A DNA stretch of 64,000 bases from a bacterium. Lineage in GTDB: Bacteria; SAR324; JACQKK01. The notes beneath the pieces were generated by a model. It had not been told where the DNA came from. It saw only the letters and a program-made list of their open reading frames with translations, and searched no databases. The position numbers and the translations under genes are program-made. The stretch lies in the NCBI GenBank assembly GCA_965240465.1, contig OZ251219.1:1312001-1376000 (forward strand). Direction: 5' to 3'. Shown in pieces: positions 1-64,000 of this stretch; positions within the stretch are counted from its first letter, which is position 1, and every line of letters starts with the position of its first letter.

Positions 1-1383
1 GTAGTGGCGGCGTTGGTTGGTATTGGTATTTATGTAAGAATGAATTGGTTAGAGATTATATACCTAAACGGCTCATTATTGGGTCTTGGATCAGTGGCTT
101 TTGTTTTTTTGTGGCGGGCAACAAATAAAGATAAAGATGAAGAACTTGAAAAGGTACTTCAACAGAATATAGAAAATTTAGTAGCTGATAAAATACAGCA
201 ACGATCTAGTAAAATAGAGCGTAGCGATAGCGATGATTTTAAGGGAGATAAGCCACAACAAGCAGATACTCTTCTGAAATTAGGGGGTACTGAATTTTTA
301 TCTGGTAATTTAACAAAAGCCAAGCCATACCTTGAAGAAGCCTTGGGCTTGTATCAGAAAGTCAGCGATCGTTTGGGTAAGGCAAATGCCTTGCTTATCC
401 TTGGTGACTTGGCGGTAAGGGTAGGAGATCCAAAAGCCAAGGAACACCTTGAAAAAGCCCTAGGCTTATTTCAGCAATTAGAAACCCCCTTGGGTGAGGC
501 AAACGCTTTACTTCGCCTTGGTGAATTGGCGGAAATAGAAGGATACAATCAAAAAGCCAAGCAACACATTAAAGAAGCCTTGGGCTTATTTCAGCAAGTC
601 AGAGATCGTTTGGGTGAGGCAAATTCCATGCAAAGCCTTGGTAAATTGGCGATAAAGGTAGGGGAATATCCAGATGCCAAGGAATACCTTGAAAAAGCCT
701 TGAACTTATTTCAGCAAGTCAGAGATCGTTTGGGTGAGGCAAATTCCATGCAAAGTCTTGGTGACTTGGCGAAAAGGATAGAGGAATATCCGAAGGCCAA
801 GGAATACCTTGAAGAAGCCTTGGGCTTATTTCAGCAATTAAAACACTCCTTGGGTGAGGCAAATTCCATGCAAAGCCTTGGTGATTTGGCGATGAGGGAA
901 GGAGACAATCAAAAAGCCAAGCAATACTTTGAAGAAGCCCTAGTTTTATGTCGGCAAATCAAATATCGCTTGGGTGAGGCAAACGCCTTGTTTAACCTTG
1001 GTGATTTGGCGATGAGGAAAGAGGAATATTCAGATGCCAAGCAATACCTTGAAGAATCCCTAGTTTTATGTCGGCAAATCAAATATCGCTTGGGTGAAGC
1101 AAATTCCACGCAAAGCCTTGGTGGTTTGGCGATTGTTGAAGAAGATTATAAAAATGCCAAGCAATACCTTGAAAAAGCCTTGGCCTTGTATCAGCAATTA
1201 AAAACCCCCTTGGGTGAGGCAAGAACCTTGTCCGTCCTTGGTGTGTTAGCGATGAGGGAAGGAGACAAATTAATAGACAAGCTAACAGCCAAGAAATACC
1301 TTGAAGAAGCCCTAAAATTATTCAAAGAAATTGGCATTTCATCTGGGGTAAAGCAAGTAGAGGACGTGCTTAAAGATTTATAA
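1..1383 (+). CDS. Membrane-anchored tetratricopeptide-repeat protein (5' end outside window)
   Basis: N-terminal hydrophobic segments, then ~9 40-aa TPR-like repeats (LGEANxxxxLGxLA...AKxYLEEALxL). Paralog of 4229-6049; alignment to it suggests ~45 codons lie upstream of base 1. Confidence 0.85.
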   Translation, partial: VVAALVGIGIYVRMNWLEIIYLNGSLLGLGSVAFVFLWRATNKDKDEELEKVLQQNIENLVADKIQQRSSKIERSDSDDFKGDKPQQADTLLKLGGTEFLSGNLTKAKPYLEEALGLYQKVSDRLGKANALLILGDLAVRVGDPKAKEHLEKALGLFQQLETPLGEANALLRLGELAEIEGYNQKAKQHIKEALGLFQQVRDRLGEANSMQSLGKLAIKVGEYPDAKEYLEKALNLFQQVRDRLGEANSMQSLGDLAKRIEEYPKAKEYLEEALGLFQQLKHSLGEANSMQSLGDLAMREGDNQKAKQYFEEALVLCRQIKYRLGEANALFNLGDLAMRKEEYSDAKQYLEESLVLCRQIKYRLGEANSTQSLGGLAIVEEDYKNAKQYLEKALALYQQLKTPLGEARTLSVLGVLAMREGDKLIDKLTAKKYLEEALKLFKEIGISSGVKQVEDVLKDL

Positions 1384-1410
1384 CCCCCCCCTTGAGATTT
1401 GGTAATAGCG

Positions 1411-1971
1411 ATGAATAAAAAAGAAAAGCAAGAAATTGAGGTTCAGGCAAGCACCTTGTTTGAACATGGTAAGTTGGCGATGAAGGAAGGAGAATATCCA
1501 AAAGCTAAGCAATGCCTTGAAGAAGCCCTAGCCTTGTTTAAGCAAATTAATGGTATTAAGGGTCAGGCAGATATCTTGGGTGGCCTTAGTGACTTGGCGA
1601 GGAAGGAGGGGGAATGTCCAATAGCTGAACAACACCTTGAAAAAGCCTTGGGCTTGTATCAGCAAGTCAGAGATCGCTTGGGTGAGGCACACACCTTGAT
1701 TAACCTTGGTATCTTGGCAACGGAATCAGGAGAATATCAAAAAGCCAAGCAATACCTTGAAAAAGCCCTAGACTTATATAAGCAATTAAAAGAGCCCTTC
1801 TACGAGGCAAGCTCCTTACTTTTCCTTGGTGACTTGGCGAAGAATGAAGGATACAAATTAATAGACAAGAAAACAGCCGAGAAATACCTTGAAGAAGCCC
1901 TAAAATTATTCAAAGAAATAGGCATCTCAGATATGGTAAAGCACATAGAGCAATTGATTGAAGATTTATAA
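1411..1971 (+). CDS. Small soluble TPR-repeat protein
   Basis: ATG at 1411, ~4 TPR-like repeats; first ~45 aa identical to 6078-6650. Confidence 0.85.
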   Translation: MNKKEKQEIEVQASTLFEHGKLAMKEGEYPKAKQCLEEALALFKQINGIKGQADILGGLSDLARKEGECPIAEQHLEKALGLYQQVRDRLGEAHTLINLGILATESGEYQKAKQYLEKALDLYKQLKEPFYEASSLLFLGDLAKNEGYKLIDKKTAEKYLEEALKLFKEIGISDMVKHIEQLIEDL

Positions 1972-2010
1972 CCCCCCATCCCCCACCTTTTGCCTAGCGT
2001 AGCTATCCCT
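1960..2010. repeat. ~50-bp direct repeat, left copy flanking the methyltransferase
   Basis: gaagatttataaccccccatcccccaccttttgcctagcgtagctatccct; near-identical copies at 3558-3606 and 6643-6690. Confidence 0.9.
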
Positions 2011-3528
2011 ATGAATACCGACAACCAATTACTATATGGCGATTGCCTGGATATTATGAATAAGATGTGTCCCAATTCTGTTGATTTGGTGTATCTTGAT
2101 CCTCCTTTTAACAGCAGCAGGTCTTACAATCTGTTATACAAAAACGCAACAGGAATGCCTATACCAGAACAAATTGAGGCTTTTTGTGATGCGTGGGATA
2201 TGGACGAAGAAAAAGACCGTTTCATAAGAAAAATGCCTTTAATAGTAAGTGAATATGGTATAGATACTAACACAGCAATTTTTTGGCAAACATGGATGAA
2301 AGCATTAAGGGATGTGCAACCCAAATTGCTAGCATATCTTGTTTATATGATGCAAAGATTACTGCAAATAAGAGCGGTATTAAGCCCAACAGGTAGTGTT
2401 TATTTACATTGTGACCCGACAGCCAGCCACTACATCAAGGTGATAATGGACGGTATATTTGGGCATCATAATTTCAGAAATGAGATAATATGGTGCTATG
2501 ACAGATGGGACGCTCTTTCTAGGGATTTTCAAAGAATGCATGATGTTGTATTAAGGTATTCAAAAAGTAAGGAATTCTATTTTAACAAATTAACAGAAAT
2601 AGATAGTCGTAGAGAAAAAACTTTGGAAAGAGGATACACTACCAATCTGTTAAAAAATGGAACAAGACAACTTATCGTTTATAAAGGAAACGAGAATCGT
2701 CCAAATATAAAAAAACTAATGGAAAAAGAGAAGTTTGATAAAATCATCATTAAAGATGTAGAAGGAAGACCGTTAAAAGATTACTGGATAATAAATATCA
2801 TTCATCCAAAAGCAAAAGAAAGATTGGGTTATCCAACACAAAAACCACTCCCTTTATTGGAACGTATCATCAGATCGTCCAGCAAAGAAGGTGATACCGT
2901 ATTTGATCCATTTTGCGGTTGTGGTACAAGCCTGTATGCATCCCATCTTCTTAAAAGGCGGTGGATAGGTTGTGATATTGCTTTACATGCTCACAACTTA
3001 ATAAAAGGCGTCTTACAAAAGAGATATGGATTGAATGAAGGTACTGATTATGTTGTTAGCGGTGTTCCAAAAACACCAGAACAAGCAGACGAATTGTTTG
3101 CCAATAGTCCCTTGCACTTTCAAAATTGGGTGGTAGAAAGCCTGTGTCATGGGTTTAGAGATACTAAGTACTCAGGGGATAGAGGTATTGACGGAAGGTT
3201 GTATTTTGAGGTTGGCGATGATTTAAAAAACATGGTTGTCTCTGTGAAAGGTGGTAAAAATGTTGGTCCTGTAGCTGTAAGGGAATTACAAGGAACCGTT
3301 AATACCACCACAAACTCCGAGATAGGTGCTCTGGTGGTAAGATTTCCGCCAACAAAACAAATGCTAAGCGATGCTTTATCTTCTGGTGTGTGGGAACACA
3401 AAGGAAAGGAATACCAACGAACACAAATACGTACTGTTCAGGAACTGATGGGTGGAAAACACTTTGATACACCACATTTTGTAGAAATTTTGCATAAAAA
3501 TAAACAAGGCGAAATGGCTGTTATTTGA
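2011..3528 (+). CDS. N6-adenine/N4-cytosine DNA methyltransferase (beta class) with C-terminal Mrr-like endonuclease domain
   Basis: DLVYLDPPF (motif IV), YPTQKP, DPFCGCGT (motif I). C-terminal GDRGIDG...VSVKGG...VRELQG resembles Mrr-cat PD-(D/E)xK domains. Confidence 0.85.
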   Translation: MNTDNQLLYGDCLDIMNKMCPNSVDLVYLDPPFNSSRSYNLLYKNATGMPIPEQIEAFCDAWDMDEEKDRFIRKMPLIVSEYGIDTNTAIFWQTWMKALRDVQPKLLAYLVYMMQRLLQIRAVLSPTGSVYLHCDPTASHYIKVIMDGIFGHHNFRNEIIWCYDRWDALSRDFQRMHDVVLRYSKSKEFYFNKLTEIDSRREKTLERGYTTNLLKNGTRQLIVYKGNENRPNIKKLMEKEKFDKIIIKDVEGRPLKDYWIINIIHPKAKERLGYPTQKPLPLLERIIRSSSKEGDTVFDPFCGCGTSLYASHLLKRRWIGCDIALHAHNLIKGVLQKRYGLNEGTDYVVSGVPKTPEQADELFANSPLHFQNWVVESLCHGFRDTKYSGDRGIDGRLYFEVGDDLKNMVVSVKGGKNVGPVAVRELQGTVNTTTNSEIGALVVRFPPTKQMLSDALSSGVWEHKGKEYQRTQIRTVQELMGGKHFDTPHFVEILHKNKQGEMAVI

Positions 3529-3557
3529 TGTTTCTAAGCCCTAAAAGTGAACATTCC

Positions 3558-3606
3558 GAAGATTTATAACCTCCCATCCCCCCTTTTGCCTAGCGTAGCC
3601 ATCCCT
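3558..3606. repeat. ~50-bp direct repeat, right copy flanking the methyltransferase
   Basis: gaagatttataacctcccatccccccttttgcctagcgtagccatccct. Confidence 0.9.
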
Positions 3607-3954
3607 TACTCTGAGCGAGTGAGCTTATCAGCTTCGTTCTGCAGCTCTTCCAGCTCCTCCTGCCAGCCAGATGCAAGAATCGGAAACCGACACCAAGTAC
3701 GAGGGTCAAGATTGTAGTCATCCACATGAAGAGACGGTGCTAAGCGTTCGCGTTTCCATTGTGAACCCCCCCAAAGCCGAAAGAATTTTGCTATCTGTTC
3801 TGCGAGCAGTCGCGGACTAACCGATAATCTGGGCCGAACCCGTAAGTACTGCCATATCTGCAAGGGAGACATGCGATTACCTATCGCTGCTTGTAAGATG
3901 TCATCCAGTAGCGAGTACGGCATGAGGTCGTTTTCGTCTTTTTGTGCTTGCGTC
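3606..3954 (-). pseudogene. nadE: Duplicated 3' fragment of nadE
   Basis: Nearly identical to 6689-7037 (offset 3083); encodes only the last ~115 aa. Confidence 0.93.
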
Positions 3955-4134
3955 CCTAAAATCCCGACCGCCTGGACCGAACAACTCTGTCCAAACGGAA
4001 GACTGCTCGCACCAGTCGGAAACACACACTCTCAACAACTTTGGCTCTTGAAAAAAATGCCCGATGGAAGCATCAAACACAAAATACTCACCGAAGTTAA
4101 ATTCGTACCGCTGATTTCCCCAACTGAACTATAA
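3952..4134 (+). pseudogene. pcm: 3' fragment of protein-L-isoaspartate O-methyltransferase
   Basis: VPKIPTAWTEQLCPNGRLLAPVG...KILTEVKFVPLI matches the PIMT C-terminal pattern (P..L..QL..GGRL..PVG ... V.FVPL); no start codon or SAM-binding motif. Confidence 0.7.
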
Positions 4135-4163
4135 AAAGCGGGGGCGGGGGGCTGGCGAGCATC

Positions 4164-4192
4164 TTGACAAAGGATAGGGCTAGGCATACTTT
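4164..4192 (+). promoter_or_regulatory. Sigma70-type promoter for the TPR pair
   Basis: TTGACA-17 bp-TACTTT; AGGAG SD at 4218-4222 before ATG 4229. Confidence 0.55.
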
Positions 4193-4228
4193 GTTTGTTA
4201 GGTGACTGTATTACCTCAGGAGAACAGC

Positions 4229-6049
4229 ATGGCAGAAGATAGAAGAAAGCAAGACAGCGGGGTAGAGGACAGCAACAATGTGGTAGATGCTACATATAGA
4301 AAACTTCGTGATGTTTTGTTTGGGGCAGCAGAAAAACCCAGAATCTTTGCTGTGGTAGTTTTTATCGCAGTGGCGGCGTTAGCTGCTTTTGGTGTTTCTG
4401 GAAATTGGGAGTTGGATGAGGTTCTATTGGTAGGTGTCGCATTATTGGGTGTTGGTTTGGTGATGTGTATTTTGTTGTGGTTGTTAAAAGATAAAGATAC
4501 TAGAAAGGATCTTAGGCAGAAGCTAGCAAAATTGTTAGAAACTCAAAAGGGAATAGATAAGGAAATACAAGAATTATTGAACCGAGGGATAAGCCATTAT
4601 GAAAGCCCCGAACTTAAGCTTGCCAAAAGTAGCCTTGAATTAATTCTTTTTCTGTTTGAAGAATTGGAAAATAAACCACAACAAATAGCAGATACTCTTT
4701 TGCAACTAGGGAGTCTTGAATTTTTATCTGGTAATTTCACAACAGCCAAGAAATACCTTGAAAAAGCCCTAGGCTTATTTAATAAAATCGGAGATCGTTC
4801 AAGTAAGGCAAACGCCTTGATTAACCTTGGTGACTTGGCGGTAAGGGTAGGAGATCCAAAAGCCAAGCAACGCCTTGAAAAAGCCTTGGTATTGTATCAG
4901 CAATTAAAAACCCCCTTGGGTGAGGCAAACGCCCTGCGTAGCCTTGGTAAATTGGCGATGAATGTAGGGGAGTATCCAGATGCCAAGCAATACCTTAAAG
5001 AAGCATTAGGCTTATATCAGCAATTAGAAAGCCCCTTGGGTAAGGCACATGCCTTGTCTAACCTTGGTGACTTGGCGATGAGAGAAGGAGAATATCCAGA
5101 TGCCAAGCAACACCTTACAAAAGCCTTGGGCTTGTATCAGCAAATCAGCGATCGTTTGGGTGAAGCAAACGCCTTGACTTACCTTGGTGACTTGGCGATG
5201 AGGAAAGGGGAATATCCAGACGCCAAGCAATACCTTGAAAAAGCCTTGGGCTTGTATCAGCAAGTCAGAGATCGTTTGGGTGAGGCAAACGTCTTGACTT
5301 GCCTCGGTGACTTGGCGATAAAGGTAGGGGAATATCCAGACGCCAAGCAATACCTTGAAGAATCCCTAGTTTCATGTCGGAAAATCAAATATCGCTTGGG
5401 TGAAGCAAATTCCACGAAAAGCCTTGGTGACTTGGCGATGCTTGGAGGAGACAATCAAAAAGCTAAGGATTACTCTGAAAAAGCCCTATTTTTACATCAG
5501 CAATTAAAAGACCCCTTGGGTGAGGCAAACGCCTTGCTTAGCCTTGGTAACTTGGCAAAACTAGAAGGAGAATATCCAAATGCCAAGCAATACCTTGAAA
5601 AAGCCCTAATCTTATATAAGCAATTAAAAGACCCCTTGGGTCAGGCAAACGCCTTGTTTAGCCTTGGTGAATTGGCGATGCTGGTAGGAGAATATCCAAA
5701 AGCCAAGGAATACCTTGAAAAAGCCCTAATCTTATATAAGCAATTAGAAGACTTCTCGAGTGAAGCAAACGCTCTGACTTGCCTTGGTGAATTGATGACG
5801 AATGTAGGAGAATATCCAAAAGCCAAGCAATACCTTGAAGAAGCCCTGGTTTTAAGTCGGAAAATCAAATATCGCTTGGGTGAGGCAAACGCCTTACTTC
5901 GCCTTGGTGAATTGGCGAAGAAGGAAGAATACGAATTAATAGGCAAGCCAACAGCCGAGCGATACCTTAAAGAAGCCCTAGCTATATACAAAGAAATGGG
6001 CATGTCAGATATGGTAAAGCACGCAGAGGACTTGCTTAAAGATTTATAA
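4229..6049 (+). CDS. Membrane-anchored TPR-repeat protein
   Basis: Two N-terminal TM helices, ~11-12 TPR-like repeats (120-bp DNA unit), SD before ATG. Confidence 0.9.
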   Translation: MAEDRRKQDSGVEDSNNVVDATYRKLRDVLFGAAEKPRIFAVVVFIAVAALAAFGVSGNWELDEVLLVGVALLGVGLVMCILLWLLKDKDTRKDLRQKLAKLLETQKGIDKEIQELLNRGISHYESPELKLAKSSLELILFLFEELENKPQQIADTLLQLGSLEFLSGNFTTAKKYLEKALGLFNKIGDRSSKANALINLGDLAVRVGDPKAKQRLEKALVLYQQLKTPLGEANALRSLGKLAMNVGEYPDAKQYLKEALGLYQQLESPLGKAHALSNLGDLAMREGEYPDAKQHLTKALGLYQQISDRLGEANALTYLGDLAMRKGEYPDAKQYLEKALGLYQQVRDRLGEANVLTCLGDLAIKVGEYPDAKQYLEESLVSCRKIKYRLGEANSTKSLGDLAMLGGDNQKAKDYSEKALFLHQQLKDPLGEANALLSLGNLAKLEGEYPNAKQYLEKALILYKQLKDPLGQANALFSLGELAMLVGEYPKAKEYLEKALILYKQLEDFSSEANALTCLGELMTNVGEYPKAKQYLEEALVLSRKIKYRLGEANALLRLGELAKKEEYELIGKPTAERYLKEALAIYKEMGMSDMVKHAEDLLKDL

Positions 6050-6077
6050 ACCCCCCCTTTGAGACTTGGTAATAGCG

Positions 6078-6650
6078 ATGAATAAAAAAGAAAAGCAAGA
6101 AATTGAGGTTCAGGCAAGCACCTTGTTTGAACATGGTAAGTTGGCGATGAAGGAAGGAGAATATCCAAAAGCTAAGCAATGCCTTGAAGAAGCCCTAGCC
6201 TTGTTTAAGCAAATTAAGGATATTCATGGTGAGGCAACCACCTTGATTAGTCTTGGTTACTGTGAGTTGAGGGAAGGAAGCATAACAAAATCCAGGCAAT
6301 ACTCTGAAGAAGCCCTGGGCTTATTTAGGCAATTAGAAGACTATTCTAATGAAGCATACGCCGTGACTTTCCTTGGTGAATTGGCGATGAGGAAAGAATA
6401 CAAATTAATAGACAAGCTAACAGCCAAGCAATACCTTGAAGACTCCCTAGTTTTAAGTCGGCAAATCAAATATCGCTTGGGTGAGGCAGACGCCTTATTT
6501 TTACTTGGTGTCTTGGCGAAGAAGGAAGGATACAAATTAATAGACAAGCAAACAGCCGAGAAATACCTTAAAGAAGCCCGAGAATTATTCAAAGAAATAG
6601 GCATGTCAGATAGGGTAAAGCTCGTAGAGGACTTGCTTAGAAATTTATAA
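6078..6650 (+). CDS. Small soluble TPR-repeat protein
   Basis: Paralog of 1411-1971. Confidence 0.85.
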   Translation: MNKKEKQEIEVQASTLFEHGKLAMKEGEYPKAKQCLEEALALFKQIKDIHGEATTLISLGYCELREGSITKSRQYSEEALGLFRQLEDYSNEAYAVTFLGELAMRKEYKLIDKLTAKQYLEDSLVLSRQIKYRLGEADALFLLGVLAKKEGYKLIDKQTAEKYLKEARELFKEIGMSDRVKLVEDLLRNL

Positions 6651-6688
6651 CCCCCCATCCCCCCCCTTTTGCCTAGCGTAGCCACCCC

Positions 6689-8812
6689 CTACTCTGAGCG
6701 AGTGAGCTTATCAGCTTCGTTCTGCAGCTCTTCCAGTTCCTCCTGCCAGCCAGATGCAAGAATCGGAAACCGACACCAAGTACGAGGGTCAAGATTGTAG
6801 TCATCCACATGAAGAGACGGTGCTAAGCGTTCGCGTTTCCATTGTGAACCCCCCCAAAGCCGAAAGAATTTTGCTATCTGTTCTGCGAGCAGTCGCGGAC
6901 TAACCGATAATCTGGGCCGAACCCGTAAGTACTGCCATATCTGCAAGGGAGACATGCGATTACCTATCGCTGCTTGTAAGATGTCATCCAGTAGCGAGTA
7001 CGGCATGAGGTCGTTTTCGTCTTTTTGTGCTTGCGTCAAGGGACGGAGTTCAGCGGTGGGTGCTTGATTATTGAGGGCTGCTAAAGTTCTGCCCTGTGCC
7101 GAGGGCTTGCTGGGTTTGAAGGGAGGAGAAGTTTCCATCCATTTTAGCCATTGTCGTAGGAAGGTTTTGCTGGCACCTGCGATAGGAGCAAAACCGCAGC
7201 TGGTATCGCCATCGGTGGTGGTGTATCCGACTGCGAGTTCGCTGCGGTTGGAGGTTCCGAGCAGTAGGAAGTTCTTTATATTGGCGATCATCCAGATGCT
7301 CGGGGAGCGTACTCGGGCTTGGATGTTTTGTCGGGCGAGGTCGTCATTTTTCCAGCTGAGTTGGTACTGAAGGGCTTCTTCCACCATGGATTCATATGCA
7401 GCTACCATCGGTTGAGTGTTTAGTTCCAGATGGCAGGCCCCGATATCATCAGCGAGTTCACGTGCTATTTGGCGTGTATTTTCAGAAGAGTTAGCACTGG
7501 CTTGATAGACGGTGAGCAAAAGTTTTCTGGTTAGGGTTCGGATGTCGTTTTCAGATATCGGGGTGCTGGCGGAGGTCGGGAGTGCATGATCCAGTCCTTT
7601 TACATGAGGGAGGGTTTTTTTAATACCTGTTGGTCCTAGTTCTTGGAGTGCGAACCTAATCATTGCAGAGCATAGCATCGCCACCGAGGAGGAATCAGCT
7701 CCGCCGCTGAGGGAGATTAAACAGCCTTGGGTGCGGCTTTTGCGTAGATAATCCCAGATACCCAACGAGACGGCTTGCAGGAATTCTTCTTCTGGCGATA
7801 AATTCACCGCTTGCTTAGCTGCAACGAGTACATTATGGGCTTCATCTAGTTTTGCATGGTGCATATCGGATGGAGGGGCGGGCGGAGAGGGAGCAGGCAG
7901 ATGAGCTGGCGGGGCAACAGATACCATCAGTTTGTGTTTTTGGTTGTAGCGGGGGAGGGGTTTTGCTAGTTGGCGGAGTTTAACATCAACGCATGAGAGG
8001 TGTATAGGATGATAAGAAAAACGAGGGAGTTCAGCCAGCATAGTTCCTTGTGATGCGATCATAACTGAGCCATCGTAGAGGATGTTGCCTGCTTCATTAC
8101 CCAATAGATTGCAGTAGATGTAGATTGCTTGGGCTTGGCGAGACCCCTCCAGCACGAGGTTACGCATGGTTTCATATTTACCGAGTGCAAAGTGACTAGC
8201 ACTAGGATTAATAAGTACATCTAGTTTAGTTCCTCCATCCAGTTGCCGATTTTTACCGGTCCAGGCTTCTTCGCAGATTTCGAATCCTAATCGCAGGTCG
8301 CCTATTTGATAGCTTAGATCGCCAATGGGAATGTTTTTCAGCGGAGTTTCAAGCGAAGTTTCAAGCGGAGTTTCAAGGTTCTCACGCAGCCCCCTACGCC
8401 AAGCCGAGAACCACCTTGGCTCATAATGAACTCCATAACCAGCTAGGGTTCGTTTGGCATTCAAGCCTACCAAGTGTCCGTCCACCAACAGAGCCACCGC
8501 GTTGTACCGACTACCCTCATAGCTTATCGGCAGTCCCACTGTGACTATCAATTGCTGGCTGTGAGGAATTATTTCAAGTAGGCTCTCCCAAGCCGACTGA
8601 ATCACTGCTTGACCGTAAAAGGCATCCTCGCAGCCGTAGCCAGAAATACACAACTCTGGCAAACAGAGCAAATGCACGCCCCTCCTACGAGAGGCAGCCA
8701 TCGCAGACAGGATAGTCCGACGATTGCCCTTCCAGTCCAGGGGCGTCTGATTGAGGGCAGCCCCAGCTACCTTCAATTCGCGTGCTGTTGAGGAGCTCAA
8801 GAACGGATTCAT
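6689..8812 (-). CDS. nadE: Glutamine-dependent NAD+ synthetase
   Basis: Nitrilase-like domain (LPELCISGY, FEICEE) plus synthetase domain (SLSGGADSS, QNIQARVR, PTAELRP). Confidence 0.96.
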   Translation of the reverse strand: MNPFLSSSTARELKVAGAALNQTPLDWKGNRRTILSAMAASRRRGVHLLCLPELCISGYGCEDAFYGQAVIQSAWESLLEIIPHSQQLIVTVGLPISYEGSRYNAVALLVDGHLVGLNAKRTLAGYGVHYEPRWFSAWRRGLRENLETPLETSLETPLKNIPIGDLSYQIGDLRLGFEICEEAWTGKNRQLDGGTKLDVLINPSASHFALGKYETMRNLVLEGSRQAQAIYIYCNLLGNEAGNILYDGSVMIASQGTMLAELPRFSYHPIHLSCVDVKLRQLAKPLPRYNQKHKLMVSVAPPAHLPAPSPPAPPSDMHHAKLDEAHNVLVAAKQAVNLSPEEEFLQAVSLGIWDYLRKSRTQGCLISLSGGADSSSVAMLCSAMIRFALQELGPTGIKKTLPHVKGLDHALPTSASTPISENDIRTLTRKLLLTVYQASANSSENTRQIARELADDIGACHLELNTQPMVAAYESMVEEALQYQLSWKNDDLARQNIQARVRSPSIWMIANIKNFLLLGTSNRSELAVGYTTTDGDTSCGFAPIAGASKTFLRQWLKWMETSPPFKPSKPSAQGRTLAALNNQAPTAELRPLTQAQKDENDLMPYSLLDDILQAAIGNRMSPLQIWQYLRVRPRLSVSPRLLAEQIAKFFRLWGGSQWKRERLAPSLHVDDYNLDPRTWCRFPILASGWQEELEELQNEADKLTRSE

Positions 8813-8908
8813 CACTGGCGATCGCCCCCTCCCCCCCCCTTGTGCTTATTAGTGCTTATTAGGTGCTTATATCGGGTGGTTATTAGGGGTTATGCGAGAA
8901 TGAGCAGA

Positions 8909-10318
8909 TTAAACATCAAAGTATAGATAGAACTCATGCGGAGAGGGGCGACTATCTATTTCATTGATTTCCCTCTTGATCTTGTCATCACAAAATACCT
9001 GAAGAAGATCTTCGGTGAAGGCTCCGCTTTGTAACAGGAATTGAGAATCCTCTTTTAAGGCTACAATAGATTCTCGCAGAGAAGTAGGCATTTTAGGTAC
9101 TTTGCTCAATTCCTCAGGAGAAATTTTATAGATGTCTTTCTCAATGGGTTCACCAGGATGGATATTATTCTGGATCCCATCTAGTCCTGCCAGCATCATG
9201 GCTGAGAACGCCAAATATGGATTGCTGGTGGCATCTGGTACCCTGAATTCTATCCGACATGTCTCGGGCGATTGAAAAACAGGCACGCGGATAGATACCG
9301 AACGATTACGGCTGGAATAAGCTAAGTTAATAGGGGCCTCAAAGCCGGGTATCAGGCGACGATAAGAATTAGTAGATGGATTAGTAAAGGCTGCCAAAGC
9401 ACGAGCATGCTTTAAGATACCTCCGATATAATACAAGGCTAATTTGCTTAATCCCGCATATTGATCGCCAGCAAAGATAGGTTTTTTGCCTTTCCATAAG
9501 CTCTGGTTGGTGTGCAGACCGCTACCATTATCGTTGTAGAGCGGCTTGGGCATGAAAGTAGCCACCTTGCCATGTTGACGGGCTATATTACGCACTATGT
9601 ACTTGTACCAACATAGATTATCAGCAGTTTTCAATAGGGTATCGTAAGTAAAGCTAATCTCATGCTGGGCAGGGGCTACTTCGTGATGGGAACATTCAAC
9701 GCTGATACCGATCTTCTCCATTGCCAAGCTCATCTCATTGCGAATGCCTTGGCAGGTGTCCCCAGGTTTTGCCCGAAGATAACCCTCCTTAGCACGTGTC
9801 TTATAACCCGTATTCCCTTCTGGCTTGGCACTAGACCAATACCCCTCCTCCGATTCCAGATTGTAAGAGCTACCCCCAGTGCCATCGGTGAAAGTAACCC
9901 TATCAAATATGAAAAATTCTGGCTCAGGAGCAAAATACGCGGTGTCAGCTATTCCAGTGGACTTTAAATACTCAGTCGCCTTAAGAGCTACATTGCGAGG
10001 ATCGCGAGAATAGCTCTCGTTAGACCCAGGATCCCTGATGTTACAAATCAACGAAAGAGTGGTACAATCAAAAAACGGGTCCAGCTTAGCGGTGGATGTA
10101 TCGGGGAGCATCAGCATATCGCTGGCTTCAATCCCTTGCCAACCCCGAATGCTGGAAGCATCAAAGGGAATCCCTACCTCAAATTGCTCTGCCTTCAGTT
10201 TATCGGGAGTAATCTGTAAGTGATTCCAAGCACCAACCAAATCACAGAACCTCAGGTCAATAATCTTCACCTGATGATCCTTCACCATCTTTAAGATATC
10301 CGTGGGAGCTCTCACCAT
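8909..10318 (-). CDS. glnA: Glutamine synthetase type I
   Basis: FDASSIRGW, HHEVA, ATFMPKP, NGSGLHTNQS, RRLIPGFEAP, RIEFRVPD. Confidence 0.97.
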   Translation of the reverse strand: MVRAPTDILKMVKDHQVKIIDLRFCDLVGAWNHLQITPDKLKAEQFEVGIPFDASSIRGWQGIEASDMLMLPDTSTAKLDPFFDCTTLSLICNIRDPGSNESYSRDPRNVALKATEYLKSTGIADTAYFAPEPEFFIFDRVTFTDGTGGSSYNLESEEGYWSSAKPEGNTGYKTRAKEGYLRAKPGDTCQGIRNEMSLAMEKIGISVECSHHEVAPAQHEISFTYDTLLKTADNLCWYKYIVRNIARQHGKVATFMPKPLYNDNGSGLHTNQSLWKGKKPIFAGDQYAGLSKLALYYIGGILKHARALAAFTNPSTNSYRRLIPGFEAPINLAYSSRNRSVSIRVPVFQSPETCRIEFRVPDATSNPYLAFSAMMLAGLDGIQNNIHPGEPIEKDIYKISPEELSKVPKMPTSLRESIVALKEDSQFLLQSGAFTEDLLQVFCDDKIKREINEIDSRPSPHEFYLYFDV

Positions 10319-10357
10319 TTTCCCTTTCTATGATCCATGGAAATTATATTAAGCTAA

Positions 10358-11860
10358 TTACAACAAGGCTCGGGGCATTATTTTTTCCATAGCAGGATAT
10401 TTTTTTGCAAACTGGCGGGCTACTCTTGCAAACTCTCGGGCTTGTTCGGGGGCTAATGCCAGCCAGCGATCCTTATCTTCCATGATTTCCTCCACCTCTG
10501 CTTTAGAAAGGGGAAAGCGATCATCCTCGCCTAGTCGCTCAACAAAAGAAGCCTGCTTACCCTCTTTGGCGGTAGCCAGGGCATGTTGTTTGATTAGCTC
10601 ATGCATTGTTTCTCTGCCCCCACCACGTTTGACGGCTTCCGTCAATAGAGTACTGCTAGACATCATGGGAAGCTCCCGCTGAAATTCTTGCCCGATGGCT
10701 TCTTCATTAAAACTCATCTCGTCTAGCACGGTGAGAACAGTCTCCAACAAACCATCAGCCGCCAAACACAAACCCGGCAAAGCCACCCGCCTCACCACCG
10801 AGCAAGATACATCACCTTCATTCCATTGGTCTCCCGCTAGGCGAGTACACATTGCCAGATAACCACTGAGTACGGCATGCAAACCACAAATACGCTCACA
10901 ACTACGGGCATTCATCTTGTGGGGCATGGCTGTTGAGCCCACTTGTTCCTTCTTAAAGCCTTCCAACCAGAGTCCCTCTCCTGCCATCAGGCGAAAAGTA
11001 GTAGCTAATGATGCTAAGGGGGCAGTAAGATTATAGACTAAGGAAGCAAATTCAAAGTCTAGCCCTCGGGGATAGACTTGCCCCACATTATTAAGAACAT
11101 AGCGAAATGATAGTTTTTTAGCTATGTATGCTTCTAGTTCTTTAACATCCTCTTTTCCCTTAGGTAATAGGGAGATCAGATCCAAGCTAGTACCAGAAGC
11201 CCCCTTGATGCCCCGCATGGGGTATGTGCTATGCCATCCTAGTAGTTTTTCACATGCTCGTAGTAGTGGTTCTCCAAAGGATGCCAAGCGTTTGCCTACT
11301 GAGGAGGGCTGGGAAGGCACATTGTGGGTACGGGCTATTAAGGGGGTTTGGGCATGGCGTTCGCTCAAATTTGATAATTGTTCCAGCACTGCTACGGTTT
11401 TATTTACTAGTATGCCAGCAGACCATCTTAGTAGCACCTGTTCTGTATTATCGGTGATGTCACGGCTGGTTAACCCTAAGTGAATTTTTTGATGACCTGC
11501 CAATTCACAAAATACTTCTATCCGAGCCTTTAGATCATGGCGTAAGCGGAATTCACGCTCTTTAATGGATTCTAATGAAATCTCGTCTAATACCTTCTTA
11601 CAGGCATCTATTTCTCCTTGGGTAATGTTCACTCCCAGTTCCTTCTGGGCTTCCATGATAATAATCCAAAGCTCACGCTCCAGTCGGACGCGGAATCTTG
11701 GAGTCCACAGCATTATCATGTTTGGACTAGCATAGCGACTAGCTAAGACATCAGGTACATCACCCCAGAATGCCATATCTTTGGGTCCTTTACCTTCGGG
11801 TCTTTCACCCTCGGATCTTTCATCTTCTGGTCTTTTACCTGAGGAAGATGGAGTATTCAC
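10358..11860 (-). CDS. purB: Adenylosuccinate lyase
   Basis: GSTAMPHKMN signature, RHDLKAR, HLGLTSRD, ARTH; start uncertain (low-complexity N-terminus). Confidence 0.93.
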   Translation of the reverse strand: MNTPSSSGKRPEDERSEGERPEGKGPKDMAFWGDVPDVLASRYASPNMIMLWTPRFRVRLERELWIIIMEAQKELGVNITQGEIDACKKVLDEISLESIKEREFRLRHDLKARIEVFCELAGHQKIHLGLTSRDITDNTEQVLLRWSAGILVNKTVAVLEQLSNLSERHAQTPLIARTHNVPSQPSSVGKRLASFGEPLLRACEKLLGWHSTYPMRGIKGASGTSLDLISLLPKGKEDVKELEAYIAKKLSFRYVLNNVGQVYPRGLDFEFASLVYNLTAPLASLATTFRLMAGEGLWLEGFKKEQVGSTAMPHKMNARSCERICGLHAVLSGYLAMCTRLAGDQWNEGDVSCSVVRRVALPGLCLAADGLLETVLTVLDEMSFNEEAIGQEFQRELPMMSSSTLLTEAVKRGGGRETMHELIKQHALATAKEGKQASFVERLGEDDRFPLSKAEVEEIMEDKDRWLALAPEQAREFARVARQFAKKYPAMEKIMPRALL

Positions 11861-11891
11861 AGGTAGGGTAGAGCGGGGGGGGGGCGGGGGG

Positions 11892-13070
11892 TTATGATTT
11901 ATGAAAATTGGAGAAGAAGTTTTCCAATCGTTCCAGGGATTTTTTGATGTTTTCTAGAGAATTAGCGTAGCTGATTCGTAGATAGCCCTCTCCGCCAGGG
12001 CCGAAGTCTACCCCTGGTGAGAGTACCACCCCAGTTTTGTTCATGATTTGTCGTGCGAGGGCGAGGGAGTCTAGACCATATTTTTTGACATTAACCAGCA
12101 CATAGAATGCACCTTGGGGGGTATAGTTTAGTTTCAGTCCGATTTTTGGCAGTTCTTTTAGGAGGTATCGGCGGCGATTATCATATTCTTGGCGATATTT
12201 TTCACAGATGGGGATTGTTTCTCTTATGGCAGCGATGCCAGCGTGCTGTACGAAGTCGGAGGCACATACTACCACATTTTGGTGTATTCGCATGAGCATA
12301 TCGGCGGTATGGGGCGGGCAGATGAGGTATCCGAGTCGCCAGCCTGTCATGCTGAAGTATTTGGAGAAGCCACTGAGGACGAAGCAATTATCTTGGGAGT
12401 ATTCAAGGACGCTGGTGACAGGTTCTTCATAGGATAATCCGTGGTAGATTTCATCTGCGATAAGGGCGATGTTGGCATCTTTGGCGAGCGAGGTTATTTG
12501 CCGTATATTTTCTTTGGGTATGACGACCCCAGTGGGGTTACCTGGGGAGCAGATGATAATTGCCTTAGTACGCGGAGTGATTGCTTGTCGCAATCTTTCG
12601 GTTGAGAGTACAAATCCTTCTTCTTCTAGGACGGGTACGAGTACTGGTTTGCCTCCTGCGATGCGTACATAGTTGGCGTAGCAGGTATAGGAGGGATTAG
12701 ATATGATTACTTCATCATCGGGTTCTAGTAATGAGTTAACTACCGAGTGAAGTAGAATGGAGCTTCCTGAGGATACGATCACGCAATCGGGAGAGATTTT
12801 CACTTTATGCATGTTGTAGTAGTGATTGCAGATGGCTTCGCGCAGTTCCAGTATTCCCATGCTGTGGGTGTAGCGGGTGAGTCCTTTTTGAATGGCGTTG
12901 ATACCGGCCTTGACGGTAGGAGCTGGGGTCGGGAAATCTGGTTCTCCGATTTCCAGATGAAAGATTTCTCTGCCGTCTCTTACTAGTTGCAGGGCTTCTT
13001 GGAATATATCTATGGCGAGAAAGGGTGTAACTCCCTGTATGCGACTAGAAAGCTGGATTGATTTGGGCAT
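11892..13070 (-). CDS. PLP-dependent aminotransferase class I (aspartate aminotransferase-like)
   Basis: GEPDF, SPGNPTG, DEIY, SKYFSMTGWRLG. Confidence 0.93.
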   Translation of the reverse strand: MPKSIQLSSRIQGVTPFLAIDIFQEALQLVRDGREIFHLEIGEPDFPTPAPTVKAGINAIQKGLTRYTHSMGILELREAICNHYYNMHKVKISPDCVIVSSGSSILLHSVVNSLLEPDDEVIISNPSYTCYANYVRIAGGKPVLVPVLEEEGFVLSTERLRQAITPRTKAIIICSPGNPTGVVIPKENIRQITSLAKDANIALIADEIYHGLSYEEPVTSVLEYSQDNCFVLSGFSKYFSMTGWRLGYLICPPHTADMLMRIHQNVVVCASDFVQHAGIAAIRETIPICEKYRQEYDNRRRYLLKELPKIGLKLNYTPQGAFYVLVNVKKYGLDSLALARQIMNKTGVVLSPGVDFGPGGEGYLRISYANSLENIKKSLERLENFFSNFHKS

Positions 13071-13172
13071 GATTACTGGTTATGAGGTATCAACAGGCAA
13101 GAAAGTTCACAGAAAGCACTTTTAACATTCAAAGTACTAGATAGCCATCGTATTTATTATTTACTGAGCATG

Positions 13173-13877
13173 TCAATAGCAGTTTTTGTTTGCAGTTGTC
13201 ATTGTTGTGGCACATGCCGAGCGATATGCCAAGCATTTCGCCCATTTTTGTTGGACGGTTGCTTTTAGGGTGAGGATGTTTAGGCTATTATCCAGAACAT
13301 AGGATTTTTCAGGTAGTTTAGGGGGAGTTTGACAGAGCATGCGTTTTCGGGTGTCTTGGGGATTGCGGCCTTGTTGTATGGCGCGTTGGAGGGCGATTTT
13401 TGGGGGAGCAGAAACTACCCAGACGAGATCGCACAGATTTTCCCAGCCAGCTTCTAGCAAGAGGGCGGCTTCAATGACGACTGGAGTGACAGCTGGGGTG
13501 ACAGCTGGGGTGACAGCTGGGGTGACAGCTGGTTTGAGTTTGGTGGTTTGTAGCTGGATGAGGTGCTTTTTTAGGGTTTGTTTTATGCGGGGATGAGAAA
13601 TAGCGTTCAGCTTGTCAGTTTGTTGAGGACTAGAAAAAGCTAATTTTGCCAATTTGGTCCGATTGATTCCTCCTTTTCCGTCGCTTATTTTACTGCCGAA
13701 TGTTTTTATAATTTCTGCGATGACTGCATCGGATTTGAGTACTTGATGTCCGAGCAGGTCGGTTTCAATGAGGTAGACGCCTTTAGTTTGGAGTATTTTA
13801 GCGACGGTGCTTTTACCGCTGCTTATGCTACCGGTCAGTCCTAGTATCAGCAAGGGAGGATATTTCAGTTTATCCAT
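13173..13877 (-). CDS. coaE: Dephospho-CoA kinase
   Basis: GLTGSISSGKST, LNAISHPRI, EAALLLEAGW; contains an in-frame (PAVT)n insertion. Confidence 0.92.
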   Translation of the reverse strand: MDKLKYPPLLILGLTGSISSGKSTVAKILQTKGVYLIETDLLGHQVLKSDAVIAEIIKTFGSKISDGKGGINRTKLAKLAFSSPQQTDKLNAISHPRIKQTLKKHLIQLQTTKLKPAVTPAVTPAVTPAVTPVVIEAALLLEAGWENLCDLVWVVSAPPKIALQRAIQQGRNPQDTRKRMLCQTPPKLPEKSYVLDNSLNILTLKATVQQKWAKCLAYRSACATTMTTANKNCY

Positions 13878-14047
13878 TTTGGGAGGCGTGGAAGGAGGTG
13901 AAGAAATAGGGGAAAGTCACTAGATTTTGCATTTTTAATGAGATGTCGCTGGTTTCATTTTTGCTCTTATGAGCCAATTATGCCAGCATACTGGTGGAAG
14001 GTTTCTTAGAGTTAGTGAGTTTATTCACATAAAGCGGGCGTGATTAT

Positions 14048-15385
14048 ATGTTGGATAGCTGGGATTTACTGGTATTGGGGGCGGGTTCGGGTGGTGTTAG
14101 GGCGGCTCGCAGGGCGGCGGCACTAGGAGTAAAAACAGCCATTTGTGAAGGTAGTCATTTGGGGGGGACTTGTGTGAATTTGGGTTGTGTTCCCAAGAAG
14201 TTGTTTGTGTATGGAAGCCAGTTCTCCAGGGATTTAGTGGATGCCAAGGGTTATGGTTGGCAAGTTTCGGATATACGCTTCAGTTGGACTGACTTGGTTA
14301 GCAACAAGAACAAGGAGATTGAACGCTTAAACGGCATTTATCATGAGTTACTCAATTCTGCGGGGGTTTGCCTCTTAAGGGGAAAGGGAAAGCTGATAAG
14401 TCCCACTGAGGTAGAGATAGCGGGTACCGTTCATGTTGCTAAGCATATCTTATTAGCGACTGGTAGCAGTCCTTTTTTGCCCGATATTCCAGGGATAGAA
14501 CACGCGGTTTCTTCAGATGACATGTTCCATCTGCCAAGTCTTCCCAGCGAGGCAATAGTGGTGGGAGGAGGGTATATCGGGGTGGAGTTCGCCTGCATTT
14601 TACACGGATTGGGAGTCAAGGTCACCGTTGTTCATCGCCGCGAACGCTTGCTGCCACTATTTGATGAAGAAATCAGCAATGCCCTCTGCGAAGAAATGCA
14701 AAACCAAGGCATTAAATTGATACTAGGGCAAAACCTACAGCAAATTGAAAAATTAGATTCAGGCCAGCTACAAGCTAGTTTGAGCTCTAAACAGCAACTT
14801 TCCACGGGATTGTTGCTATTTGCGGTCGGCAGAAAGCCAAATGTAGCTGGCTTGGGACTTGACAAAGTTGGCGTACAACTGAGCTCAGAAGGAGGCGTTA
14901 TAGTGAATGAAGAATTTTGTAGTTCTGTGTGCTCTATCTCGGCTCTGGGCGATCTGATTGAACGCGTGCCACTTACTCCAGTAGCCATTGCCGAAGCGGA
15001 AGCTTTTGTCAGTACTCGTTATGGAGGTAAGCCAGTAAAAATGGATTATAGTAACATTCCCTCTGCGGTGTTTAGTCAGCCTGCTATCGCTAGTGTAGGA
15101 CTGACCGAAAGCCAAGCTCGCTCCAGATTAGGTAAGGTGAAGGTATTCACCACCCGCTTTAATGCCATGAAGCAAACCCTAACCTCCAGAAAAGAACCCG
15201 TACTATTCAAACTGATAGTCAACCCCGCCGATGATAAAGTGGTCGGTTGCCACCTCCTCTCCCCAGACGCAGCAGAACTAATCCAAATACTGGGCGTAGC
15301 ACTTAAAAGCGGAGCCACCAAAAAGGACTTCGATGCCACCATCGCAGTCCATCCTACCGCAGCAGAAGAATTGGTCTCGCTATAA
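14048..15385 (+). CDS. gor: Glutathione-disulfide reductase
   Basis: GAGSGG, GGTCVNLGCVPKK, GGGYIGVE, HPTAAEE. Confidence 0.95.
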   Translation: MLDSWDLLVLGAGSGGVRAARRAAALGVKTAICEGSHLGGTCVNLGCVPKKLFVYGSQFSRDLVDAKGYGWQVSDIRFSWTDLVSNKNKEIERLNGIYHELLNSAGVCLLRGKGKLISPTEVEIAGTVHVAKHILLATGSSPFLPDIPGIEHAVSSDDMFHLPSLPSEAIVVGGGYIGVEFACILHGLGVKVTVVHRRERLLPLFDEEISNALCEEMQNQGIKLILGQNLQQIEKLDSGQLQASLSSKQQLSTGLLLFAVGRKPNVAGLGLDKVGVQLSSEGGVIVNEEFCSSVCSISALGDLIERVPLTPVAIAEAEAFVSTRYGGKPVKMDYSNIPSAVFSQPAIASVGLTESQARSRLGKVKVFTTRFNAMKQTLTSRKEPVLFKLIVNPADDKVVGCHLLSPDAAELIQILGVALKSGATKKDFDATIAVHPTAAEELVSL

Positions 15386-15411
15386 ACAACCAAGGCCTTA
15401 TTCGTCAAGAT

Positions 15412-15800
15412 CTTATTTGCCAGCTTTTATTTGTCAGCCTTATTTGCCAGCTTTTGTTTGTCAGCCTTAGATGCCAGCTTTTATTTGTCAGCCTTATTTG
15501 CCAGCTTTTATTTGTCAGCCTTATTTGCCAGCTTTTGTTTGTCAGCCTTATTTGCCAGCTTTTATTTGTCAGCTTTTGTTTGTCAGCCTTAGATGCCAGC
15601 TTTTATTTGTCAGCCTTATTTGCCAGCTTTTATTTGTCAGCCTTATTTGCCAGCTTTTGTTTGTCAGCCTTAGATGCCAGCTTTTGTTTGTCAGCCTTAG
15701 ATGCCAGCTTTTGTTTGTCAGCCTTATTTGTCAGAACTTGTTTGTCAGCCTTATTTGTCAGAACTTGTTTGTCAGCCTTATTTGCCAGCTTTTGTTTGTC
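15412..15800. repeat. 27-bp tandem repeat (~14 units, no spacers)
   Basis: Unit cttatttgccagcttttRtttgtcagc with cttagatg and gtcagaacttg variants. Confidence 0.95.
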
Positions 15801-16067
15801 TCGCAAATGATCGCTGCTGGATTTTATTCTTCTTCTGAGCTTCTTACGGCTAATTTTGTAAAACCTTTCCAGACTGTCAGCAAATTTATCTTCAATTGTT
15901 TGAATGTCTCTCTCAGTCAACATACTGCTGGGATCAGTACATACGTGCTGAAAAGACATGGTAATCGTTGAGATGCCATTCTCGGTGAATATGCAGTCAA
16001 AACCGTATGGGTGATTGCCTATCCTCAAAATATTAGTAGCAATCTGTGTGTGTTTTAATATGCTCAT
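15630..16067 (-). CDS. Hypothetical protein with C-terminal (KADKQKLAN)n tail from the 27-bp repeat
   Basis: Non-repetitive ~90-aa N-terminus reading into the repeat; no clear SD and no recognised family. Confidence 0.45.
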   Translation of the reverse strand: MSILKHTQIATNILRIGNHPYGFDCIFTENGISTITMSFQHVCTDPSSMLTERDIQTIEDKFADSLERFYKISRKKLRRRIKSSSDHLRDKQKLANKADKQVLTNKADKQVLTNKADKQKLASKADKQKLASKADKQKLANKADK

Positions 16068-16287
16068 ATCATTAACAGGAGTAAATGGGTTGTTCTAAAC
16101 ATCAGCAATCTGACACATGAGAACGTGTCATGTCAATGTGCCATAAAATACGGTTCTGAATCAAGTATTTTTAAGAATGTTTTAGAAAAGTTTTGGAAAA
16201 GTTTTGGGAAAGTTCTAGAAAAGTCTTAGAAAGTCACTTTCTTAGATCCCCCCCTCCCTAATTCTCAGCATTTAACCAATAAATAAC

Positions 16288-16316
16288 TTGACAAACGCAG
16301 CTCTTAATGATACGAT
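16288..16316 (+). promoter_or_regulatory. Sigma70 promoter with extended -10
   Basis: TTGACA-17 bp-TACGAT with TG two bases upstream of the -10; same -35/-10 hexamers as the lipoprotein promoters. Confidence 0.7.
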
Positions 16317-16381
16317 GAGGAACTTTCATAGAAGCATTGGAAGATGCCAAATAAAGCACGCCAGAGCATGAGAACATGCCA

Positions 16382-16541
16382 AAGCATTAGAACATGCAAG
16401 CATTAGAACATGCAAGCATTAGAACATGCAAGCATTAGAACATGCAAGCATTAGAACATGCAAGCATTAGAACATGCAAGCATTAGAACATGCAAGCATT
16501 AGAACATGCAAGCATTAGAACATGCAAGCATTAGAACATGC
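16382..16541. repeat. Perfect 16-bp tandem repeat x10
   Basis: (aagcattagaacatgc)10. Confidence 0.97.
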
Positions 16542-16588
16542 AATGGCATGCGATAAAGGCATGTATCACGATGAAAGAGGGTAGGAAG

Positions 16589-16706
16589 AAAGTGCCATGA
16601 GGTTCGTCACATCCGTAAGGCACTTTTATTCATGCCCGCCCTAGCATGAAGCAAGTGACGCGAAAGAGAGGAGGTTGCCACTGCACCGTAATCTCTTTTT
16701 TATAGT
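16589..16706 (+). ncRNA. Candidate structured RNA: two related stem-loops plus a possible pseudoknot
   Basis: Stems aaagtgcc/ggcacttt and aaagaga/tctcttt each close a 22-nt loop containing GAGGTT...CCGTAA. An intervening hairpin ttcatgc/gcatgaa is present, and loop-1 cgtcac is complementary to gtgacg at 16655. No family recognised. Confidence 0.4.
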
Positions 16707-16799
16707 GTATTCAATTATTTGAGTACCCAACTATTACCATGTGCTCACTTTGCACAGCAAGCAGTAGCATTCCCAGCCCTCTTTCATTCCCTACTTCCA

Positions 16800-17672
16800 A
16801 TGCTGAAAGTCAAAAAAACTCCCCAAAAACTCCAAAAACATAAGGAAACTAACACCAGCCAAAACCAGAAAAAATACGGTACATCCAAAAAACACAGTCC
16901 ATCCAAAAAACTTAAGCACCAAAGAATCCCCCTGTGGCGTGTAGAACAACTTGCACACTTGGGTATGGAATGGCAAACCATCATCGCTACCATTGACCTA
17001 AGGCGTAAAATCACTGACTTTGAGGTGAAACTCATTCAGCAACGCATCGCTAAGGCACATGCCAGAACTTATCTGAAAATGCTGAAAATCCGCCTCCAAC
17101 AAGCCTCTAAGGGTAGGCTCTCCCCCTTAAATGAACTGATAAAACAACTTAGTAAATCATCACCTGCTAACGGTGGCATCGCTCTTAAGGTGATTAGAAA
17201 TATTATTCAAAATCCGCAACCTCCCCAACTCCATCCCCCGCAGATCCATCCATCCACCTCAGCTCCCGCTCCCGCTCCCGCCCCCGCTCCCCCAACTCCA
17301 TCCCCCGCTCCCGCTCCCGCCCCCCCAACTCCATCCCCCGCTCCCGCTCCCGCCCCCGCTCCCCCAACTCCATCCCCCGCTCCCGCATCTCCATCCACTC
17401 CATCCCCCGCCCCCGCAGCTCCATCCCCCGCCCCCCCAACTCCATCCCCCGCTCCCGCCACCCCTGATGCCACCAATATATCCTCTAATCAACAGCTGGT
17501 ACCATTGGCAGAACGTCATTTCTTCAAACATCTCCCCCCGCAAGAAGCTTATCAAATATGGCTCGCTAGCCATAACGCTAGCAAACAAATAATAAAGATA
17601 AACCCATTAGCTGAACCCCCCTCCCGAGTCATCAGTACTTATTCAATCATGGCTAAAGCTCCTATCTTTTAA
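16800..17672 (+). CDS. Hypothetical protein: Lys-rich N-terminus, helical core, long Pro/Ala/Ser/Thr linker
   Basis: Long ORF, ATG at 16800 (alternative TTG 16719); (PTPSPAPAP)n tract at 17240-17460. Confidence 0.65.
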   Translation: MLKVKKTPQKLQKHKETNTSQNQKKYGTSKKHSPSKKLKHQRIPLWRVEQLAHLGMEWQTIIATIDLRRKITDFEVKLIQQRIAKAHARTYLKMLKIRLQQASKGRLSPLNELIKQLSKSSPANGGIALKVIRNIIQNPQPPQLHPPQIHPSTSAPAPAPAPAPPTPSPAPAPAPPTPSPAPAPAPAPPTPSPAPASPSTPSPAPAAPSPAPPTPSPAPATPDATNISSNQQLVPLAERHFFKHLPPQEAYQIWLASHNASKQIIKINPLAEPPSRVISTYSIMAKAPIF

Positions 17673-17746
17673 GGTCTTTTTCATGCCATGCTGACGGGCA
17701 AAACTCGCTCAGACAGAACTCGCTCAGACAACAGGAATAGGAAGCC

Positions 17747-18574
17747 GTGGTTTATAATCCATTACAAGTAGAATTGCCTCAGTTTGAAGGTCCGCTGGAC
17801 TTGTTGCTCCATTTGGTACGCAAGCGGGAATTAGACATAGATACTTTGTACCTCAGCGAGCTAACCGAGCCATATCTGGAGTGGATAAAGGGGATGAAGG
17901 TTAGCGAGTTGGATTTGAATGGGGAGTTTTTGGTAATTGCGGCTACCTTGATTTGGATTAAGTCGCGTTCATTGTTGCCTAGGGTTATGACCAGCGATGA
18001 TGAGGGTGATGAAGTGGATGTCGCTGAGATGGAAGCTTTATTGATGAATCGTTTGCAGGTGTACAAGAAGATTCAGAATGTAGCTCAGCAGTTAAAGTTT
18101 CACCAGCGTTTAGATCGCGAGGTATTTGCTCGTATTCCAGCTATGGATGATAAAGAAGAGGAGCAAGGGCAGGAGCAGGGGCAGGAGCAGGGGCAGGAGA
18201 TAGAGGTATCGCTGTATAGTTTATTGGAGGCTTTCAGTAGGGTTCAGGAGAGATTAAGGAATGATGAGCCATGGCAGATTGAGCCAGACGACTTTAACCT
18301 TGAGGATGTTTTGGATGGTATTTGGAAGACCTTGAAGCAGGAGAAGAGGGTATTATTCGGACGATTATTTCGGACTAGTACCAGTCGTTTTGAGATAGTG
18401 ACCATTTTTATTTTATTATTGGAGTTGGCGAGGCTGGGAGCCTTGCATTTTGTGCAGGAAGATCCTGGTAAGGAGTTGCTGTGCCAGTTGCTAGTGCCTG
18501 AGAATCAGCCCCATGAAGGATTTTTCAACCAGCTACTAACCTCCCCGAGCTTAAGTAGTGCTATAAGTAGTTAA
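17747..18574 (+). CDS. scpA: Segregation and condensation protein A
   Basis: FEGPLDLLLHLV, EFLVIAATLIWIKSRSLLP, FILLLEL. Confidence 0.93.
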   Translation: MVYNPLQVELPQFEGPLDLLLHLVRKRELDIDTLYLSELTEPYLEWIKGMKVSELDLNGEFLVIAATLIWIKSRSLLPRVMTSDDEGDEVDVAEMEALLMNRLQVYKKIQNVAQQLKFHQRLDREVFARIPAMDDKEEEQGQEQGQEQGQEIEVSLYSLLEAFSRVQERLRNDEPWQIEPDDFNLEDVLDGIWKTLKQEKRVLFGRLFRTSTSRFEIVTIFILLLELARLGALHFVQEDPGKELLCQLLVPENQPHEGFFNQLLTSPSLSSAISS

Positions 18575-18633
18575 GTGGGATACTATGATGGGCGACATTT
18601 ACATGCAGAGGTATCTCGCTTTGTGCTTGCACC

Positions 18634-18760
18634 TGGGCATTGGCATTTGGGCATTGGCATTTGGGCATTGGCATTTGGGCATGGAATTTAGGCATTGGCA
18701 TTTAGGCAGTATTTTTAGGCACTGGCAGGCAGTATTTTTAGGCACTGGCATTTAGGCATG
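18634..18760. repeat. Degenerate 14-bp tandem repeat
   Basis: tgggcattggcatt and ggcagtatttttaggcact units. Confidence 0.85.
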
Positions 18761-18798
18761 GTACGACATCACGAGCTCCCTAGCTTATAAGAGGAAGA

Positions 18799-19893
18799 TT
18801 GATTAGAGAACGCTTACAGTCATTTTTAAGGATGCTTACCGATCCTCGGGTTATCACTTTGGTGATAGCATCTGTTTTGGCTACGCTGTCGGTGATTTTA
18901 TTAGGTACGGCGGTTTTGCTCCTAATTATTGCTCTTATGCTAGTTTTTGCCTTAGAGAGTTATATTTCACGTTTGAGGAGTTTAGGCATGTCAGTGGGAG
19001 TGGCTCGCAATCTTGTTTTTTGGATATTTTGTTTTATCTATCTTTTGGGAATTATCGGTCCTGTTCAGTTAGCGATTGAGCAATTATTGCAGATTGTGTC
19101 CATTTTACCTCAATTGACCTTAGACATTTCTAGCAATCTTGAGAATTGGACTCCTCCTTTATTTTTACAGAAGTATCAACCTTACATTTCCAATATTTTG
19201 GTATCTAGCCCTCAATTTATAGATACTCTCACTCAAAAAATTGGTGAGAATGCCCAGAATGCTGTTCAGACGGCTTTGGGGGCATTTTTAAGTATTACGG
19301 GTGCGGCGGTTTATTTGATATTACTTCCATTGCTGGTATTTTTCATGCTTAAGGATAAAGCGATGCTTTATGGTGCCATTCGGTTGATACCCGGCAATTT
19401 TGAGTTAGTAAAAAGCATTTGGAATGATATGGAAGAAGGCATGGCTAGGTATGTGAGCAGCAAGCTTTGGGAGGTTATGATAGTTGGTTTGGTTACTTGG
19501 GGTATTTTTTATTTACTTAAGTTTGAGTATGCAGCTTTGATGGGAATATTCACTGGTCTTTCGGTGTTAGTTCCTTATGTAGGAGCATTTGTGGTTACGA
19601 TTCCGGTTTTTTTATTAGGTCTTAGCCAGTGGGGATTTTCCGTGGATCTTAGTTATTTGATGATTGCATATTTTGCCATTCAATTTTTGGATGGCAATGT
19701 TCTTTCAACGCTTATGTTTTCTGATGCTGTTAAGATACCGCCTACCGCCATTTTGATCAGCGTGATTGTCTTTGGACGTTTGTGGGGTTTTTGGGGAGCT
19801 GTGTTTGCTATTCCACTGGTATCATTACTGAGGTCGCTGGCACATGCTTGGATTAAATTTAAGGACTCCAGTGATCAGCCGAATGCGTCCTGA
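18799..19893 (+). CDS. AI-2E family (PerM-like) transporter
   Basis: Multi-TM; FFMLKD, SVLVPYVGA, QFLDGNVL, GRLWGFWGAVFAIPL. Confidence 0.9.
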   Translation: MIRERLQSFLRMLTDPRVITLVIASVLATLSVILLGTAVLLLIIALMLVFALESYISRLRSLGMSVGVARNLVFWIFCFIYLLGIIGPVQLAIEQLLQIVSILPQLTLDISSNLENWTPPLFLQKYQPYISNILVSSPQFIDTLTQKIGENAQNAVQTALGAFLSITGAAVYLILLPLLVFFMLKDKAMLYGAIRLIPGNFELVKSIWNDMEEGMARYVSSKLWEVMIVGLVTWGIFYLLKFEYAALMGIFTGLSVLVPYVGAFVVTIPVFLLGLSQWGFSVDLSYLMIAYFAIQFLDGNVLSTLMFSDAVKIPPTAILISVIVFGRLWGFWGAVFAIPLVSLLRSLAHAWIKFKDSSDQPNAS

Positions 19894-20095
19894 TGGTATT
19901 GCGTCCCTTTTGTTTTGCATTTTGATGGTATTGCGTTGATGGTATTGCGTCCCTTTTGTTTTGCATTTTGATGGTATTGCGTTGATGGTATTGCGTTGAT
20001 GGTATTGCGTTGATGGTATTGCGTTGATGGTATTGCGTTGATGGTATTGCGTTGATGGTATTGCGTCCCTTTTGTTTTGCATTTTGATGGTATTG
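19891..20095. repeat. Compound tandem repeat: 14-bp unit with an interspersed T-rich linker
   Basis: (ttgatggtattgcg)n with three cccttttgttttgcatt insertions. Confidence 0.95.
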
Positions 20096-20129
20096 AGTTT
20101 TGATAGTTTGTGGGTTTATTTACGTGCAA

Positions 20130-20203
<74 letters not shown>

Positions 20204-20238
20204 ATGCAGAGTGAGAATACGATACTAGCATGACTTAG

Positions 20239-21048
20239 TTAGCGTGAAGCCAGCTTGAAGTAACGCTTTTCAGTTGGAGCATAGAGTTTGGGGTATTTTT
20301 GTTTAGCGACCTGCAGCATGGCGATAAATTTAGGAACATATTCTGCGGTTTCTTGTCGGAGACGGAGTCTGAAAAAGCTGGTGGTGTGTTGTTGTTGGAT
20401 TTTTTTAGACAGGTAGTTAGGTCCTCCATTGTAGGCTGCTAGGGCTAATTCCCAACGATAGTTAAATTCCAGCCCTAGCTGTTCCAAATAACGAGCTGCG
20501 GCCACGGTGGATTTCTTCCAGTTGAGGCGATCATCACGGTTGTGGCTGATGTGTAAGCCCATATGTCTGGCGGTCTGTGCGGTGAACTGCCACATACCGA
20601 GGGCACTTCCAGAGTTGGCATCCAGCTTAAAGGTGGATTCGAGCATGGGCAAATAGGCTAGTTCTTCTGGCAACCCCCGACGGCGGAACTCTCGCACGAT
20701 GGTAGGTAAATAGGGCTGAGCACGAACCAAAGCCTTTTTCACGGTGTTAGTACGATTGTAATAACGATGAAATTTCTGCACCAAAGCATGATTGGATTGC
20801 CACAGTAATGGATTCTTATCCTTAATCCTGCTAGTCAGCAAAGATGCTCTTATCTCGGTGGGATATACAAAAGGATTCGTACAAGAACTCAGCAACAATG
20901 CTATTAGTGAAATGCTCAGATAGTGCAACAAACTCAGATGTGAACTCCTAGCTGCACTAGCCAATTCATAGCAACTCAGGTGATAACTAGCAGGGCGTAA
21001 ATTTGACTTCATATAATTCCCAAAACAACAATTTCCGTGCAACAACAA
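20239..21048 (-). CDS. Lytic transglycosylase (MltD-like SLT domain), probable lipoprotein
   Basis: LPMLES, GMWQF, ALAAYNGG, ETAEYVPKF; LLLSSC lipobox; real start probably downstream of 21048. Confidence 0.88.
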   Translation of the reverse strand: MLLHGNCCFGNYMKSNLRPASYHLSCYELASAARSSHLSLLHYLSISLIALLLSSCTNPFVYPTEIRASLLTSRIKDKNPLLWQSNHALVQKFHRYYNRTNTVKKALVRAQPYLPTIVREFRRRGLPEELAYLPMLESTFKLDANSGSALGMWQFTAQTARHMGLHISHNRDDRLNWKKSTVAAARYLEQLGLEFNYRWELALAAYNGGPNYLSKKIQQQHTTSFFRLRLRQETAEYVPKFIAMLQVAKQKYPKLYAPTEKRYFKLASR

Positions 21049-21143
21049 TCTCCGTGCAACAACAATCTCCGCGCGGTAGCATCACCTACCTCGCCATATG
21101 TATTGCAATTCGGCTGCCAGAATAAGCACTAGACCTCACTTTA

Positions 21144-22058
21144 ATGCCTACTCCTGTTCAACCCGCGATAAATGCCATGATAAATGCCATCACCATCGCC
21201 AAACTGATGGAATACACACAGAAAATGGATGCAATCGCAATCCCGCGCCTCATCCTCAAGGATAAACAGCTGGAGTACCCTCTACTGATGGGCGTGATAA
21301 ACCTATCGCCCGATTCCGCTTACCGAAAAAGTATCTGCCATGATGCTCCTACTGCCATTGCCCGCGGACTCACCCTAAGCCAACAAGGAGCGTGCCTCAT
21401 AGACATCGGGGTTGAATCCACCTTAGAACATGCCAAACGAATTGACCCTCAGGAGCAAATAAAGCTCCTGCTGCCAGTAATCAAGGGATTGGTAACAGAG
21501 GGAATCTTGGTGTCCGCAGAAAGCTACCACCCTAAAGTGCTCGAAGCTGCAGCTCAAGCTGGGGCTGCTATTTTTAATCTCACTGGCACTGCCGAAGAAA
21601 ATGACGTATATCAACTGGCAGCTAAATATCAAACTGCCGTCATCCATAGCTACATCCAAGGCGAACATGTTCATAAAGTGCAAGACTTCCAATTCCAGCC
21701 CCAAATGACCCTCAAAATGCAGGCTTGGTTTCAAAAACGACTTGAAATAGCTCAAAAACAAGGGGTACAACACCACATCCTAGACCCAGGACTGGGCTTC
21801 TACTATCCCAATCTCAAGGACAGCACCCAACGAGTACATCATCAACTAAACACCTTCCTTACCAGCTGGCAACTACACTCACTAGGTTGGCCTATAATGA
21901 ACATCCTTCCTCACGCCCCAGAAGCTTTTACCGACTCCCTCCAGTCCTATGCCGAACCCTTCTTTGCCGTCTTTGCTCTCCTCGGGGGAACACATATCAT
22001 CCGCACCCACGAAGTGAAAACCGTTGCTGCCGTCCAGCAAACAATGGAAATGTATTAA
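21144..22058 (+). CDS. folP: Dihydropteroate synthase-like protein
   Basis: MGVINLSPDS, IDIGVEST, LDPGLGF, IIRTHEV; start uncertain. Confidence 0.85.
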   Translation: MPTPVQPAINAMINAITIAKLMEYTQKMDAIAIPRLILKDKQLEYPLLMGVINLSPDSAYRKSICHDAPTAIARGLTLSQQGACLIDIGVESTLEHAKRIDPQEQIKLLLPVIKGLVTEGILVSAESYHPKVLEAAAQAGAAIFNLTGTAEENDVYQLAAKYQTAVIHSYIQGEHVHKVQDFQFQPQMTLKMQAWFQKRLEIAQKQGVQHHILDPGLGFYYPNLKDSTQRVHHQLNTFLTSWQLHSLGWPIMNILPHAPEAFTDSLQSYAEPFFAVFALLGGTHIIRTHEVKTVAAVQQTMEMY

Positions 22059-22150
22059 AATGGGAAATGTATTAAAATAATTGAAATAAGTAAGATTTTA
22101 TGGTATGTACTAGCTAACTCATTAAGTAGTATATAGGAACGGAGAGTGCT

Positions 22151-22591
22151 ATGGATACGGTTTTTGTCATTGCAGATGCAATTCTTAAGATAGCCAAAGA
22201 GCAAAATAAAAAGGTTACCCCACTTCAATTATTGAAGCTGGTATATATCTCGGAAGGTTGGAGCTTGGCTTTGCGAAATAAAACGCTGTTTTCTAATCGC
22301 ATAGAGGCTTGGCAGTACGGGCCTGTTGTTCCAGACCTTTACCACAGAACGAAGAATTTTGGTGGAAACCCAATACCATACAAAGAAATGGATTATGAAG
22401 AATCTTCTCTTAGCGGGGAAGATTTTGAGTTTCAAAAGGAGGTTTATAATGCTTATCGTGATTACTCAGGTATTGAATTATCAAGCATTACACACCAGAC
22501 TGATTCGCCTTGGTACCAAGTCTACAAGCATGGTGAGTATAAATTAGAAATACCTCATCTAGAGCTCAAGAAGGCTAGAGGAGTAAAGTAG
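22151..22591 (+). CDS. Panacea-domain (DUF4065/SocA/GepA-like) antitoxin
   Basis: TPLQLLKLVYI, IEAWQYGPVVPDLY, ELSSITHQTDSPW are characteristic Panacea motifs. Confidence 0.9.
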   Translation: MDTVFVIADAILKIAKEQNKKVTPLQLLKLVYISEGWSLALRNKTLFSNRIEAWQYGPVVPDLYHRTKNFGGNPIPYKEMDYEESSLSGEDFEFQKEVYNAYRDYSGIELSSITHQTDSPWYQVYKHGEYKLEIPHLELKKARGVK

Positions 22592-22596
22592 AGATA

Positions 22597-22920
22597 TTGC
22601 ATGGCATCCCAAATCCTCCAGAGAGACCGCAATTTGAATGGACAAGCGATAAGCTTGCAAATTTAGAAGGTGAATTACACGGGGAAAAAATAAAACAAGA
22701 TATTAGGATCATTTCGTTCCTTGGGTGGTTAAGGATGGTTGTTGCAGGTTTGCTGGTGGTAGTTTTTCTCGTATGGTTATTTCATTTATTAACCCCTGGA
22801 TATTGGCATTGGTTAAGCACAGAAAGTATAAGAACGTTGGAAGTAATTTTTATTAGTGTTATTTTTGGAGGATTTTTTCTCAACCCAGCTAGTAGATACT
22901 CTGATAACAGAGACGCATAA
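22597..22920 (+). CDS. Small two-TM membrane protein, putative Panacea-paired toxin
   Basis: Starts 5 bp after the antitoxin stop; two hydrophobic helices flank WLFHLLTPGYWHWLS. Confidence 0.6.
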   Translation: MHGIPNPPERPQFEWTSDKLANLEGELHGEKIKQDIRIISFLGWLRMVVAGLLVVVFLVWLFHLLTPGYWHWLSTESIRTLEVIFISVIFGGFFLNPASRYSDNRDA

Positions 22921-23020
22921 AAATTTAATAAGGGCAATTTTGTAGCAGTGTCCGTAGGGTAAAACCATTTGCTAAATTTTTTTATCGCTTAGTGATTATG
23001 AAGACAAAATAGCAGAGAAA

Positions 23021-23431
23021 ATGGAAGGTGGATTTAGAAATAGTGTAGCTTTTGGTGAGCGAATTGAGTACTTGCTGGTAGGAGAAATGATTGGGGAAGG
23101 ATTGGATGTTTATCGTCCTGTGACTGATAACATGGGCATTGATGCGGTTATCAGAAGGAAGGATGGAACATTTATTGAGGTGCAAATCAAGGCTCGCTCA
23201 AAGGACGCAAAGCAAGGTACTTTATTTACCTTAAAAGCTTTCCAAGCGAGAAGAAGTTATTTCTTTATCTTTTACGCTGAGGGAATTAATACCAAGTGGA
23301 TATTTTCCTCTAAGGAACTTGACGCAGAGGCTGTGACAAATAAAACAGGAAAGCACGAAGGCAAGAGGAGCATTACACTTGGTAAAAGATTTGACAAATA
23401 CATAGCTACTAATTTTGATAGGCTAAAATAG
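23021..23431 (+). CDS. Small PD-(D/E)xK nuclease-family protein, copy 1
   Basis: GERIE...DVYRPVTDNMGIDAVI...EVQIK. Confidence 0.78.
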   Translation: MEGGFRNSVAFGERIEYLLVGEMIGEGLDVYRPVTDNMGIDAVIRRKDGTFIEVQIKARSKDAKQGTLFTLKAFQARRSYFFIFYAEGINTKWIFSSKELDAEAVTNKTGKHEGKRSITLGKRFDKYIATNFDRLK

Positions 23432-23438
23432 TATCAGG

Positions 23439-23465
23439 GGGGCTAATGTTGCCCCTTATTTTTTT
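23439..23465 (+). terminator. Terminator-like hairpin between nuclease copies (repeated at 23905-23932)
   Basis: GGGGC-taatgtt-GCCCC followed by TTATTTTTTT. Confidence 0.5.
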
Positions 23466-23486
23466 GCATAATAAAAGGAGACACAA

Positions 23487-23912
23487 ATGGCAAATCGTGA
23501 AAATAATCACGCTTTTAATGAGCGAATTAAGTGCTTTATAAAGAAGGAAATGCTTAAAGAAGGGATGGATGTTTATCTTGCCAAGGTTGAAAATGGAGAA
23601 GGTATAGTTGTCAAAAAGGAGAACAAAATACATATTGAGGTGAAAGTCCATGCTAGTTCAAAGGAGGCACAGAAAGGTTGTTCATTTGGATTTGGCTTAC
23701 AACCTTTCCCAAAGAAAAGAAATTATTTCTTTATCCTTTATGATGAAAGAACTAATACCAAGTGGATATTCTCCTCTAAGGAACTTGACGCAGAGGCTGA
23801 GACAAATAAAACAGGAAAAAACAAAGGGGAGAGAAGCATTATACTTGGTGAAAGATTTGAAAAATACATAGCTACTAATTTTGATAGGCTAAAAGAGTAT
23901 CAGGGGGGCTAA
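23487..23912 (+). CDS. PD-(D/E)xK nuclease paralog, copy 2, catalytic motif degenerate
   Basis: NERIK, ENGEGIVV and EVKVH replace GERIE, GID and EVQIK; AAGGAG SD. Confidence 0.75.
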   Translation: MANRENNHAFNERIKCFIKKEMLKEGMDVYLAKVENGEGIVVKKENKIHIEVKVHASSKEAQKGCSFGFGLQPFPKKRNYFFILYDERTNTKWIFSSKELDAEAETNKTGKNKGERSIILGERFEKYIATNFDRLKEYQGG

Positions 23913-23953
23913 TGTTGCCCCTTATTTTTTTTGCATAATAAAAGGAGACACAA

Positions 23954-24382
23954 ATGGGAGTTAGTTTTAGAAGTAAAAAATCTTTTGGTGAGCGAATTGA
24001 GTACTGGATAGCGGGGGAAATGCTGAAAGAGGGGATGGATGTTTATCTTCCTACGGTTGATGACATGGGAATTGATATGGTTGTCAGAAGGAAGGATAAA
24101 ACATTTATTGAGGTGCAAGTTAAGGCTAGATCAGAGGACGCAAAGCAAGGTCTTTTATTTGCTGCTCTAAAACCTTTTCCAGTGAGAGAAAATTATTTCT
24201 TTATCTTTTATGCTGAAGCAGTAAATACCAAGTGGATATTTTCCTCTAAGGAACTTGACAAAGAAGCTGGGACGAATAAAACAGGAGAAAATAAAGGCAA
24301 GAGGAACATTGCTCTTGGTAAGAAATTTGACAAATACATAGCTACTAATTTTGATAGGCTAGAAGAGTACAAGGGGGGCTAA
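23954..24382 (+). CDS. PD-(D/E)xK nuclease paralog, copy 3
   Basis: GERIE, DDMGIDMVV, EVQVK; SD. Confidence 0.78.
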   Translation: MGVSFRSKKSFGERIEYWIAGEMLKEGMDVYLPTVDDMGIDMVVRRKDKTFIEVQVKARSEDAKQGLLFAALKPFPVRENYFFIFYAEAVNTKWIFSSKELDKEAGTNKTGENKGKRNIALGKKFDKYIATNFDRLEEYKGG

Positions 24383-24434
24383 GAAAACTGGATGAGGCAT
24401 ATTATTTTTTTTTGCATAATGAAAGGAGACACAA

Positions 24435-24860
24435 ATGGGAGTTAGTTTTAGAAGTAAAAAATCTTTTGGTGAGCGAATTGAGCACTGGATAATGGGGGAA
24501 ATGCTTAAAGAAGGGATGGATGTTTATCTTTCCACGGTTGATGACAGGGGAGTTGATATGGTTGTCAGAAATGAGAATGGAATATTTATTGAGGTGCAGA
24601 TCAAGGCTAGATCAGAGGACGCAAAGAAAGATATGTTATTTAACACTAAACCTTTCATAGCAAGAAAAAATTATTTCTTTATCTTTTATGCTGAGGGAAG
24701 AAATATCAAGTGGATATTCTCCTCTAAGGAACTTGACGCAGAGGCTGAGACAAATAAAACAGGAAAAAACAAAGGGGAGAGAAGCATTATACTTGTTGAA
24801 AGATTTGACAAATACATAGCTACTAATTTTGATAGGCTAAAAGAGTACAAGGGGGGCTAA
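24435..24860 (+). CDS. PD-(D/E)xK nuclease paralog, copy 4
   Basis: GERIE, DDRGVDMVV, EVQIK; SD. Confidence 0.78.
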   Translation: MGVSFRSKKSFGERIEHWIMGEMLKEGMDVYLSTVDDRGVDMVVRNENGIFIEVQIKARSEDAKKDMLFNTKPFIARKNYFFIFYAEGRNIKWIFSSKELDAEAETNKTGKNKGERSIILVERFDKYIATNFDRLKEYKGG

Positions 24861-24913
24861 GAAAACTGGATGAGGCATATTATTTTTTTATTGCATAATG
24901 AAAGGAGACACAA

Positions 24914-25339
24914 ATGGGAGTTAGTTTTAGAAGTAAAAAATCTTTCGGTGAGCGAATTGAGCACTGGATAATGGGGGAAATGCTTAAAGAAGGGATGGAT
25001 GTTTATCTTTCCACGGTTGATGACAGGGGAGTTGATATGGTTGTCAGAAATGAGAATGGAATATTTATTGAGGTGCAGATCAAGGCTAGATCAGAGGACG
25101 CAAAGAAAGATATGTTATTTAACACTAAACCTTTCATAGCAAGAAAAAATTATTTCTTTATCTTTTATGCTGAGGGAAGAAATATCAAGTGGATATTCAC
25201 CTCCAAGGAACTTGACGCAGAGGCTGAGACAAATAAAGCAGGAAAAAACAAAGGGGGGAGGTGGATTCGTCTTAGTGATAAATTTGACAAGTACACGGTT
25301 ACTAATTTTGATAGGCTAAAAGAGTACAAGGGGGGCTAA
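24914..25339 (+). CDS. PD-(D/E)xK nuclease paralog, copy 5
   Basis: Nearly identical to copy 4 except the C-terminal segment. Confidence 0.78.
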   Translation: MGVSFRSKKSFGERIEHWIMGEMLKEGMDVYLSTVDDRGVDMVVRNENGIFIEVQIKARSEDAKKDMLFNTKPFIARKNYFFIFYAEGRNIKWIFTSKELDAEAETNKAGKNKGGRWIRLSDKFDKYTVTNFDRLKEYKGG

Positions 25340-25440
25340 AAATTGGATGAGGCATGAACTCATGCCGAGCGAAGTAGTAGGTAAGAGTACACTACGGGGG
25401 GGGGCTTTATATTTTTTGGCATAACAAACAGGAGACACAG

Positions 25441-25890
25441 ATGGAAGGTGATTTTAGAAGTAAAAAATCTTTTGGTGAGCGAATTGAGAGTTTCTGGCAT
25501 AATTCCCCTTTACCAGCCCTTTTTGGGTATCCCTTAGTGGCTGCTTTTATGGGGTATGGATTATTCATATTTGTTTTTGGTATTTGGGGATTATTCAATA
25601 TGTTCGAAAATTTTGGATTATGGCTAATCTTTGAGTACTTTTTTAAATTTTTAGCTGTACTTTTACTATTTTTTGGGTTCTGGGTTCATTTGGTAATTGG
25701 GGTAGTCTACTGGCTGGTAACAGAATGGAACTGGGAGATTTGGCAAGCAATTTTGTTTGTTTCTCCTTTTTCTTTTATTTGGCTTTTTTTGCTTATTTGG
25801 CTTATCGGAACAGGCTTGGCTGCTTCTTTTTCCTTGCTTGGAAGTTTATTCGGACATAAAAAAAAGGGAGACAATGAAATCAACTGGTGA
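25441..25890 (+). CDS. Membrane protein with nuclease-derived N-terminal peptide, copy A
   Basis: MEGDFRSKKSFGERIE followed by 3-4 hydrophobic helices; AGGAG SD. Confidence 0.75.
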   Translation: MEGDFRSKKSFGERIESFWHNSPLPALFGYPLVAAFMGYGLFIFVFGIWGLFNMFENFGLWLIFEYFFKFLAVLLLFFGFWVHLVIGVVYWLVTEWNWEIWQAILFVSPFSFIWLFLLIWLIGTGLAASFSLLGSLFGHKKKGDNEINW

Positions 25891-25980
25891 GGTATAAACT
25901 CATGCCGAGAGAAGTGGTAGGTAAGAGTACGCTACGGGGGGGGCTTTATATTTTTTGGCATAATAAAGCAGGATACACAA

Positions 25981-26415
25981 ATGGAAGGTGGATTTAGAAA
26001 TAGTGTAGCTTTTGGTGAGCGAATTGAGAGTTTCATGCTACTTCTTTTTAGGTGTCCCTTAAAGGTTGCTGTTTGGGGGTATGGATTATTCATAGTTGTT
26101 TTTGGTATTTGGGGATTATTCAATATGTTCGAAGATTTTGGATTATGGCCAATCTTTGAGTACTTTTTTACAGGTATAGTTTCACTTTTAGTATTTTTTG
26201 GGTTCTGGTATCTTTTGATGATTGGGGTAGTCTACTGGTTCGTAACAGAATGGAACTGGGAGGTTTGGCAAGCATTTTTGTTTATTTTTCCTTTCATTCC
26301 TGTTGCTATTATTTTGCCTATTTGGCTTATCGGAACAGGCTTGGCTGCTTTTTCTTCCTTGCTTGGAAGTTTATTCGGACATAAAAAGAGGGGAGACAAT
26401 GGAATCAACTGCTGA
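25981..26415 (+). CDS. Membrane protein with nuclease-derived N-terminal peptide, copy B
   Basis: First 48 nt identical to 23021-23068; remainder paralogous to 25441-25890. Confidence 0.75.
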   Translation: MEGGFRNSVAFGERIESFMLLLFRCPLKVAVWGYGLFIVVFGIWGLFNMFEDFGLWPIFEYFFTGIVSLLVFFGFWYLLMIGVVYWFVTEWNWEVWQAFLFIFPFIPVAIILPIWLIGTGLAAFSSLLGSLFGHKKRGDNGINC

Positions 26416-26426
26416 GGCATAAACTC

Positions 26427-27365
26427 ATGCCGAAACTCATGCCCAGAGAAAAAGCCAGTATTGCCTCCCCCGAAATATCCATTCCAGTGGTTTGGCAGCC
26501 AGGACACATGCAAGCCGCCAAAAAGAAGCTGTCCCAAGTGCTGAAAAGTACGGACATCGTCTTGGAACTGCGAGATGCCCGCCTCCCAGCCCTGACCTCG
26601 CCCGCTTGGTTTGAGGAAAGACTGCGACAAAAATCCCGCTTGCTCGCCTGCAACAAATCAGCTTTAGCCGATCCAGAAGTGAACCAGCAATGGTTGGAAT
26701 TCTGGAAGCAACAACAACAACCAGCCATCTTGCTTGATGCAGATTCTAAGCAAGGCTTAAAACAACTTTTTCAGGCTATTCAGTTCTTAGGAAAACCCTC
26801 GCGACAGCGTTTCCACCGACGCAATATGCAGCCTCCCGCCCTGCGAATTTTAATCATCGGGCTGCCCAATGTTGGCAAATCCACCCTGATCAATCGCTTG
26901 GGAAATAAGAAACGAACCGCAGTAGCACCGCAACCAGGGGTTACCAGAGGAATTACCTGGATCAATCTGCCTCCCAACATGCTGGTGATGGATACCCCAG
27001 GCATTTTGCCACCACGAGTAGAAAATCAACAACAATTGCTCTGGCTGGCTTGGAGCGGATGCCTCCCAGATCATACGCTCAACCTGCCTCACCTTACCGC
27101 ACTACTACTTACCTACTTGCTTGATAAACCTCAGCCCCAACTGCTCCAATGGCTAAAACCGATAATACCACCTACCCAGCCAAATTTTAGCCAAACCCAG
27201 CAATTACTCCGCGAACTATGTCAACATCGGGGCTGGCTACTACCTAAAGCCCAGCCTCATCTTCATCAGGCAGCCCAAAAATTCTTCTCCCACTTCCGAA
27301 CAGGAAAACTAGGGCGATATTCCTTCCAAAGACCTAAACATAAACCGAAAAATGAAAATATCTAG
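26427..27365 (+). CDS. rbgA: Ribosome biogenesis GTPase RbgA/YlqF
   Basis: WQPGHM, ELRDARLP, GLPNVGKSTLIN, PGVTR, DTPGIL, FRTGKLG. Confidence 0.93.
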   Translation: MPKLMPREKASIASPEISIPVVWQPGHMQAAKKKLSQVLKSTDIVLELRDARLPALTSPAWFEERLRQKSRLLACNKSALADPEVNQQWLEFWKQQQQPAILLDADSKQGLKQLFQAIQFLGKPSRQRFHRRNMQPPALRILIIGLPNVGKSTLINRLGNKKRTAVAPQPGVTRGITWINLPPNMLVMDTPGILPPRVENQQQLLWLAWSGCLPDHTLNLPHLTALLLTYLLDKPQPQLLQWLKPIIPPTQPNFSQTQQLLRELCQHRGWLLPKAQPHLHQAAQKFFSHFRTGKLGRYSFQRPKHKPKNENI

Positions 27366-28197
27366 CAGACGCTTACTGTTTCTAGGACTGGCAACGCTTT
27401 TCGCCTTGTTGCTATTCCTAGCCTTGGGGCGTGAGGTATATCGCGAAATCGGTGATGCTCGGCTCTCGGTGAACGCTTTGCTGCGAGTCAGCGAACCCCT
27501 GCTACACAGTGGAAAGGTGAACTTGCTACGCACCGACCGCCTAGCCATCTTCTTGGTGGATGGGCAGAAGCCTGTCGCTATGAAGATAATCTCTCCCTTG
27601 CTGCTACCTCAGGCAGTGCAAATAGGACAAAAACATGCCACCGAGCAGGCACTTGTAGAGCAATCACTTGTGGAGCAATCACTTGTGGTGCGAGAGCAAA
27701 AGGAGTACTTGCTGGTGGCTATCACTGATAAAGACGGAGATATATTTCAGCTCAGTCCTGGAGAAGCCTATGGAAGCACCACCGCGACCATCGGAGATAA
27801 GAAGGTACCTCTGCTACTGACGGAAGAATATCGGGGTGGACTTTTTAATCAAGGGTATCAATCCTTTACCATTTCTGGCGTTGCAGATACTAAACTGCCC
27901 TACCAGCCCTCGCCTGATGGTAGACTCATCGTGATGCTATTTGATACAAAACTTCAGCAACCAATCGCTTTCAGCATTACTGATAATGATCGCCTGCCCC
28001 AGCCTTTTTCAATTTCTTTGCCTCTGCAGCTGCATGATAATCACCAGCCCGCTTATCAGCTACGCATCCTGACCGATAAAAACCAGCAACCTTTTCAGTC
28101 GGCTCCAGGGGAAATCATTGGGCGTTCGGCTGAAGCTGTCCCGCTGGGGACTACCCAGCTGCAATTCTGGCTGGACATGCCTTATCGCAGAAAGTGA
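27352..28197 (+). CDS. Hypothetical membrane-anchored/exported protein
   Basis: N-terminal TM; two internally similar beta-rich halves (TDK...PGE motifs); overlaps the rbgA stop. Confidence 0.65.
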   Translation: MKISSRRLLFLGLATLFALLLFLALGREVYREIGDARLSVNALLRVSEPLLHSGKVNLLRTDRLAIFLVDGQKPVAMKIISPLLLPQAVQIGQKHATEQALVEQSLVEQSLVVREQKEYLLVAITDKDGDIFQLSPGEAYGSTTATIGDKKVPLLLTEEYRGGLFNQGYQSFTISGVADTKLPYQPSPDGRLIVMLFDTKLQQPIAFSITDNDRLPQPFSISLPLQLHDNHQPAYQLRILTDKNQQPFQSAPGEIIGRSAEAVPLGTTQLQFWLDMPYRRK

Positions 28198-28210
28198 GTA
28201 CGCAATGTTT

Positions 28211-28290
28211 AAGGCACTAGTAGACAAGTCACTAGTAGACAAGGCACTAGTAGACAAGTCACTAGTGACAAGGCACTAGTAGACAAGGCA
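28211..28290. repeat. 15-bp tandem repeat between convergent genes
   Basis: (aagKcactagtagac) ~5.5 copies, palindromic ACTAGT core. Confidence 0.92.
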
Positions 28291-28306
28291 AGAGATGTCG
28301 GGATGT

Positions 28307-29755
28307 TTAGGCGATTTGCAGGGAACGCTCAACTCGCTCTGCCACTTTTGCCCTACCGAATACGGAGGCTACTTGTGCTAGGTCTGGTCCCTCTGCTTCC
28401 AAAGTGATGGCCATTCTCATGGGCATAAGCAAGGGCTTTCCTTTGAAACTGGTTTCGCTACCGACGCGGTTGATAAGCTTGTTAAATGATTCCGCATTAA
28501 ACTCTTCGGCTTCAAAATTATTGAGGTGTTTCAGCAAGCAGGTAAGCACGGTCTTGCTGATCCTATGCCCCAATATTTCAATAATTTTATCAGATGGAAG
28601 TTCTTGCTCTGGGCGGTAGAAAATGTTGAGACCTTGCTCTATATCAACGAGTTTGCTCATCTGGGGTTGAATTATAGGCACCAATTCACGAATCTCTTGC
28701 ATGTCCCGATCGCCATAGCGAGAGTGGGTAACAAAGGGAATCAAATAATGCCAGAGAGCTTCTTTGCCTAGTTTGTCAATCCAGATCTTATTAATCCAAC
28801 CAAGCTTTTCAGAGTTGAACTTGGCTGGTGATTTACCAATCCTCTTCACATCAAAGATGGATTCCAAATCCGAGACAGAAAACACCTCCTCTTCGTTACC
28901 AGGATTCCAACCCAAAAGAGCTAGAAAATTAATCAAAGCCTGCGGCAAATAACCCTTACGAGCAAAATCTCCCACAGTGAAATCACCTCCGCGTTTACTC
29001 ATCTTACTTCTATCGGGATTGAGTATCAACGGCAAATGTGCAAACTGAGGAGGAACTATATCCAGCCAGCGACACAGCAAAATATACTTCGGAATAGATG
29101 GCAACCATTCCTCCCCTCTTAATACGTGAGAAATCTCCATGAGACTGTCATCCATCACCGCAGCTAAATGATAAGTAGGATAACCATCCGTCTTCATAAT
29201 AACCTGATCCTCTTGCTGCTTAAGGCTAAACTGAACCCTCCCACGAATCATGTCCTCTAAAATAACCGGACTCTCACTCTTATCCACACGCATCCTAACC
29301 ACATGAGAATATCCATCGTCATCATACTTCTGACGCTGCTTATCCGTTAAATCCCGACAACGACCATCATAACCAGATTGACGTCCCAACTCCGCCCGAC
29401 GCTTACGCATCGCCTCCAACTCAGAGACAGTACAATAACACTTGTAGGCTTTATTGCGATTAAGTAACTCCTCAACCGCATCGCGATATATCCCCAAACG
29501 CTCCGACTGCCGATAAGGACCATACTCTCCTTCTTGAACAGGACTCTCATCGGGAATGATGCCCGTCCAAGCTAACTCACGCAAAATGTTCTTCTCCGCA
29601 GTGGAATCAAAACGATCTTGATCGGTATCCTCTATACGCAAAATGAAGGTGCCTCCATGCTTACGAGCAAATAGATAATTAAACAACGCCGTACGTAAAC
29701 CACCTATGTGTAGGTGACCTGTCGGACTAGGTGCAAAACGAACTCGGACATCCAT
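28307..29755 (-). CDS. gltX: Glutamate--tRNA ligase
   Basis: RFAPSPTGHLHIGG, LRIEDTD, KMSKR. Confidence 0.97.
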   Translation of the reverse strand: MDVRVRFAPSPTGHLHIGGLRTALFNYLFARKHGGTFILRIEDTDQDRFDSTAEKNILRELAWTGIIPDESPVQEGEYGPYRQSERLGIYRDAVEELLNRNKAYKCYCTVSELEAMRKRRAELGRQSGYDGRCRDLTDKQRQKYDDDGYSHVVRMRVDKSESPVILEDMIRGRVQFSLKQQEDQVIMKTDGYPTYHLAAVMDDSLMEISHVLRGEEWLPSIPKYILLCRWLDIVPPQFAHLPLILNPDRSKMSKRGGDFTVGDFARKGYLPQALINFLALLGWNPGNEEEVFSVSDLESIFDVKRIGKSPAKFNSEKLGWINKIWIDKLGKEALWHYLIPFVTHSRYGDRDMQEIRELVPIIQPQMSKLVDIEQGLNIFYRPEQELPSDKIIEILGHRISKTVLTCLLKHLNNFEAEEFNAESFNKLINRVGSETSFKGKPLLMPMRMAITLEAEGPDLAQVASVFGRAKVAERVERSLQIA

Positions 29756-29869
29756 GGCTCAAATAATGAAAAAGAAACTAAAAAAAAATAACTCCAGCAT
29801 CTCACAAACCCTACTACATATTTGATAGCTGTCAAAATGTTTTTTATCTTTTTTACATCCTTGAAGAAC

Positions 29870-29898
29870 TTGACAACGCCCCCTCTGCTCGCTACGAT
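29870..29898 (+). promoter_or_regulatory. Sigma70 promoter duplicated ahead of each lipoprotein gene
   Basis: TTGACA-17 bp-TACGAT here and at 31954, 35124 and 39497; TTGACA-17-TGCGAT at 43176; GAGGA/GGAGGA SD before each ATG. Confidence 0.75.
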
Positions 29899-29972
29899 GT
29901 GAACTGGCGATTTCTCAAAGCTGAGGAAGGCCTTGGTATCAAGCCTTTCATACCCATATCAGAGGATTACCG

Positions 29973-31892
29973 ATGAAAAGATTATCACTACTCTCGGCTG
30001 GTTGTATTCTGGCTTTATTTTTGGCTAGCTGCGGGGGGAGCAGTGGCGGTGGTGGAGGTGGTGGCGGTGGTGGAGGTGGTGGATCTGCCGACACCGACGG
30101 CGATGGCATCTCTGATCTTACAGACCGATGCTCCTCTAGTGCCGATGAGAAATTCGTCAGTACCCCCATGACTGACTACGATAGCGACGGTTGCAAAGAT
30201 GACGACCCTAATGGAGAAGACGATGATGACGACGATGATGGGGTCACCGATTTTGAGTCAGATGGCACCCAGAAAGACCAATGCCTCAAAGGCAGTTTAT
30301 TCACCAGCAACAGCAGCACCGACTACGATGGCGACGGTTGCAAAGATGACGACCCTGATGGAGAAGACGATGATGACGACAATGATACTGTCCCAGATGC
30401 CCAAGACACAGAATGCCCTAAAACTCCCTTTGGCTCTGCCGACTACGATTCTGACGGCTGCGAAGACAGCAAGGACACCGATGACGACGGTGACGGCAAA
30501 GACGATACTGCTGATGCCTGTCCTAGGGGTATAACTGGCATCGGAAATGACAAAGATGACGATGGCTGTAAAGATTCTGAAGACACCGATGACGACAACA
30601 ACGGTCTAATAGAAATTGCCACTGCTACCGAGCTAGACAACATCCGCTATGATCTGGACGGTAGCCACTATGATGACAATACAGGTAATCCATCTAATGC
30701 GGGCTGTCCTACTACTAATAATCCCGTAGGTTGCAAGGGCTACGAACTAGCTGGTGACATTGATCTTTCTTCCTTTGCCAACTTTGCTCCCATTGGTAGC
30801 GATAGCAATCATTTTACCGCTGTCTTAGAAGGCAATGATTATACCATCAGTAACCTAAACATTGCCACTGATTCCACCCTATACACGGGATTATTTGCGA
30901 TTTTGGGTACTGGTAGCAAGGTACAAAACTTGTCCTTTGCAGAAAGTACAACTGGTTCAGTTGCCAGTAGCAACAATAGTGGTGCTCTTTCTAATCCTAA
31001 CCGTGTAGGGGTTTTGGCAGGCAGAAATAATGGAACAATATCGGGTGTTTCTTCTGGGATATCGGTTTCTGCCAGTGTGGGTACCTTTAACTATGTGGGT
31101 GGCTTGGTAGGTCAGAATTATCTTAGTGGCACCATCCAAGATAGTTATGCCACTGGCGATGCCACTGGCAGTAATGGTAATCGGGATCGGGTGGGTGGCT
31201 TGGTAGGTTCTAATGAGAGTGGCACCATCGGTAATAGCTATGCCACTGGCGATGCCACTGACGGTAAAGATGTGGGTGGCTTGGTAGGTACTAATCTTGG
31301 CACCATCGGTAATAGCTATGCCACTGGCTCTGCCAAGGGCGGTGCTGGGGATGACTCTGTGGGTGGCTTGGTAGGTGGGAATAGAAGTGGCATTCTTGGT
31401 GGTGCCACCATCAAAAATAGTTATGCCACTGGCTCTGCCGATGGCGGTGCTGGTAATGACTCTGTCGGTGGCTTGGTGGGAGATACTAATAATCGATATG
31501 GTTCTGTAACCATCGGTAACAGTTATGCCTTAGGCAAGGTGGATGGGGGCGATGGAGCCGATGAAGTGGGACGCTTGCTTGGCAAAAAAGGTACTGGGAA
31601 TTATACAATTACCAGCAACTATTATAATAGTGAGAGTGACTTAGATAATGGCGAAACCATCCTAATCCTTGAAAACACCGAGGCGGTTGCCAAAACCCGC
31701 GATGAACTAAAAGCCTTGACTGCCAACACTACAGGCTGGAGTGCTGACGACTGGGATTTCACGGATGATTTCTACCCCAGCCTGAAGTCTTATGAAGAAG
31801 ATGCCGATGGTAACCGAGTTATCCCCAGTGAATTACTCTGTAACCAACCCACCGATTTCGTTCAGTGTCCTACGCCCCCCCTTACGCCCTAG
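29973..31892 (+). CDS. Surface lipoprotein 1: thrombospondin type 3-like Ca-binding repeats plus GLUG-motif domain
   Basis: Lipobox LASC, poly-Gly, DxDxDGxxD...C repeats, VGGLVG repeats. Confidence 0.85.
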   Translation: MKRLSLLSAGCILALFLASCGGSSGGGGGGGGGGGGGSADTDGDGISDLTDRCSSSADEKFVSTPMTDYDSDGCKDDDPNGEDDDDDDDGVTDFESDGTQKDQCLKGSLFTSNSSTDYDGDGCKDDDPDGEDDDDDNDTVPDAQDTECPKTPFGSADYDSDGCEDSKDTDDDGDGKDDTADACPRGITGIGNDKDDDGCKDSEDTDDDNNGLIEIATATELDNIRYDLDGSHYDDNTGNPSNAGCPTTNNPVGCKGYELAGDIDLSSFANFAPIGSDSNHFTAVLEGNDYTISNLNIATDSTLYTGLFAILGTGSKVQNLSFAESTTGSVASSNNSGALSNPNRVGVLAGRNNGTISGVSSGISVSASVGTFNYVGGLVGQNYLSGTIQDSYATGDATGSNGNRDRVGGLVGSNESGTIGNSYATGDATDGKDVGGLVGTNLGTIGNSYATGSAKGGAGDDSVGGLVGGNRSGILGGATIKNSYATGSADGGAGNDSVGGLVGDTNNRYGSVTIGNSYALGKVDGGDGADEVGRLLGKKGTGNYTITSNYYNSESDLDNGETILILENTEAVAKTRDELKALTANTTGWSADDWDFTDDFYPSLKSYEEDADGNRVIPSELLCNQPTDFVQCPTPPLTP

Positions 31893-32056
31893 GCTGTTGA
31901 GGGCGAGGGGCTAATCCCCCCCCACGTGCCAGATCGGCAGGCTGTTAAAAAGCTTGACAACGCCCCCTCTGCTTGCTACGATAGAGAATGGCGATTTATC
32001 AAAGCTGAGGGAGGCCTTGGTATCAAGCTTTTCGCGCCCATATCGGAGGATTACCT

Positions 32057-35000
32057 ATGAAAAGATTATCACTACTCTCGGCTGGTTGTATTCTGGCTCT
32101 ATTTTTGGCTGGCTGCGGGGGTGGTAAAGATGTTGCCGACACCGATGGCGATGGCATCCCCGACGGCAAAGATACATGCCCCAACAGCCCCGAAGGCTTT
32201 ACTAGCGATAAGAGTACCGACCACGACGGCGACGGCTGCCAAGACAGCGACGAAGATGACGATGACGACAATGATGGGGTCACCGATTTTGAGGCAAATG
32301 GCACCACCCAGAAAGACCGATGCCCCAAAGGCAATTTATTTACCAGCAACAGTAGCACCGACTACGATGGCGACGGTTGCCAAGACGACACCACCGAAGA
32401 TGGTAACCCCGACGGAGATGGTGACAGAAATTCAGTGGATGCCGATGACGACAACGATGAGGTGCTTGATGCTAGTGATAGATGTCCCAGAGGCAGTTTA
32501 TTCACCAGCAACAGCAGAACCGACCACGATGGCGACGGTTGCAAAGATGACGACCCTGATGGAGAAGACGATGATGACGACAATGATAGGATCCCCGATT
32601 TTGAGTCAGATGGCACCACCCAGAAAGACCAATGCCCCAAAGGCAGTTTATTCACCAGCAACAGAAGAACCGACCACGATGGCGACGGTTGCAAAGATGA
32701 CGACCCTAATGGAGAAGACGAAGATGACGACAATGATGGGGTCAACGATTTTGAGTCAGATGGCACCCAGAAAGACCAATGCCTCAAAGGCAGTTTATTT
32801 ACTAGCATAAGCACCAGCAATGATCCCACCGTAATCATCACCGACTTTGATGGTGACGGCTGCAAGGATGCTGGCGAAGACAAAGATGACGACAATGATA
32901 CTATCCCAGATGCCCAAGACACAGAATGCCCTAAAACTCCCTTTGGCTCTGCCGATTACGATTCTGACGGCTGCGAAGACAGCAAAGACACCGATGACGA
33001 CGATGATGACGTACTAGACGGTGATGACGATTGCGACAGTAGCCGCATAGGCTTCACCAGCATAAGCACCAGCACTGACCCCACCGTAACCATCACCGAC
33101 TTTGATGGTGACGGCTGCGAGGATGCTGGCGAAGACAAAGATGACGACGATGATACTATCCCAGATGCCCAAGACACAGAATGCCCTAAAACTCCCTTTG
33201 GCTCTGCTGACTACGATGGCGACGGCTGCGAAGACAGCAAGGACACCGATGACGACGATGATAACGTACTAGACGGTGCTGACGATTGCGACAGTAGCCG
33301 CATAGGCTTCACCAGCATAAGAACCAGCACTGACCCCACCGTAACCATCACCGACTTTGATGGCGACGGTTGCGAAGACAGCACCGAAGACCCAGATGAT
33401 GACAATGATGGCGAAGACGACATCACTGATGTGGATGATGATAATAACGGCCTAATAGAAATTGCCAGTGCTACCGAGCTAAACAACATCCGCCATGATT
33501 TGGACGGCACTCACTATGATGATGGCACAAATGCTCCATCTAATATGGGCTGCCCTACTACTAATAATTCCGTAGGTTGCAAGGGCTACGAACTAGCTGG
33601 TGACATTGATCTTTCTTCCTTTGCCAACTTTGCTCCCATTGGTAGCGATAGCAATCATTTTACCGCTGTCTTAGAAGGCAATGATTATACCATCAGTAAC
33701 CTAAGCATTGCCACTGATTCCACCCTATACACGGGATTATTTGCGGTTTTGGGTACTTATAGCACGGTACGGAACTTGTCCTTTGCAAAAAGTACAACTG
33801 GTTCAGTTGCCAGTAGCAACAATGGTGGTGGTTATATTGATAGAAACAATCTAGGGGTTCTGGCAGGCGTAAATAATGGAACAATATCGGGTGTTTCTGT
33901 GACGGGGATATCGGTTTCTGCTGGCACGGGTGACTATGACTATGTGGGTGGCTTGGTAGGTTATAATGATGGTGGCACCATTCAAAATAGCTCTGCCACT
34001 GGCTCTGCCACTGGCAGTGATGGTGATGCTGACGTTGTGGGTGGCTTGGTAGGTTATAATGATGGTGGCATCATCGATAATAGCTATGCCACTGGCTCTG
34101 CCAAGGGCGGTGCCTATGTCGGTGGCTTGGTAGGTTATAATAATTATGGCACCATCGATAACAGCTCTGCCATTGGCTCTGCCACTGGCTCTGCCGCTTA
34201 CGGTAAACATGTGGGTGGCTTGGTAGGTAGGAATTATAGTGGCACCATTCAAAATAGTTATGCCACTGGCTCTGCCAAGAACGGTGGCTCTGTGGGTGGC
34301 TTGGCAGGTTCTAGTAGTAGTGGCACCATTCAAAATAGTTATGCCACTGGCAAAGCCATTGGCGGTACTGGTAATGACGAGGTGGGTGGCTTGGTAGGTT
34401 ATAATACTGGCACTATTCAAAATAGCTATGCCACTGGCGATACCACTGGCGATAACCATGTGGGTGGCTTGGTAGGTTATAATACTGGCACTATTCAAAA
34501 TAGCTATGCCACTGGCAAAGCCAAAGGCGGTGCTGGTAATGACAATGTGGGTGGCTTGGTAGGTTATAATAAAGACACCATCAGTAATAGCTATGCCACT
34601 GGCGATGCCAAGGGCGGTGCTGGTGATGACAAGGTGGGTGGCTTGGTGGGATATGCTAGTAATGAATATGGTTCTGCAACCATCAGAAATAGCCATGCCT
34701 TAGGTGATGTGGATGGGGGCGATGGAGGAGCCGATGAAGTGGGTCGTTTACTTGGCAAAAAAGGGGCTGGGTTAACAATTACCAGCAGCTATTATAATAG
34801 TGCGAGTGCCTTAGATAATGGCGAAACCATCCTAACCCTTCTAAACACCGAGGCGGTTGCCAAAACCAGCCTTCAACTAAAAGCCTTGACTGCTACCGAT
34901 ACAAGCTGGAGTACTAACGACTGGGATTTCACCGCTGGCAAATACCCCACTCTGAAATCTTATGAAGAAGATGCCAATGGTAACCGAATTCTCCCCAGTG

Positions 35001-35065
35001 AATTACTCTGTGGGCAGCCCGACCCTGGCTTTGTTCAGTGTCCTACGCCCCCCCCTACACCCTAG
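32057..35065 (+). CDS. Surface lipoprotein 2 (TSP3-like repeats plus GLUG domain)
   Basis: Lipobox LAGC; same architecture, 1002 aa. Confidence 0.85.
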   Translation: MKRLSLLSAGCILALFLAGCGGGKDVADTDGDGIPDGKDTCPNSPEGFTSDKSTDHDGDGCQDSDEDDDDDNDGVTDFEANGTTQKDRCPKGNLFTSNSSTDYDGDGCQDDTTEDGNPDGDGDRNSVDADDDNDEVLDASDRCPRGSLFTSNSRTDHDGDGCKDDDPDGEDDDDDNDRIPDFESDGTTQKDQCPKGSLFTSNRRTDHDGDGCKDDDPNGEDEDDDNDGVNDFESDGTQKDQCLKGSLFTSISTSNDPTVIITDFDGDGCKDAGEDKDDDNDTIPDAQDTECPKTPFGSADYDSDGCEDSKDTDDDDDDVLDGDDDCDSSRIGFTSISTSTDPTVTITDFDGDGCEDAGEDKDDDDDTIPDAQDTECPKTPFGSADYDGDGCEDSKDTDDDDDNVLDGADDCDSSRIGFTSIRTSTDPTVTITDFDGDGCEDSTEDPDDDNDGEDDITDVDDDNNGLIEIASATELNNIRHDLDGTHYDDGTNAPSNMGCPTTNNSVGCKGYELAGDIDLSSFANFAPIGSDSNHFTAVLEGNDYTISNLSIATDSTLYTGLFAVLGTYSTVRNLSFAKSTTGSVASSNNGGGYIDRNNLGVLAGVNNGTISGVSVTGISVSAGTGDYDYVGGLVGYNDGGTIQNSSATGSATGSDGDADVVGGLVGYNDGGIIDNSYATGSAKGGAYVGGLVGYNNYGTIDNSSAIGSATGSAAYGKHVGGLVGRNYSGTIQNSYATGSAKNGGSVGGLAGSSSSGTIQNSYATGKAIGGTGNDEVGGLVGYNTGTIQNSYATGDTTGDNHVGGLVGYNTGTIQNSYATGKAKGGAGNDNVGGLVGYNKDTISNSYATGDAKGGAGDDKVGGLVGYASNEYGSATIRNSHALGDVDGGDGGADEVGRLLGKKGAGLTITSSYYNSASALDNGETILTLLNTEAVAKTSLQLKALTATDTSWSTNDWDFTAGKYPTLKSYEEDANGNRILPSELLCGQPDPGFVQCPTPPPTP

Positions 35066-35225
35066 GCTGTTGAGGGCGAGGGGCTAATCCCCCCCGTGTC
35101 AGCTTCGGCAGGCTGTTAAAAACTTGACAACGCCCCCTCTGCTTGCTACGATAGAAAATGGCGATTTATCAAAGCTGAGGAAGACCTTGGTACCAAGCTT
35201 TTCGCGCCCATATCGGAGGATTACC

Positions 35226-38200
35226 ATGAAAAAACTATCACTACTCTCGGCTGGTTGTATTCTGGCTCTATTTTTGGCTAGCTGCGGGGGGAACAGTGGC
35301 GGTGGTGGTGGATCTGCTGATACCGACGGCGATGGCATCACCGACAGCAAAGATACATGCCCCAACAGCCCCGAAGGCTTTACTAGCGATAAGAGTACCG
35401 ACCACGACGGCGACGGCTGCGAGGATGCTGGCGAAGACATCGATGACGACAATGATCAGGTAGCCGACATTGCTGACGATTGCCAACCAAGCAAAAACTC
35501 CAACTTTATCAGCAATGCCAACACCGACTACGATTCTGACGGCTGCGAGGATGCTGGCGAAGACATCGATGACGACAATGATAGTGTCAACGATTTTGAG
35601 GCCGATGGCATCACCCAGAAAGACCTATGCCCCAAAGGCAATTCATTCACCAGCGACAGCACCAACGACTTTGATGGCGACGGTTGCAAAGATGACGACC
35701 CTGATGGAGAAGACGATGATGACGACAATGATACTGTCTCAGATGCCCAAGACACAGAATGCCCTAAAACTCCCTTTGGCTCTGCCGACTACGATGGCGA
35801 CGGCTGCGAAGACAGCAAGGACACCGATGACGACGATGATGGGGTCAACGATTTTGAGGCCGATGGCATCACCCAGAAAGACCAATGCCTCAAAGGCAGT
35901 TTATTTACCAGCGACAGCAACACCGACTACGATGGCGACGGTTGCAAAGATGACGACCCTAATGGAGAAGACGATGATGACGACAATGATAGTGTCAACG
36001 ATTTTGAGGCCGATGGCATCACCCAGAAAGACCTATGCCCCAAAGGCAATTCATTCACCAGCGACAGCACCAACGACTTTGATGGCGACGGTTGCAAAGA
36101 TGACGACCCTGATGGAGAAGACGATGATGACGACAATGATAATGTCTCAGATGCCCAAGACACAGAATGCCCTAAAACTCCCTTTGGCTCTGCCGACTAC
36201 GATTCTGACGGCTGCGAAGACAGCAAGGACACCGATGACGACGATGATGGGGTCAACGATTTTGAGATAGATGGCATCACCCAGAAAGACCTATGCCCAA
36301 GGGGCAATTCATTTACCAGCGACAGCACCAACGACTACGATGGCGACGGTTGCAAAGATGACGACCCTAATGGAGAAGACGATGATGACGACAATGATAG
36401 TGTCAACGATTTTGAGGCCGATGGCATCACCCAGAAAGACCTATGCCCCAAAGGCAATTCATTCACCAGCGACAGCACCAACGACTTTGATGGCGACGGT
36501 TGCAAAGATGACGACCCTGATGGAGAAGACGATGATGACGACAATGATAATGTCTCAGATGCCCAAGACACAGAATGCCCTAAAACTCCCTTTGGCTCTG
36601 CCGACTACGATGGCGACGGCTGCGAAGACAGCAAGGACACCGATGACGACGATGATGGGGTCAACGATTTTGAGATAGATGGCATCACCCAGAAAGACCT
36701 ATGCCCAAGGGGCAATTCATTCATCAGCGACAGCACCAACGACTTTGATGGCGACGGTTGCAAAGATGACGACCCTGATGGAGAAGACGATGATGACGAC
36801 AATGATAATGTCTCAGATGCCCAAGACACAGAATGCCCTAAAACTCCCTTTGGCTCTGCCGACTACGATTCTGACGGCTGCGAAGACAGCAAGGACACCG
36901 ATGACGACGATGATGGGGTCAACGATTTTGAGGCCGATGGCATCACCCAGAAAGACCAATGCCTCAAAGGCAGTTTATTTACCAGCGACAGCACCACCGA
37001 CTACGATGGCGACGGTTGCAAAGATGACGACCCTAATGGAGAAGACGATGATGACGACGATGATGGGGTCACCGATTTTGTTTCAGGCATCCAGAAAGAC
37101 CAATGCCTCAAAGGCAGTTTATTCACCAGCATAAGCACCAGCACTGACCCCGCCGTAATCATCACCGACTTTGATGGCGACGGCTGCGAGGATGCTGGCG
37201 AAGATAAAGATGACGACAATGATACTGTCCCAGATGCCCAAGACACAGAATGCCCTAAAACTCCCTTTGGCTCTGCCGACTACGATTCTGACGGCTGCGA
37301 AGACAGCAAGGACACCGATGACGACGATGATGGGGTCAACGATTTTGAGGCTGATGGCATCACCCAGAAAGACCAATGCCTCAAAGGCAGTTTATTTACC
37401 AGCGACAGCACCACCGACTACGATGGCGACGGTTGCAAAGATGACGACCCTAATGGAGAAGACGATGATGACGACGATGATGGGGTCACCGATTTTGTTT
37501 CAGGCATCCAGAAAGACCAATGCCTCAAAGGCAGTTTATTCACCAGCATAAGCACCAGCACTGACCCCGCCGTAATCATCACCGACTTTGATGGCGACGG
37601 CTGCGAGGATGCTGGCGAAGATAAAGATGACGACAATGATACTGTCCCAGATGCCCAAGACACAGAATGCCCTAAAACTCCCTTTGGCTCTGCCGACTAC
37701 GATGGCGACGGCTGCGAAGACAGCAAGGACACCGATGACGACAATGATGGGGTCAACGATTTTGAGGCCGATGGCATCACCCAGAAAGACCTATGCCCAA
37801 GGGGCAATTCATTTACCAGCGACAGCACCAACGACTTTGATGGCGACGGTTGCAAAGATGACGACCCTAATGGAGAAGACGATGATGACGACAATGATAC
37901 TGTCCCAGATGCCCAAGACACAGAATGCCCTAAAACTCCCTTTGGCTCTGCCGACTACGATTCTGACGGCTGCGAAGACAGCAAGGACACCGATGACGAC
38001 GATGACGGCAAAGACGATACTGCTGATGCCTGTCCTAGGGGTATAACTGGCATCGGAAATGACAAAGATGACGATGGCTGTGAAGATTCTGAAGACACCG
38101 ATGACGACAACAACGGTCTAATAGAAATTGCCACTGCTACCGAGCTAGACAACATCCGCTATGATCTGGACGGTAGCCACTATGATGACAATACAGGTAA

Positions 38201-39431
38201 TCCATCTAACGCGGGCTGTCCTACTACTAATAATCCCGTAGCTTGCAAGGGCTACGAACTAGCTGGTGACATCGATCTTTCTTCCTTTGCCAACTTTGCT
38301 CCCATTGGTAGCGATAGCAATCATTTTACCGCTGTCTTAGAAGGCAATGATTATACCATCAGTAACCTAAACATTGCCACTGATTCCACCCTATACACGG
38401 GATTATTTGCGATTTTGGGTACTGGTAGCAAGGTACAAAACTTGTCCTTTGCAGAAAGTACAACTGGTTCAGTTGCCAGTAGCAACAATAGTGGTGCTCT
38501 TTCTAATCCTAACCGTGTAGGGGTTTTGGCAGGCAGAAATAATGGAACAATATCGGGTGTTTCTTCTGGGATATCGGTTTCTGCCAGTGTGGGTACCTTT
38601 AACTATGTGGGTGGCTTGGTAGGTCAGAATTATATTAGTGGCACCATCCAAGATAGTTATGCCACTGGCGATGCCACTGGCAGTAATGGTAATCGGGATC
38701 GGGTGGGTGGCTTGGTAGGTTCTAATGAGAGTGGCACCATCGGTAATAGCTATGCCACTGGCGATGCCACTGACGGTAAAGATGTGGGTGGCTTGGTAGG
38801 TACTAATCTTGGCACCATCGGTAATAGCTATGCCACTGGCTCTGCCAAGGGCGGTGCTGGGGATGACTCTGTGGGTGGCTTGGTAGGTGGGAATAGAAGT
38901 GGCATTCTTGGTGGTGCCACCATCAAAAATAGTTATGCCACTGGCTCTGCCGATGGCGGTGCTGGTAATGACTCTGTCGGTGGCTTGGTGGGAGATACTA
39001 ATAATCGATATGGTTCTGTAACCATCGGTAACAGCTATGCCTTAGGCAAGGTGGATGGGGGCGATGGAGCCGATGAAGTGGGACGCTTGCTTGGCAAAAA
39101 AGGTACTGGGAATTATACAATTATCAGCAACTATTATAATAGTGAGAGTGACTTAGATAATGGCGAAACCATCCTAATCCTTGAAAACACCGAGGCGGTT
39201 GCCAAAACCCGCGATGAACTAAAAGCCTTGACTGCCACCGATACCGAAGATGACTTTGCAGGCGACAATAACGGCTGGAGTGCTGACGACTGGGATTTCA
39301 CGGATGATTTCTACCCCAGCCTGAAATCTTATGAAGAAGATGCCAATGGTAACCGAGTTATCCCCAGTGAATTACTCTGTAACCAACCCACCGATTTCGT
39401 TCAGTGTCCTACGCCTCCCCCTACACCCTAG
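35226..39431 (+). CDS. Surface lipoprotein 3 (longest TSP3-like stalk plus GLUG domain)
   Basis: ATG 35226 after GGAGGA (the ORF-track start 35124 is the -35 box); lipobox LASC. Confidence 0.85.
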   Translation: MKKLSLLSAGCILALFLASCGGNSGGGGGSADTDGDGITDSKDTCPNSPEGFTSDKSTDHDGDGCEDAGEDIDDDNDQVADIADDCQPSKNSNFISNANTDYDSDGCEDAGEDIDDDNDSVNDFEADGITQKDLCPKGNSFTSDSTNDFDGDGCKDDDPDGEDDDDDNDTVSDAQDTECPKTPFGSADYDGDGCEDSKDTDDDDDGVNDFEADGITQKDQCLKGSLFTSDSNTDYDGDGCKDDDPNGEDDDDDNDSVNDFEADGITQKDLCPKGNSFTSDSTNDFDGDGCKDDDPDGEDDDDDNDNVSDAQDTECPKTPFGSADYDSDGCEDSKDTDDDDDGVNDFEIDGITQKDLCPRGNSFTSDSTNDYDGDGCKDDDPNGEDDDDDNDSVNDFEADGITQKDLCPKGNSFTSDSTNDFDGDGCKDDDPDGEDDDDDNDNVSDAQDTECPKTPFGSADYDGDGCEDSKDTDDDDDGVNDFEIDGITQKDLCPRGNSFISDSTNDFDGDGCKDDDPDGEDDDDDNDNVSDAQDTECPKTPFGSADYDSDGCEDSKDTDDDDDGVNDFEADGITQKDQCLKGSLFTSDSTTDYDGDGCKDDDPNGEDDDDDDDGVTDFVSGIQKDQCLKGSLFTSISTSTDPAVIITDFDGDGCEDAGEDKDDDNDTVPDAQDTECPKTPFGSADYDSDGCEDSKDTDDDDDGVNDFEADGITQKDQCLKGSLFTSDSTTDYDGDGCKDDDPNGEDDDDDDDGVTDFVSGIQKDQCLKGSLFTSISTSTDPAVIITDFDGDGCEDAGEDKDDDNDTVPDAQDTECPKTPFGSADYDGDGCEDSKDTDDDNDGVNDFEADGITQKDLCPRGNSFTSDSTNDFDGDGCKDDDPNGEDDDDDNDTVPDAQDTECPKTPFGSADYDSDGCEDSKDTDDDDDGKDDTADACPRGITGIGNDKDDDGCEDSEDTDDDNNGLIEIATATELDNIRYDLDGSHYDDNTGNPSNAGCPTTNNPVACKGYELAGDIDLSSFANFAPIGSDSNHFTAVLEGNDYTISNLNIATDSTLYTGLFAILGTGSKVQNLSFAESTTGSVASSNNSGALSNPNRVGVLAGRNNGTISGVSSGISVSASVGTFNYVGGLVGQNYISGTIQDSYATGDATGSNGNRDRVGGLVGSNESGTIGNSYATGDATDGKDVGGLVGTNLGTIGNSYATGSAKGGAGDDSVGGLVGGNRSGILGGATIKNSYATGSADGGAGNDSVGGLVGDTNNRYGSVTIGNSYALGKVDGGDGADEVGRLLGKKGTGNYTIISNYYNSESDLDNGETILILENTEAVAKTRDELKALTATDTEDDFAGDNNGWSADDWDFTDDFYPSLKSYEEDANGNRVIPSELLCNQPTDFVQCPTPPPTP

Positions 39432-39599
39432 GCTGTTGAGGGCGAGGGGCTAATCCCCCCCCCCCCCCGTGCCAGATTCGGCAGGCTGTTAAAAACTTGA
39501 CAACGCCCCCTCTGCTTGCTACGATAGAGAATGGCGATTTCTCAAAGCTGAGGAAGGCCTTGGTATCAAGCCTTTCGTACCCATATCAGAGGATTACCG

Positions 39600-42500
39600 A
39601 TGAAAAAACTATCACTACTCTCGGCTGGTTGTATTCTGGCTCTATTTTTGGCTAGCTGCGGGGGTGGTGGTAAAGATGTTGCCGACACCGACACCGATGG
39701 CGATGGCATCACCGACAGCAAAGATACATGCCCCAACAGCTCCGAAGGCTTTACTAGCGATAAGAGTACCGACCACGACGGCGACGGCTGCCAAGACAGC
39801 GACGAAGATGACGATGACGACAATGATGGGGTCAACGATTTTGAGGCCGATGGCATCACCCAGAAAGACCAATGCCCAAGGGGCAATTCATTTACCAGCG
39901 ACAGCAGCACCGACCACGATGGCGACGGTTGCAAAGATGACGACCCCGATGGAGAAGACGATGATGACGACAATGATAGTATCCTCGATTTTGAGATAGA
40001 TGGCATCACCCAGAAAGACCTATGCCCCAAAGGCAATTCATTCACCAGCGACAGCACCAACGACTTTGATGGCGACGGTTGCAAAGATGACGACCCTGAT
40101 GGAGAAGACGATGATGACGACAATGATACTGTCTCAGATGCCCAAGACACAGAATGCCCTAAAACTCCCTTTGGCTCTGCCGACTACGATTCTGACGGCT
40201 GCGAAGACAGCAAGGACACCGATGACGACGATGATGGGGTCAACGATTTTGAGGCCGATGGCATCACCCAGAAAGACCAATGCCTCAAAGGCAGTTTATT
40301 TACCAGCGACAGCACCACCGACTACGATGGCGACGGTTGCAAAGATGACGACCCTAATGGAGAAGACGATGATGACGACAATGATAGTGTCAACGATTTT
40401 GAGGCCGATGGCATCACCCAGAAAGACCTATGCCCCAAAGGCAATTCATTTACCAGCGACAGCACCAACGACTACGATGGCGACGGTTGCAAAGATGACG
40501 ACCCTGATGGAGAAGACACCGATGACGACAATGATGGAGTCACCGATTTTGAGTCAAATGGCACCCAGAAAGACCTATGTCTCAAAGGCAGTTTATTCAC
40601 CAGCAGTAGCAGCACCGACAACGATGGCGACGGTTGCAAAGATGACGACCCTGATGGAGAAGACGATGATGACGACAATGATGGAGTCACCGATTTTGTT
40701 TTAGGCACCACCACCCCAAAAGACCAATGCCCTTTTGATGGCTTCACTAGCGATGTTAATCAAGACGGCTGCGAAGACTCCACTACCGATAGCGATAATG
40801 ATGGGATCAACGGTGTCGGTACAGACGGTAGTGCTAACGATAAATGCCCTTTTGCAGACTTCACTACCGATGATAATCAAGACGGCTGCGAAGACTCCAC
40901 CACCGATAGCGATGGTGATAATGTCAACGGTGTCGGTGCAGACGGTAGTGCTAACGATAAATGCCCTTTTGCAGACTTCACCACCGATGATAATCAAGAC
41001 GGCTGCGAAGACTCCACTACCGATAGCGATAATGATGGGATCAACGGTGTCGGTACAGACGGCATTGCTAACGATAAATGCCCTTTTGCAGACTTCACCA
41101 CCGATGATAATCAAGACGGCTGCGAAGACTCCACCACCGATAGCGATGGTGATAATGTCAACGGTGTCGGTGCAGACGGTAGTGCTAACGATAAATGCCC
41201 TTTTGCAGACTTCACCACCGATGTTAATCAAGACGGCTGCGAAGACTCCACCTACGATAGCGATGGTGATGGCGTAAAAGACAATAAAGACAAATGCATA
41301 GTAAGCCTAGACACCAACTTTATCAGCGACGCCGCCATCAACGACTACGATGGCGACGGTTGCAAAGATGACGACCCTAATGGAGAAGACGATGATAGCG
41401 ACGATGATGGGGTCATAGATTTTGTTTCAGGCATCCAGAAAGACCAATGCCTCAAAGGTAGTTTATTCACCAGCGACAGCAGCACCGACTACGATGGCGA
41501 CGGTTGCCGAGACCAAGATGAAGACAATGATGACAATGGTGATGGCAATGTTGATACCGATGAAGATCAAGATGGATTTGGCGATGCGGTAGACATAGAT
41601 GACGACAACGACGGTCTAATAGAAATTGCCACTGCTACCGAGCTAAACAACATCCGCCATGATTTGGACGGCACTAGCTATAATGATGGCACGAATGCTC
41701 CATCTAATGCGGGCTGTCCCAGCACAGGTTGCAATGGCTACGAACTAGCTGGCAACATTGATCTTTCTTCCATTACCAACTTTGTTCCCATTGGTAGCCT
41801 ATCCAATCCTTTTTCTGCTACCTTAGAAGGCAATGATTACACCATCAGTGACCTAAACATTGCCACTGGTTCCACCCTATACACGGGATTCTTTGCGGTT
41901 CTGGATACTGGTAGCAAGGTACAAAACTTGTCCTTTGCCAGTAGCAACAATAGTGGTAATAGCAAGTATGTAGGGGTTCTGGCAGGCAGAAATAATGGAA
42001 CAATATCGGATGTTTCTGTGACGGGGATATCGGTTTCTTCTGGCGCAGGTAGCCATGACTCTGTGGGTGGCTTGGTGGGTGATAATAGTGGCACCATCGG
42101 TAACAGCTCTGCCACTGGCTCTGCCAATGGCGGTAATGGTTATCTTGATAATGTGGGTGGCTTGGTAGGTACTAATAGTGGCACCATTCAAAATAGCTCT
42201 GCCAATAGCCCTGCCAATGGCGGTGGTGATGATAGTGATAATGTGGGTGGCTTGGTGGGTGATAATAGTGGCACCATCGGTAACAGCTCTGCCAATGGCT
42301 CTGCCAGTGGCGGTGGTGGTGATTATGATATTGCGGGTGGCCTGGTAGGTTCTAATAGTGGCACTATTCAAAACAGCTCTGCCAATGGCTCTGCCAGTGG
42401 CGGTGGTGGTGATTATGATTTTGTGGGTGGCTTGGTAGGTTCTAATAGTGGCACTATTAAAAACAGCTCTGCCAATGGCTCTACCAATGACGATGGCAGT

Positions 42501-43118
42501 ACTGGTGATTATTATAGTGTGGGTGGCTTGGTGGGTGATAATAGTGGCACCATCGGTAATAGCTTTGCCACTGGCACTGCTAATGGCGGTGCTGATAGTG
42601 ACAAGGTGGGTGGCTTGGTAGGTACTAATAATGGCTTCATCGGTAATAGCTATGCCACTGGCACTGCTAATGGCGGTGCTGGTGGTGACAGGGTGGGTGG
42701 CTTAGTGGGACATACTAGTAATCGATATGGTTCTGCAACCATCAGAAATAGCCATGCCTTAGGCGATGTGGATGGGGGTGGTGGATATGACTATGTGGGT
42801 CGCTTGCTTGGCGTGAAAGAGGTTATTGGGAATACTTATACAATTACAATTACCAGCAGCTATTATAATAGTGAGAGTGCCTTAGATAATGGCGAAACCA
42901 TCCTAAACCTTCCAGTTGCCGAGGCTAAAGGCAAAACCCTTGCTCAACTAAAAGCCTTAGATGCCACCGATACCGAAGATGACTTTGCAGGCGACAATAA
43001 CGGCTGGAGTACTGACGACTGGCAGTTCACCGCTGGCAAATACCCCACTCTAAAAGTTGATGGCAATCTACTCTGTGGGCAGCCCGACCCTGATTTCGTT
43101 CAGTGTCCTACACCCTAG
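39600..43118 (+). CDS. Surface lipoprotein 4 (TSP3-like repeats plus GLUG domain)
   Basis: Lipobox LASC; also has a unique DKCPFADFTTDDNQDGCED repeat type. Confidence 0.85.
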   Translation: MKKLSLLSAGCILALFLASCGGGGKDVADTDTDGDGITDSKDTCPNSSEGFTSDKSTDHDGDGCQDSDEDDDDDNDGVNDFEADGITQKDQCPRGNSFTSDSSTDHDGDGCKDDDPDGEDDDDDNDSILDFEIDGITQKDLCPKGNSFTSDSTNDFDGDGCKDDDPDGEDDDDDNDTVSDAQDTECPKTPFGSADYDSDGCEDSKDTDDDDDGVNDFEADGITQKDQCLKGSLFTSDSTTDYDGDGCKDDDPNGEDDDDDNDSVNDFEADGITQKDLCPKGNSFTSDSTNDYDGDGCKDDDPDGEDTDDDNDGVTDFESNGTQKDLCLKGSLFTSSSSTDNDGDGCKDDDPDGEDDDDDNDGVTDFVLGTTTPKDQCPFDGFTSDVNQDGCEDSTTDSDNDGINGVGTDGSANDKCPFADFTTDDNQDGCEDSTTDSDGDNVNGVGADGSANDKCPFADFTTDDNQDGCEDSTTDSDNDGINGVGTDGIANDKCPFADFTTDDNQDGCEDSTTDSDGDNVNGVGADGSANDKCPFADFTTDVNQDGCEDSTYDSDGDGVKDNKDKCIVSLDTNFISDAAINDYDGDGCKDDDPNGEDDDSDDDGVIDFVSGIQKDQCLKGSLFTSDSSTDYDGDGCRDQDEDNDDNGDGNVDTDEDQDGFGDAVDIDDDNDGLIEIATATELNNIRHDLDGTSYNDGTNAPSNAGCPSTGCNGYELAGNIDLSSITNFVPIGSLSNPFSATLEGNDYTISDLNIATGSTLYTGFFAVLDTGSKVQNLSFASSNNSGNSKYVGVLAGRNNGTISDVSVTGISVSSGAGSHDSVGGLVGDNSGTIGNSSATGSANGGNGYLDNVGGLVGTNSGTIQNSSANSPANGGGDDSDNVGGLVGDNSGTIGNSSANGSASGGGGDYDIAGGLVGSNSGTIQNSSANGSASGGGGDYDFVGGLVGSNSGTIKNSSANGSTNDDGSTGDYYSVGGLVGDNSGTIGNSFATGTANGGADSDKVGGLVGTNNGFIGNSYATGTANGGAGGDRVGGLVGHTSNRYGSATIRNSHALGDVDGGGGYDYVGRLLGVKEVIGNTYTITITSSYYNSESALDNGETILNLPVAEAKGKTLAQLKALDATDTEDDFAGDNNGWSTDDWQFTAGKYPTLKVDGNLLCGQPDPDFVQCPTP

Positions 43119-43271
43119 GCTGTTGAGGGCGAGGCTAATCCCCCCCCGTGCCAGCTTCGGCAGGCTGTCTTAAACTTGACAACGCCCCCTCTGCTTGCTG
43201 CGATGTGGACTGACGATTTCTCAAAGCTGAGGAATGCCCTGGTCTTTCACACACATATTAGAGGATTACCG

Positions 43272-45161
43272 ATGAAAAAATCATCACTGCTCTCAGCTAG
43301 TTGTGTTGTGGCTTTATTTTTAGCTAGCTGCGGGGGGAGTAGTAGTGTCGGGGGTGGAGGTGGTGGATCTGCTGATACCGACGGCGATGGCATTCCTGAC
43401 TCTGCTGATGTAGATGACGACAATGATGGCGTACCTGACACTGATGATAGCTGTCCCAGAGGTATAATTGGCACTGGCAGCACCGATATTGACACAGACG
43501 GCTGTAAAGATGATGGCGAAGATGTAGATGACAACAACAACGGTCTGATAGAGATTGCCAGTGCTACCGAGCTAGACAACATCCGCCATAATTTGGCAGG
43601 CACTAGCTATAATGATGGCACGAATGCTCCATCTAATGCGGGCTGTCCCAGCACAGGTTGCAATGGCTACGAACTAGCTGGCAACATTGATCTTTCTTCC
43701 ATTACCAACTTTGTTCCCATTGGTAGCCTATCCAATCCTTTTTCTGCTACCTTAGAAGGCAATAATAAAATCATCAGTGGCTTAAACATTGCCACCGATA
43801 CCACCTACTACACGGGATTCTTTGCGGTATCTAGTGGCAAAGTACAAAACTTCTCCTTTGCAAAAAGTACAACAGGTTCAGTTGCCAGTAGCAATAGTGG
43901 TGGTTTTGGTAATCCCAACTATGTAGGTGTTTTAGCAGGCAGAAATAATGGAACAATATCGGGTGTTTCTTCGGGGCTGGTTTCTGCTGGCACAGGTGAC
44001 AGTAGCTATGTAGGCGGCTTGGTAGGTGATAATGATGGCACTATTCAAAATAGCTCTGCCACTGGCGATGCCACTGGCAGTAAGGGTACTAGCTATGTGG
44101 GTGGCTTGGTAGGTTGGAATGATGGCACTATTCAAAATAGCTCTGCCACTGGCGATGCCGATGGCGGTGGGGGTACTAACTCTGTGGGTGGCTTGGTAGG
44201 TGTTAATACTGGTACTATTCAAAATAGCTCTGCCACTGGCTCTGCCGATGGCGGTGCTGGTGATGACTTTGTGGGTGGCTTAGTAGGTTTTAATAGTGAT
44301 GGCACTATTCAAAATAGTTATGCCACTGGCGATGCCTATGGCAGAGCTGGTAATTCTGACAATGTGGGTGGCTTGGTAGGTTTTGGTGGTGGCACCATCC
44401 AATATAGTTATGCCACTGGCTCTGCCTATGGCAGAGCTGGTAATTCTGACAATGTGGGTGGCTTGGTAGGTTATAATATTGATGGCACCATCGGTAATAG
44501 CTATGCCACTGGCTCTACCTATGGCAGAGCTGGTGATAATGATTGGGTGGGTGGCTTGGTAGGTTATAATTTTGTTGGCACCATCAGAAATAGTTATGCC
44601 ACTGGCTCTGCTGATGGCGGTGGTGGTAGTGACATTGTGGGTGGCTTGGTAGGTTCTAATGATAGTGGCACCATCATCAGTAACAGCTACGCCACTGGCT
44701 CTGCCACTGGCGGTGCTGGTGATGACAAGGTGGGTGGCTTAGTGGGATATGATAATAGTCAATATGCTCCTTTAACCATCAGTAACAGTTATGCCTTAGG
44801 CAATGTGGTTGGGGGCGATGGAGCCGATAGCGTGGGTCGCTTGCTTGGCAAGAAAGAGACTGGGACTACTTATACAATTACAATTACCCGCAGCTATTAT
44901 AATAGTGATAGTACCTTCGTTGTTTCTAACGAGGATACCGAACTGACCCTTTCAGATGCCGAGGCTACTGGCAAAACCAGCCTACAACTAAAAGCCTTGG
45001 ATGCCAACACTACAGGCTGGAGTGCTGACGACTGGGATTTCACGGATGATTTCTACCCCACTCTGAAGTCTTATGAAGAAGATGCCGATGGTACCCGAGT
45101 TATCCCCAGTGAATTACTCTGTGGGCAGCCCTCCGATTTCGTTCAGTGTGTTACGCCTTAG
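43272..45161 (+). CDS. Surface lipoprotein 5 (short stalk, long GLUG domain)
   Basis: ATG 43272 after GAGGA; lipobox LASC; ~9 VGGLVG repeats. Confidence 0.85.
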   Translation: MKKSSLLSASCVVALFLASCGGSSSVGGGGGGSADTDGDGIPDSADVDDDNDGVPDTDDSCPRGIIGTGSTDIDTDGCKDDGEDVDDNNNGLIEIASATELDNIRHNLAGTSYNDGTNAPSNAGCPSTGCNGYELAGNIDLSSITNFVPIGSLSNPFSATLEGNNKIISGLNIATDTTYYTGFFAVSSGKVQNFSFAKSTTGSVASSNSGGFGNPNYVGVLAGRNNGTISGVSSGLVSAGTGDSSYVGGLVGDNDGTIQNSSATGDATGSKGTSYVGGLVGWNDGTIQNSSATGDADGGGGTNSVGGLVGVNTGTIQNSSATGSADGGAGDDFVGGLVGFNSDGTIQNSYATGDAYGRAGNSDNVGGLVGFGGGTIQYSYATGSAYGRAGNSDNVGGLVGYNIDGTIGNSYATGSTYGRAGDNDWVGGLVGYNFVGTIRNSYATGSADGGGGSDIVGGLVGSNDSGTIISNSYATGSATGGAGDDKVGGLVGYDNSQYAPLTISNSYALGNVVGGDGADSVGRLLGKKETGTTYTITITRSYYNSDSTFVVSNEDTELTLSDAEATGKTSLQLKALDANTTGWSADDWDFTDDFYPTLKSYEEDADGTRVIPSELLCGQPSDFVQCVTP

Positions 45162-45173
45162 GTGAGGGCGAGG

Positions 45174-46466
45174 CTAATGCCCGTGCCAGCTTTGGCAGAG
45201 GTGTTTATCGGAGATGGGTAGGATGGGAACCAGTCGCATCATGTAGAGAACGCTGAGCAGGAACATTGCCCCGAATCCGAGCGTGATGAGTATTTCCATT
45301 AACCCAAAGAGGAATTGCGGATTTTCATGTCGGTCTTGAATGGAAGGTACCACCAGCAAGTAATGAGCCCACCATTGAGCAATCAACAACACTAAGGCAA
45401 TGCTCGCGGTGATGATTGGAGTACGGCAGATAGTCCGCGAGATGAGGGTAATAAAGGGGAGTACAAAGAGCAGTCCGAAGAGTATCCAGAACAAAGGTCT
45501 CCAAGGGGTGGGAGCGATAGAACGGGTGACTAGAAAGGGTGCTTCTTCGGCTAGATTGCTGTACCAAATGACCAGATACTGAGAAAAAGCCATGTAGACA
45601 TAGAGCATGGCAATAGCAAAGGTAAGTTTGGCGAGGTCGTTATAGCGATTGATGGTCATGTACTTGTTCAGGATGGTTTTTCTGTGTAGGAAGGCGATGA
45701 TAATAAGCATCAGTGCCAATGCCGAGTATAGATTGCCGACAAAGAAGAATACGCCAAATAAGGTGCTAAACCACTCTTGGTCCAGAGACATGACATAATC
45801 AAATGCGACCATAGAGAAAACTACTGCATAGAGCAGTGCCAAAGCGGGAGCTAAGCGGCGGGCATTAAGCTCTTTTTTATTTTTTTGGGTATTATGGTCG
45901 TAGTTTTTCAGTAATTTTTCAGCATTTTTTCCTCCCCACTGAGGGATTAAAGCACGTGCCTCAGCGAGGTCTGGCAACAGGGAGTTGTTGACATAAATTC
46001 GGCTAAGCAAAAGGAGCATTCCCAGCCCGATTGTGTTACGGGTGAGGAAAAAGGGCAGATTAAGATAAGATGCCTTGGCAGGTAGAGGGTCGTGTACCCA
46101 CTCAAACAGGTGGGATGCCCCAAAACTGATTGCAATAAAGGTCAGAAAGGCTAGTGGTAGAAAAGCTGAGAAGCATTCAGCAACGCGTTTATAAGGTCGT
46201 CCCCACTTAGCATCGGTGATTTGCCAAATGACCGAAAGCATCACTCCTGCTTGGGCGATACCACCCCAGAAGAGAGTGTTAACTAAGAAGATTTGCCAAG
46301 TGCGTTCTGGTTGGTTGTTATAGAGTCCATAGATAAACATGCCGCTCCCTACGATCACAAATCCCCAGAGCAAACTACGCCAACCACTACGCAGGATAGG
46401 ATTTCCTGTTTCCAGAATGTCTTTCAGCTCAGCTAAGGGCATGATAATAGGCATGATAATAGGCAA
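45174..46466 (-). CDS. actF: Alternative complex III subunit ActF (NrfD-like membrane subunit)
   Basis: ~10 TM; DYVMSLDQEWFSTLFG, FSQYLVIWYSNLAEE; real start probably 46442 (upstream ATGs come from a 12-bp repeat). Confidence 0.88.
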   Translation of the reverse strand: MPIIMPIIMPLAELKDILETGNPILRSGWRSLLWGFVIVGSGMFIYGLYNNQPERTWQIFLVNTLFWGGIAQAGVMLSVIWQITDAKWGRPYKRVAECFSAFLPLAFLTFIAISFGASHLFEWVHDPLPAKASYLNLPFFLTRNTIGLGMLLLLSRIYVNNSLLPDLAEARALIPQWGGKNAEKLLKNYDHNTQKNKKELNARRLAPALALLYAVVFSMVAFDYVMSLDQEWFSTLFGVFFFVGNLYSALALMLIIIAFLHRKTILNKYMTINRYNDLAKLTFAIAMLYVYMAFSQYLVIWYSNLAEEAPFLVTRSIAPTPWRPLFWILFGLLFVLPFITLISRTICRTPIITASIALVLLIAQWWAHYLLVVPSIQDRHENPQFLFGLMEILITLGFGAMFLLSVLYMMRLVPILPISDKHLCQSWHGH

Positions 46467-46490
46467 TGATAATAGGCGTGATAATAGGCG

Positions 46491-47123
46491 TTAGAAGCGT
46501 TCGGAACGCAAGTAATGGATGATTTCCCAGCGATCTGTGGGAGTAGTCTGGTGAGCATAAGAAGGCATAATGCCTCCTCCATAACGGATGAGGTTATAGA
46601 TATGGGCATCAGATAGCAAGGTCAGCAGTTGATGCAGTGGTGGTGCGGGCATGCCTCGTTTTACGACGATGGTATCGGCATTGCCGTAGACGCCATGACA
46701 TACAGCACAATAGCGTCCGTACAGAATTTTGCCTCGTTCAACGGAGTCTTTGGTGATTGGCAGGGTGTTGCGGGGTTGAACATTTCGCAAAAGACGCCCA
46801 TTAGAGAGGGCTTTAGCAGGAATAAAAGGCTCGCGTCCGCTACGAGGCACTGATTCTGTAGGAAAAGTTTGCAGAGTACCCTCTTCCTGAGGTTTTAGGT
46901 GTGGCATGTTAAACATATCAAGGAACCAATCCCAAGATTTGCCATCAAACCAAGGGCGAGAGAGGTCATAAGAGGTGTAGTAGTTTGTGGTTTTAGTTCT
47001 ACTGGCACTGGCAGCCAGCCAGAAGCTGGTAAGTATTATCATTCCCAATAGACTAGCACTCCCGTAGAGAAGCCATAGACGCCAGCACGCGCGAGATGCA
47101 TGATTTTTAGCTACCTTTTTCAT
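46491..47123 (-). CDS. actE: Alternative complex III monoheme cytochrome c ActE
   Basis: CAVCH, GIMPSY, DRWEIIHYLR; operon position. Confidence 0.85.
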   Translation of the reverse strand: MKKVAKNHASRACWRLWLLYGSASLLGMIILTSFWLAASASRTKTTNYYTSYDLSRPWFDGKSWDWFLDMFNMPHLKPQEEGTLQTFPTESVPRSGREPFIPAKALSNGRLLRNVQPRNTLPITKDSVERGKILYGRYCAVCHGVYGNADTIVVKRGMPAPPLHQLLTLLSDAHIYNLIRYGGGIMPSYAHQTTPTDRWEIIHYLRSERF

Positions 47124-47715
47124 GAACCACCTTTTCTGCCCCGTGATGAAGCATGAGCTTTTTGATGTTGTTTAATTGTGCTTCTTCGCATGGGACTGCC
47201 ACCCCAAAGCGGTCTAAAGAGAACCTGCCATAGTTTAAGAATTCCTCAGATCGCGGCAGAGGTTGTTTTCTTAATGAGATATAACCTAAGAGGAAAATCC
47301 CCACCGCGGTTGCCAGACCACTCAGCAAGACCATTAGCTCAAAGCCGATTATGCTAAAGGCAGGGATACTAATAATAGGCTTGCTGCTTACTGGTAGCAC
47401 CCAATCCATAGCAGTCCAAGTAGGTAGTCCGTAGCCAAAGAACAACCCCATCGCCCCAAAAACTAGGGTGATGAAAGGTAGCTTACTCTGAGGCGAGCCT
47501 AAGGCGTGTTCCAGCTCGTGTCGGGGGCAAGGAGAAAGTACAGACGGTCGCGAACCCTTCTGACGCAAAGCCTTAATGCAAGCCACTGTTTCATCAAGAT
47601 AGGCAAAGCTTGCCCAGATCCCCTCAAATTTGTGCGGGAACAGCAATCGCTCTTTCAAACGGGAAATATCCGTCAGCAATTTGAGCGTTTTAATCTTGAA
47701 TTTTAGTTTAGCCAT
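47107..47715 (-). CDS. actD: Alternative complex III subunit ActD (DUF3341)
   Basis: Two TM helices, DWVLPVSSKP, FELMVLL; operon position. Confidence 0.85.
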   Translation of the reverse strand: MAKLKFKIKTLKLLTDISRLKERLLFPHKFEGIWASFAYLDETVACIKALRQKGSRPSVLSPCPRHELEHALGSPQSKLPFITLVFGAMGLFFGYGLPTWTAMDWVLPVSSKPIISIPAFSIIGFELMVLLSGLATAVGIFLLGYISLRKQPLPRSEEFLNYGRFSLDRFGVAVPCEEAQLNNIKKLMLHHGAEKVVHEKGS

Positions 47716-47752
47716 AATTTACTTTCATGTTTTAAGAAACACTCAAAGTACT

Positions 47753-49117
47753 TTAGCGAGCAGCACTTTTTATAGGAGGTGGCAGCCCTTCCTTTACCTC
47801 GGCAATGGCTAAGCTAGGCATCGCTCGCATGAATAAGATGAACAAGGTAAAGAAAAATCCAAAGCTACCCAAAGTAATTCCAAATTCAATGATGGTAGGA
47901 TGATAACTCCCCCAGTTAGTAGGATTAAAGTCTCTTTGCAGCGAGCTGACTACGATATTAAAACGCTCAAACCACATGCCGATGTTTATAAAAATAGAAA
48001 TCACAAACAAGGCAATCGGATTACTACGAATCCTAAAACGCCACAAGGGTAAGGGGACAATCACATTGCAGAATATCATCAGCCAGAAAGCTATCTGTGG
48101 AAAACCAAAAGCTCCTTTATCGCTCACAGGGTCTAGGCTACCGGGCTCTCCAAAGGGGCGGAAGTAAAATATGGCACGCTCAAAAGGAACTCCGCTGTAC
48201 CAAGCAATAAAGAACTCCACTATGTAAGCATAGCCCACAATTATAGAAGTGAATAGGATAACCCGTGCCATGCTCTGCAGGACATGCGTGGTAATGTACT
48301 TTTGCCATCCAAACACCACCCGCATGGGGATCACGATGGTTAATACCATCGCCAACCCAGAAAAAATAGCTCCAGCCACAAAATAAGGGGCAAAGATAGT
48401 AGTATGCCAGCCGGGTATCAGCGACATGGCGAAATCCCAAGAGACAATGGAATGCACCGAAAATACTAAGGGAGTAGCAAAAGCAGCCAATAACAGATAG
48501 CCACGCGTAAAATGCGTCCACTGCTGATAGGAGTTATTCCAACCGATGGATAGCATAGAATATATCTTTCGCCTCAGTCCAGCAGCACTGTCTCTTAAAG
48601 AGGCTAAATCAGGGATCAAGCCCACAATAAAGAAGGTGATGGAGATGGTCAGATAAGTGCTTACCGCGAACACATCCCATACCAATGGAGATTTGAAATT
48701 CACCCAGAGCAATCGCTGATTAGGATAGGGAATCAGCCAATAGGCATACCAAATGCGACCAACATGAATAAGCGGAAACAGCCCCGCGGTCATAACTGCA
48801 AATACGGTCATCGCCTCGGCAGCCCGATAAACAGGGGCACGCCACGGAGCACGCGTCAGAAAAAACACGGCTGAGATCAGAGTGCCTGCGTGACCAATCC
48901 CCACCCAAAAGACAAAATTAGTGATATACACTCCCCAGCCAATCGGGTGCGAAATGCCACTTAATCCCAAGCCAACATCAATCTGGATTGCTAAGCTAAT
49001 TACACCAATCCCCAAAGCTGTCACAAAGCCTATCAACAGCAGAAAATAGGCAGGCTTAGGACGCTCCAGTGTCTTTAGGACATCGTGATTTACCTCAGCA
49101 TAGCTAATTGATTTCAT
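47753..49117 (-). CDS. actC: Alternative complex III subunit ActC (NrfD/PsrC family)
   Basis: NFVFWVGIGHAGTLISA, SPLVWDVFAV, SVHSIVSWDF, PGWHTTIFAPYFVAGAIFSG, GMWFERF. Confidence 0.93.
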   Translation of the reverse strand: MKSISYAEVNHDVLKTLERPKPAYFLLLIGFVTALGIGVISLAIQIDVGLGLSGISHPIGWGVYITNFVFWVGIGHAGTLISAVFFLTRAPWRAPVYRAAEAMTVFAVMTAGLFPLIHVGRIWYAYWLIPYPNQRLLWVNFKSPLVWDVFAVSTYLTISITFFIVGLIPDLASLRDSAAGLRRKIYSMLSIGWNNSYQQWTHFTRGYLLLAAFATPLVFSVHSIVSWDFAMSLIPGWHTTIFAPYFVAGAIFSGLAMVLTIVIPMRVVFGWQKYITTHVLQSMARVILFTSIIVGYAYIVEFFIAWYSGVPFERAIFYFRPFGEPGSLDPVSDKGAFGFPQIAFWLMIFCNVIVPLPLWRFRIRSNPIALFVISIFINIGMWFERFNIVVSSLQRDFNPTNWGSYHPTIIEFGITLGSFGFFFTLFILFMRAMPSLAIAEVKEGLPPPIKSAAR

Positions 49118-49156
49118 GTTTCCTTAGTTAGAACATCAGAACACCTCTAGCGAGGC

Positions 49157-49223
49157 TCAGCTATGTTTGCCCATTGCATCAGCTATGTTTGCCCATTGCA
49201 TCAGCTATGTTTGCCCGATTGCA
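49157..49223. repeat. 22-bp tandem repeat x3 overlapping the actB stop
   Basis: (tcagctatgtttgcccattgca)3. Confidence 0.9.
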
Positions 49224-52200
49224 ATAAGTAGGTGCGAGGTGGGTGCGAGGTGGTAGGTGCAAGGTGACCGAGACCGCTACTCTCAGGCTTTTTAATCCCC
49301 TCATTTTCATTATCCTTAGTCCCCATGGATTTCGGTATAGGTTGGTAGGTTATTTTGCGTAAGTAGGTGACCGCAGGCAGTTGATTGAGTTCTTCTAGCA
49401 CTTCATATTGCCTGACCCGACCACTTCGGTTGCTACGGGCAGCTTTTTTGGAAACTTCGCTATTAGCATCGGTCAGGTTGCCAAAGGTAATCGCTTGAGT
49501 GGGGCAGGTTTGGGCACAAGCTGGAGTTATTTCGCCATCTTGGATGTTACGCCCTTTTCCTTGGGCCGTTCTGCGGGCTTTGTTGATACGCTGTACGCAG
49601 AAGGTGCATTTTTCCATAATTCCCTTAGAGCGTACGGTGACATCGGGGTTAAGTTGTAGTTCCAAGGGGGATTCCCACTGGTAATTGAACCAGTTAAAGC
49701 GGCGAACTTTGTAGACACAGTTGTTAGAGCAATATCGGGTTCCCACACAGCGATTATACACTTGTGCATTTAGTCCTTCCGAATTGTGATAAGTGGCAAA
49801 AACAGGGCAGACACTCTCACAGCCAGCATTACCGCATTGCTGACAAAACATGGGTTGGTTCACCACTACTGAGTCATCGCCATCGCCCTCTACATAGCGA
49901 TTGATGGTTAGCCATGCCATTTCTCGCCCTAGTTTTACTAGTTCCTTACCTACTACGGGGATATTGTTTTCAGCATAGCAGGCTACCACGCAGGCATTAC
50001 AGCCATTGCAGCTATCCAAGTCTACGCTCATTCCCCAGCGATATGGGTCGTGATAGCCCGGTACTTTTTCTTCAACTGGTTTATAAAAACTAACGTTCTT
50101 GTGGCTACTATGATGCTTATGTACGGGTGATTTCCCTTGTTGAGCTGATTTCAGGGTTTGTATTTGAGCGATTTCTCGTCCTTGTTGGCGGCTGGTGAAA
50201 TCGGTTTGGGTCATGTTGCCATCTTGGTGGAGGCCTTTAATTTGTACCCGAGTGGAAAGCCAAGCGGCTTCGCCCGAGTGGGGATCGGCTAGGGGAGGCA
50301 GTAGATTGACGACATTAACTCCTATATTTTTGGCAGTCTTGCCAGCCACGGTACGTCCTAGGCCACTGGGGATGGCTACCGCGTCGCGATGTATGCCATA
50401 GCTCAACCAAGCGGGGACTTCCAATTGACCGTAGGGGCTGGTGATGCGTACTTGTTCTCCGTGAGCGATTTTCAATTTGCGGGCGGTATTGGGATGTATT
50501 TCCATCCATGATCCCCAAGCTACTTTGGTTATTTGGTCGGGGATTTCCTGTAGCCACGGGTTGCTAGCACTTTTACCGTCGGCACTATGGCGTGGAGATG
50601 AGGAAGCAATAAGTACTAAGCCTTTCCCAGTAAATTTGGCATTTGCAGAGCGTTGCCGAAAAGCATTGACATTGATATTAGGCGTACTTTTATCCTCCAC
50701 CTTACGAAATACTCCTCCTCGTTGTAGGCCCGAACGCCAGAAAGTTTCAAAGTTTCCTCCTACCTCCCACTGACGCTTTAATTCTCGCCATTGGTTTTGG
50801 AGGATGTCCTTGTAGTCGGAGTATTTTTCAAATTCCCTGCTTCCTATGGCTTTGGAAATGTTTATCAGGGTATCTTCAGCGGCTTTAACTGGGTGCAGGG
50901 GTGTCATGACTGGTTGTAGGAGGGAGGCTATTCCTGATCGGGGGAAGGCATCTCCCCAGCGTTCAAAAGAACTTAAACTGGGTAGCGAAACATGGGCTTT
51001 GGCGGTGGTTTCATCTTGCATTGAATTGAGGCTTACCAGCATCCCCGATGCTTGCAATCTTTGCAAAGCTCCCGCGAAGCGAGCAGAACTGGGGAGCATG
51101 TAGAGCGGGTTACAATTATCAACGATAAGCAGCTGTACCTCCAAGTTATAGATACGCTCAACAAGGGTTTCTATTTCGCTCCAAGTGGCTGGGGCGTGAA
51201 TCTGTGTTTGTCCCTTAAAAACGACGGTGCGTCCTATGTTATCAGCCAGATAGTTTAGAATTGCGACTGCCAACTGAGTCCGACTGCTTCCAGTGGAAGC
51301 TGTGCTACGTCCGCCTGCCAGTGCCAAACTGGGAGAAGTCGCTACGAATTCACGGGCAACCAAACGCAACTTGGATTCTTCTATTCCACATACTCTGACT
51401 GCATTAGCTATGCTGTGTCCTCGCAGATAACCTTTTATGGTATCAACATTTGGTGGCTTTTTACCGCGTACTCGCAATAATTCGCTGGCTAGCCCCAGGG
51501 CTAATTCGGCTTCGGTCCCAGGCCTTATGTTTAGCCACAAGTCAGCATTGGACCCTGTTAAAGACCTATGCGGTCCGATATGCACAAACTTTCCTCCTCG
51601 GCGACGGCGGGCATCGTCATAGGAGTGCATGTCAGCAAAGCGGCGAGCATTTTCTACGGGGTTTTGCCATGTTTCCAAGAAGTCGCTACCGAAATTGAGC
51701 AAATAGCGGGCTTTTTCAATCCGATGCTCAGGTACCTCGTTAAAGCCAAGCAGTTTTTTATAAGCCCAACGCAAGCTATGATGAGTATCGGCAGCCAAGA
51801 CCACCTTAGGGGATATGCCCAAACTGCGTGTCCAGCGGTCTAGAAACCCTCCGCGACTACCAGCGACATTATCGGTTAGTAGTACTGCTTGGGTGGGATT
51901 GCTCAGCGATTTCAATTTATCAGCTACTTGCTGTTCTGCCTTTTGCCAAGCGATTTCTTGCCAACGACCGCGATCATCACGGTTTCTAGCAGTTTTCAAG
52001 CGATCTGGGTTGTAATGTGTTTGTAGCGATGCCTGTCCTCTGGCACAAAGCCGTCCTTGGTTAATGGGATGATCTGGGTTGCCTTCTGCTTTAATTGGGC
52101 GACCTTCGCGGGTTTTGATTATCATTCCGCAATGGGCATCGCACTCCATGCAGGTGGTGGCATATTCCAAGGGCACCCCAGGGACGTACTCCACTCCCTC

Positions 52201-52392
52201 GGGGACGGTCAGGTAAGGGATTAGCTTTTCGGGCTTGTCCTTACAAGCACTGAGAGCCGCGGCAGCTCCGCCAGATGCCAGTACCTTGAAAAATTCACGC
52301 CTTTTCAATCCATTGCTCAATCCATTGCTCAATCCATTGCCCAATCCATTGCCATTAGAGGCATCCTGAGTATTGTCGCCATTTTTGCTCAT
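49201..52392 (-). CDS. actB: Alternative complex III subunit ActB (molybdopterin-oxidoreductase-like domain plus Fe-S domain, Tat signal)
   Basis: KRREFFK Tat motif, EGRPIKAEGNPDHP, CNGCNACVVAC, CQQCGNAGCESVCP, RCVGTRYC, EKCTFCVQR. Confidence 0.93.
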   Translation of the reverse strand: MSKNGDNTQDASNGNGLGNGLSNGLSNGLKRREFFKVLASGGAAAALSACKDKPEKLIPYLTVPEGVEYVPGVPLEYATTCMECDAHCGMIIKTREGRPIKAEGNPDHPINQGRLCARGQASLQTHYNPDRLKTARNRDDRGRWQEIAWQKAEQQVADKLKSLSNPTQAVLLTDNVAGSRGGFLDRWTRSLGISPKVVLAADTHHSLRWAYKKLLGFNEVPEHRIEKARYLLNFGSDFLETWQNPVENARRFADMHSYDDARRRRGGKFVHIGPHRSLTGSNADLWLNIRPGTEAELALGLASELLRVRGKKPPNVDTIKGYLRGHSIANAVRVCGIEESKLRLVAREFVATSPSLALAGGRSTASTGSSRTQLAVAILNYLADNIGRTVVFKGQTQIHAPATWSEIETLVERIYNLEVQLLIVDNCNPLYMLPSSARFAGALQRLQASGMLVSLNSMQDETTAKAHVSLPSLSSFERWGDAFPRSGIASLLQPVMTPLHPVKAAEDTLINISKAIGSREFEKYSDYKDILQNQWRELKRQWEVGGNFETFWRSGLQRGGVFRKVEDKSTPNINVNAFRQRSANAKFTGKGLVLIASSSPRHSADGKSASNPWLQEIPDQITKVAWGSWMEIHPNTARKLKIAHGEQVRITSPYGQLEVPAWLSYGIHRDAVAIPSGLGRTVAGKTAKNIGVNVVNLLPPLADPHSGEAAWLSTRVQIKGLHQDGNMTQTDFTSRQQGREIAQIQTLKSAQQGKSPVHKHHSSHKNVSFYKPVEEKVPGYHDPYRWGMSVDLDSCNGCNACVVACYAENNIPVVGKELVKLGREMAWLTINRYVEGDGDDSVVVNQPMFCQQCGNAGCESVCPVFATYHNSEGLNAQVYNRCVGTRYCSNNCVYKVRRFNWFNYQWESPLELQLNPDVTVRSKGIMEKCTFCVQRINKARRTAQGKGRNIQDGEITPACAQTCPTQAITFGNLTDANSEVSKKAARSNRSGRVRQYEVLEELNQLPAVTYLRKITYQPIPKSMGTKDNENEGIKKPESSGLGHLAPTTSHPPRTYLLQSGKHS

Positions 52393-52404
52393 AACGCTTA
52401 CTTT

Positions 52405-53139
52405 CTATTGATGACAGGTCAAGCAATCTGTCAAATGAGCCCTAGCGATCCCAGTACTAGGATGCTGCCACTCCTTAGTTTTTAGATCCTCACTGGAAGT
52501 AGCTATAGCTCGTTTACGCTCCATTGCTCCCGGCACTCGCAAATGACATTCCAAACACCAGCCCATCTTGCCAAAATTTTTGACTTGTTTCTCTACCACG
52601 ACAAGCTTTTCTACCATGCCATGACAATCCTTACAAGGAACGCCTTTAGGAAAAATCTCATTGCGAGCATTAACATGCTTGTCGTGAGGAAATTTGACAA
52701 AATCAGGTAAATCATGAATCTTTACCCACGGTATCGGTTCTTGACGCTCCCAGTACCCCAGCAATTTCTGAATCTCGGTCAATTGCGTACCCACCACCTG
52801 ATGACATCCCACACACACCGAAACGGGCGGCACTGCTGCAACTGAACTGCGAGTAACCCCAAAATGACAGTACTGGCAGTCAATTCCGCTTTGACCTGCA
52901 TGAATCAGGTGACTGAAGGGCAGAGGTTGCCGACCAGCAGGGATTTTAGCTACTTCAGCATCGCTCAGCTGGGCATGAGCAGGACTCCCAGCCAACAACA
53001 GCACGAAACACCCGAGATACCAGTACCCGAGGCACCAGTGCATCTTCATCGGCGATCTATACTGAGGTACTTTACAATCCATCGGTCTGTTTTTACTAGT
53101 TATACCGATTATCCCTAATCTTCTTCCAAGCATCCACAA
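52405..53139 (-). CDS. actA: Alternative complex III pentaheme cytochrome c ActA
   Basis: Five CxxCH motifs (CQYCH, CVGCH, CKDCH, CLECH, CLTCH), QPLPFSHLIHAG, LPDFVKFPH; start uncertain. Confidence 0.9.
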   Translation of the reverse strand: MWMLGRRLGIIGITSKNRPMDCKVPQYRSPMKMHWCLGYWYLGCFVLLLAGSPAHAQLSDAEVAKIPAGRQPLPFSHLIHAGQSGIDCQYCHFGVTRSSVAAVPPVSVCVGCHQVVGTQLTEIQKLLGYWERQEPIPWVKIHDLPDFVKFPHDKHVNARNEIFPKGVPCKDCHGMVEKLVVVEKQVKNFGKMGWCLECHLRVPGAMERKRAIATSSEDLKTKEWQHPSTGIARAHLTDCLTCHQ

Positions 53140-53285
53140 CCGATGAACTTGCCATACTTATGCGAAGTAACATACTCCTCGGCATTCAAACATATTTGCT
53201 TTACTTAAAGCAAGCATTTTTATACATAAGCAATCTAATTTACCATGAAGCTAACCAAAGGTCGGTAGTAAAAAGGGGGAAATTC

Positions 53286-54446
53286 CTAGAATCTCACCGT
53301 TACAGGATGAGCATGGTCTTCTGTTTTGCCATTGCCTAGTTGACCTTTATTGCCTTTACCCCAGCATTGTACCGCTAGGTTATTCATCAAGGCACAATTG
53401 TGATTACCACCAGCAGTAAGAAAAAGAACTTTGTTTTCCAAAGAGGAAATTCTTATTGGGATGTACTCATCTGCAGTTCTGTCATTACCTAATTGGTGAA
53501 CATTACCAGCTCCCCAGCAGAAAACATTTCTAGTAGCAATGGCACAAGTATGTGATTGCCCAGCAGATACCGAAAAAACACCGCTGGTCAATCCAACTAC
53601 CTGAACAGGAATTTGTTGATCCTCGGTTTGACCATTGCCCAACTGCCCATTAGCTCCTTTACCCCAGCAAAGTGCTTTACCTCTAACCATGGCACAATTA
53701 TGATCAGCACCCGCAGAGATTGTAAAAGCACCTTCGGTTATTCCAGTTACTTGAACGGGTACTTGATGACTGGTAGTATCTCCATTACCCAGCTGTCCAT
53801 TACTACCTTCACCCCAGCAGAAGACACTGCCTCTCGCAATAGCACAGCTGTGCCTTGCACCTACTACAATGATAGATACATTTCTCTCTAAGCCCTCAAC
53901 TTGCACAGCAGCAGCTTGAGAATCACCAGAACCATTTCCCAACTGACCGAAATCATTATTACCCCAACACTTGGCACTCCTATCTACCACCGCGCAAGTA
54001 TGTCGCTCGCCAGCTGCAATAGAAGTAATCCTACCACTAATCCCCAACACCGATACTGGCACAAGCTGTTCATGCTGGCTCAAATTGCCATCTCCCAGAC
54101 GACCATGCTCTCCTTCTCCCCAGCACAGGACACTCTTATCTACCACCGCACAACTATGAGCAGCACCCGCAGATACACGAAAAATTTTTCCCGAAATACT
54201 AGACACATCTACAGGAATTGCGTTATCCTGTTGCTCGTTGTTGCCTAATTCACCGCTTTCACCACTACCCCAACAAGCTATACCCTCACTATTGATGGCA
54301 CATGAATGCTTTAGTCCTGAGGAAACATCGGATACAAAACTAACATTAGGTAAATCAAATTCTGGCAGCTCGTATTTCATGTCCCCACAGGCAGCTAGTA
54401 GCATAAAAAATAGTGTCCCTGATATAAGGTTTAATGGTTTCATCAT
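53286..54446 (-). CDS. RCC1/BLIP-II repeat lipoprotein
   Basis: LAAC lipobox; seven (AGxxHxCA...CWGxGxxGQLG) repeats. Confidence 0.9.
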   Translation of the reverse strand: MMKPLNLISGTLFFMLLAACGDMKYELPEFDLPNVSFVSDVSSGLKHSCAINSEGIACWGSGESGELGNNEQQDNAIPVDVSSISGKIFRVSAGAAHSCAVVDKSVLCWGEGEHGRLGDGNLSQHEQLVPVSVLGISGRITSIAAGERHTCAVVDRSAKCWGNNDFGQLGNGSGDSQAAAVQVEGLERNVSIIVVGARHSCAIARGSVFCWGEGSNGQLGNGDTTSHQVPVQVTGITEGAFTISAGADHNCAMVRGKALCWGKGANGQLGNGQTEDQQIPVQVVGLTSGVFSVSAGQSHTCAIATRNVFCWGAGNVHQLGNDRTADEYIPIRISSLENKVLFLTAGGNHNCALMNNLAVQCWGKGNKGQLGNGKTEDHAHPVTVRF

Positions 54447-54642
54447 ATATTCTCTTCAAAAGATTTTTTATTATTTTTATAAAATGTTTATAGAATGCTT
54501 GCCTGTTGATCATTTGCGGCAAGTATGTCTACTTAAAAAAATAACTTTATGATGTGATGTGCCTATCAATACAAATTGAGTTTTCTGTGAAGATTTTTTG
54601 TGTTGCTCCCATTTGTAAATTTCTGTCTTGCCCCTATTCACT

Positions 54643-56157
54643 ATGAAAAAAAGTACACCCTTGCCGAATCTGTATCACCCTAGGGAGAATCCAGATGTAG
54701 TCAGCACGAAGGCACCTGCCTTGGTATCTACCTCTACCCCTGAGAAAGTGCCCCCAGCACCTACCTCTGAGAAGATGCCTACCCCAGTGCCTACCCCTGA
54801 AGGGGAAGAGATTTGGCCTCCTGAGCTTAATTTGTTGTTATCCCAGCGAATTGCGGTAGGGGAGAATCACACGGCAGTCATCCACGATGGTCGGGTGTTC
54901 TGCTGGGGATGCAATAAGTACGGTCAATTAGGGATTGAGCAAGGTGATGAAAAAGACGAATATTCTGAAACGATTATTTCTTGTAACCGCCCCTTGACTT
55001 CGGTGAAACTTCCTGCGGCTGCGGTATCTGTTGCTACGGGTCAGCATTATACGCTGGCTCTGTTGGAGGATGGTCAAGTTTTCAGTTGGGGGGATAATAG
55101 ATATGGGCAGTTGGGCTTACGAAAATCTAAAGGCATACAATATAAAGCGACCCCTTCGGGTCCTATTCCGTTGCGGGTGAGATTGAAGCCTCTTAGTCCT
55201 GATCCTGAATATCCTTCTTTACTTAGAGCTTTGATTCCTAAGGATTTTCCCCCTGATGTTCACCCGATTCCCTTATCTTTGGTACGCATTTCCGCTCCTC
55301 CTGAGCCTCTGCCCGATGCTCCTCCTTCTCCGCCGTTATTGCTGGAACCCATTGTGCGAACGGCAGGTTTGGTTGCGGCAGAATCTCATTCTTGTCTGCT
55401 ACGGGAAGATGGTCAGCTATTTTGCTGGGGAGGAAATGAATTTGGCTGCTTAGGGTTTGGAAACACTGATTCCACTCGCAGACCGACCATAGAAATCCCT
55501 TTGCCAGACCGAGTTATGCAGGTAGCGGTCGGACAATCTCATACCGCGGTTTTGCTAAGAGATGGACGAGTTTTCAGCTGGGGGTTCAATGGTGATGGTC
55601 AATTGGGATTGGGTCATTGTGAAAACACTCTGCAGCCGACAAAGGCGATAAAGTTTCAGTCAGCTGCTTTGATGGTCAGTTGTGGATTTTCTCACACTGC
55701 GGTGCTGCTGGAAACGGGAGAAGTTTTTTGTTGGGGGTGGAATTACCACGGACGCTTGGGACTAGGGCATGAAGAGAATCGTCATCAGCCAGACGAGCCA
55801 GTTAAACTGCCGGGCAAAGCTATTGCTGTGGAAGCTGGTTGGGATTTCACCTGTGCCTTGCTGGAAGATGGACGCGTCTTCGGCTGGGGGAATAATTCTC
55901 AGGGGCAGCTAGGACTAAACACTCTCCGACCTGCAGAAGGCTTTAGCCGAGATAAATATGGCTATTATTGCGTTTCTCCTACTCGGTCGGTGGATCTGCC
56001 TCAGCCAGCAGTTGCTATTGCCGCGGGGACCAGTCACGTTGCGGTGCTACTGGAAAACGATCAAATTTTTTGCTGGGGAGGGAATCAATCAGGGCAGCTG
56101 GGGATAGGCGACAATGAGGGCACTCTAGGCCCAAATGTTCCCATTAGATTGCCCTAG
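54643..56157 (+). CDS. RCC1-repeat protein with Pro-rich N-terminus and insert
   Basis: Seven (HTAVL.EDG.VF.WG.N..GQLG) repeats; no signal peptide seen. Confidence 0.88.
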   Translation: MKKSTPLPNLYHPRENPDVVSTKAPALVSTSTPEKVPPAPTSEKMPTPVPTPEGEEIWPPELNLLLSQRIAVGENHTAVIHDGRVFCWGCNKYGQLGIEQGDEKDEYSETIISCNRPLTSVKLPAAAVSVATGQHYTLALLEDGQVFSWGDNRYGQLGLRKSKGIQYKATPSGPIPLRVRLKPLSPDPEYPSLLRALIPKDFPPDVHPIPLSLVRISAPPEPLPDAPPSPPLLLEPIVRTAGLVAAESHSCLLREDGQLFCWGGNEFGCLGFGNTDSTRRPTIEIPLPDRVMQVAVGQSHTAVLLRDGRVFSWGFNGDGQLGLGHCENTLQPTKAIKFQSAALMVSCGFSHTAVLLETGEVFCWGWNYHGRLGLGHEENRHQPDEPVKLPGKAIAVEAGWDFTCALLEDGRVFGWGNNSQGQLGLNTLRPAEGFSRDKYGYYCVSPTRSVDLPQPAVAIAAGTSHVAVLLENDQIFCWGGNQSGQLGIGDNEGTLGPNVPIRLP

Positions 56158-57261
56158 ACTTTCTAAGTTTTGGTCGGGCTCACTAGAAACGGCGACTTTA
56201 GGGGCGACCACTTCTATGTCGTCGCTGTGCGAGGCGGGGGTATAGCCCGGCTTTCGGGATAGGTCATTTTGATAATACTTCAATTGTTCTTTGTTTTTTA
56301 GTAAATCTCCATTGGGTAGGATGATGTTTTCTAAATCTCTGGTAGTTAGTAGCTGCTGCTTACTCAGTGTGGAACAAGACTTAAAAGAGGTCTCCTGAAT
56401 GCTAGCTTTTCTTAATTCCACTTCACTTAGATAAACATCTTGAAAATTGCTCTTGTATATTAGGGTTTCAGCAAAACTAGATCTACGCATCATGGTGCTT
56501 TCAAAATTAGCTTCCGAAATATATGCATGCTTAAAATTGCTACGCCAGAGCACCGTACGACGAAAATTTGTTCTCTGAATGGTCGCGTGCTTAAAATTTG
56601 TTTCTCCCAAATTAGCATGCTCAAAATTCATCTCCCTCATGATCGAATGCTCAAAATCAGCTTTTTCTAGCAAAAAACCCGTGAAATTTAAGTTGTTAAA
56701 ATAAATTTTTTCCTCATCCCAGTACCTATTCCGTCTGGCAATAATCTGCGCACAGGAATGGACATCAGCTCTTATTCTTAAGCGTCCCTTCTCTTCTGAT
56801 TTTAATTCTGCATTGGCAGGTAAATAAGCACACAGCAACGATAAAACCTGATAATGATACTCATCCGCTGCATTTTTCATCAGATTCTCCAAGGCATACA
56901 GAGCCCCCATACGAACTTCCACATTAGCGGTATGGTCCTCTTTCAGATTCCCCAGCTGTTTGATGGCAGAAATATACCTCCGCCCCTGTTCTTGCTTAAC
57001 ACGCACATCTGCCATCTGCTGTAGTACTCGGATCCCCGCCAACACCGCCCCCAAACAGAGTATCCCCAAACTAGCGAATCCCAACCTGAGAAGCATCCCT
57101 TCATTCCATTGCAATGCCTGCTGCAAACCCAGCAAAAAATCTCCCTTGCTACTGCCAACTTGCCAAGCAGTGTAAACCACTCCCCCCATAGCTAAAAAAC
57201 CCAGAAACAAGGCAAAGCCATGGACTCCACATTTTTTTATATTTTCCCACAATAAAATCAT
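56125..57261 (-). CDS. Pentapeptide-repeat membrane protein
   Basis: Two TM helices, AIKQLG...VRMGALYALE...LLCAY motif, then ADFEH/ANLGE/TNFKH pentapeptides. Confidence 0.87.
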   Translation of the reverse strand: MILLWENIKKCGVHGFALFLGFLAMGGVVYTAWQVGSSKGDFLLGLQQALQWNEGMLLRLGFASLGILCLGAVLAGIRVLQQMADVRVKQEQGRRYISAIKQLGNLKEDHTANVEVRMGALYALENLMKNAADEYHYQVLSLLCAYLPANAELKSEEKGRLRIRADVHSCAQIIARRNRYWDEEKIYFNNLNFTGFLLEKADFEHSIMREMNFEHANLGETNFKHATIQRTNFRRTVLWRSNFKHAYISEANFESTMMRRSSFAETLIYKSNFQDVYLSEVELRKASIQETSFKSCSTLSKQQLLTTRDLENIILPNGDLLKNKEQLKYYQNDLSRKPGYTPASHSDDIEVVAPKVAVSSEPDQNLESLGQSNGNIWA

Positions 57262-57342
57262 AACAAGACTTTCTTAAGGAAAGTATACCTGATTAAGAAT
57301 TTTTAATCACCTTTTTTGCAGAAAATACAAATTCCGCTTTAC

Positions 57343-58323
57343 TTAAAGACGACTAGCAACTACGGCTGCTCCCAGCAACCCAGGGCTAGGATGAGCAACA
57401 ACATAAAGAGGAATTTGTTCCATGGTGGTACTAAGGCGTCCCCTATTAGTGAACAAATGGATAAACTGAGGTTGATTGAGTAACGGAACAATGTTGTTAA
57501 CAAAATCACCGCAGAGATAAGCACCTCCTTTAGCAAGGTACTTTAGCACCAGATTAGAGGTTTCAGTAACTAGGGCTTCGCAGAAGAGCTGCAGGGTCTG
57601 TTGAGCAAGGGCATCATCCTGTTTGAGGGCTGCTTGAGTGATGGCAATTCCAGCATCCTGAGAACCCATTCTTGCCCGTGTAGCTGGTGATTCTGGGATG
57701 CCTTCTGCTTGATTGAGAAAATGGTAGATGTTCAGCAAGCCCGGACCAGATAGAACTCGCTCTACCGATACGGGTTTGTATTTACTCCTCAGCCATTGGA
57801 GTAGCCTGTCTTGTTGAGGATTAGTAGGTGCGAAGTCAGTATGTCCGCCTTCGCTGGCGATCACTTGCTCGCCATCAGAGGTAGGAATCACCGCGCTTTG
57901 TCCCAGACCAGTCCCTGGTCCTAGCACCACCTTAGGAAATTGTGGCTGTGGATTGCCAGATTTTAGGGTCAGTAAGTGCTGCGGTTTCAAATAGATACAC
58001 GCCCAAGCCATCGCAGAAAAGTCATTGATAAAGCATGTTTTTGGAATGCCTATGGTTTTACGGGTCAGAGGAGGAGAAATTTGCCAAGGCAAGTTGGCAG
58101 TGATAAAACCCTCTTCGGATACGGGGCCTGCAATGGCAATACAAGCAGCCGTTGGATGCTGATATGAGCATTCTTGCTGGAATTTGTTCACCACTTCCTC
58201 CAGCGAGGCAAACTGAGCAGAAGAATAGGTCTTCAGTAGCACAGCCCGCTCCAGATTATCGGGGTCATAGAGGGCAAAGCGACTATTTGTACCTCCGATG
58301 TCAATTGCAAGGATGCGATTCAT
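57343..58323 (-). CDS. glk: Glucokinase
   Basis: DIGGTNSRFA, IAGPV, INDF, GPGTGLG, SEGGH, ERVLSGPGL. Confidence 0.95.
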   Translation of the reverse strand: MNRILAIDIGGTNSRFALYDPDNLERAVLLKTYSSAQFASLEEVVNKFQQECSYQHPTAACIAIAGPVSEEGFITANLPWQISPPLTRKTIGIPKTCFINDFSAMAWACIYLKPQHLLTLKSGNPQPQFPKVVLGPGTGLGQSAVIPTSDGEQVIASEGGHTDFAPTNPQQDRLLQWLRSKYKPVSVERVLSGPGLLNIYHFLNQAEGIPESPATRARMGSQDAGIAITQAALKQDDALAQQTLQLFCEALVTETSNLVLKYLAKGGAYLCGDFVNNIVPLLNQPQFIHLFTNRGRLSTTMEQIPLYVVAHPSPGLLGAAVVASRL

Positions 58324-58417
58324 AAAACTCAACTAACGAAGGCTTGCGAGAATAGCTAAGAAAGTACTACGATGAAGACGATGCTGAGATATAAGTAAAG
58401 GTGAGCGATAAAATAAC

Positions 58418-58490
58418 GGGCGGTTAGCTCAGCTGGGAGAGCGGCGCCTTTACACGGCGTAGGTCGCAGGTTCAATCCCTGCACCGCCCA
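58418..58490 (+). tRNA. tRNA-Val(TAC)
   Basis: GGGCGGTTAGCTCAGCTGGGAGAGCGGCGCCTTTACACGGCGTAGGTCGCAGGTTCAATCCCTGCACCGCCCA; CCA not encoded. Confidence 0.97.
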
Positions 58491-58550
58491 TTGCTTCCGT
58501 ACCCTACCACTTCTTGCGATTGACTTAGATACGTCATAGCTAGCCAGCAG

Positions 58551-59375
58551 CTAGTATACTCCTGTGGTAGCACCGCCATCCACCGCGACGGCTACCCCTT
58601 GGATGTGGCTAGCCTCAGGAGAGCAAAGAAACAACGCCAGTGAAGCGATGTCCTCAGTACTGCCTAGTCGCTTTAGGTTGTTTTTAGCCATGATTTTGTC
58701 GCGTATTTCCGAGGGTTTCACGTTGTGTATTTTGGCTTTGGCACGAAAAACGTCCCAGATGCGTTTAGTTTCTATCAGTCCAGGATGAATGACATTAACT
58801 AGTACGCCATCACGCTTGCCCCGCCCCGCCAAGCCCTTGGAGAAGTTCGCAAAAGCTGCGTTTATAGCACCACCGATTAAGAATTCAGGATCTGGAGTAC
58901 GGGCAATGCTCCCAATGATGTTTAGAATATTACCCTGAGATTTGCTTAAATCCCGCCACAACAGACGACACAAACGAACAGCCGTATGGAATTTAAGGGC
59001 GAAGCCATCTTGCCAGACATGATCTTCTTGCTTCAAAAAGTCCCCAGGCTGGGAATCCCCAGCTGAATTCACCAATATATCGCAACGACCAAAATTCTTG
59101 AGGGTACTGGCTACCAGAGAGGTACAGCTTTGGGGGTCACGCAGGTCGGCTGCATGCCATAGTACATTAGCTTGAGTTTGCTGTCTTATTTCTTCTGCGG
59201 CATGTCGCAGATTTTTCTCAGAAGAGGCTGCCAGCATTAGGTTAGCTCCTTCTTTGGCAAAGCGTAAGCCGATGCCCTGCCCTATCCCGCGACTGCCGCC
59301 GGTAATCACAGCGATCTTGCCTGCCAACAAGCCCGACTTTTGGGGAACGGAATATTTCTCTTGGTTGCTAGACAT
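58551..59375 (-). CDS. Short-chain dehydrogenase/reductase (atypical active site)
   Basis: TGGSRGIG, DILVNSAG, VIHPG, VDGG; YxxxK replaced by GGAIN. Confidence 0.9.
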   Translation of the reverse strand: MSSNQEKYSVPQKSGLLAGKIAVITGGSRGIGQGIGLRFAKEGANLMLAASSEKNLRHAAEEIRQQTQANVLWHAADLRDPQSCTSLVASTLKNFGRCDILVNSAGDSQPGDFLKQEDHVWQDGFALKFHTAVRLCRLLWRDLSKSQGNILNIIGSIARTPDPEFLIGGAINAAFANFSKGLAGRGKRDGVLVNVIHPGLIETKRIWDVFRAKAKIHNVKPSEIRDKIMAKNNLKRLGSTEDIASLALFLCSPEASHIQGVAVAVDGGATTGVY

Positions 59376-59402
59376 TCTATGAAAGACTATCCGAAAAATT
59401 GG

Positions 59403-60620
59403 CTAAAGCCCAGCCTTGGCATCAAGTGTTTGAACGCTTATTTTACGAGTCTTAAAGACTTTTCCTCCCTTAGTGTATTCAATCAAAACTGGAGTCCGAT
59501 TGCCGTCCCGACATTGTGGGGTAGCCGCGGCACAAAAGCTGATGCTACCCGCAGAAGCTCCTTGATAATTCTTAATTTCAGCGAGGGCATTACGAATAGC
59601 ACGACGATCAGAAGTCAGATTACGGTAGCCTCCTTGGAGTTGAGTACTTTCTAGTGCTTGCTCCACGATTTTTATCAAATCCCAAGTTTGTGCAAGTCCT
59701 TGCTCTGGTGATATTTTGTATTCCTTTTGGACTACCTTAATGAAATTGCGAACTTTTTTGCTCTTATTTTTAATAGAGAACGAAGACGCATAATACGCTC
59801 CCCGAATAGATTGCTTTGCCAATACATGGACTTCTTGCTGAGAAGCCACCGCATTAAACACACGGCGAACCCTCTTAGAAATACCCACCTCATAAGATTG
59901 CAGTAGAATGTCAGCAATTTGTTGTTCTGAGGCAGAAATAATCAATGCATTTGCCCGGGCATTTTTTATTTTCAGCAACTCGGCACGGAAATCAATCGCT
60001 TTGCTATCAACTTGAGCCGTGACTGCAGGGTCCACTTTATAGGTTGCTTTCATGTAATTGATCGTGTCTTGAGCAAATCTCTTTCCCACAGAATCCCTAG
60101 AGTAAATATAAGCCACCTTTTTGCCGATTTTCTTAGCCACATAATCAGCCTGAGCAACCTTGTAAAAACGACTAGAAACAGGTACCCGAAAAATCCAATA
60201 ACTGCCCAATTTGGTGATTCTAGCATCCGTGGATTCTGCAGTAATCTGGGGAGTTTTTCTTTTATCAGTCACTCTCACTATTGGCAGGGTTACCGAAGAA
60301 CAAGATGACCCGATCAACAAGTGTACCTTATCTTGCTCAATTAATTGACGGGCATTGCTGACTCCCTTAGAGGGATTGCATTTGTCATTTAGCAGAATAA
60401 ACTCAATTTTCCTCCCCTGTATGCCACCCCTCTTATTGATAGCAACCACCTCGGATTTAATCATTTCTCCCTGCTTGAAGTCAATATCAGATGCTATCCG
60501 CAGGGTAGCTCCGATCCGAATAGGATCTCCTGGGGCCGCGATTGCGGTCGCCGTGCAACAAACAGATGTTGCCACGCTACTAGCAATCAACATTTTCCTT
60601 AATACATTGCTCAATACCAT
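59403..60620 (-). CDS. ABC transporter substrate-binding protein, branched-chain amino acid (LivJ-like) family
   Basis: Signal peptide, PIRIG, INKRGGIQGRKIE, DKCNP, IGSSCSSVT. Confidence 0.88.
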   Translation of the reverse strand: MVLSNVLRKMLIASSVATSVCCTATAIAAPGDPIRIGATLRIASDIDFKQGEMIKSEVVAINKRGGIQGRKIEFILLNDKCNPSKGVSNARQLIEQDKVHLLIGSSCSSVTLPIVRVTDKRKTPQITAESTDARITKLGSYWIFRVPVSSRFYKVAQADYVAKKIGKKVAYIYSRDSVGKRFAQDTINYMKATYKVDPAVTAQVDSKAIDFRAELLKIKNARANALIISASEQQIADILLQSYEVGISKRVRRVFNAVASQQEVHVLAKQSIRGAYYASSFSIKNKSKKVRNFIKVVQKEYKISPEQGLAQTWDLIKIVEQALESTQLQGGYRNLTSDRRAIRNALAEIKNYQGASAGSISFCAAATPQCRDGNRTPVLIEYTKGGKVFKTRKISVQTLDAKAGL

Positions 60621-60828
60621 AATTAACCTCCTAATGAAAAACTACAAATCTACATTCCTGATAACCAGTTAACTCCCTAAAATATTTGCAAAAAAGCATG
60701 CATATCTAGTGAGAATTACATAATCACGCTCGGCACCATAACATCATTGACATGCCATCACCGTTGATGTGTTGCATATTGGGTAGAAATTAGCAAGTCA
60801 TTTTAAGAGTAATGTTCCACAGCAGGGT

Positions 60829-61362
60829 TTAGGAATCGGCATCTTGGAAGATGCGGCTACCTACAGGGTCTTTTTGATGTTGGTACTTACCTTGATAAGG
60901 GTTTTTAGTGGGTTTATCCATGCGTGCAAATACGAGCTGACAAATACGGCGTCCAGATATAAGGTTGATAGGCTGGCGGTTGGCGTTGAATAGTTCCAAG
61001 GTTAGTTCACCATTGAAGCCAGGGTCTACCCAGCCTGCGTTTTGTACGAACAATCCAATACGTCCAATGGAGCTTCGTCCTTCTACAAAGGCGGTAATAT
61101 TGTGAGGGAGATTTATGCTTTCCATGGTAGTAGCCAGCATAAAAGAGTGTGGTGGGATAACAATCTGCTCGTTCTGAACGGTGGTATATTCAATCGGTTT
61201 ATTGAGGGAGATAACGGCTTGGTTGTCTTCATTGACTTTTAGGAAGGTTGTTCCCAGACGCAAGTCCACCGATGCTGGCTGGATGCAGTGATCTGAAAGG
61301 GGTTTAATTTCCAGCTCACCTGTTTCGAGCAACTCACGGATGGTGCTGTCAGAGAGTATCAT
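60829..61362 (-). CDS. dcd: dCTP deaminase
   Basis: [42 protein letters not shown]. Confidence 0.96.
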
Positions 61363-61442
61363 CAGCGGGATTGCTTTGGGGGTATGGGGGGGGGTATAGG
61401 GGGGTGGGGGGTGGATAAGATTGAGAATTGCGTTAGGTAGAG

Positions 61443-61847
61443 TCAGGGCTTTTTTTCAAGTATTTCCTGTTGTTCCTTGCATCTGATGCACAGGGTAGTT
61501 ACGGGACGTGCCATCAGACGTGGTAGTTCAATCAGTTCACCGCAGGTTTCGCAGTTGCCGAAAGTATTGTCATCTATTCTTTGGATGGCTTCTTGTACTT
61601 TCATGCTTAATTTTCGCTGGCGATCACGAATTCGCAGATTAAGATTCCGTCCCGACTCCATGTTAGCCCGATCAGTTGGGTCTGGGAAGGTGGCAGAGGG
61701 CTTACGCATACCACTGATTTCCATCCGAGCATCTTCTTCAATTTCTTGCAAGGTGTTTTCCAGTTGCGAACGAAGATTTTGCAAAGTTTTTTTCTTAAAG
61801 GAGGTAGGTGCCATAAGAGAAGTAAAAATTGGTTTAGGATAGGTCAT
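61443..61847 (-). CDS. dksA: RNA polymerase-binding protein DksA
   Basis: [33 protein letters not shown] zinc finger. Confidence 0.93.
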
Positions 61848-61959
61848 TCTGTTTGTCCTATAACCTGCTATTTAATACCTATAGCATGCATGATTTCAAA
61901 TTCTCAAATTAAACAGAATAGCACTTATTCTAGTGAATTAGTTCTTGAAGAGCGAGCCC

Positions 61960-61993
61960 AAAAAAAGGGAAACCGAAAATTACGGTCTCCCTA
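61960..61993 (-). terminator. Intrinsic terminator downstream of hup
   Basis: Minus strand AGGGAGACCG-taattt-TCGGTTTCCCT followed by a T run. Confidence 0.75.
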
Positions 61994-62111
61994 AATATTA
62001 GCCATTTTCAAGCCGTACCCGCCTTCAGTTTTAACCTTGGAACAAGTTTTTCTCGTTTGGCATGCTACTAAATGTAGGACTAAACTGGCACGCTTGAAAA
62101 ATACTTGAAAA

Positions 62112-62384
62112 CTAATTAACAGCTTCCTTCAGTTTCTTACCAGCCTTAAAGCGTGGGGATTTAGAAGCTGGGATGTTAATCACAGCCCCTGTCTGAGGGT
62201 TCCGTCCTTTGCGAGCAACACGGTTAGTGACCGAGAACGTTCCAAAACCAACCAAGGTGACAGTATCGCCTTTGGTAAGTCTTTTAGAAATGTTACTAAT
62301 TGCACTCTCCAAAGCCCCAGCAGCCTGGGTTTTAGTTATTTTTGCGTCTTTAGCAATGGCATCAATTAATTCTGTTTTAGTCAT
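62112..62384 (-). CDS. hup: DNA-binding protein HU
   Basis: MTKTELIDAIA, LVGFGTF, RKGRNPQTG, FKAGKKLKEAV; AAGGA SD before ATG 62384. Confidence 0.96.
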   Translation of the reverse strand: MTKTELIDAIAKDAKITKTQAAGALESAISNISKRLTKGDTVTLVGFGTFSVTNRVARKGRNPQTGAVINIPASKSPRFKAGKKLKEAVN

Positions 62385-62674
62385 GGGATATTCCTTTTTG
62401 GTATCAGACAATATAATAGCACCCAAGGCACCATAGTATTTTTTAGTGACACATTGAATACAAAAAAACCTAGAAATTAAATCTAAAAGAAAAACAAATA
62501 AGTCTGTCCTCTTCCGATTGGAGTCACGCTACCAACATTATCTGGTGTTTGCAAAAAAAAAGTTAAAAAAATACTCTTTTTATGGAGAAAATTTAATAAA
62601 TATCTGTTTGTCGTTAATATAACAGCATTTCTTACAAGATTAAAACCAAAGAACTAGCTGTTCACCAAGTGGTT

Positions 62675-63535
62675 CTAAGTAGCCTTAATTGCCGAAATTA
62701 CCCGTACCCGTCCATTTAAGTCTTGGTGAGAGACACAAGAAAATCTTGCTTGTTCTAGCAATTCACAAACAACCTGCTCTTGATTAGGAGCAATCTCCAG
62801 CAATAACTTGGCACCAACCTCTAAACGAGAAGCCCCCTCTTTAATAAGAAGACGATGATATTTCAATCCATCCTGACCTCCGTCCAGAGCCAAAGACGGA
62901 TCATGTTGTACTTCTGGCATCAGCTGAGAAAGCTCATCCGTGGGAATGTAGGGCGGATTGCTAACAATCAAGGAAATACATGCCCGAGGAGCAACTGCCT
63001 GAAAGCCATCCCCCCGAAACAACAACAGCCGATTGCCCCGCGGCTCTAGTAGCTCACTGTGGTATTGCCTGTTCAAACAAGCCAATTGCAAGGCCTCGGC
63101 ACTGAACTCGGTGGCTAACCAACACAAATTACGACACTCAGCACAAACCGCCAAACCTATCGCCGCAGTCCCCGCACCAAACTCCAACACTAAACCAGGG
63201 AGGCTAGCACGGATAACTTGCTCTACCAGGATCTCAGTCTCAGGACGAGGCACTAATGCACCCGCCCCAGTACTCAATTCTAGTCCCCAAAAATGGGCAG
63301 AACCCAAAATATGTGCCAAAGGACGACGCTTCCCACGCTGACGTGCCAACTCACGACAAGCACTGAGCTCGGTCTCTACTAATGGCTGGTCTAATCGCAA
63401 GTATAACTCCAAACGAGGACACCCCAATACATGTGCCAGCATCAACTCTGCTTCCAAACGAGCAGAATCCACCTCCCGACCAGCTAACCAACCACTCAAA
63501 CGACTTAGCAATTCCCCCGCAGTCAATAACGGCAT
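62675..63535 (-). CDS. prmC: Release factor glutamine methyltransferase
   Basis: ARLEAELMLAHVL, LVPRPETE, VSNPPYI, ALDGGQDGL. Confidence 0.95.
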   Translation of the reverse strand: MPLLTAGELLSRLSGWLAGREVDSARLEAELMLAHVLGCPRLELYLRLDQPLVETELSACRELARQRGKRRPLAHILGSAHFWGLELSTGAGALVPRPETEILVEQVIRASLPGLVLEFGAGTAAIGLAVCAECRNLCWLATEFSAEALQLACLNRQYHSELLEPRGNRLLLFRGDGFQAVAPRACISLIVSNPPYIPTDELSQLMPEVQHDPSLALDGGQDGLKYHRLLIKEGASRLEVGAKLLLEIAPNQEQVVCELLEQARFSCVSHQDLNGRVRVISAIKAT

Positions 63536-63621
63536 CTATACAACTTTAATCAGCCAGACATCTCAAATAACGGGTCGCACCAACACAACTGAAAGGCATA
63601 ACATCTATCCTCACAGCAACT

Positions 63622-63879
63622 CTAAAGAAAATTCTGCACCGCCTGTATGAGAAATCTTTCTATCAGCTGGATGGTAAAAAGAGCCGCAATCGGAGCTAGA
63701 TCAAGCCCTCCTATAGCAGGAATAAAACGGAACGGTTCCAGCAATAGCAATGCCAGTCTGTGAACCAAACGAAATCCTTTTTGATGAGGGTCATGCGGCA
63801 CCCATGATAGTACCACATGGGCGATAATCACAATGGATAAGGCTTTAGCAGCAATATCAATGATGTCAATAATAAGCAT
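63622..63879 (-). CDS. yggT: YggT family membrane protein
   Basis: VLSWV, LLEPFR, GGLDLAPI. Confidence 0.9.
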   Translation of the reverse strand: MLIIDIIDIAAKALSIVIIAHVVLSWVPHDPHQKGFRLVHRLALLLLEPFRFIPAIGGLDLAPIAALFTIQLIERFLIQAVQNFL

Positions 63880-64000
63880 TATATCTTTCTATGACCAAAA
63901 ATAGCCGACCCTACGCGGACAATGGTACTACCCTCAGCAATAGCCCACTCAAAGTCGCCCGACATCCCCATGGAGAGATGGCAACATTGGTGAGGCTGGG
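63879..64000 (-). CDS. yggS: PLP homeostasis protein YggS, 3' end only (not in the ORF track)
   Basis: Manual translation gives [32 protein letters not shown]; its TAA overlaps the yggT ATG. Confidence 0.92.

Follow-up and report, generated by a model that had tools for sequence, protein, structure and literature searches.

Strand skew in the window

The stretch of DNA analysed here, hereafter the window, is 64 kb long. In 400-bp segments, its plus strand is divided into kilobase-length blocks with a keto (G/T versus C/A) skew of ±0.2 to 0.4. The initial annotation placed C/A-to-G/T resets between these blocks at 11 intergenic coordinates. The genes and features concerned are listed below. 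For the resets, keto, GC and TA are jumps in plus-strand skew across the site; GC4 skew and C4 refer to fourfold-degenerate sites.

1..64000: whole-window sawtooth in plus-strand G-versus-C skew, made of transcription-unit gradients (sense strand relatively G-rich at 5' ends, C-rich at 3' ends)
4026..4201: reset near 4140, divergent gap of 176 bp; keto +0.24, GC +0.50, TA +0.06
8816..8908: reset near 8840, tandem minus/minus junction, gap of 93 bp; keto +0.13, GC +0.27, TA +0.01
8842-8887: short tandem repeat inside the junction near 8840, from a repeat search
11861..11891: reset near 11870, tandem minus/minus junction, gap of 31 bp; keto +0.11, GC +0.26, TA -0.01
11892..13877, minus strand: aminotransferase and dephospho-CoA kinase genes (family matches); sense GC4 skew -0.57 and -0.70, C4 0.42 and 0.46
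14048..15385, plus strand: pyridine-nucleotide disulphide oxidoreductase gene (family matches), 'gor' in the initial annotation; sense GC4 skew by halves +0.06, then -0.34
15395..15800: T-rich tandem array, 27-bp period, 14.6 copies, source of the reset near 15400; GC jump -0.04, TA jump +0.47
16719..17672, plus strand: C-rich repeat ORF with CCCGCTCCC-type units, no family match; GC skew down to -0.66, repeats at 17230-17464
22059..22150: reset near 22060, tandem plus/plus junction, gap of 92 bp; keto +0.19, GC +0.38, TA +0.06
28307..29755, minus strand: glutamyl-tRNA synthetase gene (family match); strong within-gene gradient, sense GC4 skew +0.32, then -0.36
29756..29972: reset near 29800, divergent gap of 217 bp; keto +0.23, GC +0.36, TA +0.12
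29973..45161, plus strand: five GLUG-motif repeat-protein genes (family matches); acidic repeats that are C/A-rich, followed by GLUG repeats that are G/T-rich
45162..45173: reset near 45170, convergent junction, gap of 12 bp; keto -0.07, GC +0.12, third-position GC jump +0.76
49118..49200: reset near 49160, tandem minus/minus junction, gap of 83 bp; keto +0.34, GC +0.22, TA +0.44; tandem repeats at 49157-49266
54447..54627: reset near 54500, divergent gap of 181 bp, flanked by RCC1-repeat genes on both sides (family matches); keto +0.22, GC +0.35, TA +0.12
60621..60828: reset near 60780, tandem minus/minus junction, gap of 208 bp; keto +0.22, GC +0.40, TA +0.09

The sawtooth is real. It is not clean, and it is other than what the initial annotation described. 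All-site keto skew jumps upwards at 10 of the 11 coordinates (600 bp left versus right), the sole exception being the junction near 45170, and all 11 fall in gene junctions. The mean keto jump is +0.22, compared with 0.00 ± 0.04 when 11 positions are drawn at random 5000 times; the sites were picked by eye, so a P value for these up-jumps is post hoc. The pattern persists at synonymous sites, where it is even stronger. Averaged over all 34 window junctions with a gap above 40 bp, keto skew jumps by just +0.04 (19 positive), and sharp down-steps of comparable size also occur, such as -0.45 at 26350.

The description of the sawtooth as G/T versus C/A does not hold at fourfold-degenerate sites. 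The signal there is G versus C alone, and neither A nor T changes along genes. GC and TA skews do not co-vary at these sites (r = -0.20 in the window and -0.12 genome-wide), whereas they do at all sites (r = +0.33 and +0.38, respectively). The T/A part is therefore attributed to amino-acid composition. Large TA jumps are found only at the resets near 15400 and 49160, both of which adjoin tandem-repeat arrays. The first is a TA-skew jump from the array, not a G/C jump, and the ORF listed within this array at 15471-15971, with no family match, is probably not a gene. The deepest C/A trough is the C-rich repeat ORF, immediately before the reset near 17740 (GC jump +0.90).

Skew also changes within genes. 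Of the 30 genes in the window that reach 750 bp, 20 are lower in the second half than in the first. In 21 window genes between 900 and 3000 bp long, sense GC4 skew by fifths is -0.063, -0.127, -0.241, -0.352 and -0.286. The passage of 'gor' from G/T-rich to C/A-rich, noted at first reading, is such a within-gene gradient. The sense strand of the aminotransferase and dephospho-CoA kinase genes is C-rich throughout, so the plus strand is G-rich here and forms the G/T-rich block reported earlier. The GLUG genes run opposite to the general gradient, four of five rising from first to second half, because of their amino-acid and domain composition: codon positions 1 and 2 change with the domains.

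A gradient along transcription units

Genome-wide, sense GC4 skew falls from -0.036 at the 5' end to -0.351 at the 3' end of the 683 genes that are 900 bp or longer. Gene calls were the longest non-overlapping ORFs, not gene-finder output, and transcription units were deduced purely from gene spacing. Along the sense strand of the same 683 genes G4 declines from 0.214 to 0.150 while C4 increases from 0.230 to 0.311, with A4 and T4 flat. The second half is lower in 558 of 823 genes. The G-to-C shift is found in all eight fourfold codon families, both in this genome (G000) and in a sister species (G001). Normalising by codon family, or by codon family and next base together, does not remove the gradient. 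The gradient is 1 to 2 kb long and was absent from the 21 genes longer than 3.5 kb.

Codon positions 1 and 2 shift as well, with sizes relative to fourfold sites of about 0.40 : 0.27 : 1. Twofold purine sites lose G along genes (0.475 to 0.349). At twofold pyrimidine sites C/(C+T) is almost constant at 0.37 to 0.38, reaching 0.415 in the last tenth only. Sense GC skew is +0.05 to +0.13 in the 5' untranslated flanks. In the 3' flanks, which have little length and perhaps consist largely of terminator hairpins, it is about -0.05 to +0.03, and the gene-end C excess ends at the stop codon.

In the plus-strand frame the slope is negative for either orientation: -0.131 ± 0.016 per kb for plus genes and -0.114 ± 0.014 per kb for minus genes. 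The sense-strand fall is thus a plus-strand fall whichever way a gene points, and boundaries resemble origin-like C/A-to-G/T flips. The skew had been considered independent of gene direction. Both orientations share its polarity by symmetry, but the sawtooth is not independent of genes: it is anchored on transcription units. Plus-frame GC4 skew changes from left to right of gene junctions as follows.

Tandem plus/plus (n=132): -0.34 to -0.06
Tandem minus/minus (n=143): +0.06 to +0.32
Convergent (n=56): -0.40 to +0.33
Divergent (n=60): -0.08 to -0.05

These values correspond to an orientation-independent up-jump of about +0.3 per transcription-unit boundary, plus a constant sense offset of about -0.19. 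Skew resets at transcription-unit boundaries and barely at tight operon junctions. In G000 the jumps are +0.08, +0.07 and +0.10 (± 0.06 to 0.07) for gaps of at most 40 bp and +0.27 ± 0.05 for gaps of 41 to 200 bp. The sister species behaves likewise, with -0.06 ± 0.08 at tight (n=25) and +0.34 ± 0.06 at wide junctions (n=61). In combination, replication arm, strand and position in the transcription unit account for only about 36% of the explainable local variance in GC4 skew. The remainder is transcription-unit-specific: residuals correlate with r = 0.59 within units, and 0.15 and 0.045 across units.

Replication origin

The chromosome has one ordinary origin. Cumulative GC skew reaches a single minimum, at 607.8 kb, and a single maximum, at 1562 kb, and the sole dnaA gene, at 605.6 kb, coincides with the minimum. 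The ordinary replication skew, which is mutational, is about ±0.11 at fourfold sites. Like the gradient, it involves G and C alone (TA half-difference 0.007 to 0.027), and its codon-position ratio of 0.41 : 0.21 : 1 is close to that of the gradient. The gene check suggested by the initial annotation found rnhA and priA, along with rnhB. A true recG was not found in any of the five genomes tested, three of which lack the gradient.

Distribution and conservation of the gradient

The source bacterium is of a small-genome, marine type, and its sister species G001 (same genus, independent closed genome) also carries the gradient. The change in GC4 skew from the first to the last fifth of genes is given below for these two genomes and five relatives.

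G000: -0.303 ± 0.020
G001: -0.373 ± 0.035
G008: -0.019
G009: +0.042
G004: -0.031
G019: -0.019
G024: +0.026

The gradient is thus found in both genomes of the genus and in none of the five sampled relatives. A set of 529 genes from diverse bacteria, taken from fetched loci of at least 8 kb, likewise gives a flat profile. Among genes, GC4 skew has a standard deviation of 0.30 in G000 and 0.27 in G001, versus 0.09 to 0.11 in three relatives of the same family. The 15 families looked at revealed no repair or transcription factor that the genus has lost in common.

Gene-specific skew persists between orthologues, even after a flip of replication orientation. The correlation of GC4 skew between G000 and G001 is 0.63 (157 pairs); it is 0.64 for flipped (17 pairs) and 0.67 for unflipped orthologues (79 pairs). 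Within-gene quartile residuals are conserved as well (r = 0.31, P = 1e-9; permuted partners 0.00 ± 0.06).

Possible causes of the sawtooth

The data show, with a confidence of roughly 0.9, that the sawtooth is the sum of replication skew, a sense-strand offset, amino-acid composition and a genus-specific transcription-unit gradient. The first component is the ordinary two-replichore skew from one dnaA-linked origin, and the second the usual excess of C over G at silent sites of the sense strand. Amino-acid composition supplies the T/A part. In the gradient, sense G about equals C at the 5' end of a transcription unit, and C far exceeds G at its 3' end.

For the gradient and the threefold-inflated gene-specific skew, we tentatively favour, at odds just short of even, a transcription-linked, strand-asymmetric bias in mutation or repair. 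This bias would be of a G-to-C exchange type, with its strength set by position within the transcription unit, and would have arisen in the ancestor of the reduced-genome genus. Codon positions 1 and 2 follow in replication-skew proportion, which favours a nucleotide-level mutation bias over a codon-level effect. The halt of the strong C excess at the stop codon counts against mutation, with the caveat that the 3' flanks are short and perhaps hairpin-dominated. So does the lack of a shared factor loss among the 15 families. The twofold pyrimidine and purine sites indicate that no single simple mutation type fits every site class. Conservation of fine-scale skew across saturated silent sites is also expected under selection.

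It is possible, if rather doubtful, that selection, acting on transcripts or on the process of transcription, keeps 5' parts C-poor relative to G and distal parts C-rich and G-poor. Weaker distal RNA structure or R-loop stability may be selected; so may an elongation ramp linked to NTP pools, which McLean and Tirosh proposed as an adaptive explanation in yeasts. Rho may also be kept from loading early and allowed to load late. Known Rho loading sites are C-rich and G-poor, and the effect here is similarly G/C-specific, with A and T untouched. However, the gradient of 1 to 2 kb is much longer than such a site. Rho is present, as it is in relatives that have no gradient. Tight operon junctions, where termination is unwanted, show no reset. 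The strong skew ends at the stop codon, yet the 3' untranslated flanks, the expected place for Rho loading, have no C excess. Gene levels and within-gene patterns are conserved despite saturated silent sites and inversions, in line with selection. Against it, C/(C+T) hardly rises at twofold sites, and amino-acid-changing positions shift in the proportion that mutation bias predicts.

Translational selection is improbable. It would act along each frame, with G-ending codons increasingly avoided and C-ending ones preferred, either for costlier late errors or as a codon ramp. G-ending codons do drop in the fourfold and twofold purine classes, and on the 3' side the bias is limited to coding sequence. 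Efficient yeast codons are reported to be C-rich and depleted at 5' ends (McLean and Tirosh). However, the gradient crosses tight operon junctions without a restart at each start codon (+0.07 to +0.10 versus +0.27; in G001 -0.06 versus +0.34), which already weakens this reading. All fourfold families shift alike, codon positions 1 and 2 shift too, twofold C/(C+T) is flat, and the ribosomal-protein cluster has no extreme values.

The initial annotation had proposed many dispersed bidirectional initiation sites in intergenic regions, replacing one oriC. We regard this as very unlikely. Its polarity argument is formally correct, since a C/A-to-G/T switch is what a bidirectional origin produces. 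The sawtooth resembles replication skew in size (±0.15) and in its G/C-only type, the leading strand holds only 50% of genes, and true RecG is absent. RecG is also missing from the three tested relatives without a gradient, however, and rnhA, rnhB and priA are present. Cumulative skew forms a single V with dnaA at its minimum, and the period of the sawtooth is the transcription unit, with tight junctions lacking a reset. Skew also stays with a gene after inversion, which is unexpected for a fixed chromosomal initiation site. About a thousand origins per 1.6 Mb would have no known precedent. The fallback offered with this proposal, other strand-asymmetric mutational foci, is compatible with the mutation or repair bias favoured here; the dispersed-initiation part of the proposal is unsupported. 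The sawtooth mimics many replication origins and yet is tied to genes.

An artefact of crude gene calling, assembly or amino-acid composition is the least credible: the gene calls are longest non-overlapping ORFs, some listed ORFs are repeat arrays and the all-site keto coupling is truly compositional, but the same pipeline is flat in the five relatives and the 529 diverse genes, the gradient withstands codon-family and next-base normalisation, and G001 reproduces it.

Comparison with known systems

In mammalian DNA, a skew sawtooth lies between replication origins. The G-over-C up-jump at a boundary and the gradual fall after it are the same here, as are the G/C-only type and a size similar to this genome's own replication skew. 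Unlike origin jumps, the boundaries here are transcription-unit ends, the single dnaA-linked origin lies elsewhere in the genome, and an inverted gene takes its skew along. In classical bacterial transcription asymmetry, C-to-T deamination of the non-template strand gives a sense G+T excess. It is likewise tied to the transcribed strand, but here silent-site T and A are uninvolved and the sign changes along the unit.

The use of replication-associated, origin-type skew jumps in bacteria is stated in PMC3269016, where GC skew near transcription starts in plants and fungi is also cited. Such skew is described at human CpG-island promoters in PMC3787257. As here, G exceeds C on the non-template strand, most strongly near the 5' end, and the excess decays over about 1 to 2 kb; unlike here, it is described for RNA polymerase II genes. 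Our literature search found no description of start-proximal GC skew for a bacterial transcription unit.

The nearest published analogue is the gradient of yeasts and other fungi, with opposite polarity. In both, GC skew shifts progressively over the length of a gene and AT skew stays constant, the effect reaches fourfold sites as well as amino-acid usage, and strength varies by lineage. In both, C-to-T deamination is considered an unlikely cause, and mutational and adaptive explanations are both entertained. In fungal genes the bias is towards C at the 5' end and towards G at the 3' end; the reverse holds in this bacterium, where the unit is an operon-like transcription unit. Fungal skew reaches promoters and 3' UTRs, whereas here the 5' flanks follow and the 3' flanks do not. 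Degenerate and non-degenerate positions are about equally affected in fungi, whereas in this bacterium fourfold sites are affected about 2.5 to 4 times more strongly.

Strand asymmetry in the window

The strand asymmetry of this genome (G000) is specific to G and C, anchored to transcription units, persistent, bound to individual genes and confined to one genus. G000 is a single contig of 1,599,138 bp with 45% G+C (45.4%, the lowest of the genome set compared). Compared with named public genomes, its glutamine synthetase reaches no more than 58% identity. The gene set consists of the longest non-overlapping ORFs, 1265 genes covering 89% of the genome. By family, the window contains genes for NAD synthase, glnA, an adenylosuccinate-lyase-like protein, an aminotransferase, coaE and a glutathione-reductase-like oxidoreductase, together with scpA, folP, gltX, an alternative complex III cluster and five GLUG-repeat genes. 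Repetitive and neighboring features in the window are as follows.

4-6650: four TPR_12 repeat genes built from 120-bp units, flanking a DNA methylase gene at 1990-3528
22151-22591: SocA/Panacea antitoxin-domain gene, just upstream of the next array
23049-25355 (genes 23021-25339): tandem array, period 479 bp, 4.9 copies, 83% matches; its five paralogous ORFs each encode about 136 to 142 aa, with a weak PD-(D/E)XK_5 match in the first
29973-45161: a row of five GLUG-motif genes (639 to 1435 aa) whose long internal repeats measure 408 to 417 bp and are 96 to 97% identical
53286-56157: two divergent RCC1-repeat (beta-propeller) genes adjoining a pentapeptide-repeat gene

The initial annotation described kilobase-scale blocks of alternating keto skew (G/T versus C/A) on the + strand, with abrupt resets. 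Such blocks are present, and the skew swings between about -0.4 and +0.35 in 400-bp windows. At 10 of the 11 listed resets (4140, 8840, 11870, 15400, 17740, 22060, 29800, 45170, 49160, 54500 and 60780) skew of the leading-strand type jumps up, the polarity of an origin. The mean jump is +0.22, versus 0.00 ± 0.04 at random positions; one reset shows no up-jump. The resets at 15400 and 49160 are mainly TA jumps beside tandem-repeat arrays. The sawtooth in the window is not clean. All 34 window junctions with gaps above 40 bp together average a keto jump of +0.04, and 19 of them jump upward. Abrupt down-steps of comparable size also occur. The GLUG genes, between 30 and 45 kb, reverse course from their domain make-up, and their fourfold sites are strongly pyrimidine-rich (C4 0.34 to 0.47, G4 0.08 to 0.11). 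Overall, the observation is confirmed in part.

Third and fourfold-degenerate positions swing more widely than first and second positions do. Loss at synonymous sites had been named as the outcome that would discredit the pattern. The T/A part does vanish there, while the G/C part survives and is stronger, so that objection fails for G/C. At fourfold sites, GC and TA skew correlate with r = -0.20 in the window and -0.12 genome-wide (bins), and with +0.09 among genes. At all sites they are coupled (r = +0.33 in the window, +0.38 genome-wide). The impression of G/T versus C/A blocks is therefore a silent-site G/C effect combined with amino-acid composition.

The gradient along transcription units

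Composition at fourfold sites changes along genes. On the sense strand, G falls and C rises from 5’ to 3’. A and T do not change, and TA skew at these sites (TA4) stays at 0.11 to 0.15.

Fourfold-site composition and GC skew (GC4) on the sense strand of 683 genes of at least 900 bp in G000
Measure; first tenth; last tenth
G4; 0.214; 0.150
C4; 0.230; 0.311
A4; 0.247; 0.238
T4; 0.309; 0.301
GC4 skew; -0.036; -0.351

In the + frame, the slope is -0.131 ± 0.016 per kb for + genes and -0.114 ± 0.014 per kb for - genes. A 5’ to 3’ fall on the sense strand of a - gene is also a fall of + strand skew along + coordinates, which makes the pattern look independent of gene direction, as the initial annotation had taken it to be. 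On average, sense-strand skew falls 5’ to 3’ in genes of both orientations.

The shift from G to C occurs in all eight fourfold codon families in G000 and in its sister species of the same genus (G001), and not in G008 of the same family. The gradient runs from +0.125 to -0.117 after normalisation by codon family, and from +0.111 to -0.103 after normalisation by family and next base. Next-base context is itself pronounced genome-wide: at fourfold sites holding G or C, the G share is 0.59 when the next base is G, 0.41 when it is C and 0.26 to 0.29 when it is T or A. The shift from G to C extends to first and second codon positions, with relative sizes of 0.40 : 0.27 : 1. G at twofold purine sites drops from 0.475 to 0.349, and twofold pyrimidine sites hardly move. 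Sense GC skew is +0.05 to +0.13 in 5’ flanks and about 0 in 3’ flanks.

Skew at gene boundaries depends on the arrangement of the neighboring genes. Genome-wide, GC4 skew jumps up by +0.27 at tandem and by +0.73 at convergent junctions.

GC4 skew in the + frame on either side of gene junctions in G000
Junction; n; left; right
Tandem, both +; 132; -0.34; -0.06
Tandem, both -; 143; +0.06; +0.32
Convergent; 56; -0.40; +0.33
Divergent; 60; -0.08; -0.05

These values are arithmetically equal to an up-jump of about +0.3 per boundary combined with a sense-strand offset fixed at about -0.19. From junction classes alone, a gene gradient and an origin-like boundary are therefore indistinguishable. Tandem junctions with an overlap or a gap of at most 40 bp jump by +0.07 to +0.10 (± 0.06 to 0.07; 41, 33 and 49 pairs), those with a gap of 41 to 200 bp by +0.27 ± 0.05 (93 and 97 pairs). 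In the closed genome of G001, the jump is -0.06 ± 0.08 at tight (25 pairs) and +0.34 ± 0.06 at wide junctions (61 pairs). Neither class shows anything in G008 or G009, also of the family. The anchor is the transcription unit, neither the reading frame nor the chromosomal place. Units of 0.9 to 4 kb start at about 0 and end at about -0.3 to -0.4. Per-gene slopes are -0.20 to -0.30 per kb for genes up to 2.2 kb, and the total drop plateaus at about -0.45. The gradient is flat in the 21 genes longer than 3.5 kb.

Distribution among related genomes

One pipeline was applied to all genomes, and the drop was taken as the change in GC4 skew from the first to the last fifth of genes.

Drop in GC4 skew along genes
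Genome; relation; drop
G000; own genome; -0.303 ± 0.020
G001; same genus; -0.373 ± 0.035
G008; same family; -0.019
G009; same family; +0.042
G004; same family; -0.031
G019; same order; -0.019
G024; same order; +0.026

Flat profiles were likewise obtained for 529 genes of diverse bacteria, taken from loci of at least 8 kb. The gradient arose within one family: both genomes of the genus have it and all three sampled genomes of its other genera lack it. Genomes of the genus measure 1.6 to 1.7 Mb, compared to 2.8 to 4.5 Mb in the sampled family members.

Gene-specific skew and its conservation

Genes also differ strongly from one another. The noise-corrected standard deviation of GC4 skew among genes is 0.30 in G000 and 0.27 in G001, versus 0.09 to 0.11 in G008, G009 and G004 (family-normalised, 0.276 and 0.257 versus 0.076 and 0.087). 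Only about 36% of the local variance that can be explained is due to replication arm, strand and unit position. The residual skew correlates at 0.59 within units; across units it correlates at 0.15 on the same strand and 0.045 on opposite strands.

These gene-specific values are conserved. In 157 pairs of G000 and G001 orthologues (median amino-acid identity 63%), GC4 skew correlates with r = 0.63. The correlation is 0.64 in 17 pairs with flipped replication orientation and 0.67 in 79 unflipped pairs; the flipped pairs show a leading-minus-lagging difference of +0.14 ± 0.05. Quartile deviations within genes are kept as well (r = 0.31, P = 1e-9, family-normalised; 0.00 ± 0.06 with permuted partners). 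Recent inversions are rejected as a source of the blocks, since intact genes contain skew changes and a gene keeps its skew once inverted. Protein hydrophobicity correlates with gene skew in G000 (r = 0.36) and only at 0.06 in G001, and is therefore not a common cause. In the ribosomal-protein cluster, used as an expression proxy, skew is nowhere extreme and follows no clear trend, which makes the proxy uninformative. The 20 most extreme genes have no clear functional theme in common; the G-rich ones include several membrane proteins.

Relation to replication

The initial annotation had proposed many dispersed initiation sites or other strand-asymmetric foci. The multi-origin part is not supported, and the idea of foci survives in a gene-anchored form. 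Cumulative GC skew in G000 is V-shaped, with its only minimum at 607,845 and its only maximum at 1,562,156. The sole dnaA (605,584-606,018) lies at the minimum, the ordinary sign of a single origin. Replication contributes a half-difference between arms of ±0.11 at fourfold sites and of ±0.07 in intergenic DNA. This effect is confined to G and C (TA 0.007 to 0.027), and its codon-position ratio is 0.41 : 0.21 : 1. Individual genes have local sense GC4 skews of up to ±0.87. Leading and lagging genes both carry the gradient, which runs from 0.139 to -0.215 in the former (316 genes) and from -0.169 to -0.417 in the latter (325 genes). The skew does not belong to a chromosomal place, as tight operon junctions barely reset it and it moves with the gene. 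Only 50.0% of 1223 called genes are on the leading strand, an unusually low share given the clear replication skew.

Possible causes

We favor a transcription-linked mutation or repair bias, which would write the gradient along each unit (probability roughly 0.45 to 0.5). The equal penetrance into amino-acid positions, the G/C-only type shared with replication skew and the matching 5’ flanks all point to mutation.

Selection on the transcript could also maintain the gradient, and we regard this as possible, if somewhat unlikely. It is consistent with the end of the skew at the stop codon, the flat twofold pyrimidine sites and the fine-scale conservation between species. Rho loading would call for C-rich, G-poor RNA ahead of the termination point, untranslated tail included; C greatly exceeds G over the final 300 to 700 bp of coding sequence, but skew is about 0 right after the stop codon. 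Rho is present in G000. Simple terminator and promoter scans in G000, G001 and G008 had too low a specificity to compare termination modes.

Rather improbable is a local strand process that starts from transcription-unit boundaries and outweighs chromosome replication in shaping strand composition. Synthesis or repair tracts primed at promoters or R-loops, extending about 1 to 2 kb outward with a leading-strand-type excess of G over C, would be an example. Such a process, if real, would amount to a new, heritable regime of mutation in a bacterium, close to the idea in the initial annotation yet without true replication origins.

Translational selection, as a codon ramp or an error-cost gradient, is unlikely, given that tight junctions show no restart in G000 and G001 and that shifts at first and second codon positions take the effect beyond synonymous choice. 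Dispersed bidirectional replication origins are very unlikely as makers of the sawtooth: the up-jumps have the expected sign, but there is one cumulative-skew minimum with dnaA at it, tight operon junctions hardly reset, orthologues keep their sense-strand skew when replication orientation flips, and residual skew is shared within units and not across units on opposite strands.

Comparison with known asymmetries

The nearest published case is the intragenic GC-skew gradient of unicellular fungi, in which AT skew is uniform and the cause is unsettled (McLean and Tirosh, 2011; PMC3315797). In both cases, GC skew changes gradually from 5’ to 3’ (here from -0.036 to -0.351) with AT skew uniform, and fourfold sites as well as amino-acid-changing positions are affected. 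The polarity is opposite, the fungal genes being C-biased at the 5’ end and G-biased at the 3’ end (PMC3315797). The fungal gradient is described as reaching non-coding flanks on both sides; here 5’ flanks carry +0.05 to +0.13 and 3’ flanks about 0. Deamination-type transcription asymmetry also differs: the coupled excess of G over C and T over A at silent sites is absent, with T4 and A4 flat. No description of a bacterial gradient of this kind was found in the literature searched, mostly outside subscription journals, which does not prove its absence.

Strand skew is routinely taken as a footprint of replication, and its shift points serve to locate transcription starts in eukaryotes and replication origins in prokaryotes (PMC3269016). 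Here the gene-anchored G/C asymmetry is stronger. In such lineages, origin prediction, estimates of expression or growth rate from codon usage, and tests of selection at silent sites could be misled. The trait is upheld at each gene across saturated divergence and extends into amino-acid usage. With the gradient in two closed genomes and not in close relatives, the long-standing question of whether mutation or selection causes intragenic GC-skew gradients becomes directly testable.

Tandem repeats and repair genes

Several resets had been reported to coincide with tandem repeats. Genome-wide, a repeat in the gap is not needed for the jump. Tandem junctions jump by +0.32 ± 0.05 with a repeat (100) and +0.22 ± 0.03 without (218), convergent junctions by +0.71 and +0.81, respectively. 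Intragenic repeats cause no reset: they show -0.04 ± 0.05, versus -0.075 ± 0.044 at matched points in the same genes. Repeat density is rejected as a cause as well, as G001 has the gradient with an ordinary 20 arrays per 100 kb. The repeat density of G000 itself is very high, at 50 arrays per 100 kb and 6.9% of bases, whereas six relatives have 11 to 29 per 100 kb at the same settings; window arrays at 15395-15800 and 16365-16543 are examples.

Among 15 families searched in G000, G001, G008, G009 and G004, a candidate list and not a full comparison, no gene loss shared within the genus was found. DnaA, Rho, Mfd, RNase HI, MutS, MutL, Fpg, UDG, PriA, RNase HII, NDK and UvrA are found in all five genomes. 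The genes rnhA and priA, which had been suggested for checking, are present, as is rnhB. For RecG, also suggested, no match reaches the cut-off in any of the five, whether they have the gradient or not. Only G000 lacks MutY, where the best match is Nth-like (C1:626580-627029, 59.7 bits against a cut-off of 286.5), and is present in the other four. A Y-family polymerase is missing in G000, G001 and the gradient-free G009.

Two further arrangements were seen in these families. Downstream of the intact rnhA (255696-256100), G000:C1:261288-271494 contains four extra partial RNase H matches, spaced 3 to 6.5 kb apart. Each covers only the C-terminal 40 residues with a stop codon, and the series looks like a repeated segment carrying the end of the gene. 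The UvrA matches at G000:C1:562934-568432 and at the matching places in G001, G008 and G009 fall within a single open frame of about 1870 to 2030 aa that contains two UvrA-length matches, which suggests a tandem-fused double UvrA in this family.

Follow-up and report, generated by a model that had tools for sequence, protein, structure and literature searches.

The membrane protein genes tmA and tmB probably go back to a single event, in which the body of the last unit of a tandem nuclease array was replaced by an unrelated membrane module. Duplication and short patch exchange would then have followed, and the 16 codons that both genes share with the nucleases would be a relic N-terminus without any role as a tag. 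We infer this origin from sequence anatomy, and the functional role proposed for the nuclease-derived part is less certain than its origin.

A low-GC island next to ylqF

The window analyzed is a stretch of 64,000 nucleotides, and all positions below refer to it. Both genes (tmA, 25441-25890; tmB, 25981-26415) belong to a low-GC island of ~4.4 kb between a folP-like gene and ylqF, in a genome of 1,599,138 bases (1.6 Mb). The island comprises a PanA/putative small membrane toxin pair, five tandem I-Ssp6803I-like nuclease genes and the paralogs tmA and tmB, with the following features.

22151..22591, + strand: PanA (SocA_Panacea domain, antitoxin-type), left end of the island; PF13274 at E 3.9e-21 and 76.5 bits (cut-off 25.7)
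22597..22920, + strand: 107-aa ORF, probable cognate PanT-type membrane toxin, beginning 5 nt past the PanA stop
23021..23431, + strand: nuc1 (136 aa), first PD-(D/E)XK nuclease paralog; scores 28.8 bits with PF11645 (cut-off 26.1)
23437..23467, + strand: intrinsic-terminator-like hairpin and T-run 3' of nuc1; its T-run belongs to the nuc2 leader
23487..23912, + strand: nuc2, divergent nuclease paralog, assigned by alignment to the nuclease family; no Pfam nuclease match
23903-23933: second terminator-like site, before nuc3
23954..24382, + strand: nuc3 (142 aa); PF11645, 27.9 bits, above the cut-off
24435..24860, + strand: nuc4 (141 aa); PF11645, 21.2 bits, under the cut-off
24914..25339, + strand: nuc5 (141 aa), final intact nuclease unit; PF11645, ~21 bits, under the cut-off
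25348..25368, + strand: 21-nt element TGAGGCATGAACTCATGCCGA, copy 1, a putative duplication-junction mark (repeat family D8)
25383..25400, + strand: relic resembling a nuclease 3' end (AAGAGTACA..GGGGGG), within the spacer that precedes tmA; its score is reached by 4 of 500 shuffles, and MAFFT aligns it with nuclease 3' ends
25408..25440, + strand: tmA leader with T-run, GGCATAA and Shine-Dalgarno-like AGGAGA
25441..25488, + strand: tmA codons 1-16 (MEGDFRSKKSFGERIE), a nuclease-derived mosaic
25489..25881, + strand: tmA foreign body, hydrophobic membrane module
25882..25908, + strand: tmA 3' end and stop, in sequence resembling the nuc3/nuc4 3' flank, and copy 2 of the 21-nt element
25923..25941, + strand: weak relic resembling a nuclease 3' end, within the spacer that precedes tmB (26 of 500 shuffles reach its score)
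25947..25980, + strand: tmB leader
25981..26028, + strand: tmB codons 1-16 (MEGGFRNSVAFGERIE), 48/48 nt as in nuc1
26029..26406, + strand: foreign body of tmB, paralogous to that of tmA (repeat D5)
26407..26433, + strand: tmB 3' end in nuclease-flank-like sequence; copy 3 of the 21-nt element, which continues into the ylqF start

An Rfam scan of 19500-27500 returned one tRNA and nothing else. A scan for sigma-70-like promoters gave no site at any of the leaders, and such sites number 5 across the whole region (12.2 expected). In a genome of the same genus, which retains ylqF (69% identity), the genes upstream of it are instead an HNH gene and a ROK kinase gene, and folP and the island are absent. 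Neither the nuclease nor the membrane protein turned up in the 60 relatives searched.

The catalytic D...E-x-K motif (D41, E53, Q55 and K57 in nuc1 numbering) is present in nuc1, nuc3, nuc4 and nuc5, and nuc2 lacks its Asp and Lys (GEGIV / EVKVH). PDB sequences searched with a profile of the family gave no match at E <= 1, and a fold search was needed. The AF2 model of nuc1 (pLDDT 87.1, pTM 0.82) has the restriction-endonuclease-like alpha-beta-beta-beta-alpha-beta fold, and the top Foldseek match was I-Ssp6803I (2ost, E 5.3e-6, TM 0.60), with SPARDA nuclease domains and archaeal Hjc (2eo0, E 1.4e-3) ranking next. Motif, fold match and size (~140-150 aa) are those of I-Ssp6803I and PF11645; unlike that of I-Ssp6803I, the island nuclease genes are free-standing and have no intron context. 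PADLOC matches to the nucleases were marginal (best 1.3e-4, PDC-S01). Values of dN/dS span 0.5-2.0 over the nuclease pairs and 0.8-2.0 for nuc2 against the other copies, and dS between nuc4 and nuc5 is 0.071.

Elsewhere, HsdS lies upstream of 14 of 77 nuclease homologs and an HsdR-type protein downstream of 8 of 75; housekeeping genes also occur as neighbors. Homologs in other species are also found between pheS/pheT and gatA/gatB, a placement that is only suggestive of homing endonuclease function. These PF11645-type homologs occur one at a time, be it among housekeeping genes, between hsdS and hsdR or in some other defence setting, whereas here five stand in tandem: none of the 80 loci from other species has a five-copy array, or even a second copy within +/-5 kb.

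Seven shared gene starts

The earlier note had described the start of tmB as identical to that of nuc1, the start of tmA as a hybrid, and the nuclease likeness of both genes as ending sharply at one junction. All three observations were borne out. There is no mismatch in 48 nt between tmB 25981-26028 and nuc1 23021-23068. The first 48 nt of tmA form a mosaic, with nt 1-10 as in nuc1 and tmB and nt 12-48 as in nuc3 and nuc4, whose first 48 nt are identical; the 4 mismatches with nuc3 all fall in nt 5-11, and the 8 with nuc1 in nt 11-28. Nuclease likeness ends in both genes after GAGCGAATTGAG, where the next codon is AGT against TAC/CAC in the nucleases. The six bases past the junction are common to tmA and tmB, and GGCATAAT can be seen by eye directly past that of tmA, an observation given no weight here.

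The upstream leader, also said to be shared, is common to most of the set: a T-run, GCATAA and AGGAGA precede nuc2-5, tmA and tmB, but not nuc1, whose upstream 33 nt differ from every other leader at 16-24 positions. The identity between nuc1 and tmB is thus limited to the 48 coding bases. As for further genes with such a leader, the genome has none: the 20-mer CTTTTGGTGAGCGAATTGAG at the junction (<=3 mismatches) occurs at seven genomic sites, which are these seven gene starts, and its reversed control at none, so that the shared start is beyond chance. A 120-nt query of leader plus start likewise matched this locus only at E < 0.5.

In a 24-sequence alignment of the nuclease family R6, F11, G12, R14 and E16 are nearly invariant, and 75 of the 80 homologs from other species carry the peptide; all seven array genes keep F5, R6, F11, G12, R14, I15 and E16. 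The Pfam PDDEXK_5 alignment begins at residue 8-12. Judged from these alignments, the 16-mer is how the proteins of this I-Ssp6803I-like PD-(D/E)XK nuclease family natively begin. Helix alpha-1 of the nuc1 model covers residues 6-25 and is split mid-way by the junction after residue 16, which, on this predicted structure, is no module boundary. With only half of helix alpha-1, the 16-mer is unable to fold as a nuclease. The nuclease core is absent from tmA and tmB, which share residues 1-16 only and have no nuclease match in Pfam or PADLOC.

A foreign membrane body, probably gained once and then duplicated

Past the junction, tmA has hydrophobic runs of transmembrane grade (KD19) at residues 26-55, 58-94 and 100-137, and AF2 (pLDDT 70) places helices at 24-57, 61-95 and 100-138, with residues 1-30 at pLDDT 48-55. 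Neither protein matched Pfam, including DUF805 at E <= 1; in PADLOC tmA had no match and tmB a marginal one (E 0.048, PDC-S59). A HMMER search over 1.84 billion representatives matched the membrane body only to tmB and to one further protein, P0026, residues 156-266 of which are homologous to tmA 26-138 (E 1.3e-16). P0026 is encoded on a 1,165-nt contig without context. It has a domain of the inner-membrane DUF805 family (PF05656; residues 4-113) in front of the module, unlike tmA and tmB, which have no DUF805. The earlier note had proposed checking whether homologs of the membrane portion lack the peptide, and this sole distant relative does. The motifs shared with P0026 (44% identity) are kept in both tmA and tmB. 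These comparisons indicate that the body is real and foreign to the nuclease, and that its family is a near-orphan one. Alignment A3 among longer proteins (472-2000 aa only) gave no homologs, which is weak evidence, and the best value of an Atlas feature search with the body (0.86, to an unnamed cluster) is under the level counted as above a lead. The one locus that a metagenome scan with the membrane alignment gave, a 42-residue match on a high-GC contig, was rejected because by eye it resembles a chance hydrophobic match.

Two further contigs, assembled independently, code for this same 149-aa chimera (P0001, 8,681 nt; P0028, 58,033 nt), which is therefore no assembly artefact. Both carry the tmA peptide, and the 58,033-nt contig also bears a nuc1 ortholog with a nuc1-type peptide. 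No second protein falls in the tmB cluster. For other strains, array structure is deduced from protein clusters only.

Direct repeat D6 (25348-25494 against 25888-26034, 80%) crosses the junction, and repeat D5 continues within the body, where tmA and tmB are 86% identical over 300 nt. A 15-nt in-frame indel lies just 3' of the junction, and the proteins are 70% identical. Since tmA and tmB are duplicates with D6 running across it, the junction was inherited and not re-created. Three copies of the 21-nt ylqF-start element (score 37, reached by 0 of 500 shuffles) accompany the duplication, the third (26413-26433) overlapping the ylqF start. The 3' flank AACTGG(A)TGAGGCATA (AACTGG-TGAGG) is shared by the tmA end and nuc3/nuc4, with 4-5 of 500 shuffles reaching its score. 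The membrane body is thereby bracketed on both sides by nuclease-unit sequence, with some relic alignments only modestly above shuffles. The 3' end of the membrane gene (CATAAAAAAAAGGGAGACAATG) was also considered as a second copy of the leader; this idea was dropped, since shuffles reach its score in 29 and 35 of 300 cases.

We propose the following history. An unrelated membrane module would once have taken the place of the nuclease body in the last array unit, between codon 17 and a point just beyond the stop. The leader, start codon, first 16 codons and 3' flank of that unit would have stayed. The chimeric unit would be older than the split of the known strains. In this genome a tandem duplication would have produced tmB from tmA, one breakpoint lying in the preceding nuclease 3' end and the other among the first ylqF codons. 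Short patches (nt 11-28 of the 48) would later have passed between chimeric genes and various nuclease copies, leaving tmB identical to nuc1, and tmA and nuc3-5 with nt 12-48 in common. Such exchange would stop at the junction because homology stops there. The patchwork of 5' ends argues for exchange as such; against it, the patch shared by nuc1 and tmB is flanked by only 10 and 20 identical bases, which is short for RecA-type exchange.

The nuclease-derived part would supply a ribosome-binding site (AGGAGA/AGGATA lies 8 nt before ATG1 in tmA and tmB) and a start codon, and the 16-mer would form a short, positively charged cytoplasmic N-tail of the membrane protein. The view of leader plus 16 codons as a portable cassette capturing unrelated payloads holds in part: the segment now precedes an unrelated body and most likely gives it its translation start. 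Portability, and payloads in the plural, lack support: there is one payload type in two duplicate genes, the 20-mer occurs nowhere else, and none of the 80 loci of other species has a chimera beside a nuclease homolog. The situation matches what the earlier note had set against its own proposal, namely one fusion followed by duplication and gene conversion.

Translation of both genes from ATG1 is supported by the reading frame, which is kept through the most variable patch, including the 15-nt indel, and is open in all four known versions; 5.7% of random substitutions give a stop, and 6% of simulations were still open after 54 substitutions. For tmA and tmB dN is 0.178 and dS 0.075, a ratio of 2.4 that is not significantly above 1 (Fisher p 0.07). 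No purifying selection is seen in this comparison, and the proteins may therefore be decaying or diversifying.

Other readings of the shared start

That the frame is merely extended over an untranslated 48-nt in-frame relic, with the true start lying internally (ATG19 in tmB; GTG32 or ATG37 in tmA), is unlikely. An in-frame ATG with GAGAG 4 nt upstream stands at codon 19 of tmB and could be a real start, the homology with P0026 does not set in before tmA residue 26, and the low AF2 confidence at tmA residues 1-30 points the same way. However, tmA has TGG at the equivalent of codon 19, and the in-frame starts that follow in tmA fall within the first hydrophobic segment; both genes have a far better Shine-Dalgarno-like AGGAGA 8 nt before ATG1, and the ATG1 frame survives the hypervariable patch in all four versions with an indel of 15 nt, not 14 or 16. 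It is quite unlikely that tmA and tmB are non-functional recombination debris at an unstable array end, heading for loss. The dN/dS of ~2.4 and those of the nuclease pairs would fit such decay, as would nuc2 without its catalytic residues, a near-orphan membrane family and hints of structural variants in the source sample. The contig-level variants themselves (several "other letters", 25389-25440) are probably due to cross-mapping of paralogs at 85% likeness. Against debris, both ORFs and two strain variants are intact where few simulated frames stay open, the motifs shared with P0026 are retained in both copies, and two copies are kept in a genome as small as this one.

The earlier note had also suggested that the peptide is a common tag, recognised for example by the Panacea protein. 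PanA (PF13274) is one of five PanA genes in the genome and lies 430 nt upstream of nuc1. Together with the 107-aa ORF it forms a Panacea gene adjoining a small putative toxin gene with segments of transmembrane grade: the ORF has a charged N-terminus and hydrophobic runs (KD19) at 36-70 and 77-99, an architecture described for membrane PanTs by Kurata et al. (2022, PMC8832971). It is probably the cognate PanT-type toxin. Neither protein has a PADLOC match, nor does the ORF match Pfam; a similar small ORF lies downstream at three of the four other PanA loci of the genome. In contrast to a PanAT pair, five nuclease genes and two terminator-like sites separate the chimeric genes, 2.9-3.4 kb further downstream, from PanA and the ORF, which are the first two genes of the island; tmA and tmB are unrelated in sequence to the ORF (BLASTP against tmA, E 6.7). 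A complex prediction of PanA with tmA residues 1-30 scored 0.01 (mark 0.34; controls not run) and speaks neither way on binding.

That the 16-mer is bound by the Panacea protein or a protease adaptor for neutralisation or degradation appears extremely unlikely. In its favor are the residues kept in all seven array genes, the repeated exchange that keeps the peptide identical to nuclease copies, the nearby PanA gene, and SocA, a Panacea protein that is a proteolytic adaptor in Caulobacter (PMC8832971). Yet PanA has its own small ORF with a charged N-terminus and C-terminal membrane segments 5 nt on, as do three of its four paralogs, and the 20-mer is absent near those loci. PanA neutralisation generally occurs by direct binding to the cognate toxin and not by proteolytic adaptation, with ClpXP and Lon dispensable (PMC8832971). 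The peptide is the conserved start of a nuclease fold in species where the neighbors are HsdS, HsdR or housekeeping genes and where SocA_Panacea occurs in 0 of 77 upstream and 0 of 75 downstream positions; it ends mid-helix, and the membrane homolog P0026 does without it. A recombination accident, later copied, is most likely, rather than a purpose-built tag.

A very unlikely reading has leader plus 16 codons and the 3' flank serve as homology arms for exchanging a nuclease body against a membrane effector, by analogy with C-terminal displacement and the orphan modules of polymorphic toxin loci. Nuclease and membrane effectors are interchangeable in many defence systems, nuclease-unit sequence flanks the membrane body on both sides, 5' patches were apparently exchanged at least twice, and the nuclease family occurs in the defence contexts counted above. 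Only one alternative body is known, though; the 80 loci of other species have neither a chimera nor a second copy within +/-5 kb, immunity-like partner genes are absent, and every unit has its own start, so that a swap is unnecessary for expression. Even more improbable is the extended version, in which standing arms swap effector bodies at the array end and the half-helix docks both types either to another nuclease subunit, I-Ssp6803I being a tetramer, or to PanA; if true, it would amount to polymorphic-toxin module exchange in miniature, shifted to the N-terminus, in a defence/toxin island.

The closest organised analogue is found in the orphan C-terminal modules of CDI/Rhs systems, and chimeras also arise from unequal recombination and gene conversion in tandem arrays. 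The likeness to CDI/Rhs lies in a short conserved stretch followed by an unrelated body, in that stretch being held identical by exchange, and in modules placed downstream of the main array. Here, however, the conserved part is N-terminal, has 16 codons and its own start, and precedes one payload type, without a cross-species demarcation motif, an immunity gene or a link to a secretion system. With respect to polymorphic toxins, we found one body type, no small gene following it and 0 chimeras in the 80 other loci.

As reconstructed here, the island would offer a clean, datable case of a tandem array of selfish or defence-type genes producing a chimeric gene. A foreign membrane module would have gained the translation start and first half-helix of a nuclease unit, then been duplicated and kept in step by short exchange. 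The formation of such a chimera is mechanistically ordinary, and the case would carry greater weight only if the peptide or the arms were functional. It cautions that shared N-termini in clustered genes need not be tags, and it draws attention to two little-known families, a widespread I-Ssp6803I-like mini-nuclease, often found between hsdS and hsdR, and a near-orphan membrane module.

A low-GC island with a shared gene start

GC content is 34-39% over 22000-26500, against 47-51% in both flanks, so this stretch behaves as one compositionally foreign island. It is flanked by a folP-like gene and ylqF and contains a tandem array of small nuclease paralogs followed by two genes for membrane proteins:

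22151-22591, +, PanA (SocA_Panacea, E 3.9e-21)
22597-22920, +, 107-aa ORF with a charged N-terminus and two hydrophobic segments
23021-23431, +, nuc1, small nuclease paralog of the array
23487-23912, +, nuc2, small nuclease paralog of the array
23954-24382, +, nuc3, small nuclease paralog of the array
24435-24860, +, nuc4, small nuclease paralog of the array
24914-25339, +, nuc5, small nuclease paralog of the array
25441-25890, +, tmA, hydrophobic protein of 149 aa, paralog of tmB
25981-26415, +, tmB, hydrophobic protein of 144 aa, paralog of tmA
from 26427, +, ylqF-type GTPase

In the same-genus genome, ylqF has no such island next to it. A tRNA gene (20130-20203, -, Rfam 69.8 bits) is found 2 kb upstream of the island, with a lytic-transglycosylase-like ORF and then the folP-like gene in between; it does not adjoin the island boundary. 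The annotated ylqF start (26427-26450) falls within a 12-nt direct duplication, ATGCCGAAACTC followed by ATGCCCAGAGAA; translation may in fact begin at the second ATG (26439), and alignment with ylqF of the same-genus relative begins only at residue 17. Further upstream, the ORF at 16719-17672 includes a lengthy low-complexity stretch of repeated Pro/Ala/Thr/Ser (PAPAPAPPTPS...), and short ORFs at 18561-18755, just upstream of the region, contain tracts that repeat, MPMPKCQCPNANAQ when read on the reverse strand and WHLG/FRHWHLG when read on the forward one.

The earlier note's observation that both membrane genes begin with 16 nuclease codons is confirmed. The first 48 of 48 nucleotides of tmB are identical to those of nuc1, tmA has a mosaic start (nt 1-10 as in nuc1 and tmB, nt 12-48 as in nuc3 and nuc4), and nuclease similarity of both stops past GAGCGAATTGAG. 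The leader that was described as shared (T-run/GCATAA/AGGAGA) is indeed common to nuc2-5, tmA and tmB, but is absent from nuc1. A genome-wide search for other genes with this start, using the 20-mer that ends at the junction, gave seven matches, all at these seven gene starts and none elsewhere (reversed control, 0); a 120-nt query matched at this locus only. Misassembly is contradicted by two further assemblies that encode a tmA-type chimera: P0001 (contig of 8,681 nt) and P0028 (contig of 58,033 nt).

Origin of the 16 codons and of the membrane body

The array nucleases are members of the I-Ssp6803I-like PD-(D/E)XK group: nuc1 and nuc3 exceed the PF11645 cut-off, and the nearest match of the predicted nuc1 structure (pLDDT 87.1) is I-Ssp6803I (2ost, E 5.3e-6), with SPARDA nuclease domains and Hjc next in rank. 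When the five copies are aligned with 19 homologs from databases, the N-terminus reads xFRxxxSFG(K/E)RIE, with R6, F11, G12, R14 and E16 nearly invariant; among 80 loci from other species, 75 have a nuclease that carries the motif. This conservation identifies the 16 codons as the nuclease's own start; the transfer was from nuclease to membrane gene. Helix alpha-1 spans residues 6 to 25 in the nuc1 model, and the junction is predicted to cut it mid-helix rather than at a domain border. The array also retains what is probably an inactive paralog, nuc2, in which the catalytic motif no longer contains its Asp and Lys and the N-terminus (MANRENNHAFNERIK) diverges more than in any other copy.

Beyond the junction, tmA and tmB have TM-grade hydrophobic runs and no Pfam or nuclease-type matches, and three long helices are predicted beyond residue 24 (pLDDT 70). 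Among 5.8 billion proteins, a word-indexed search returned only a strain variant and tmB, and HMMER, run against 1.84 billion representatives, yielded one more, P0026 (E 1.3e-16, 44% identity; 269 aa, encoded on a 1,165-nt contig), indicating that the membrane module is a real, nearly orphan domain. Residues 156-266 of P0026 align with tmA 26-138 and are preceded by DUF805, an inner-membrane domain, so the module recurs as a C-terminal membrane add-on. Neither the membrane protein nor the nuclease was found among 60 relatives searched, the same-genus genome included.

The idea that the 16-mer is a common tag finds no support: it is the nuclease's native start, it ends mid-helix in the model, and P0026, the sole relative of the membrane portion, does not carry it. 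Recognition of the 16-mer by the Panacea protein is likewise unsupported, as nothing links it to PanA and the adjoining 107-aa ORF is the expected PanA partner. According to Kurata et al. (PMC8832971), PanTs are in many cases small TM peptides whose N-termini are charged, PanA works through direct binding, and ClpXP and Lon are dispensable for its action. The 1.6-Mb genome has five PanA genes, the others being at 448394-448678 (-), 419218-419517 (+), 23901-24224 (+) and 1580282-1580563 (+) of its contig C1. A small ORF with a TM-grade segment lies directly 3' of PanA in the island and at three of the four other loci, which is a large number of membrane-toxin-type PanAT pairs for a genome this small; the remaining locus has a 53-aa ORF with a hydrophobic tail of only 11 residues. 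In contigs of both source-sample runs, a joint skips 281 nt from the PanA end into the 107-aa ORF (22556-22838; depth ~9-13 vs 60-90). It may represent a minority variant in which the putative toxin is largely missing, but with only ~30 nt on the flanking side this is uncertain.

Probable fusion, duplication and exchange

Direct repeat D6 (25348-25494 vs 25888-26034) spans the junction, and repeat D5 carries on into the body. Thus, tmA and tmB are copies of a unit already fused, and their shared junction reflects inheritance. Both genes have their last codons and stop within AACTGG(A)TGAGGCATA, the 3' flank of nuc3 and nuc4 (4-5 of 500 shuffles), and array sequence therefore appears to border the foreign body at its 3' end as well. 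A 21-nt element overlapping the ylqF start repeats after nuc5 and after tmA (0 of 500 shuffles), and relics of nuclease 3' ends occur in the spacers preceding tmA and tmB (4 and 26 of 500 shuffles, respectively). These features fit a scheme in which a nuclease body would have been replaced inside the last array unit, followed by tandem duplications whose breakpoints fell within the end of the nuclease before it and within the first ylqF codons. Source-sample contigs offer two hints only. A back-joint (26465 -> CC -> 25946; both runs, depth 14.7 and 26.8) suggests that part of the population has either a further tandem copy of the tmB unit or a duplication junction at another position; a loose end looks like a nuclease 3' flank that continues directly into ylqF at 26437.

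In the 58,033-nt strain the nuc1 ortholog P0030 carries the nuc1-type peptide, and the membrane protein has the tmA-type peptide in both this and the 8,681-nt strain, a distribution that marks the tmA-type start as old. The tmB protein cluster has one member, and dS between tmA and tmB (0.075) is similar to that between nuc4 and nuc5 (0.071); judged from these comparisons, tmB would have originated in this lineage. After duplication, its nt 11-28 would have been replaced by the nuc1 version, in a tract unable to cross the junction because homology stops there. The identity on either side of this tract is short, at 10 and 20 nt.

With dN at 0.178, the dN/dS ratio of tmA and tmB is 2.4 (Fisher p 0.07 against 1), and nuclease pairs range from 0.5 to 2.0. 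Random substitutions in the body create a stop in 5.7% of cases, and the frame stayed open after 54 substitutions in only 6% of simulations; the indel beside the junction is 15 nt, and four of four known versions are open. We read tmA and tmB as genuine genes whose constraint is relaxed or diversifying. Their translation probably begins at the nuclease-derived ATG that follows AGGAGA; codon 19 of tmB is a possible internal start.

The nuclease family and the place of the chimeras

Nuclease homologs occur in at least 158 species; the survey of their surroundings covered 80 loci. HsdS is the neighbour on the upstream side in 14 of 77 loci, where DpnII, GmrSD and BrxL are among the others, and a protein of HsdR type is the downstream neighbour in 8 of 75. 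Seven of the 80 nucleases lie between hsdS and hsdR in Type I restriction-modification operons (L039, L041, L048, L064, L066, L086, L092; nuclease match at about 5001-5450 or as listed per locus), and others are placed between pheS and pheT (L045) or gatA and gatB (L043). Placed in these ways, the small I-Ssp6803I-like family behaves as a selfish or accessory defence gene that stands on its own, and to our knowledge no study has addressed this. No second nuclease copy or chimera was found within 5 kb at any of the 80 loci, which makes the five-copy array with its chimeras peculiar to this lineage. The proposal of a portable expression cassette is supported only insofar as the foreign body is now driven by a nuclease start. 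The chimeras are an ordinary recombination product within an unusual array.
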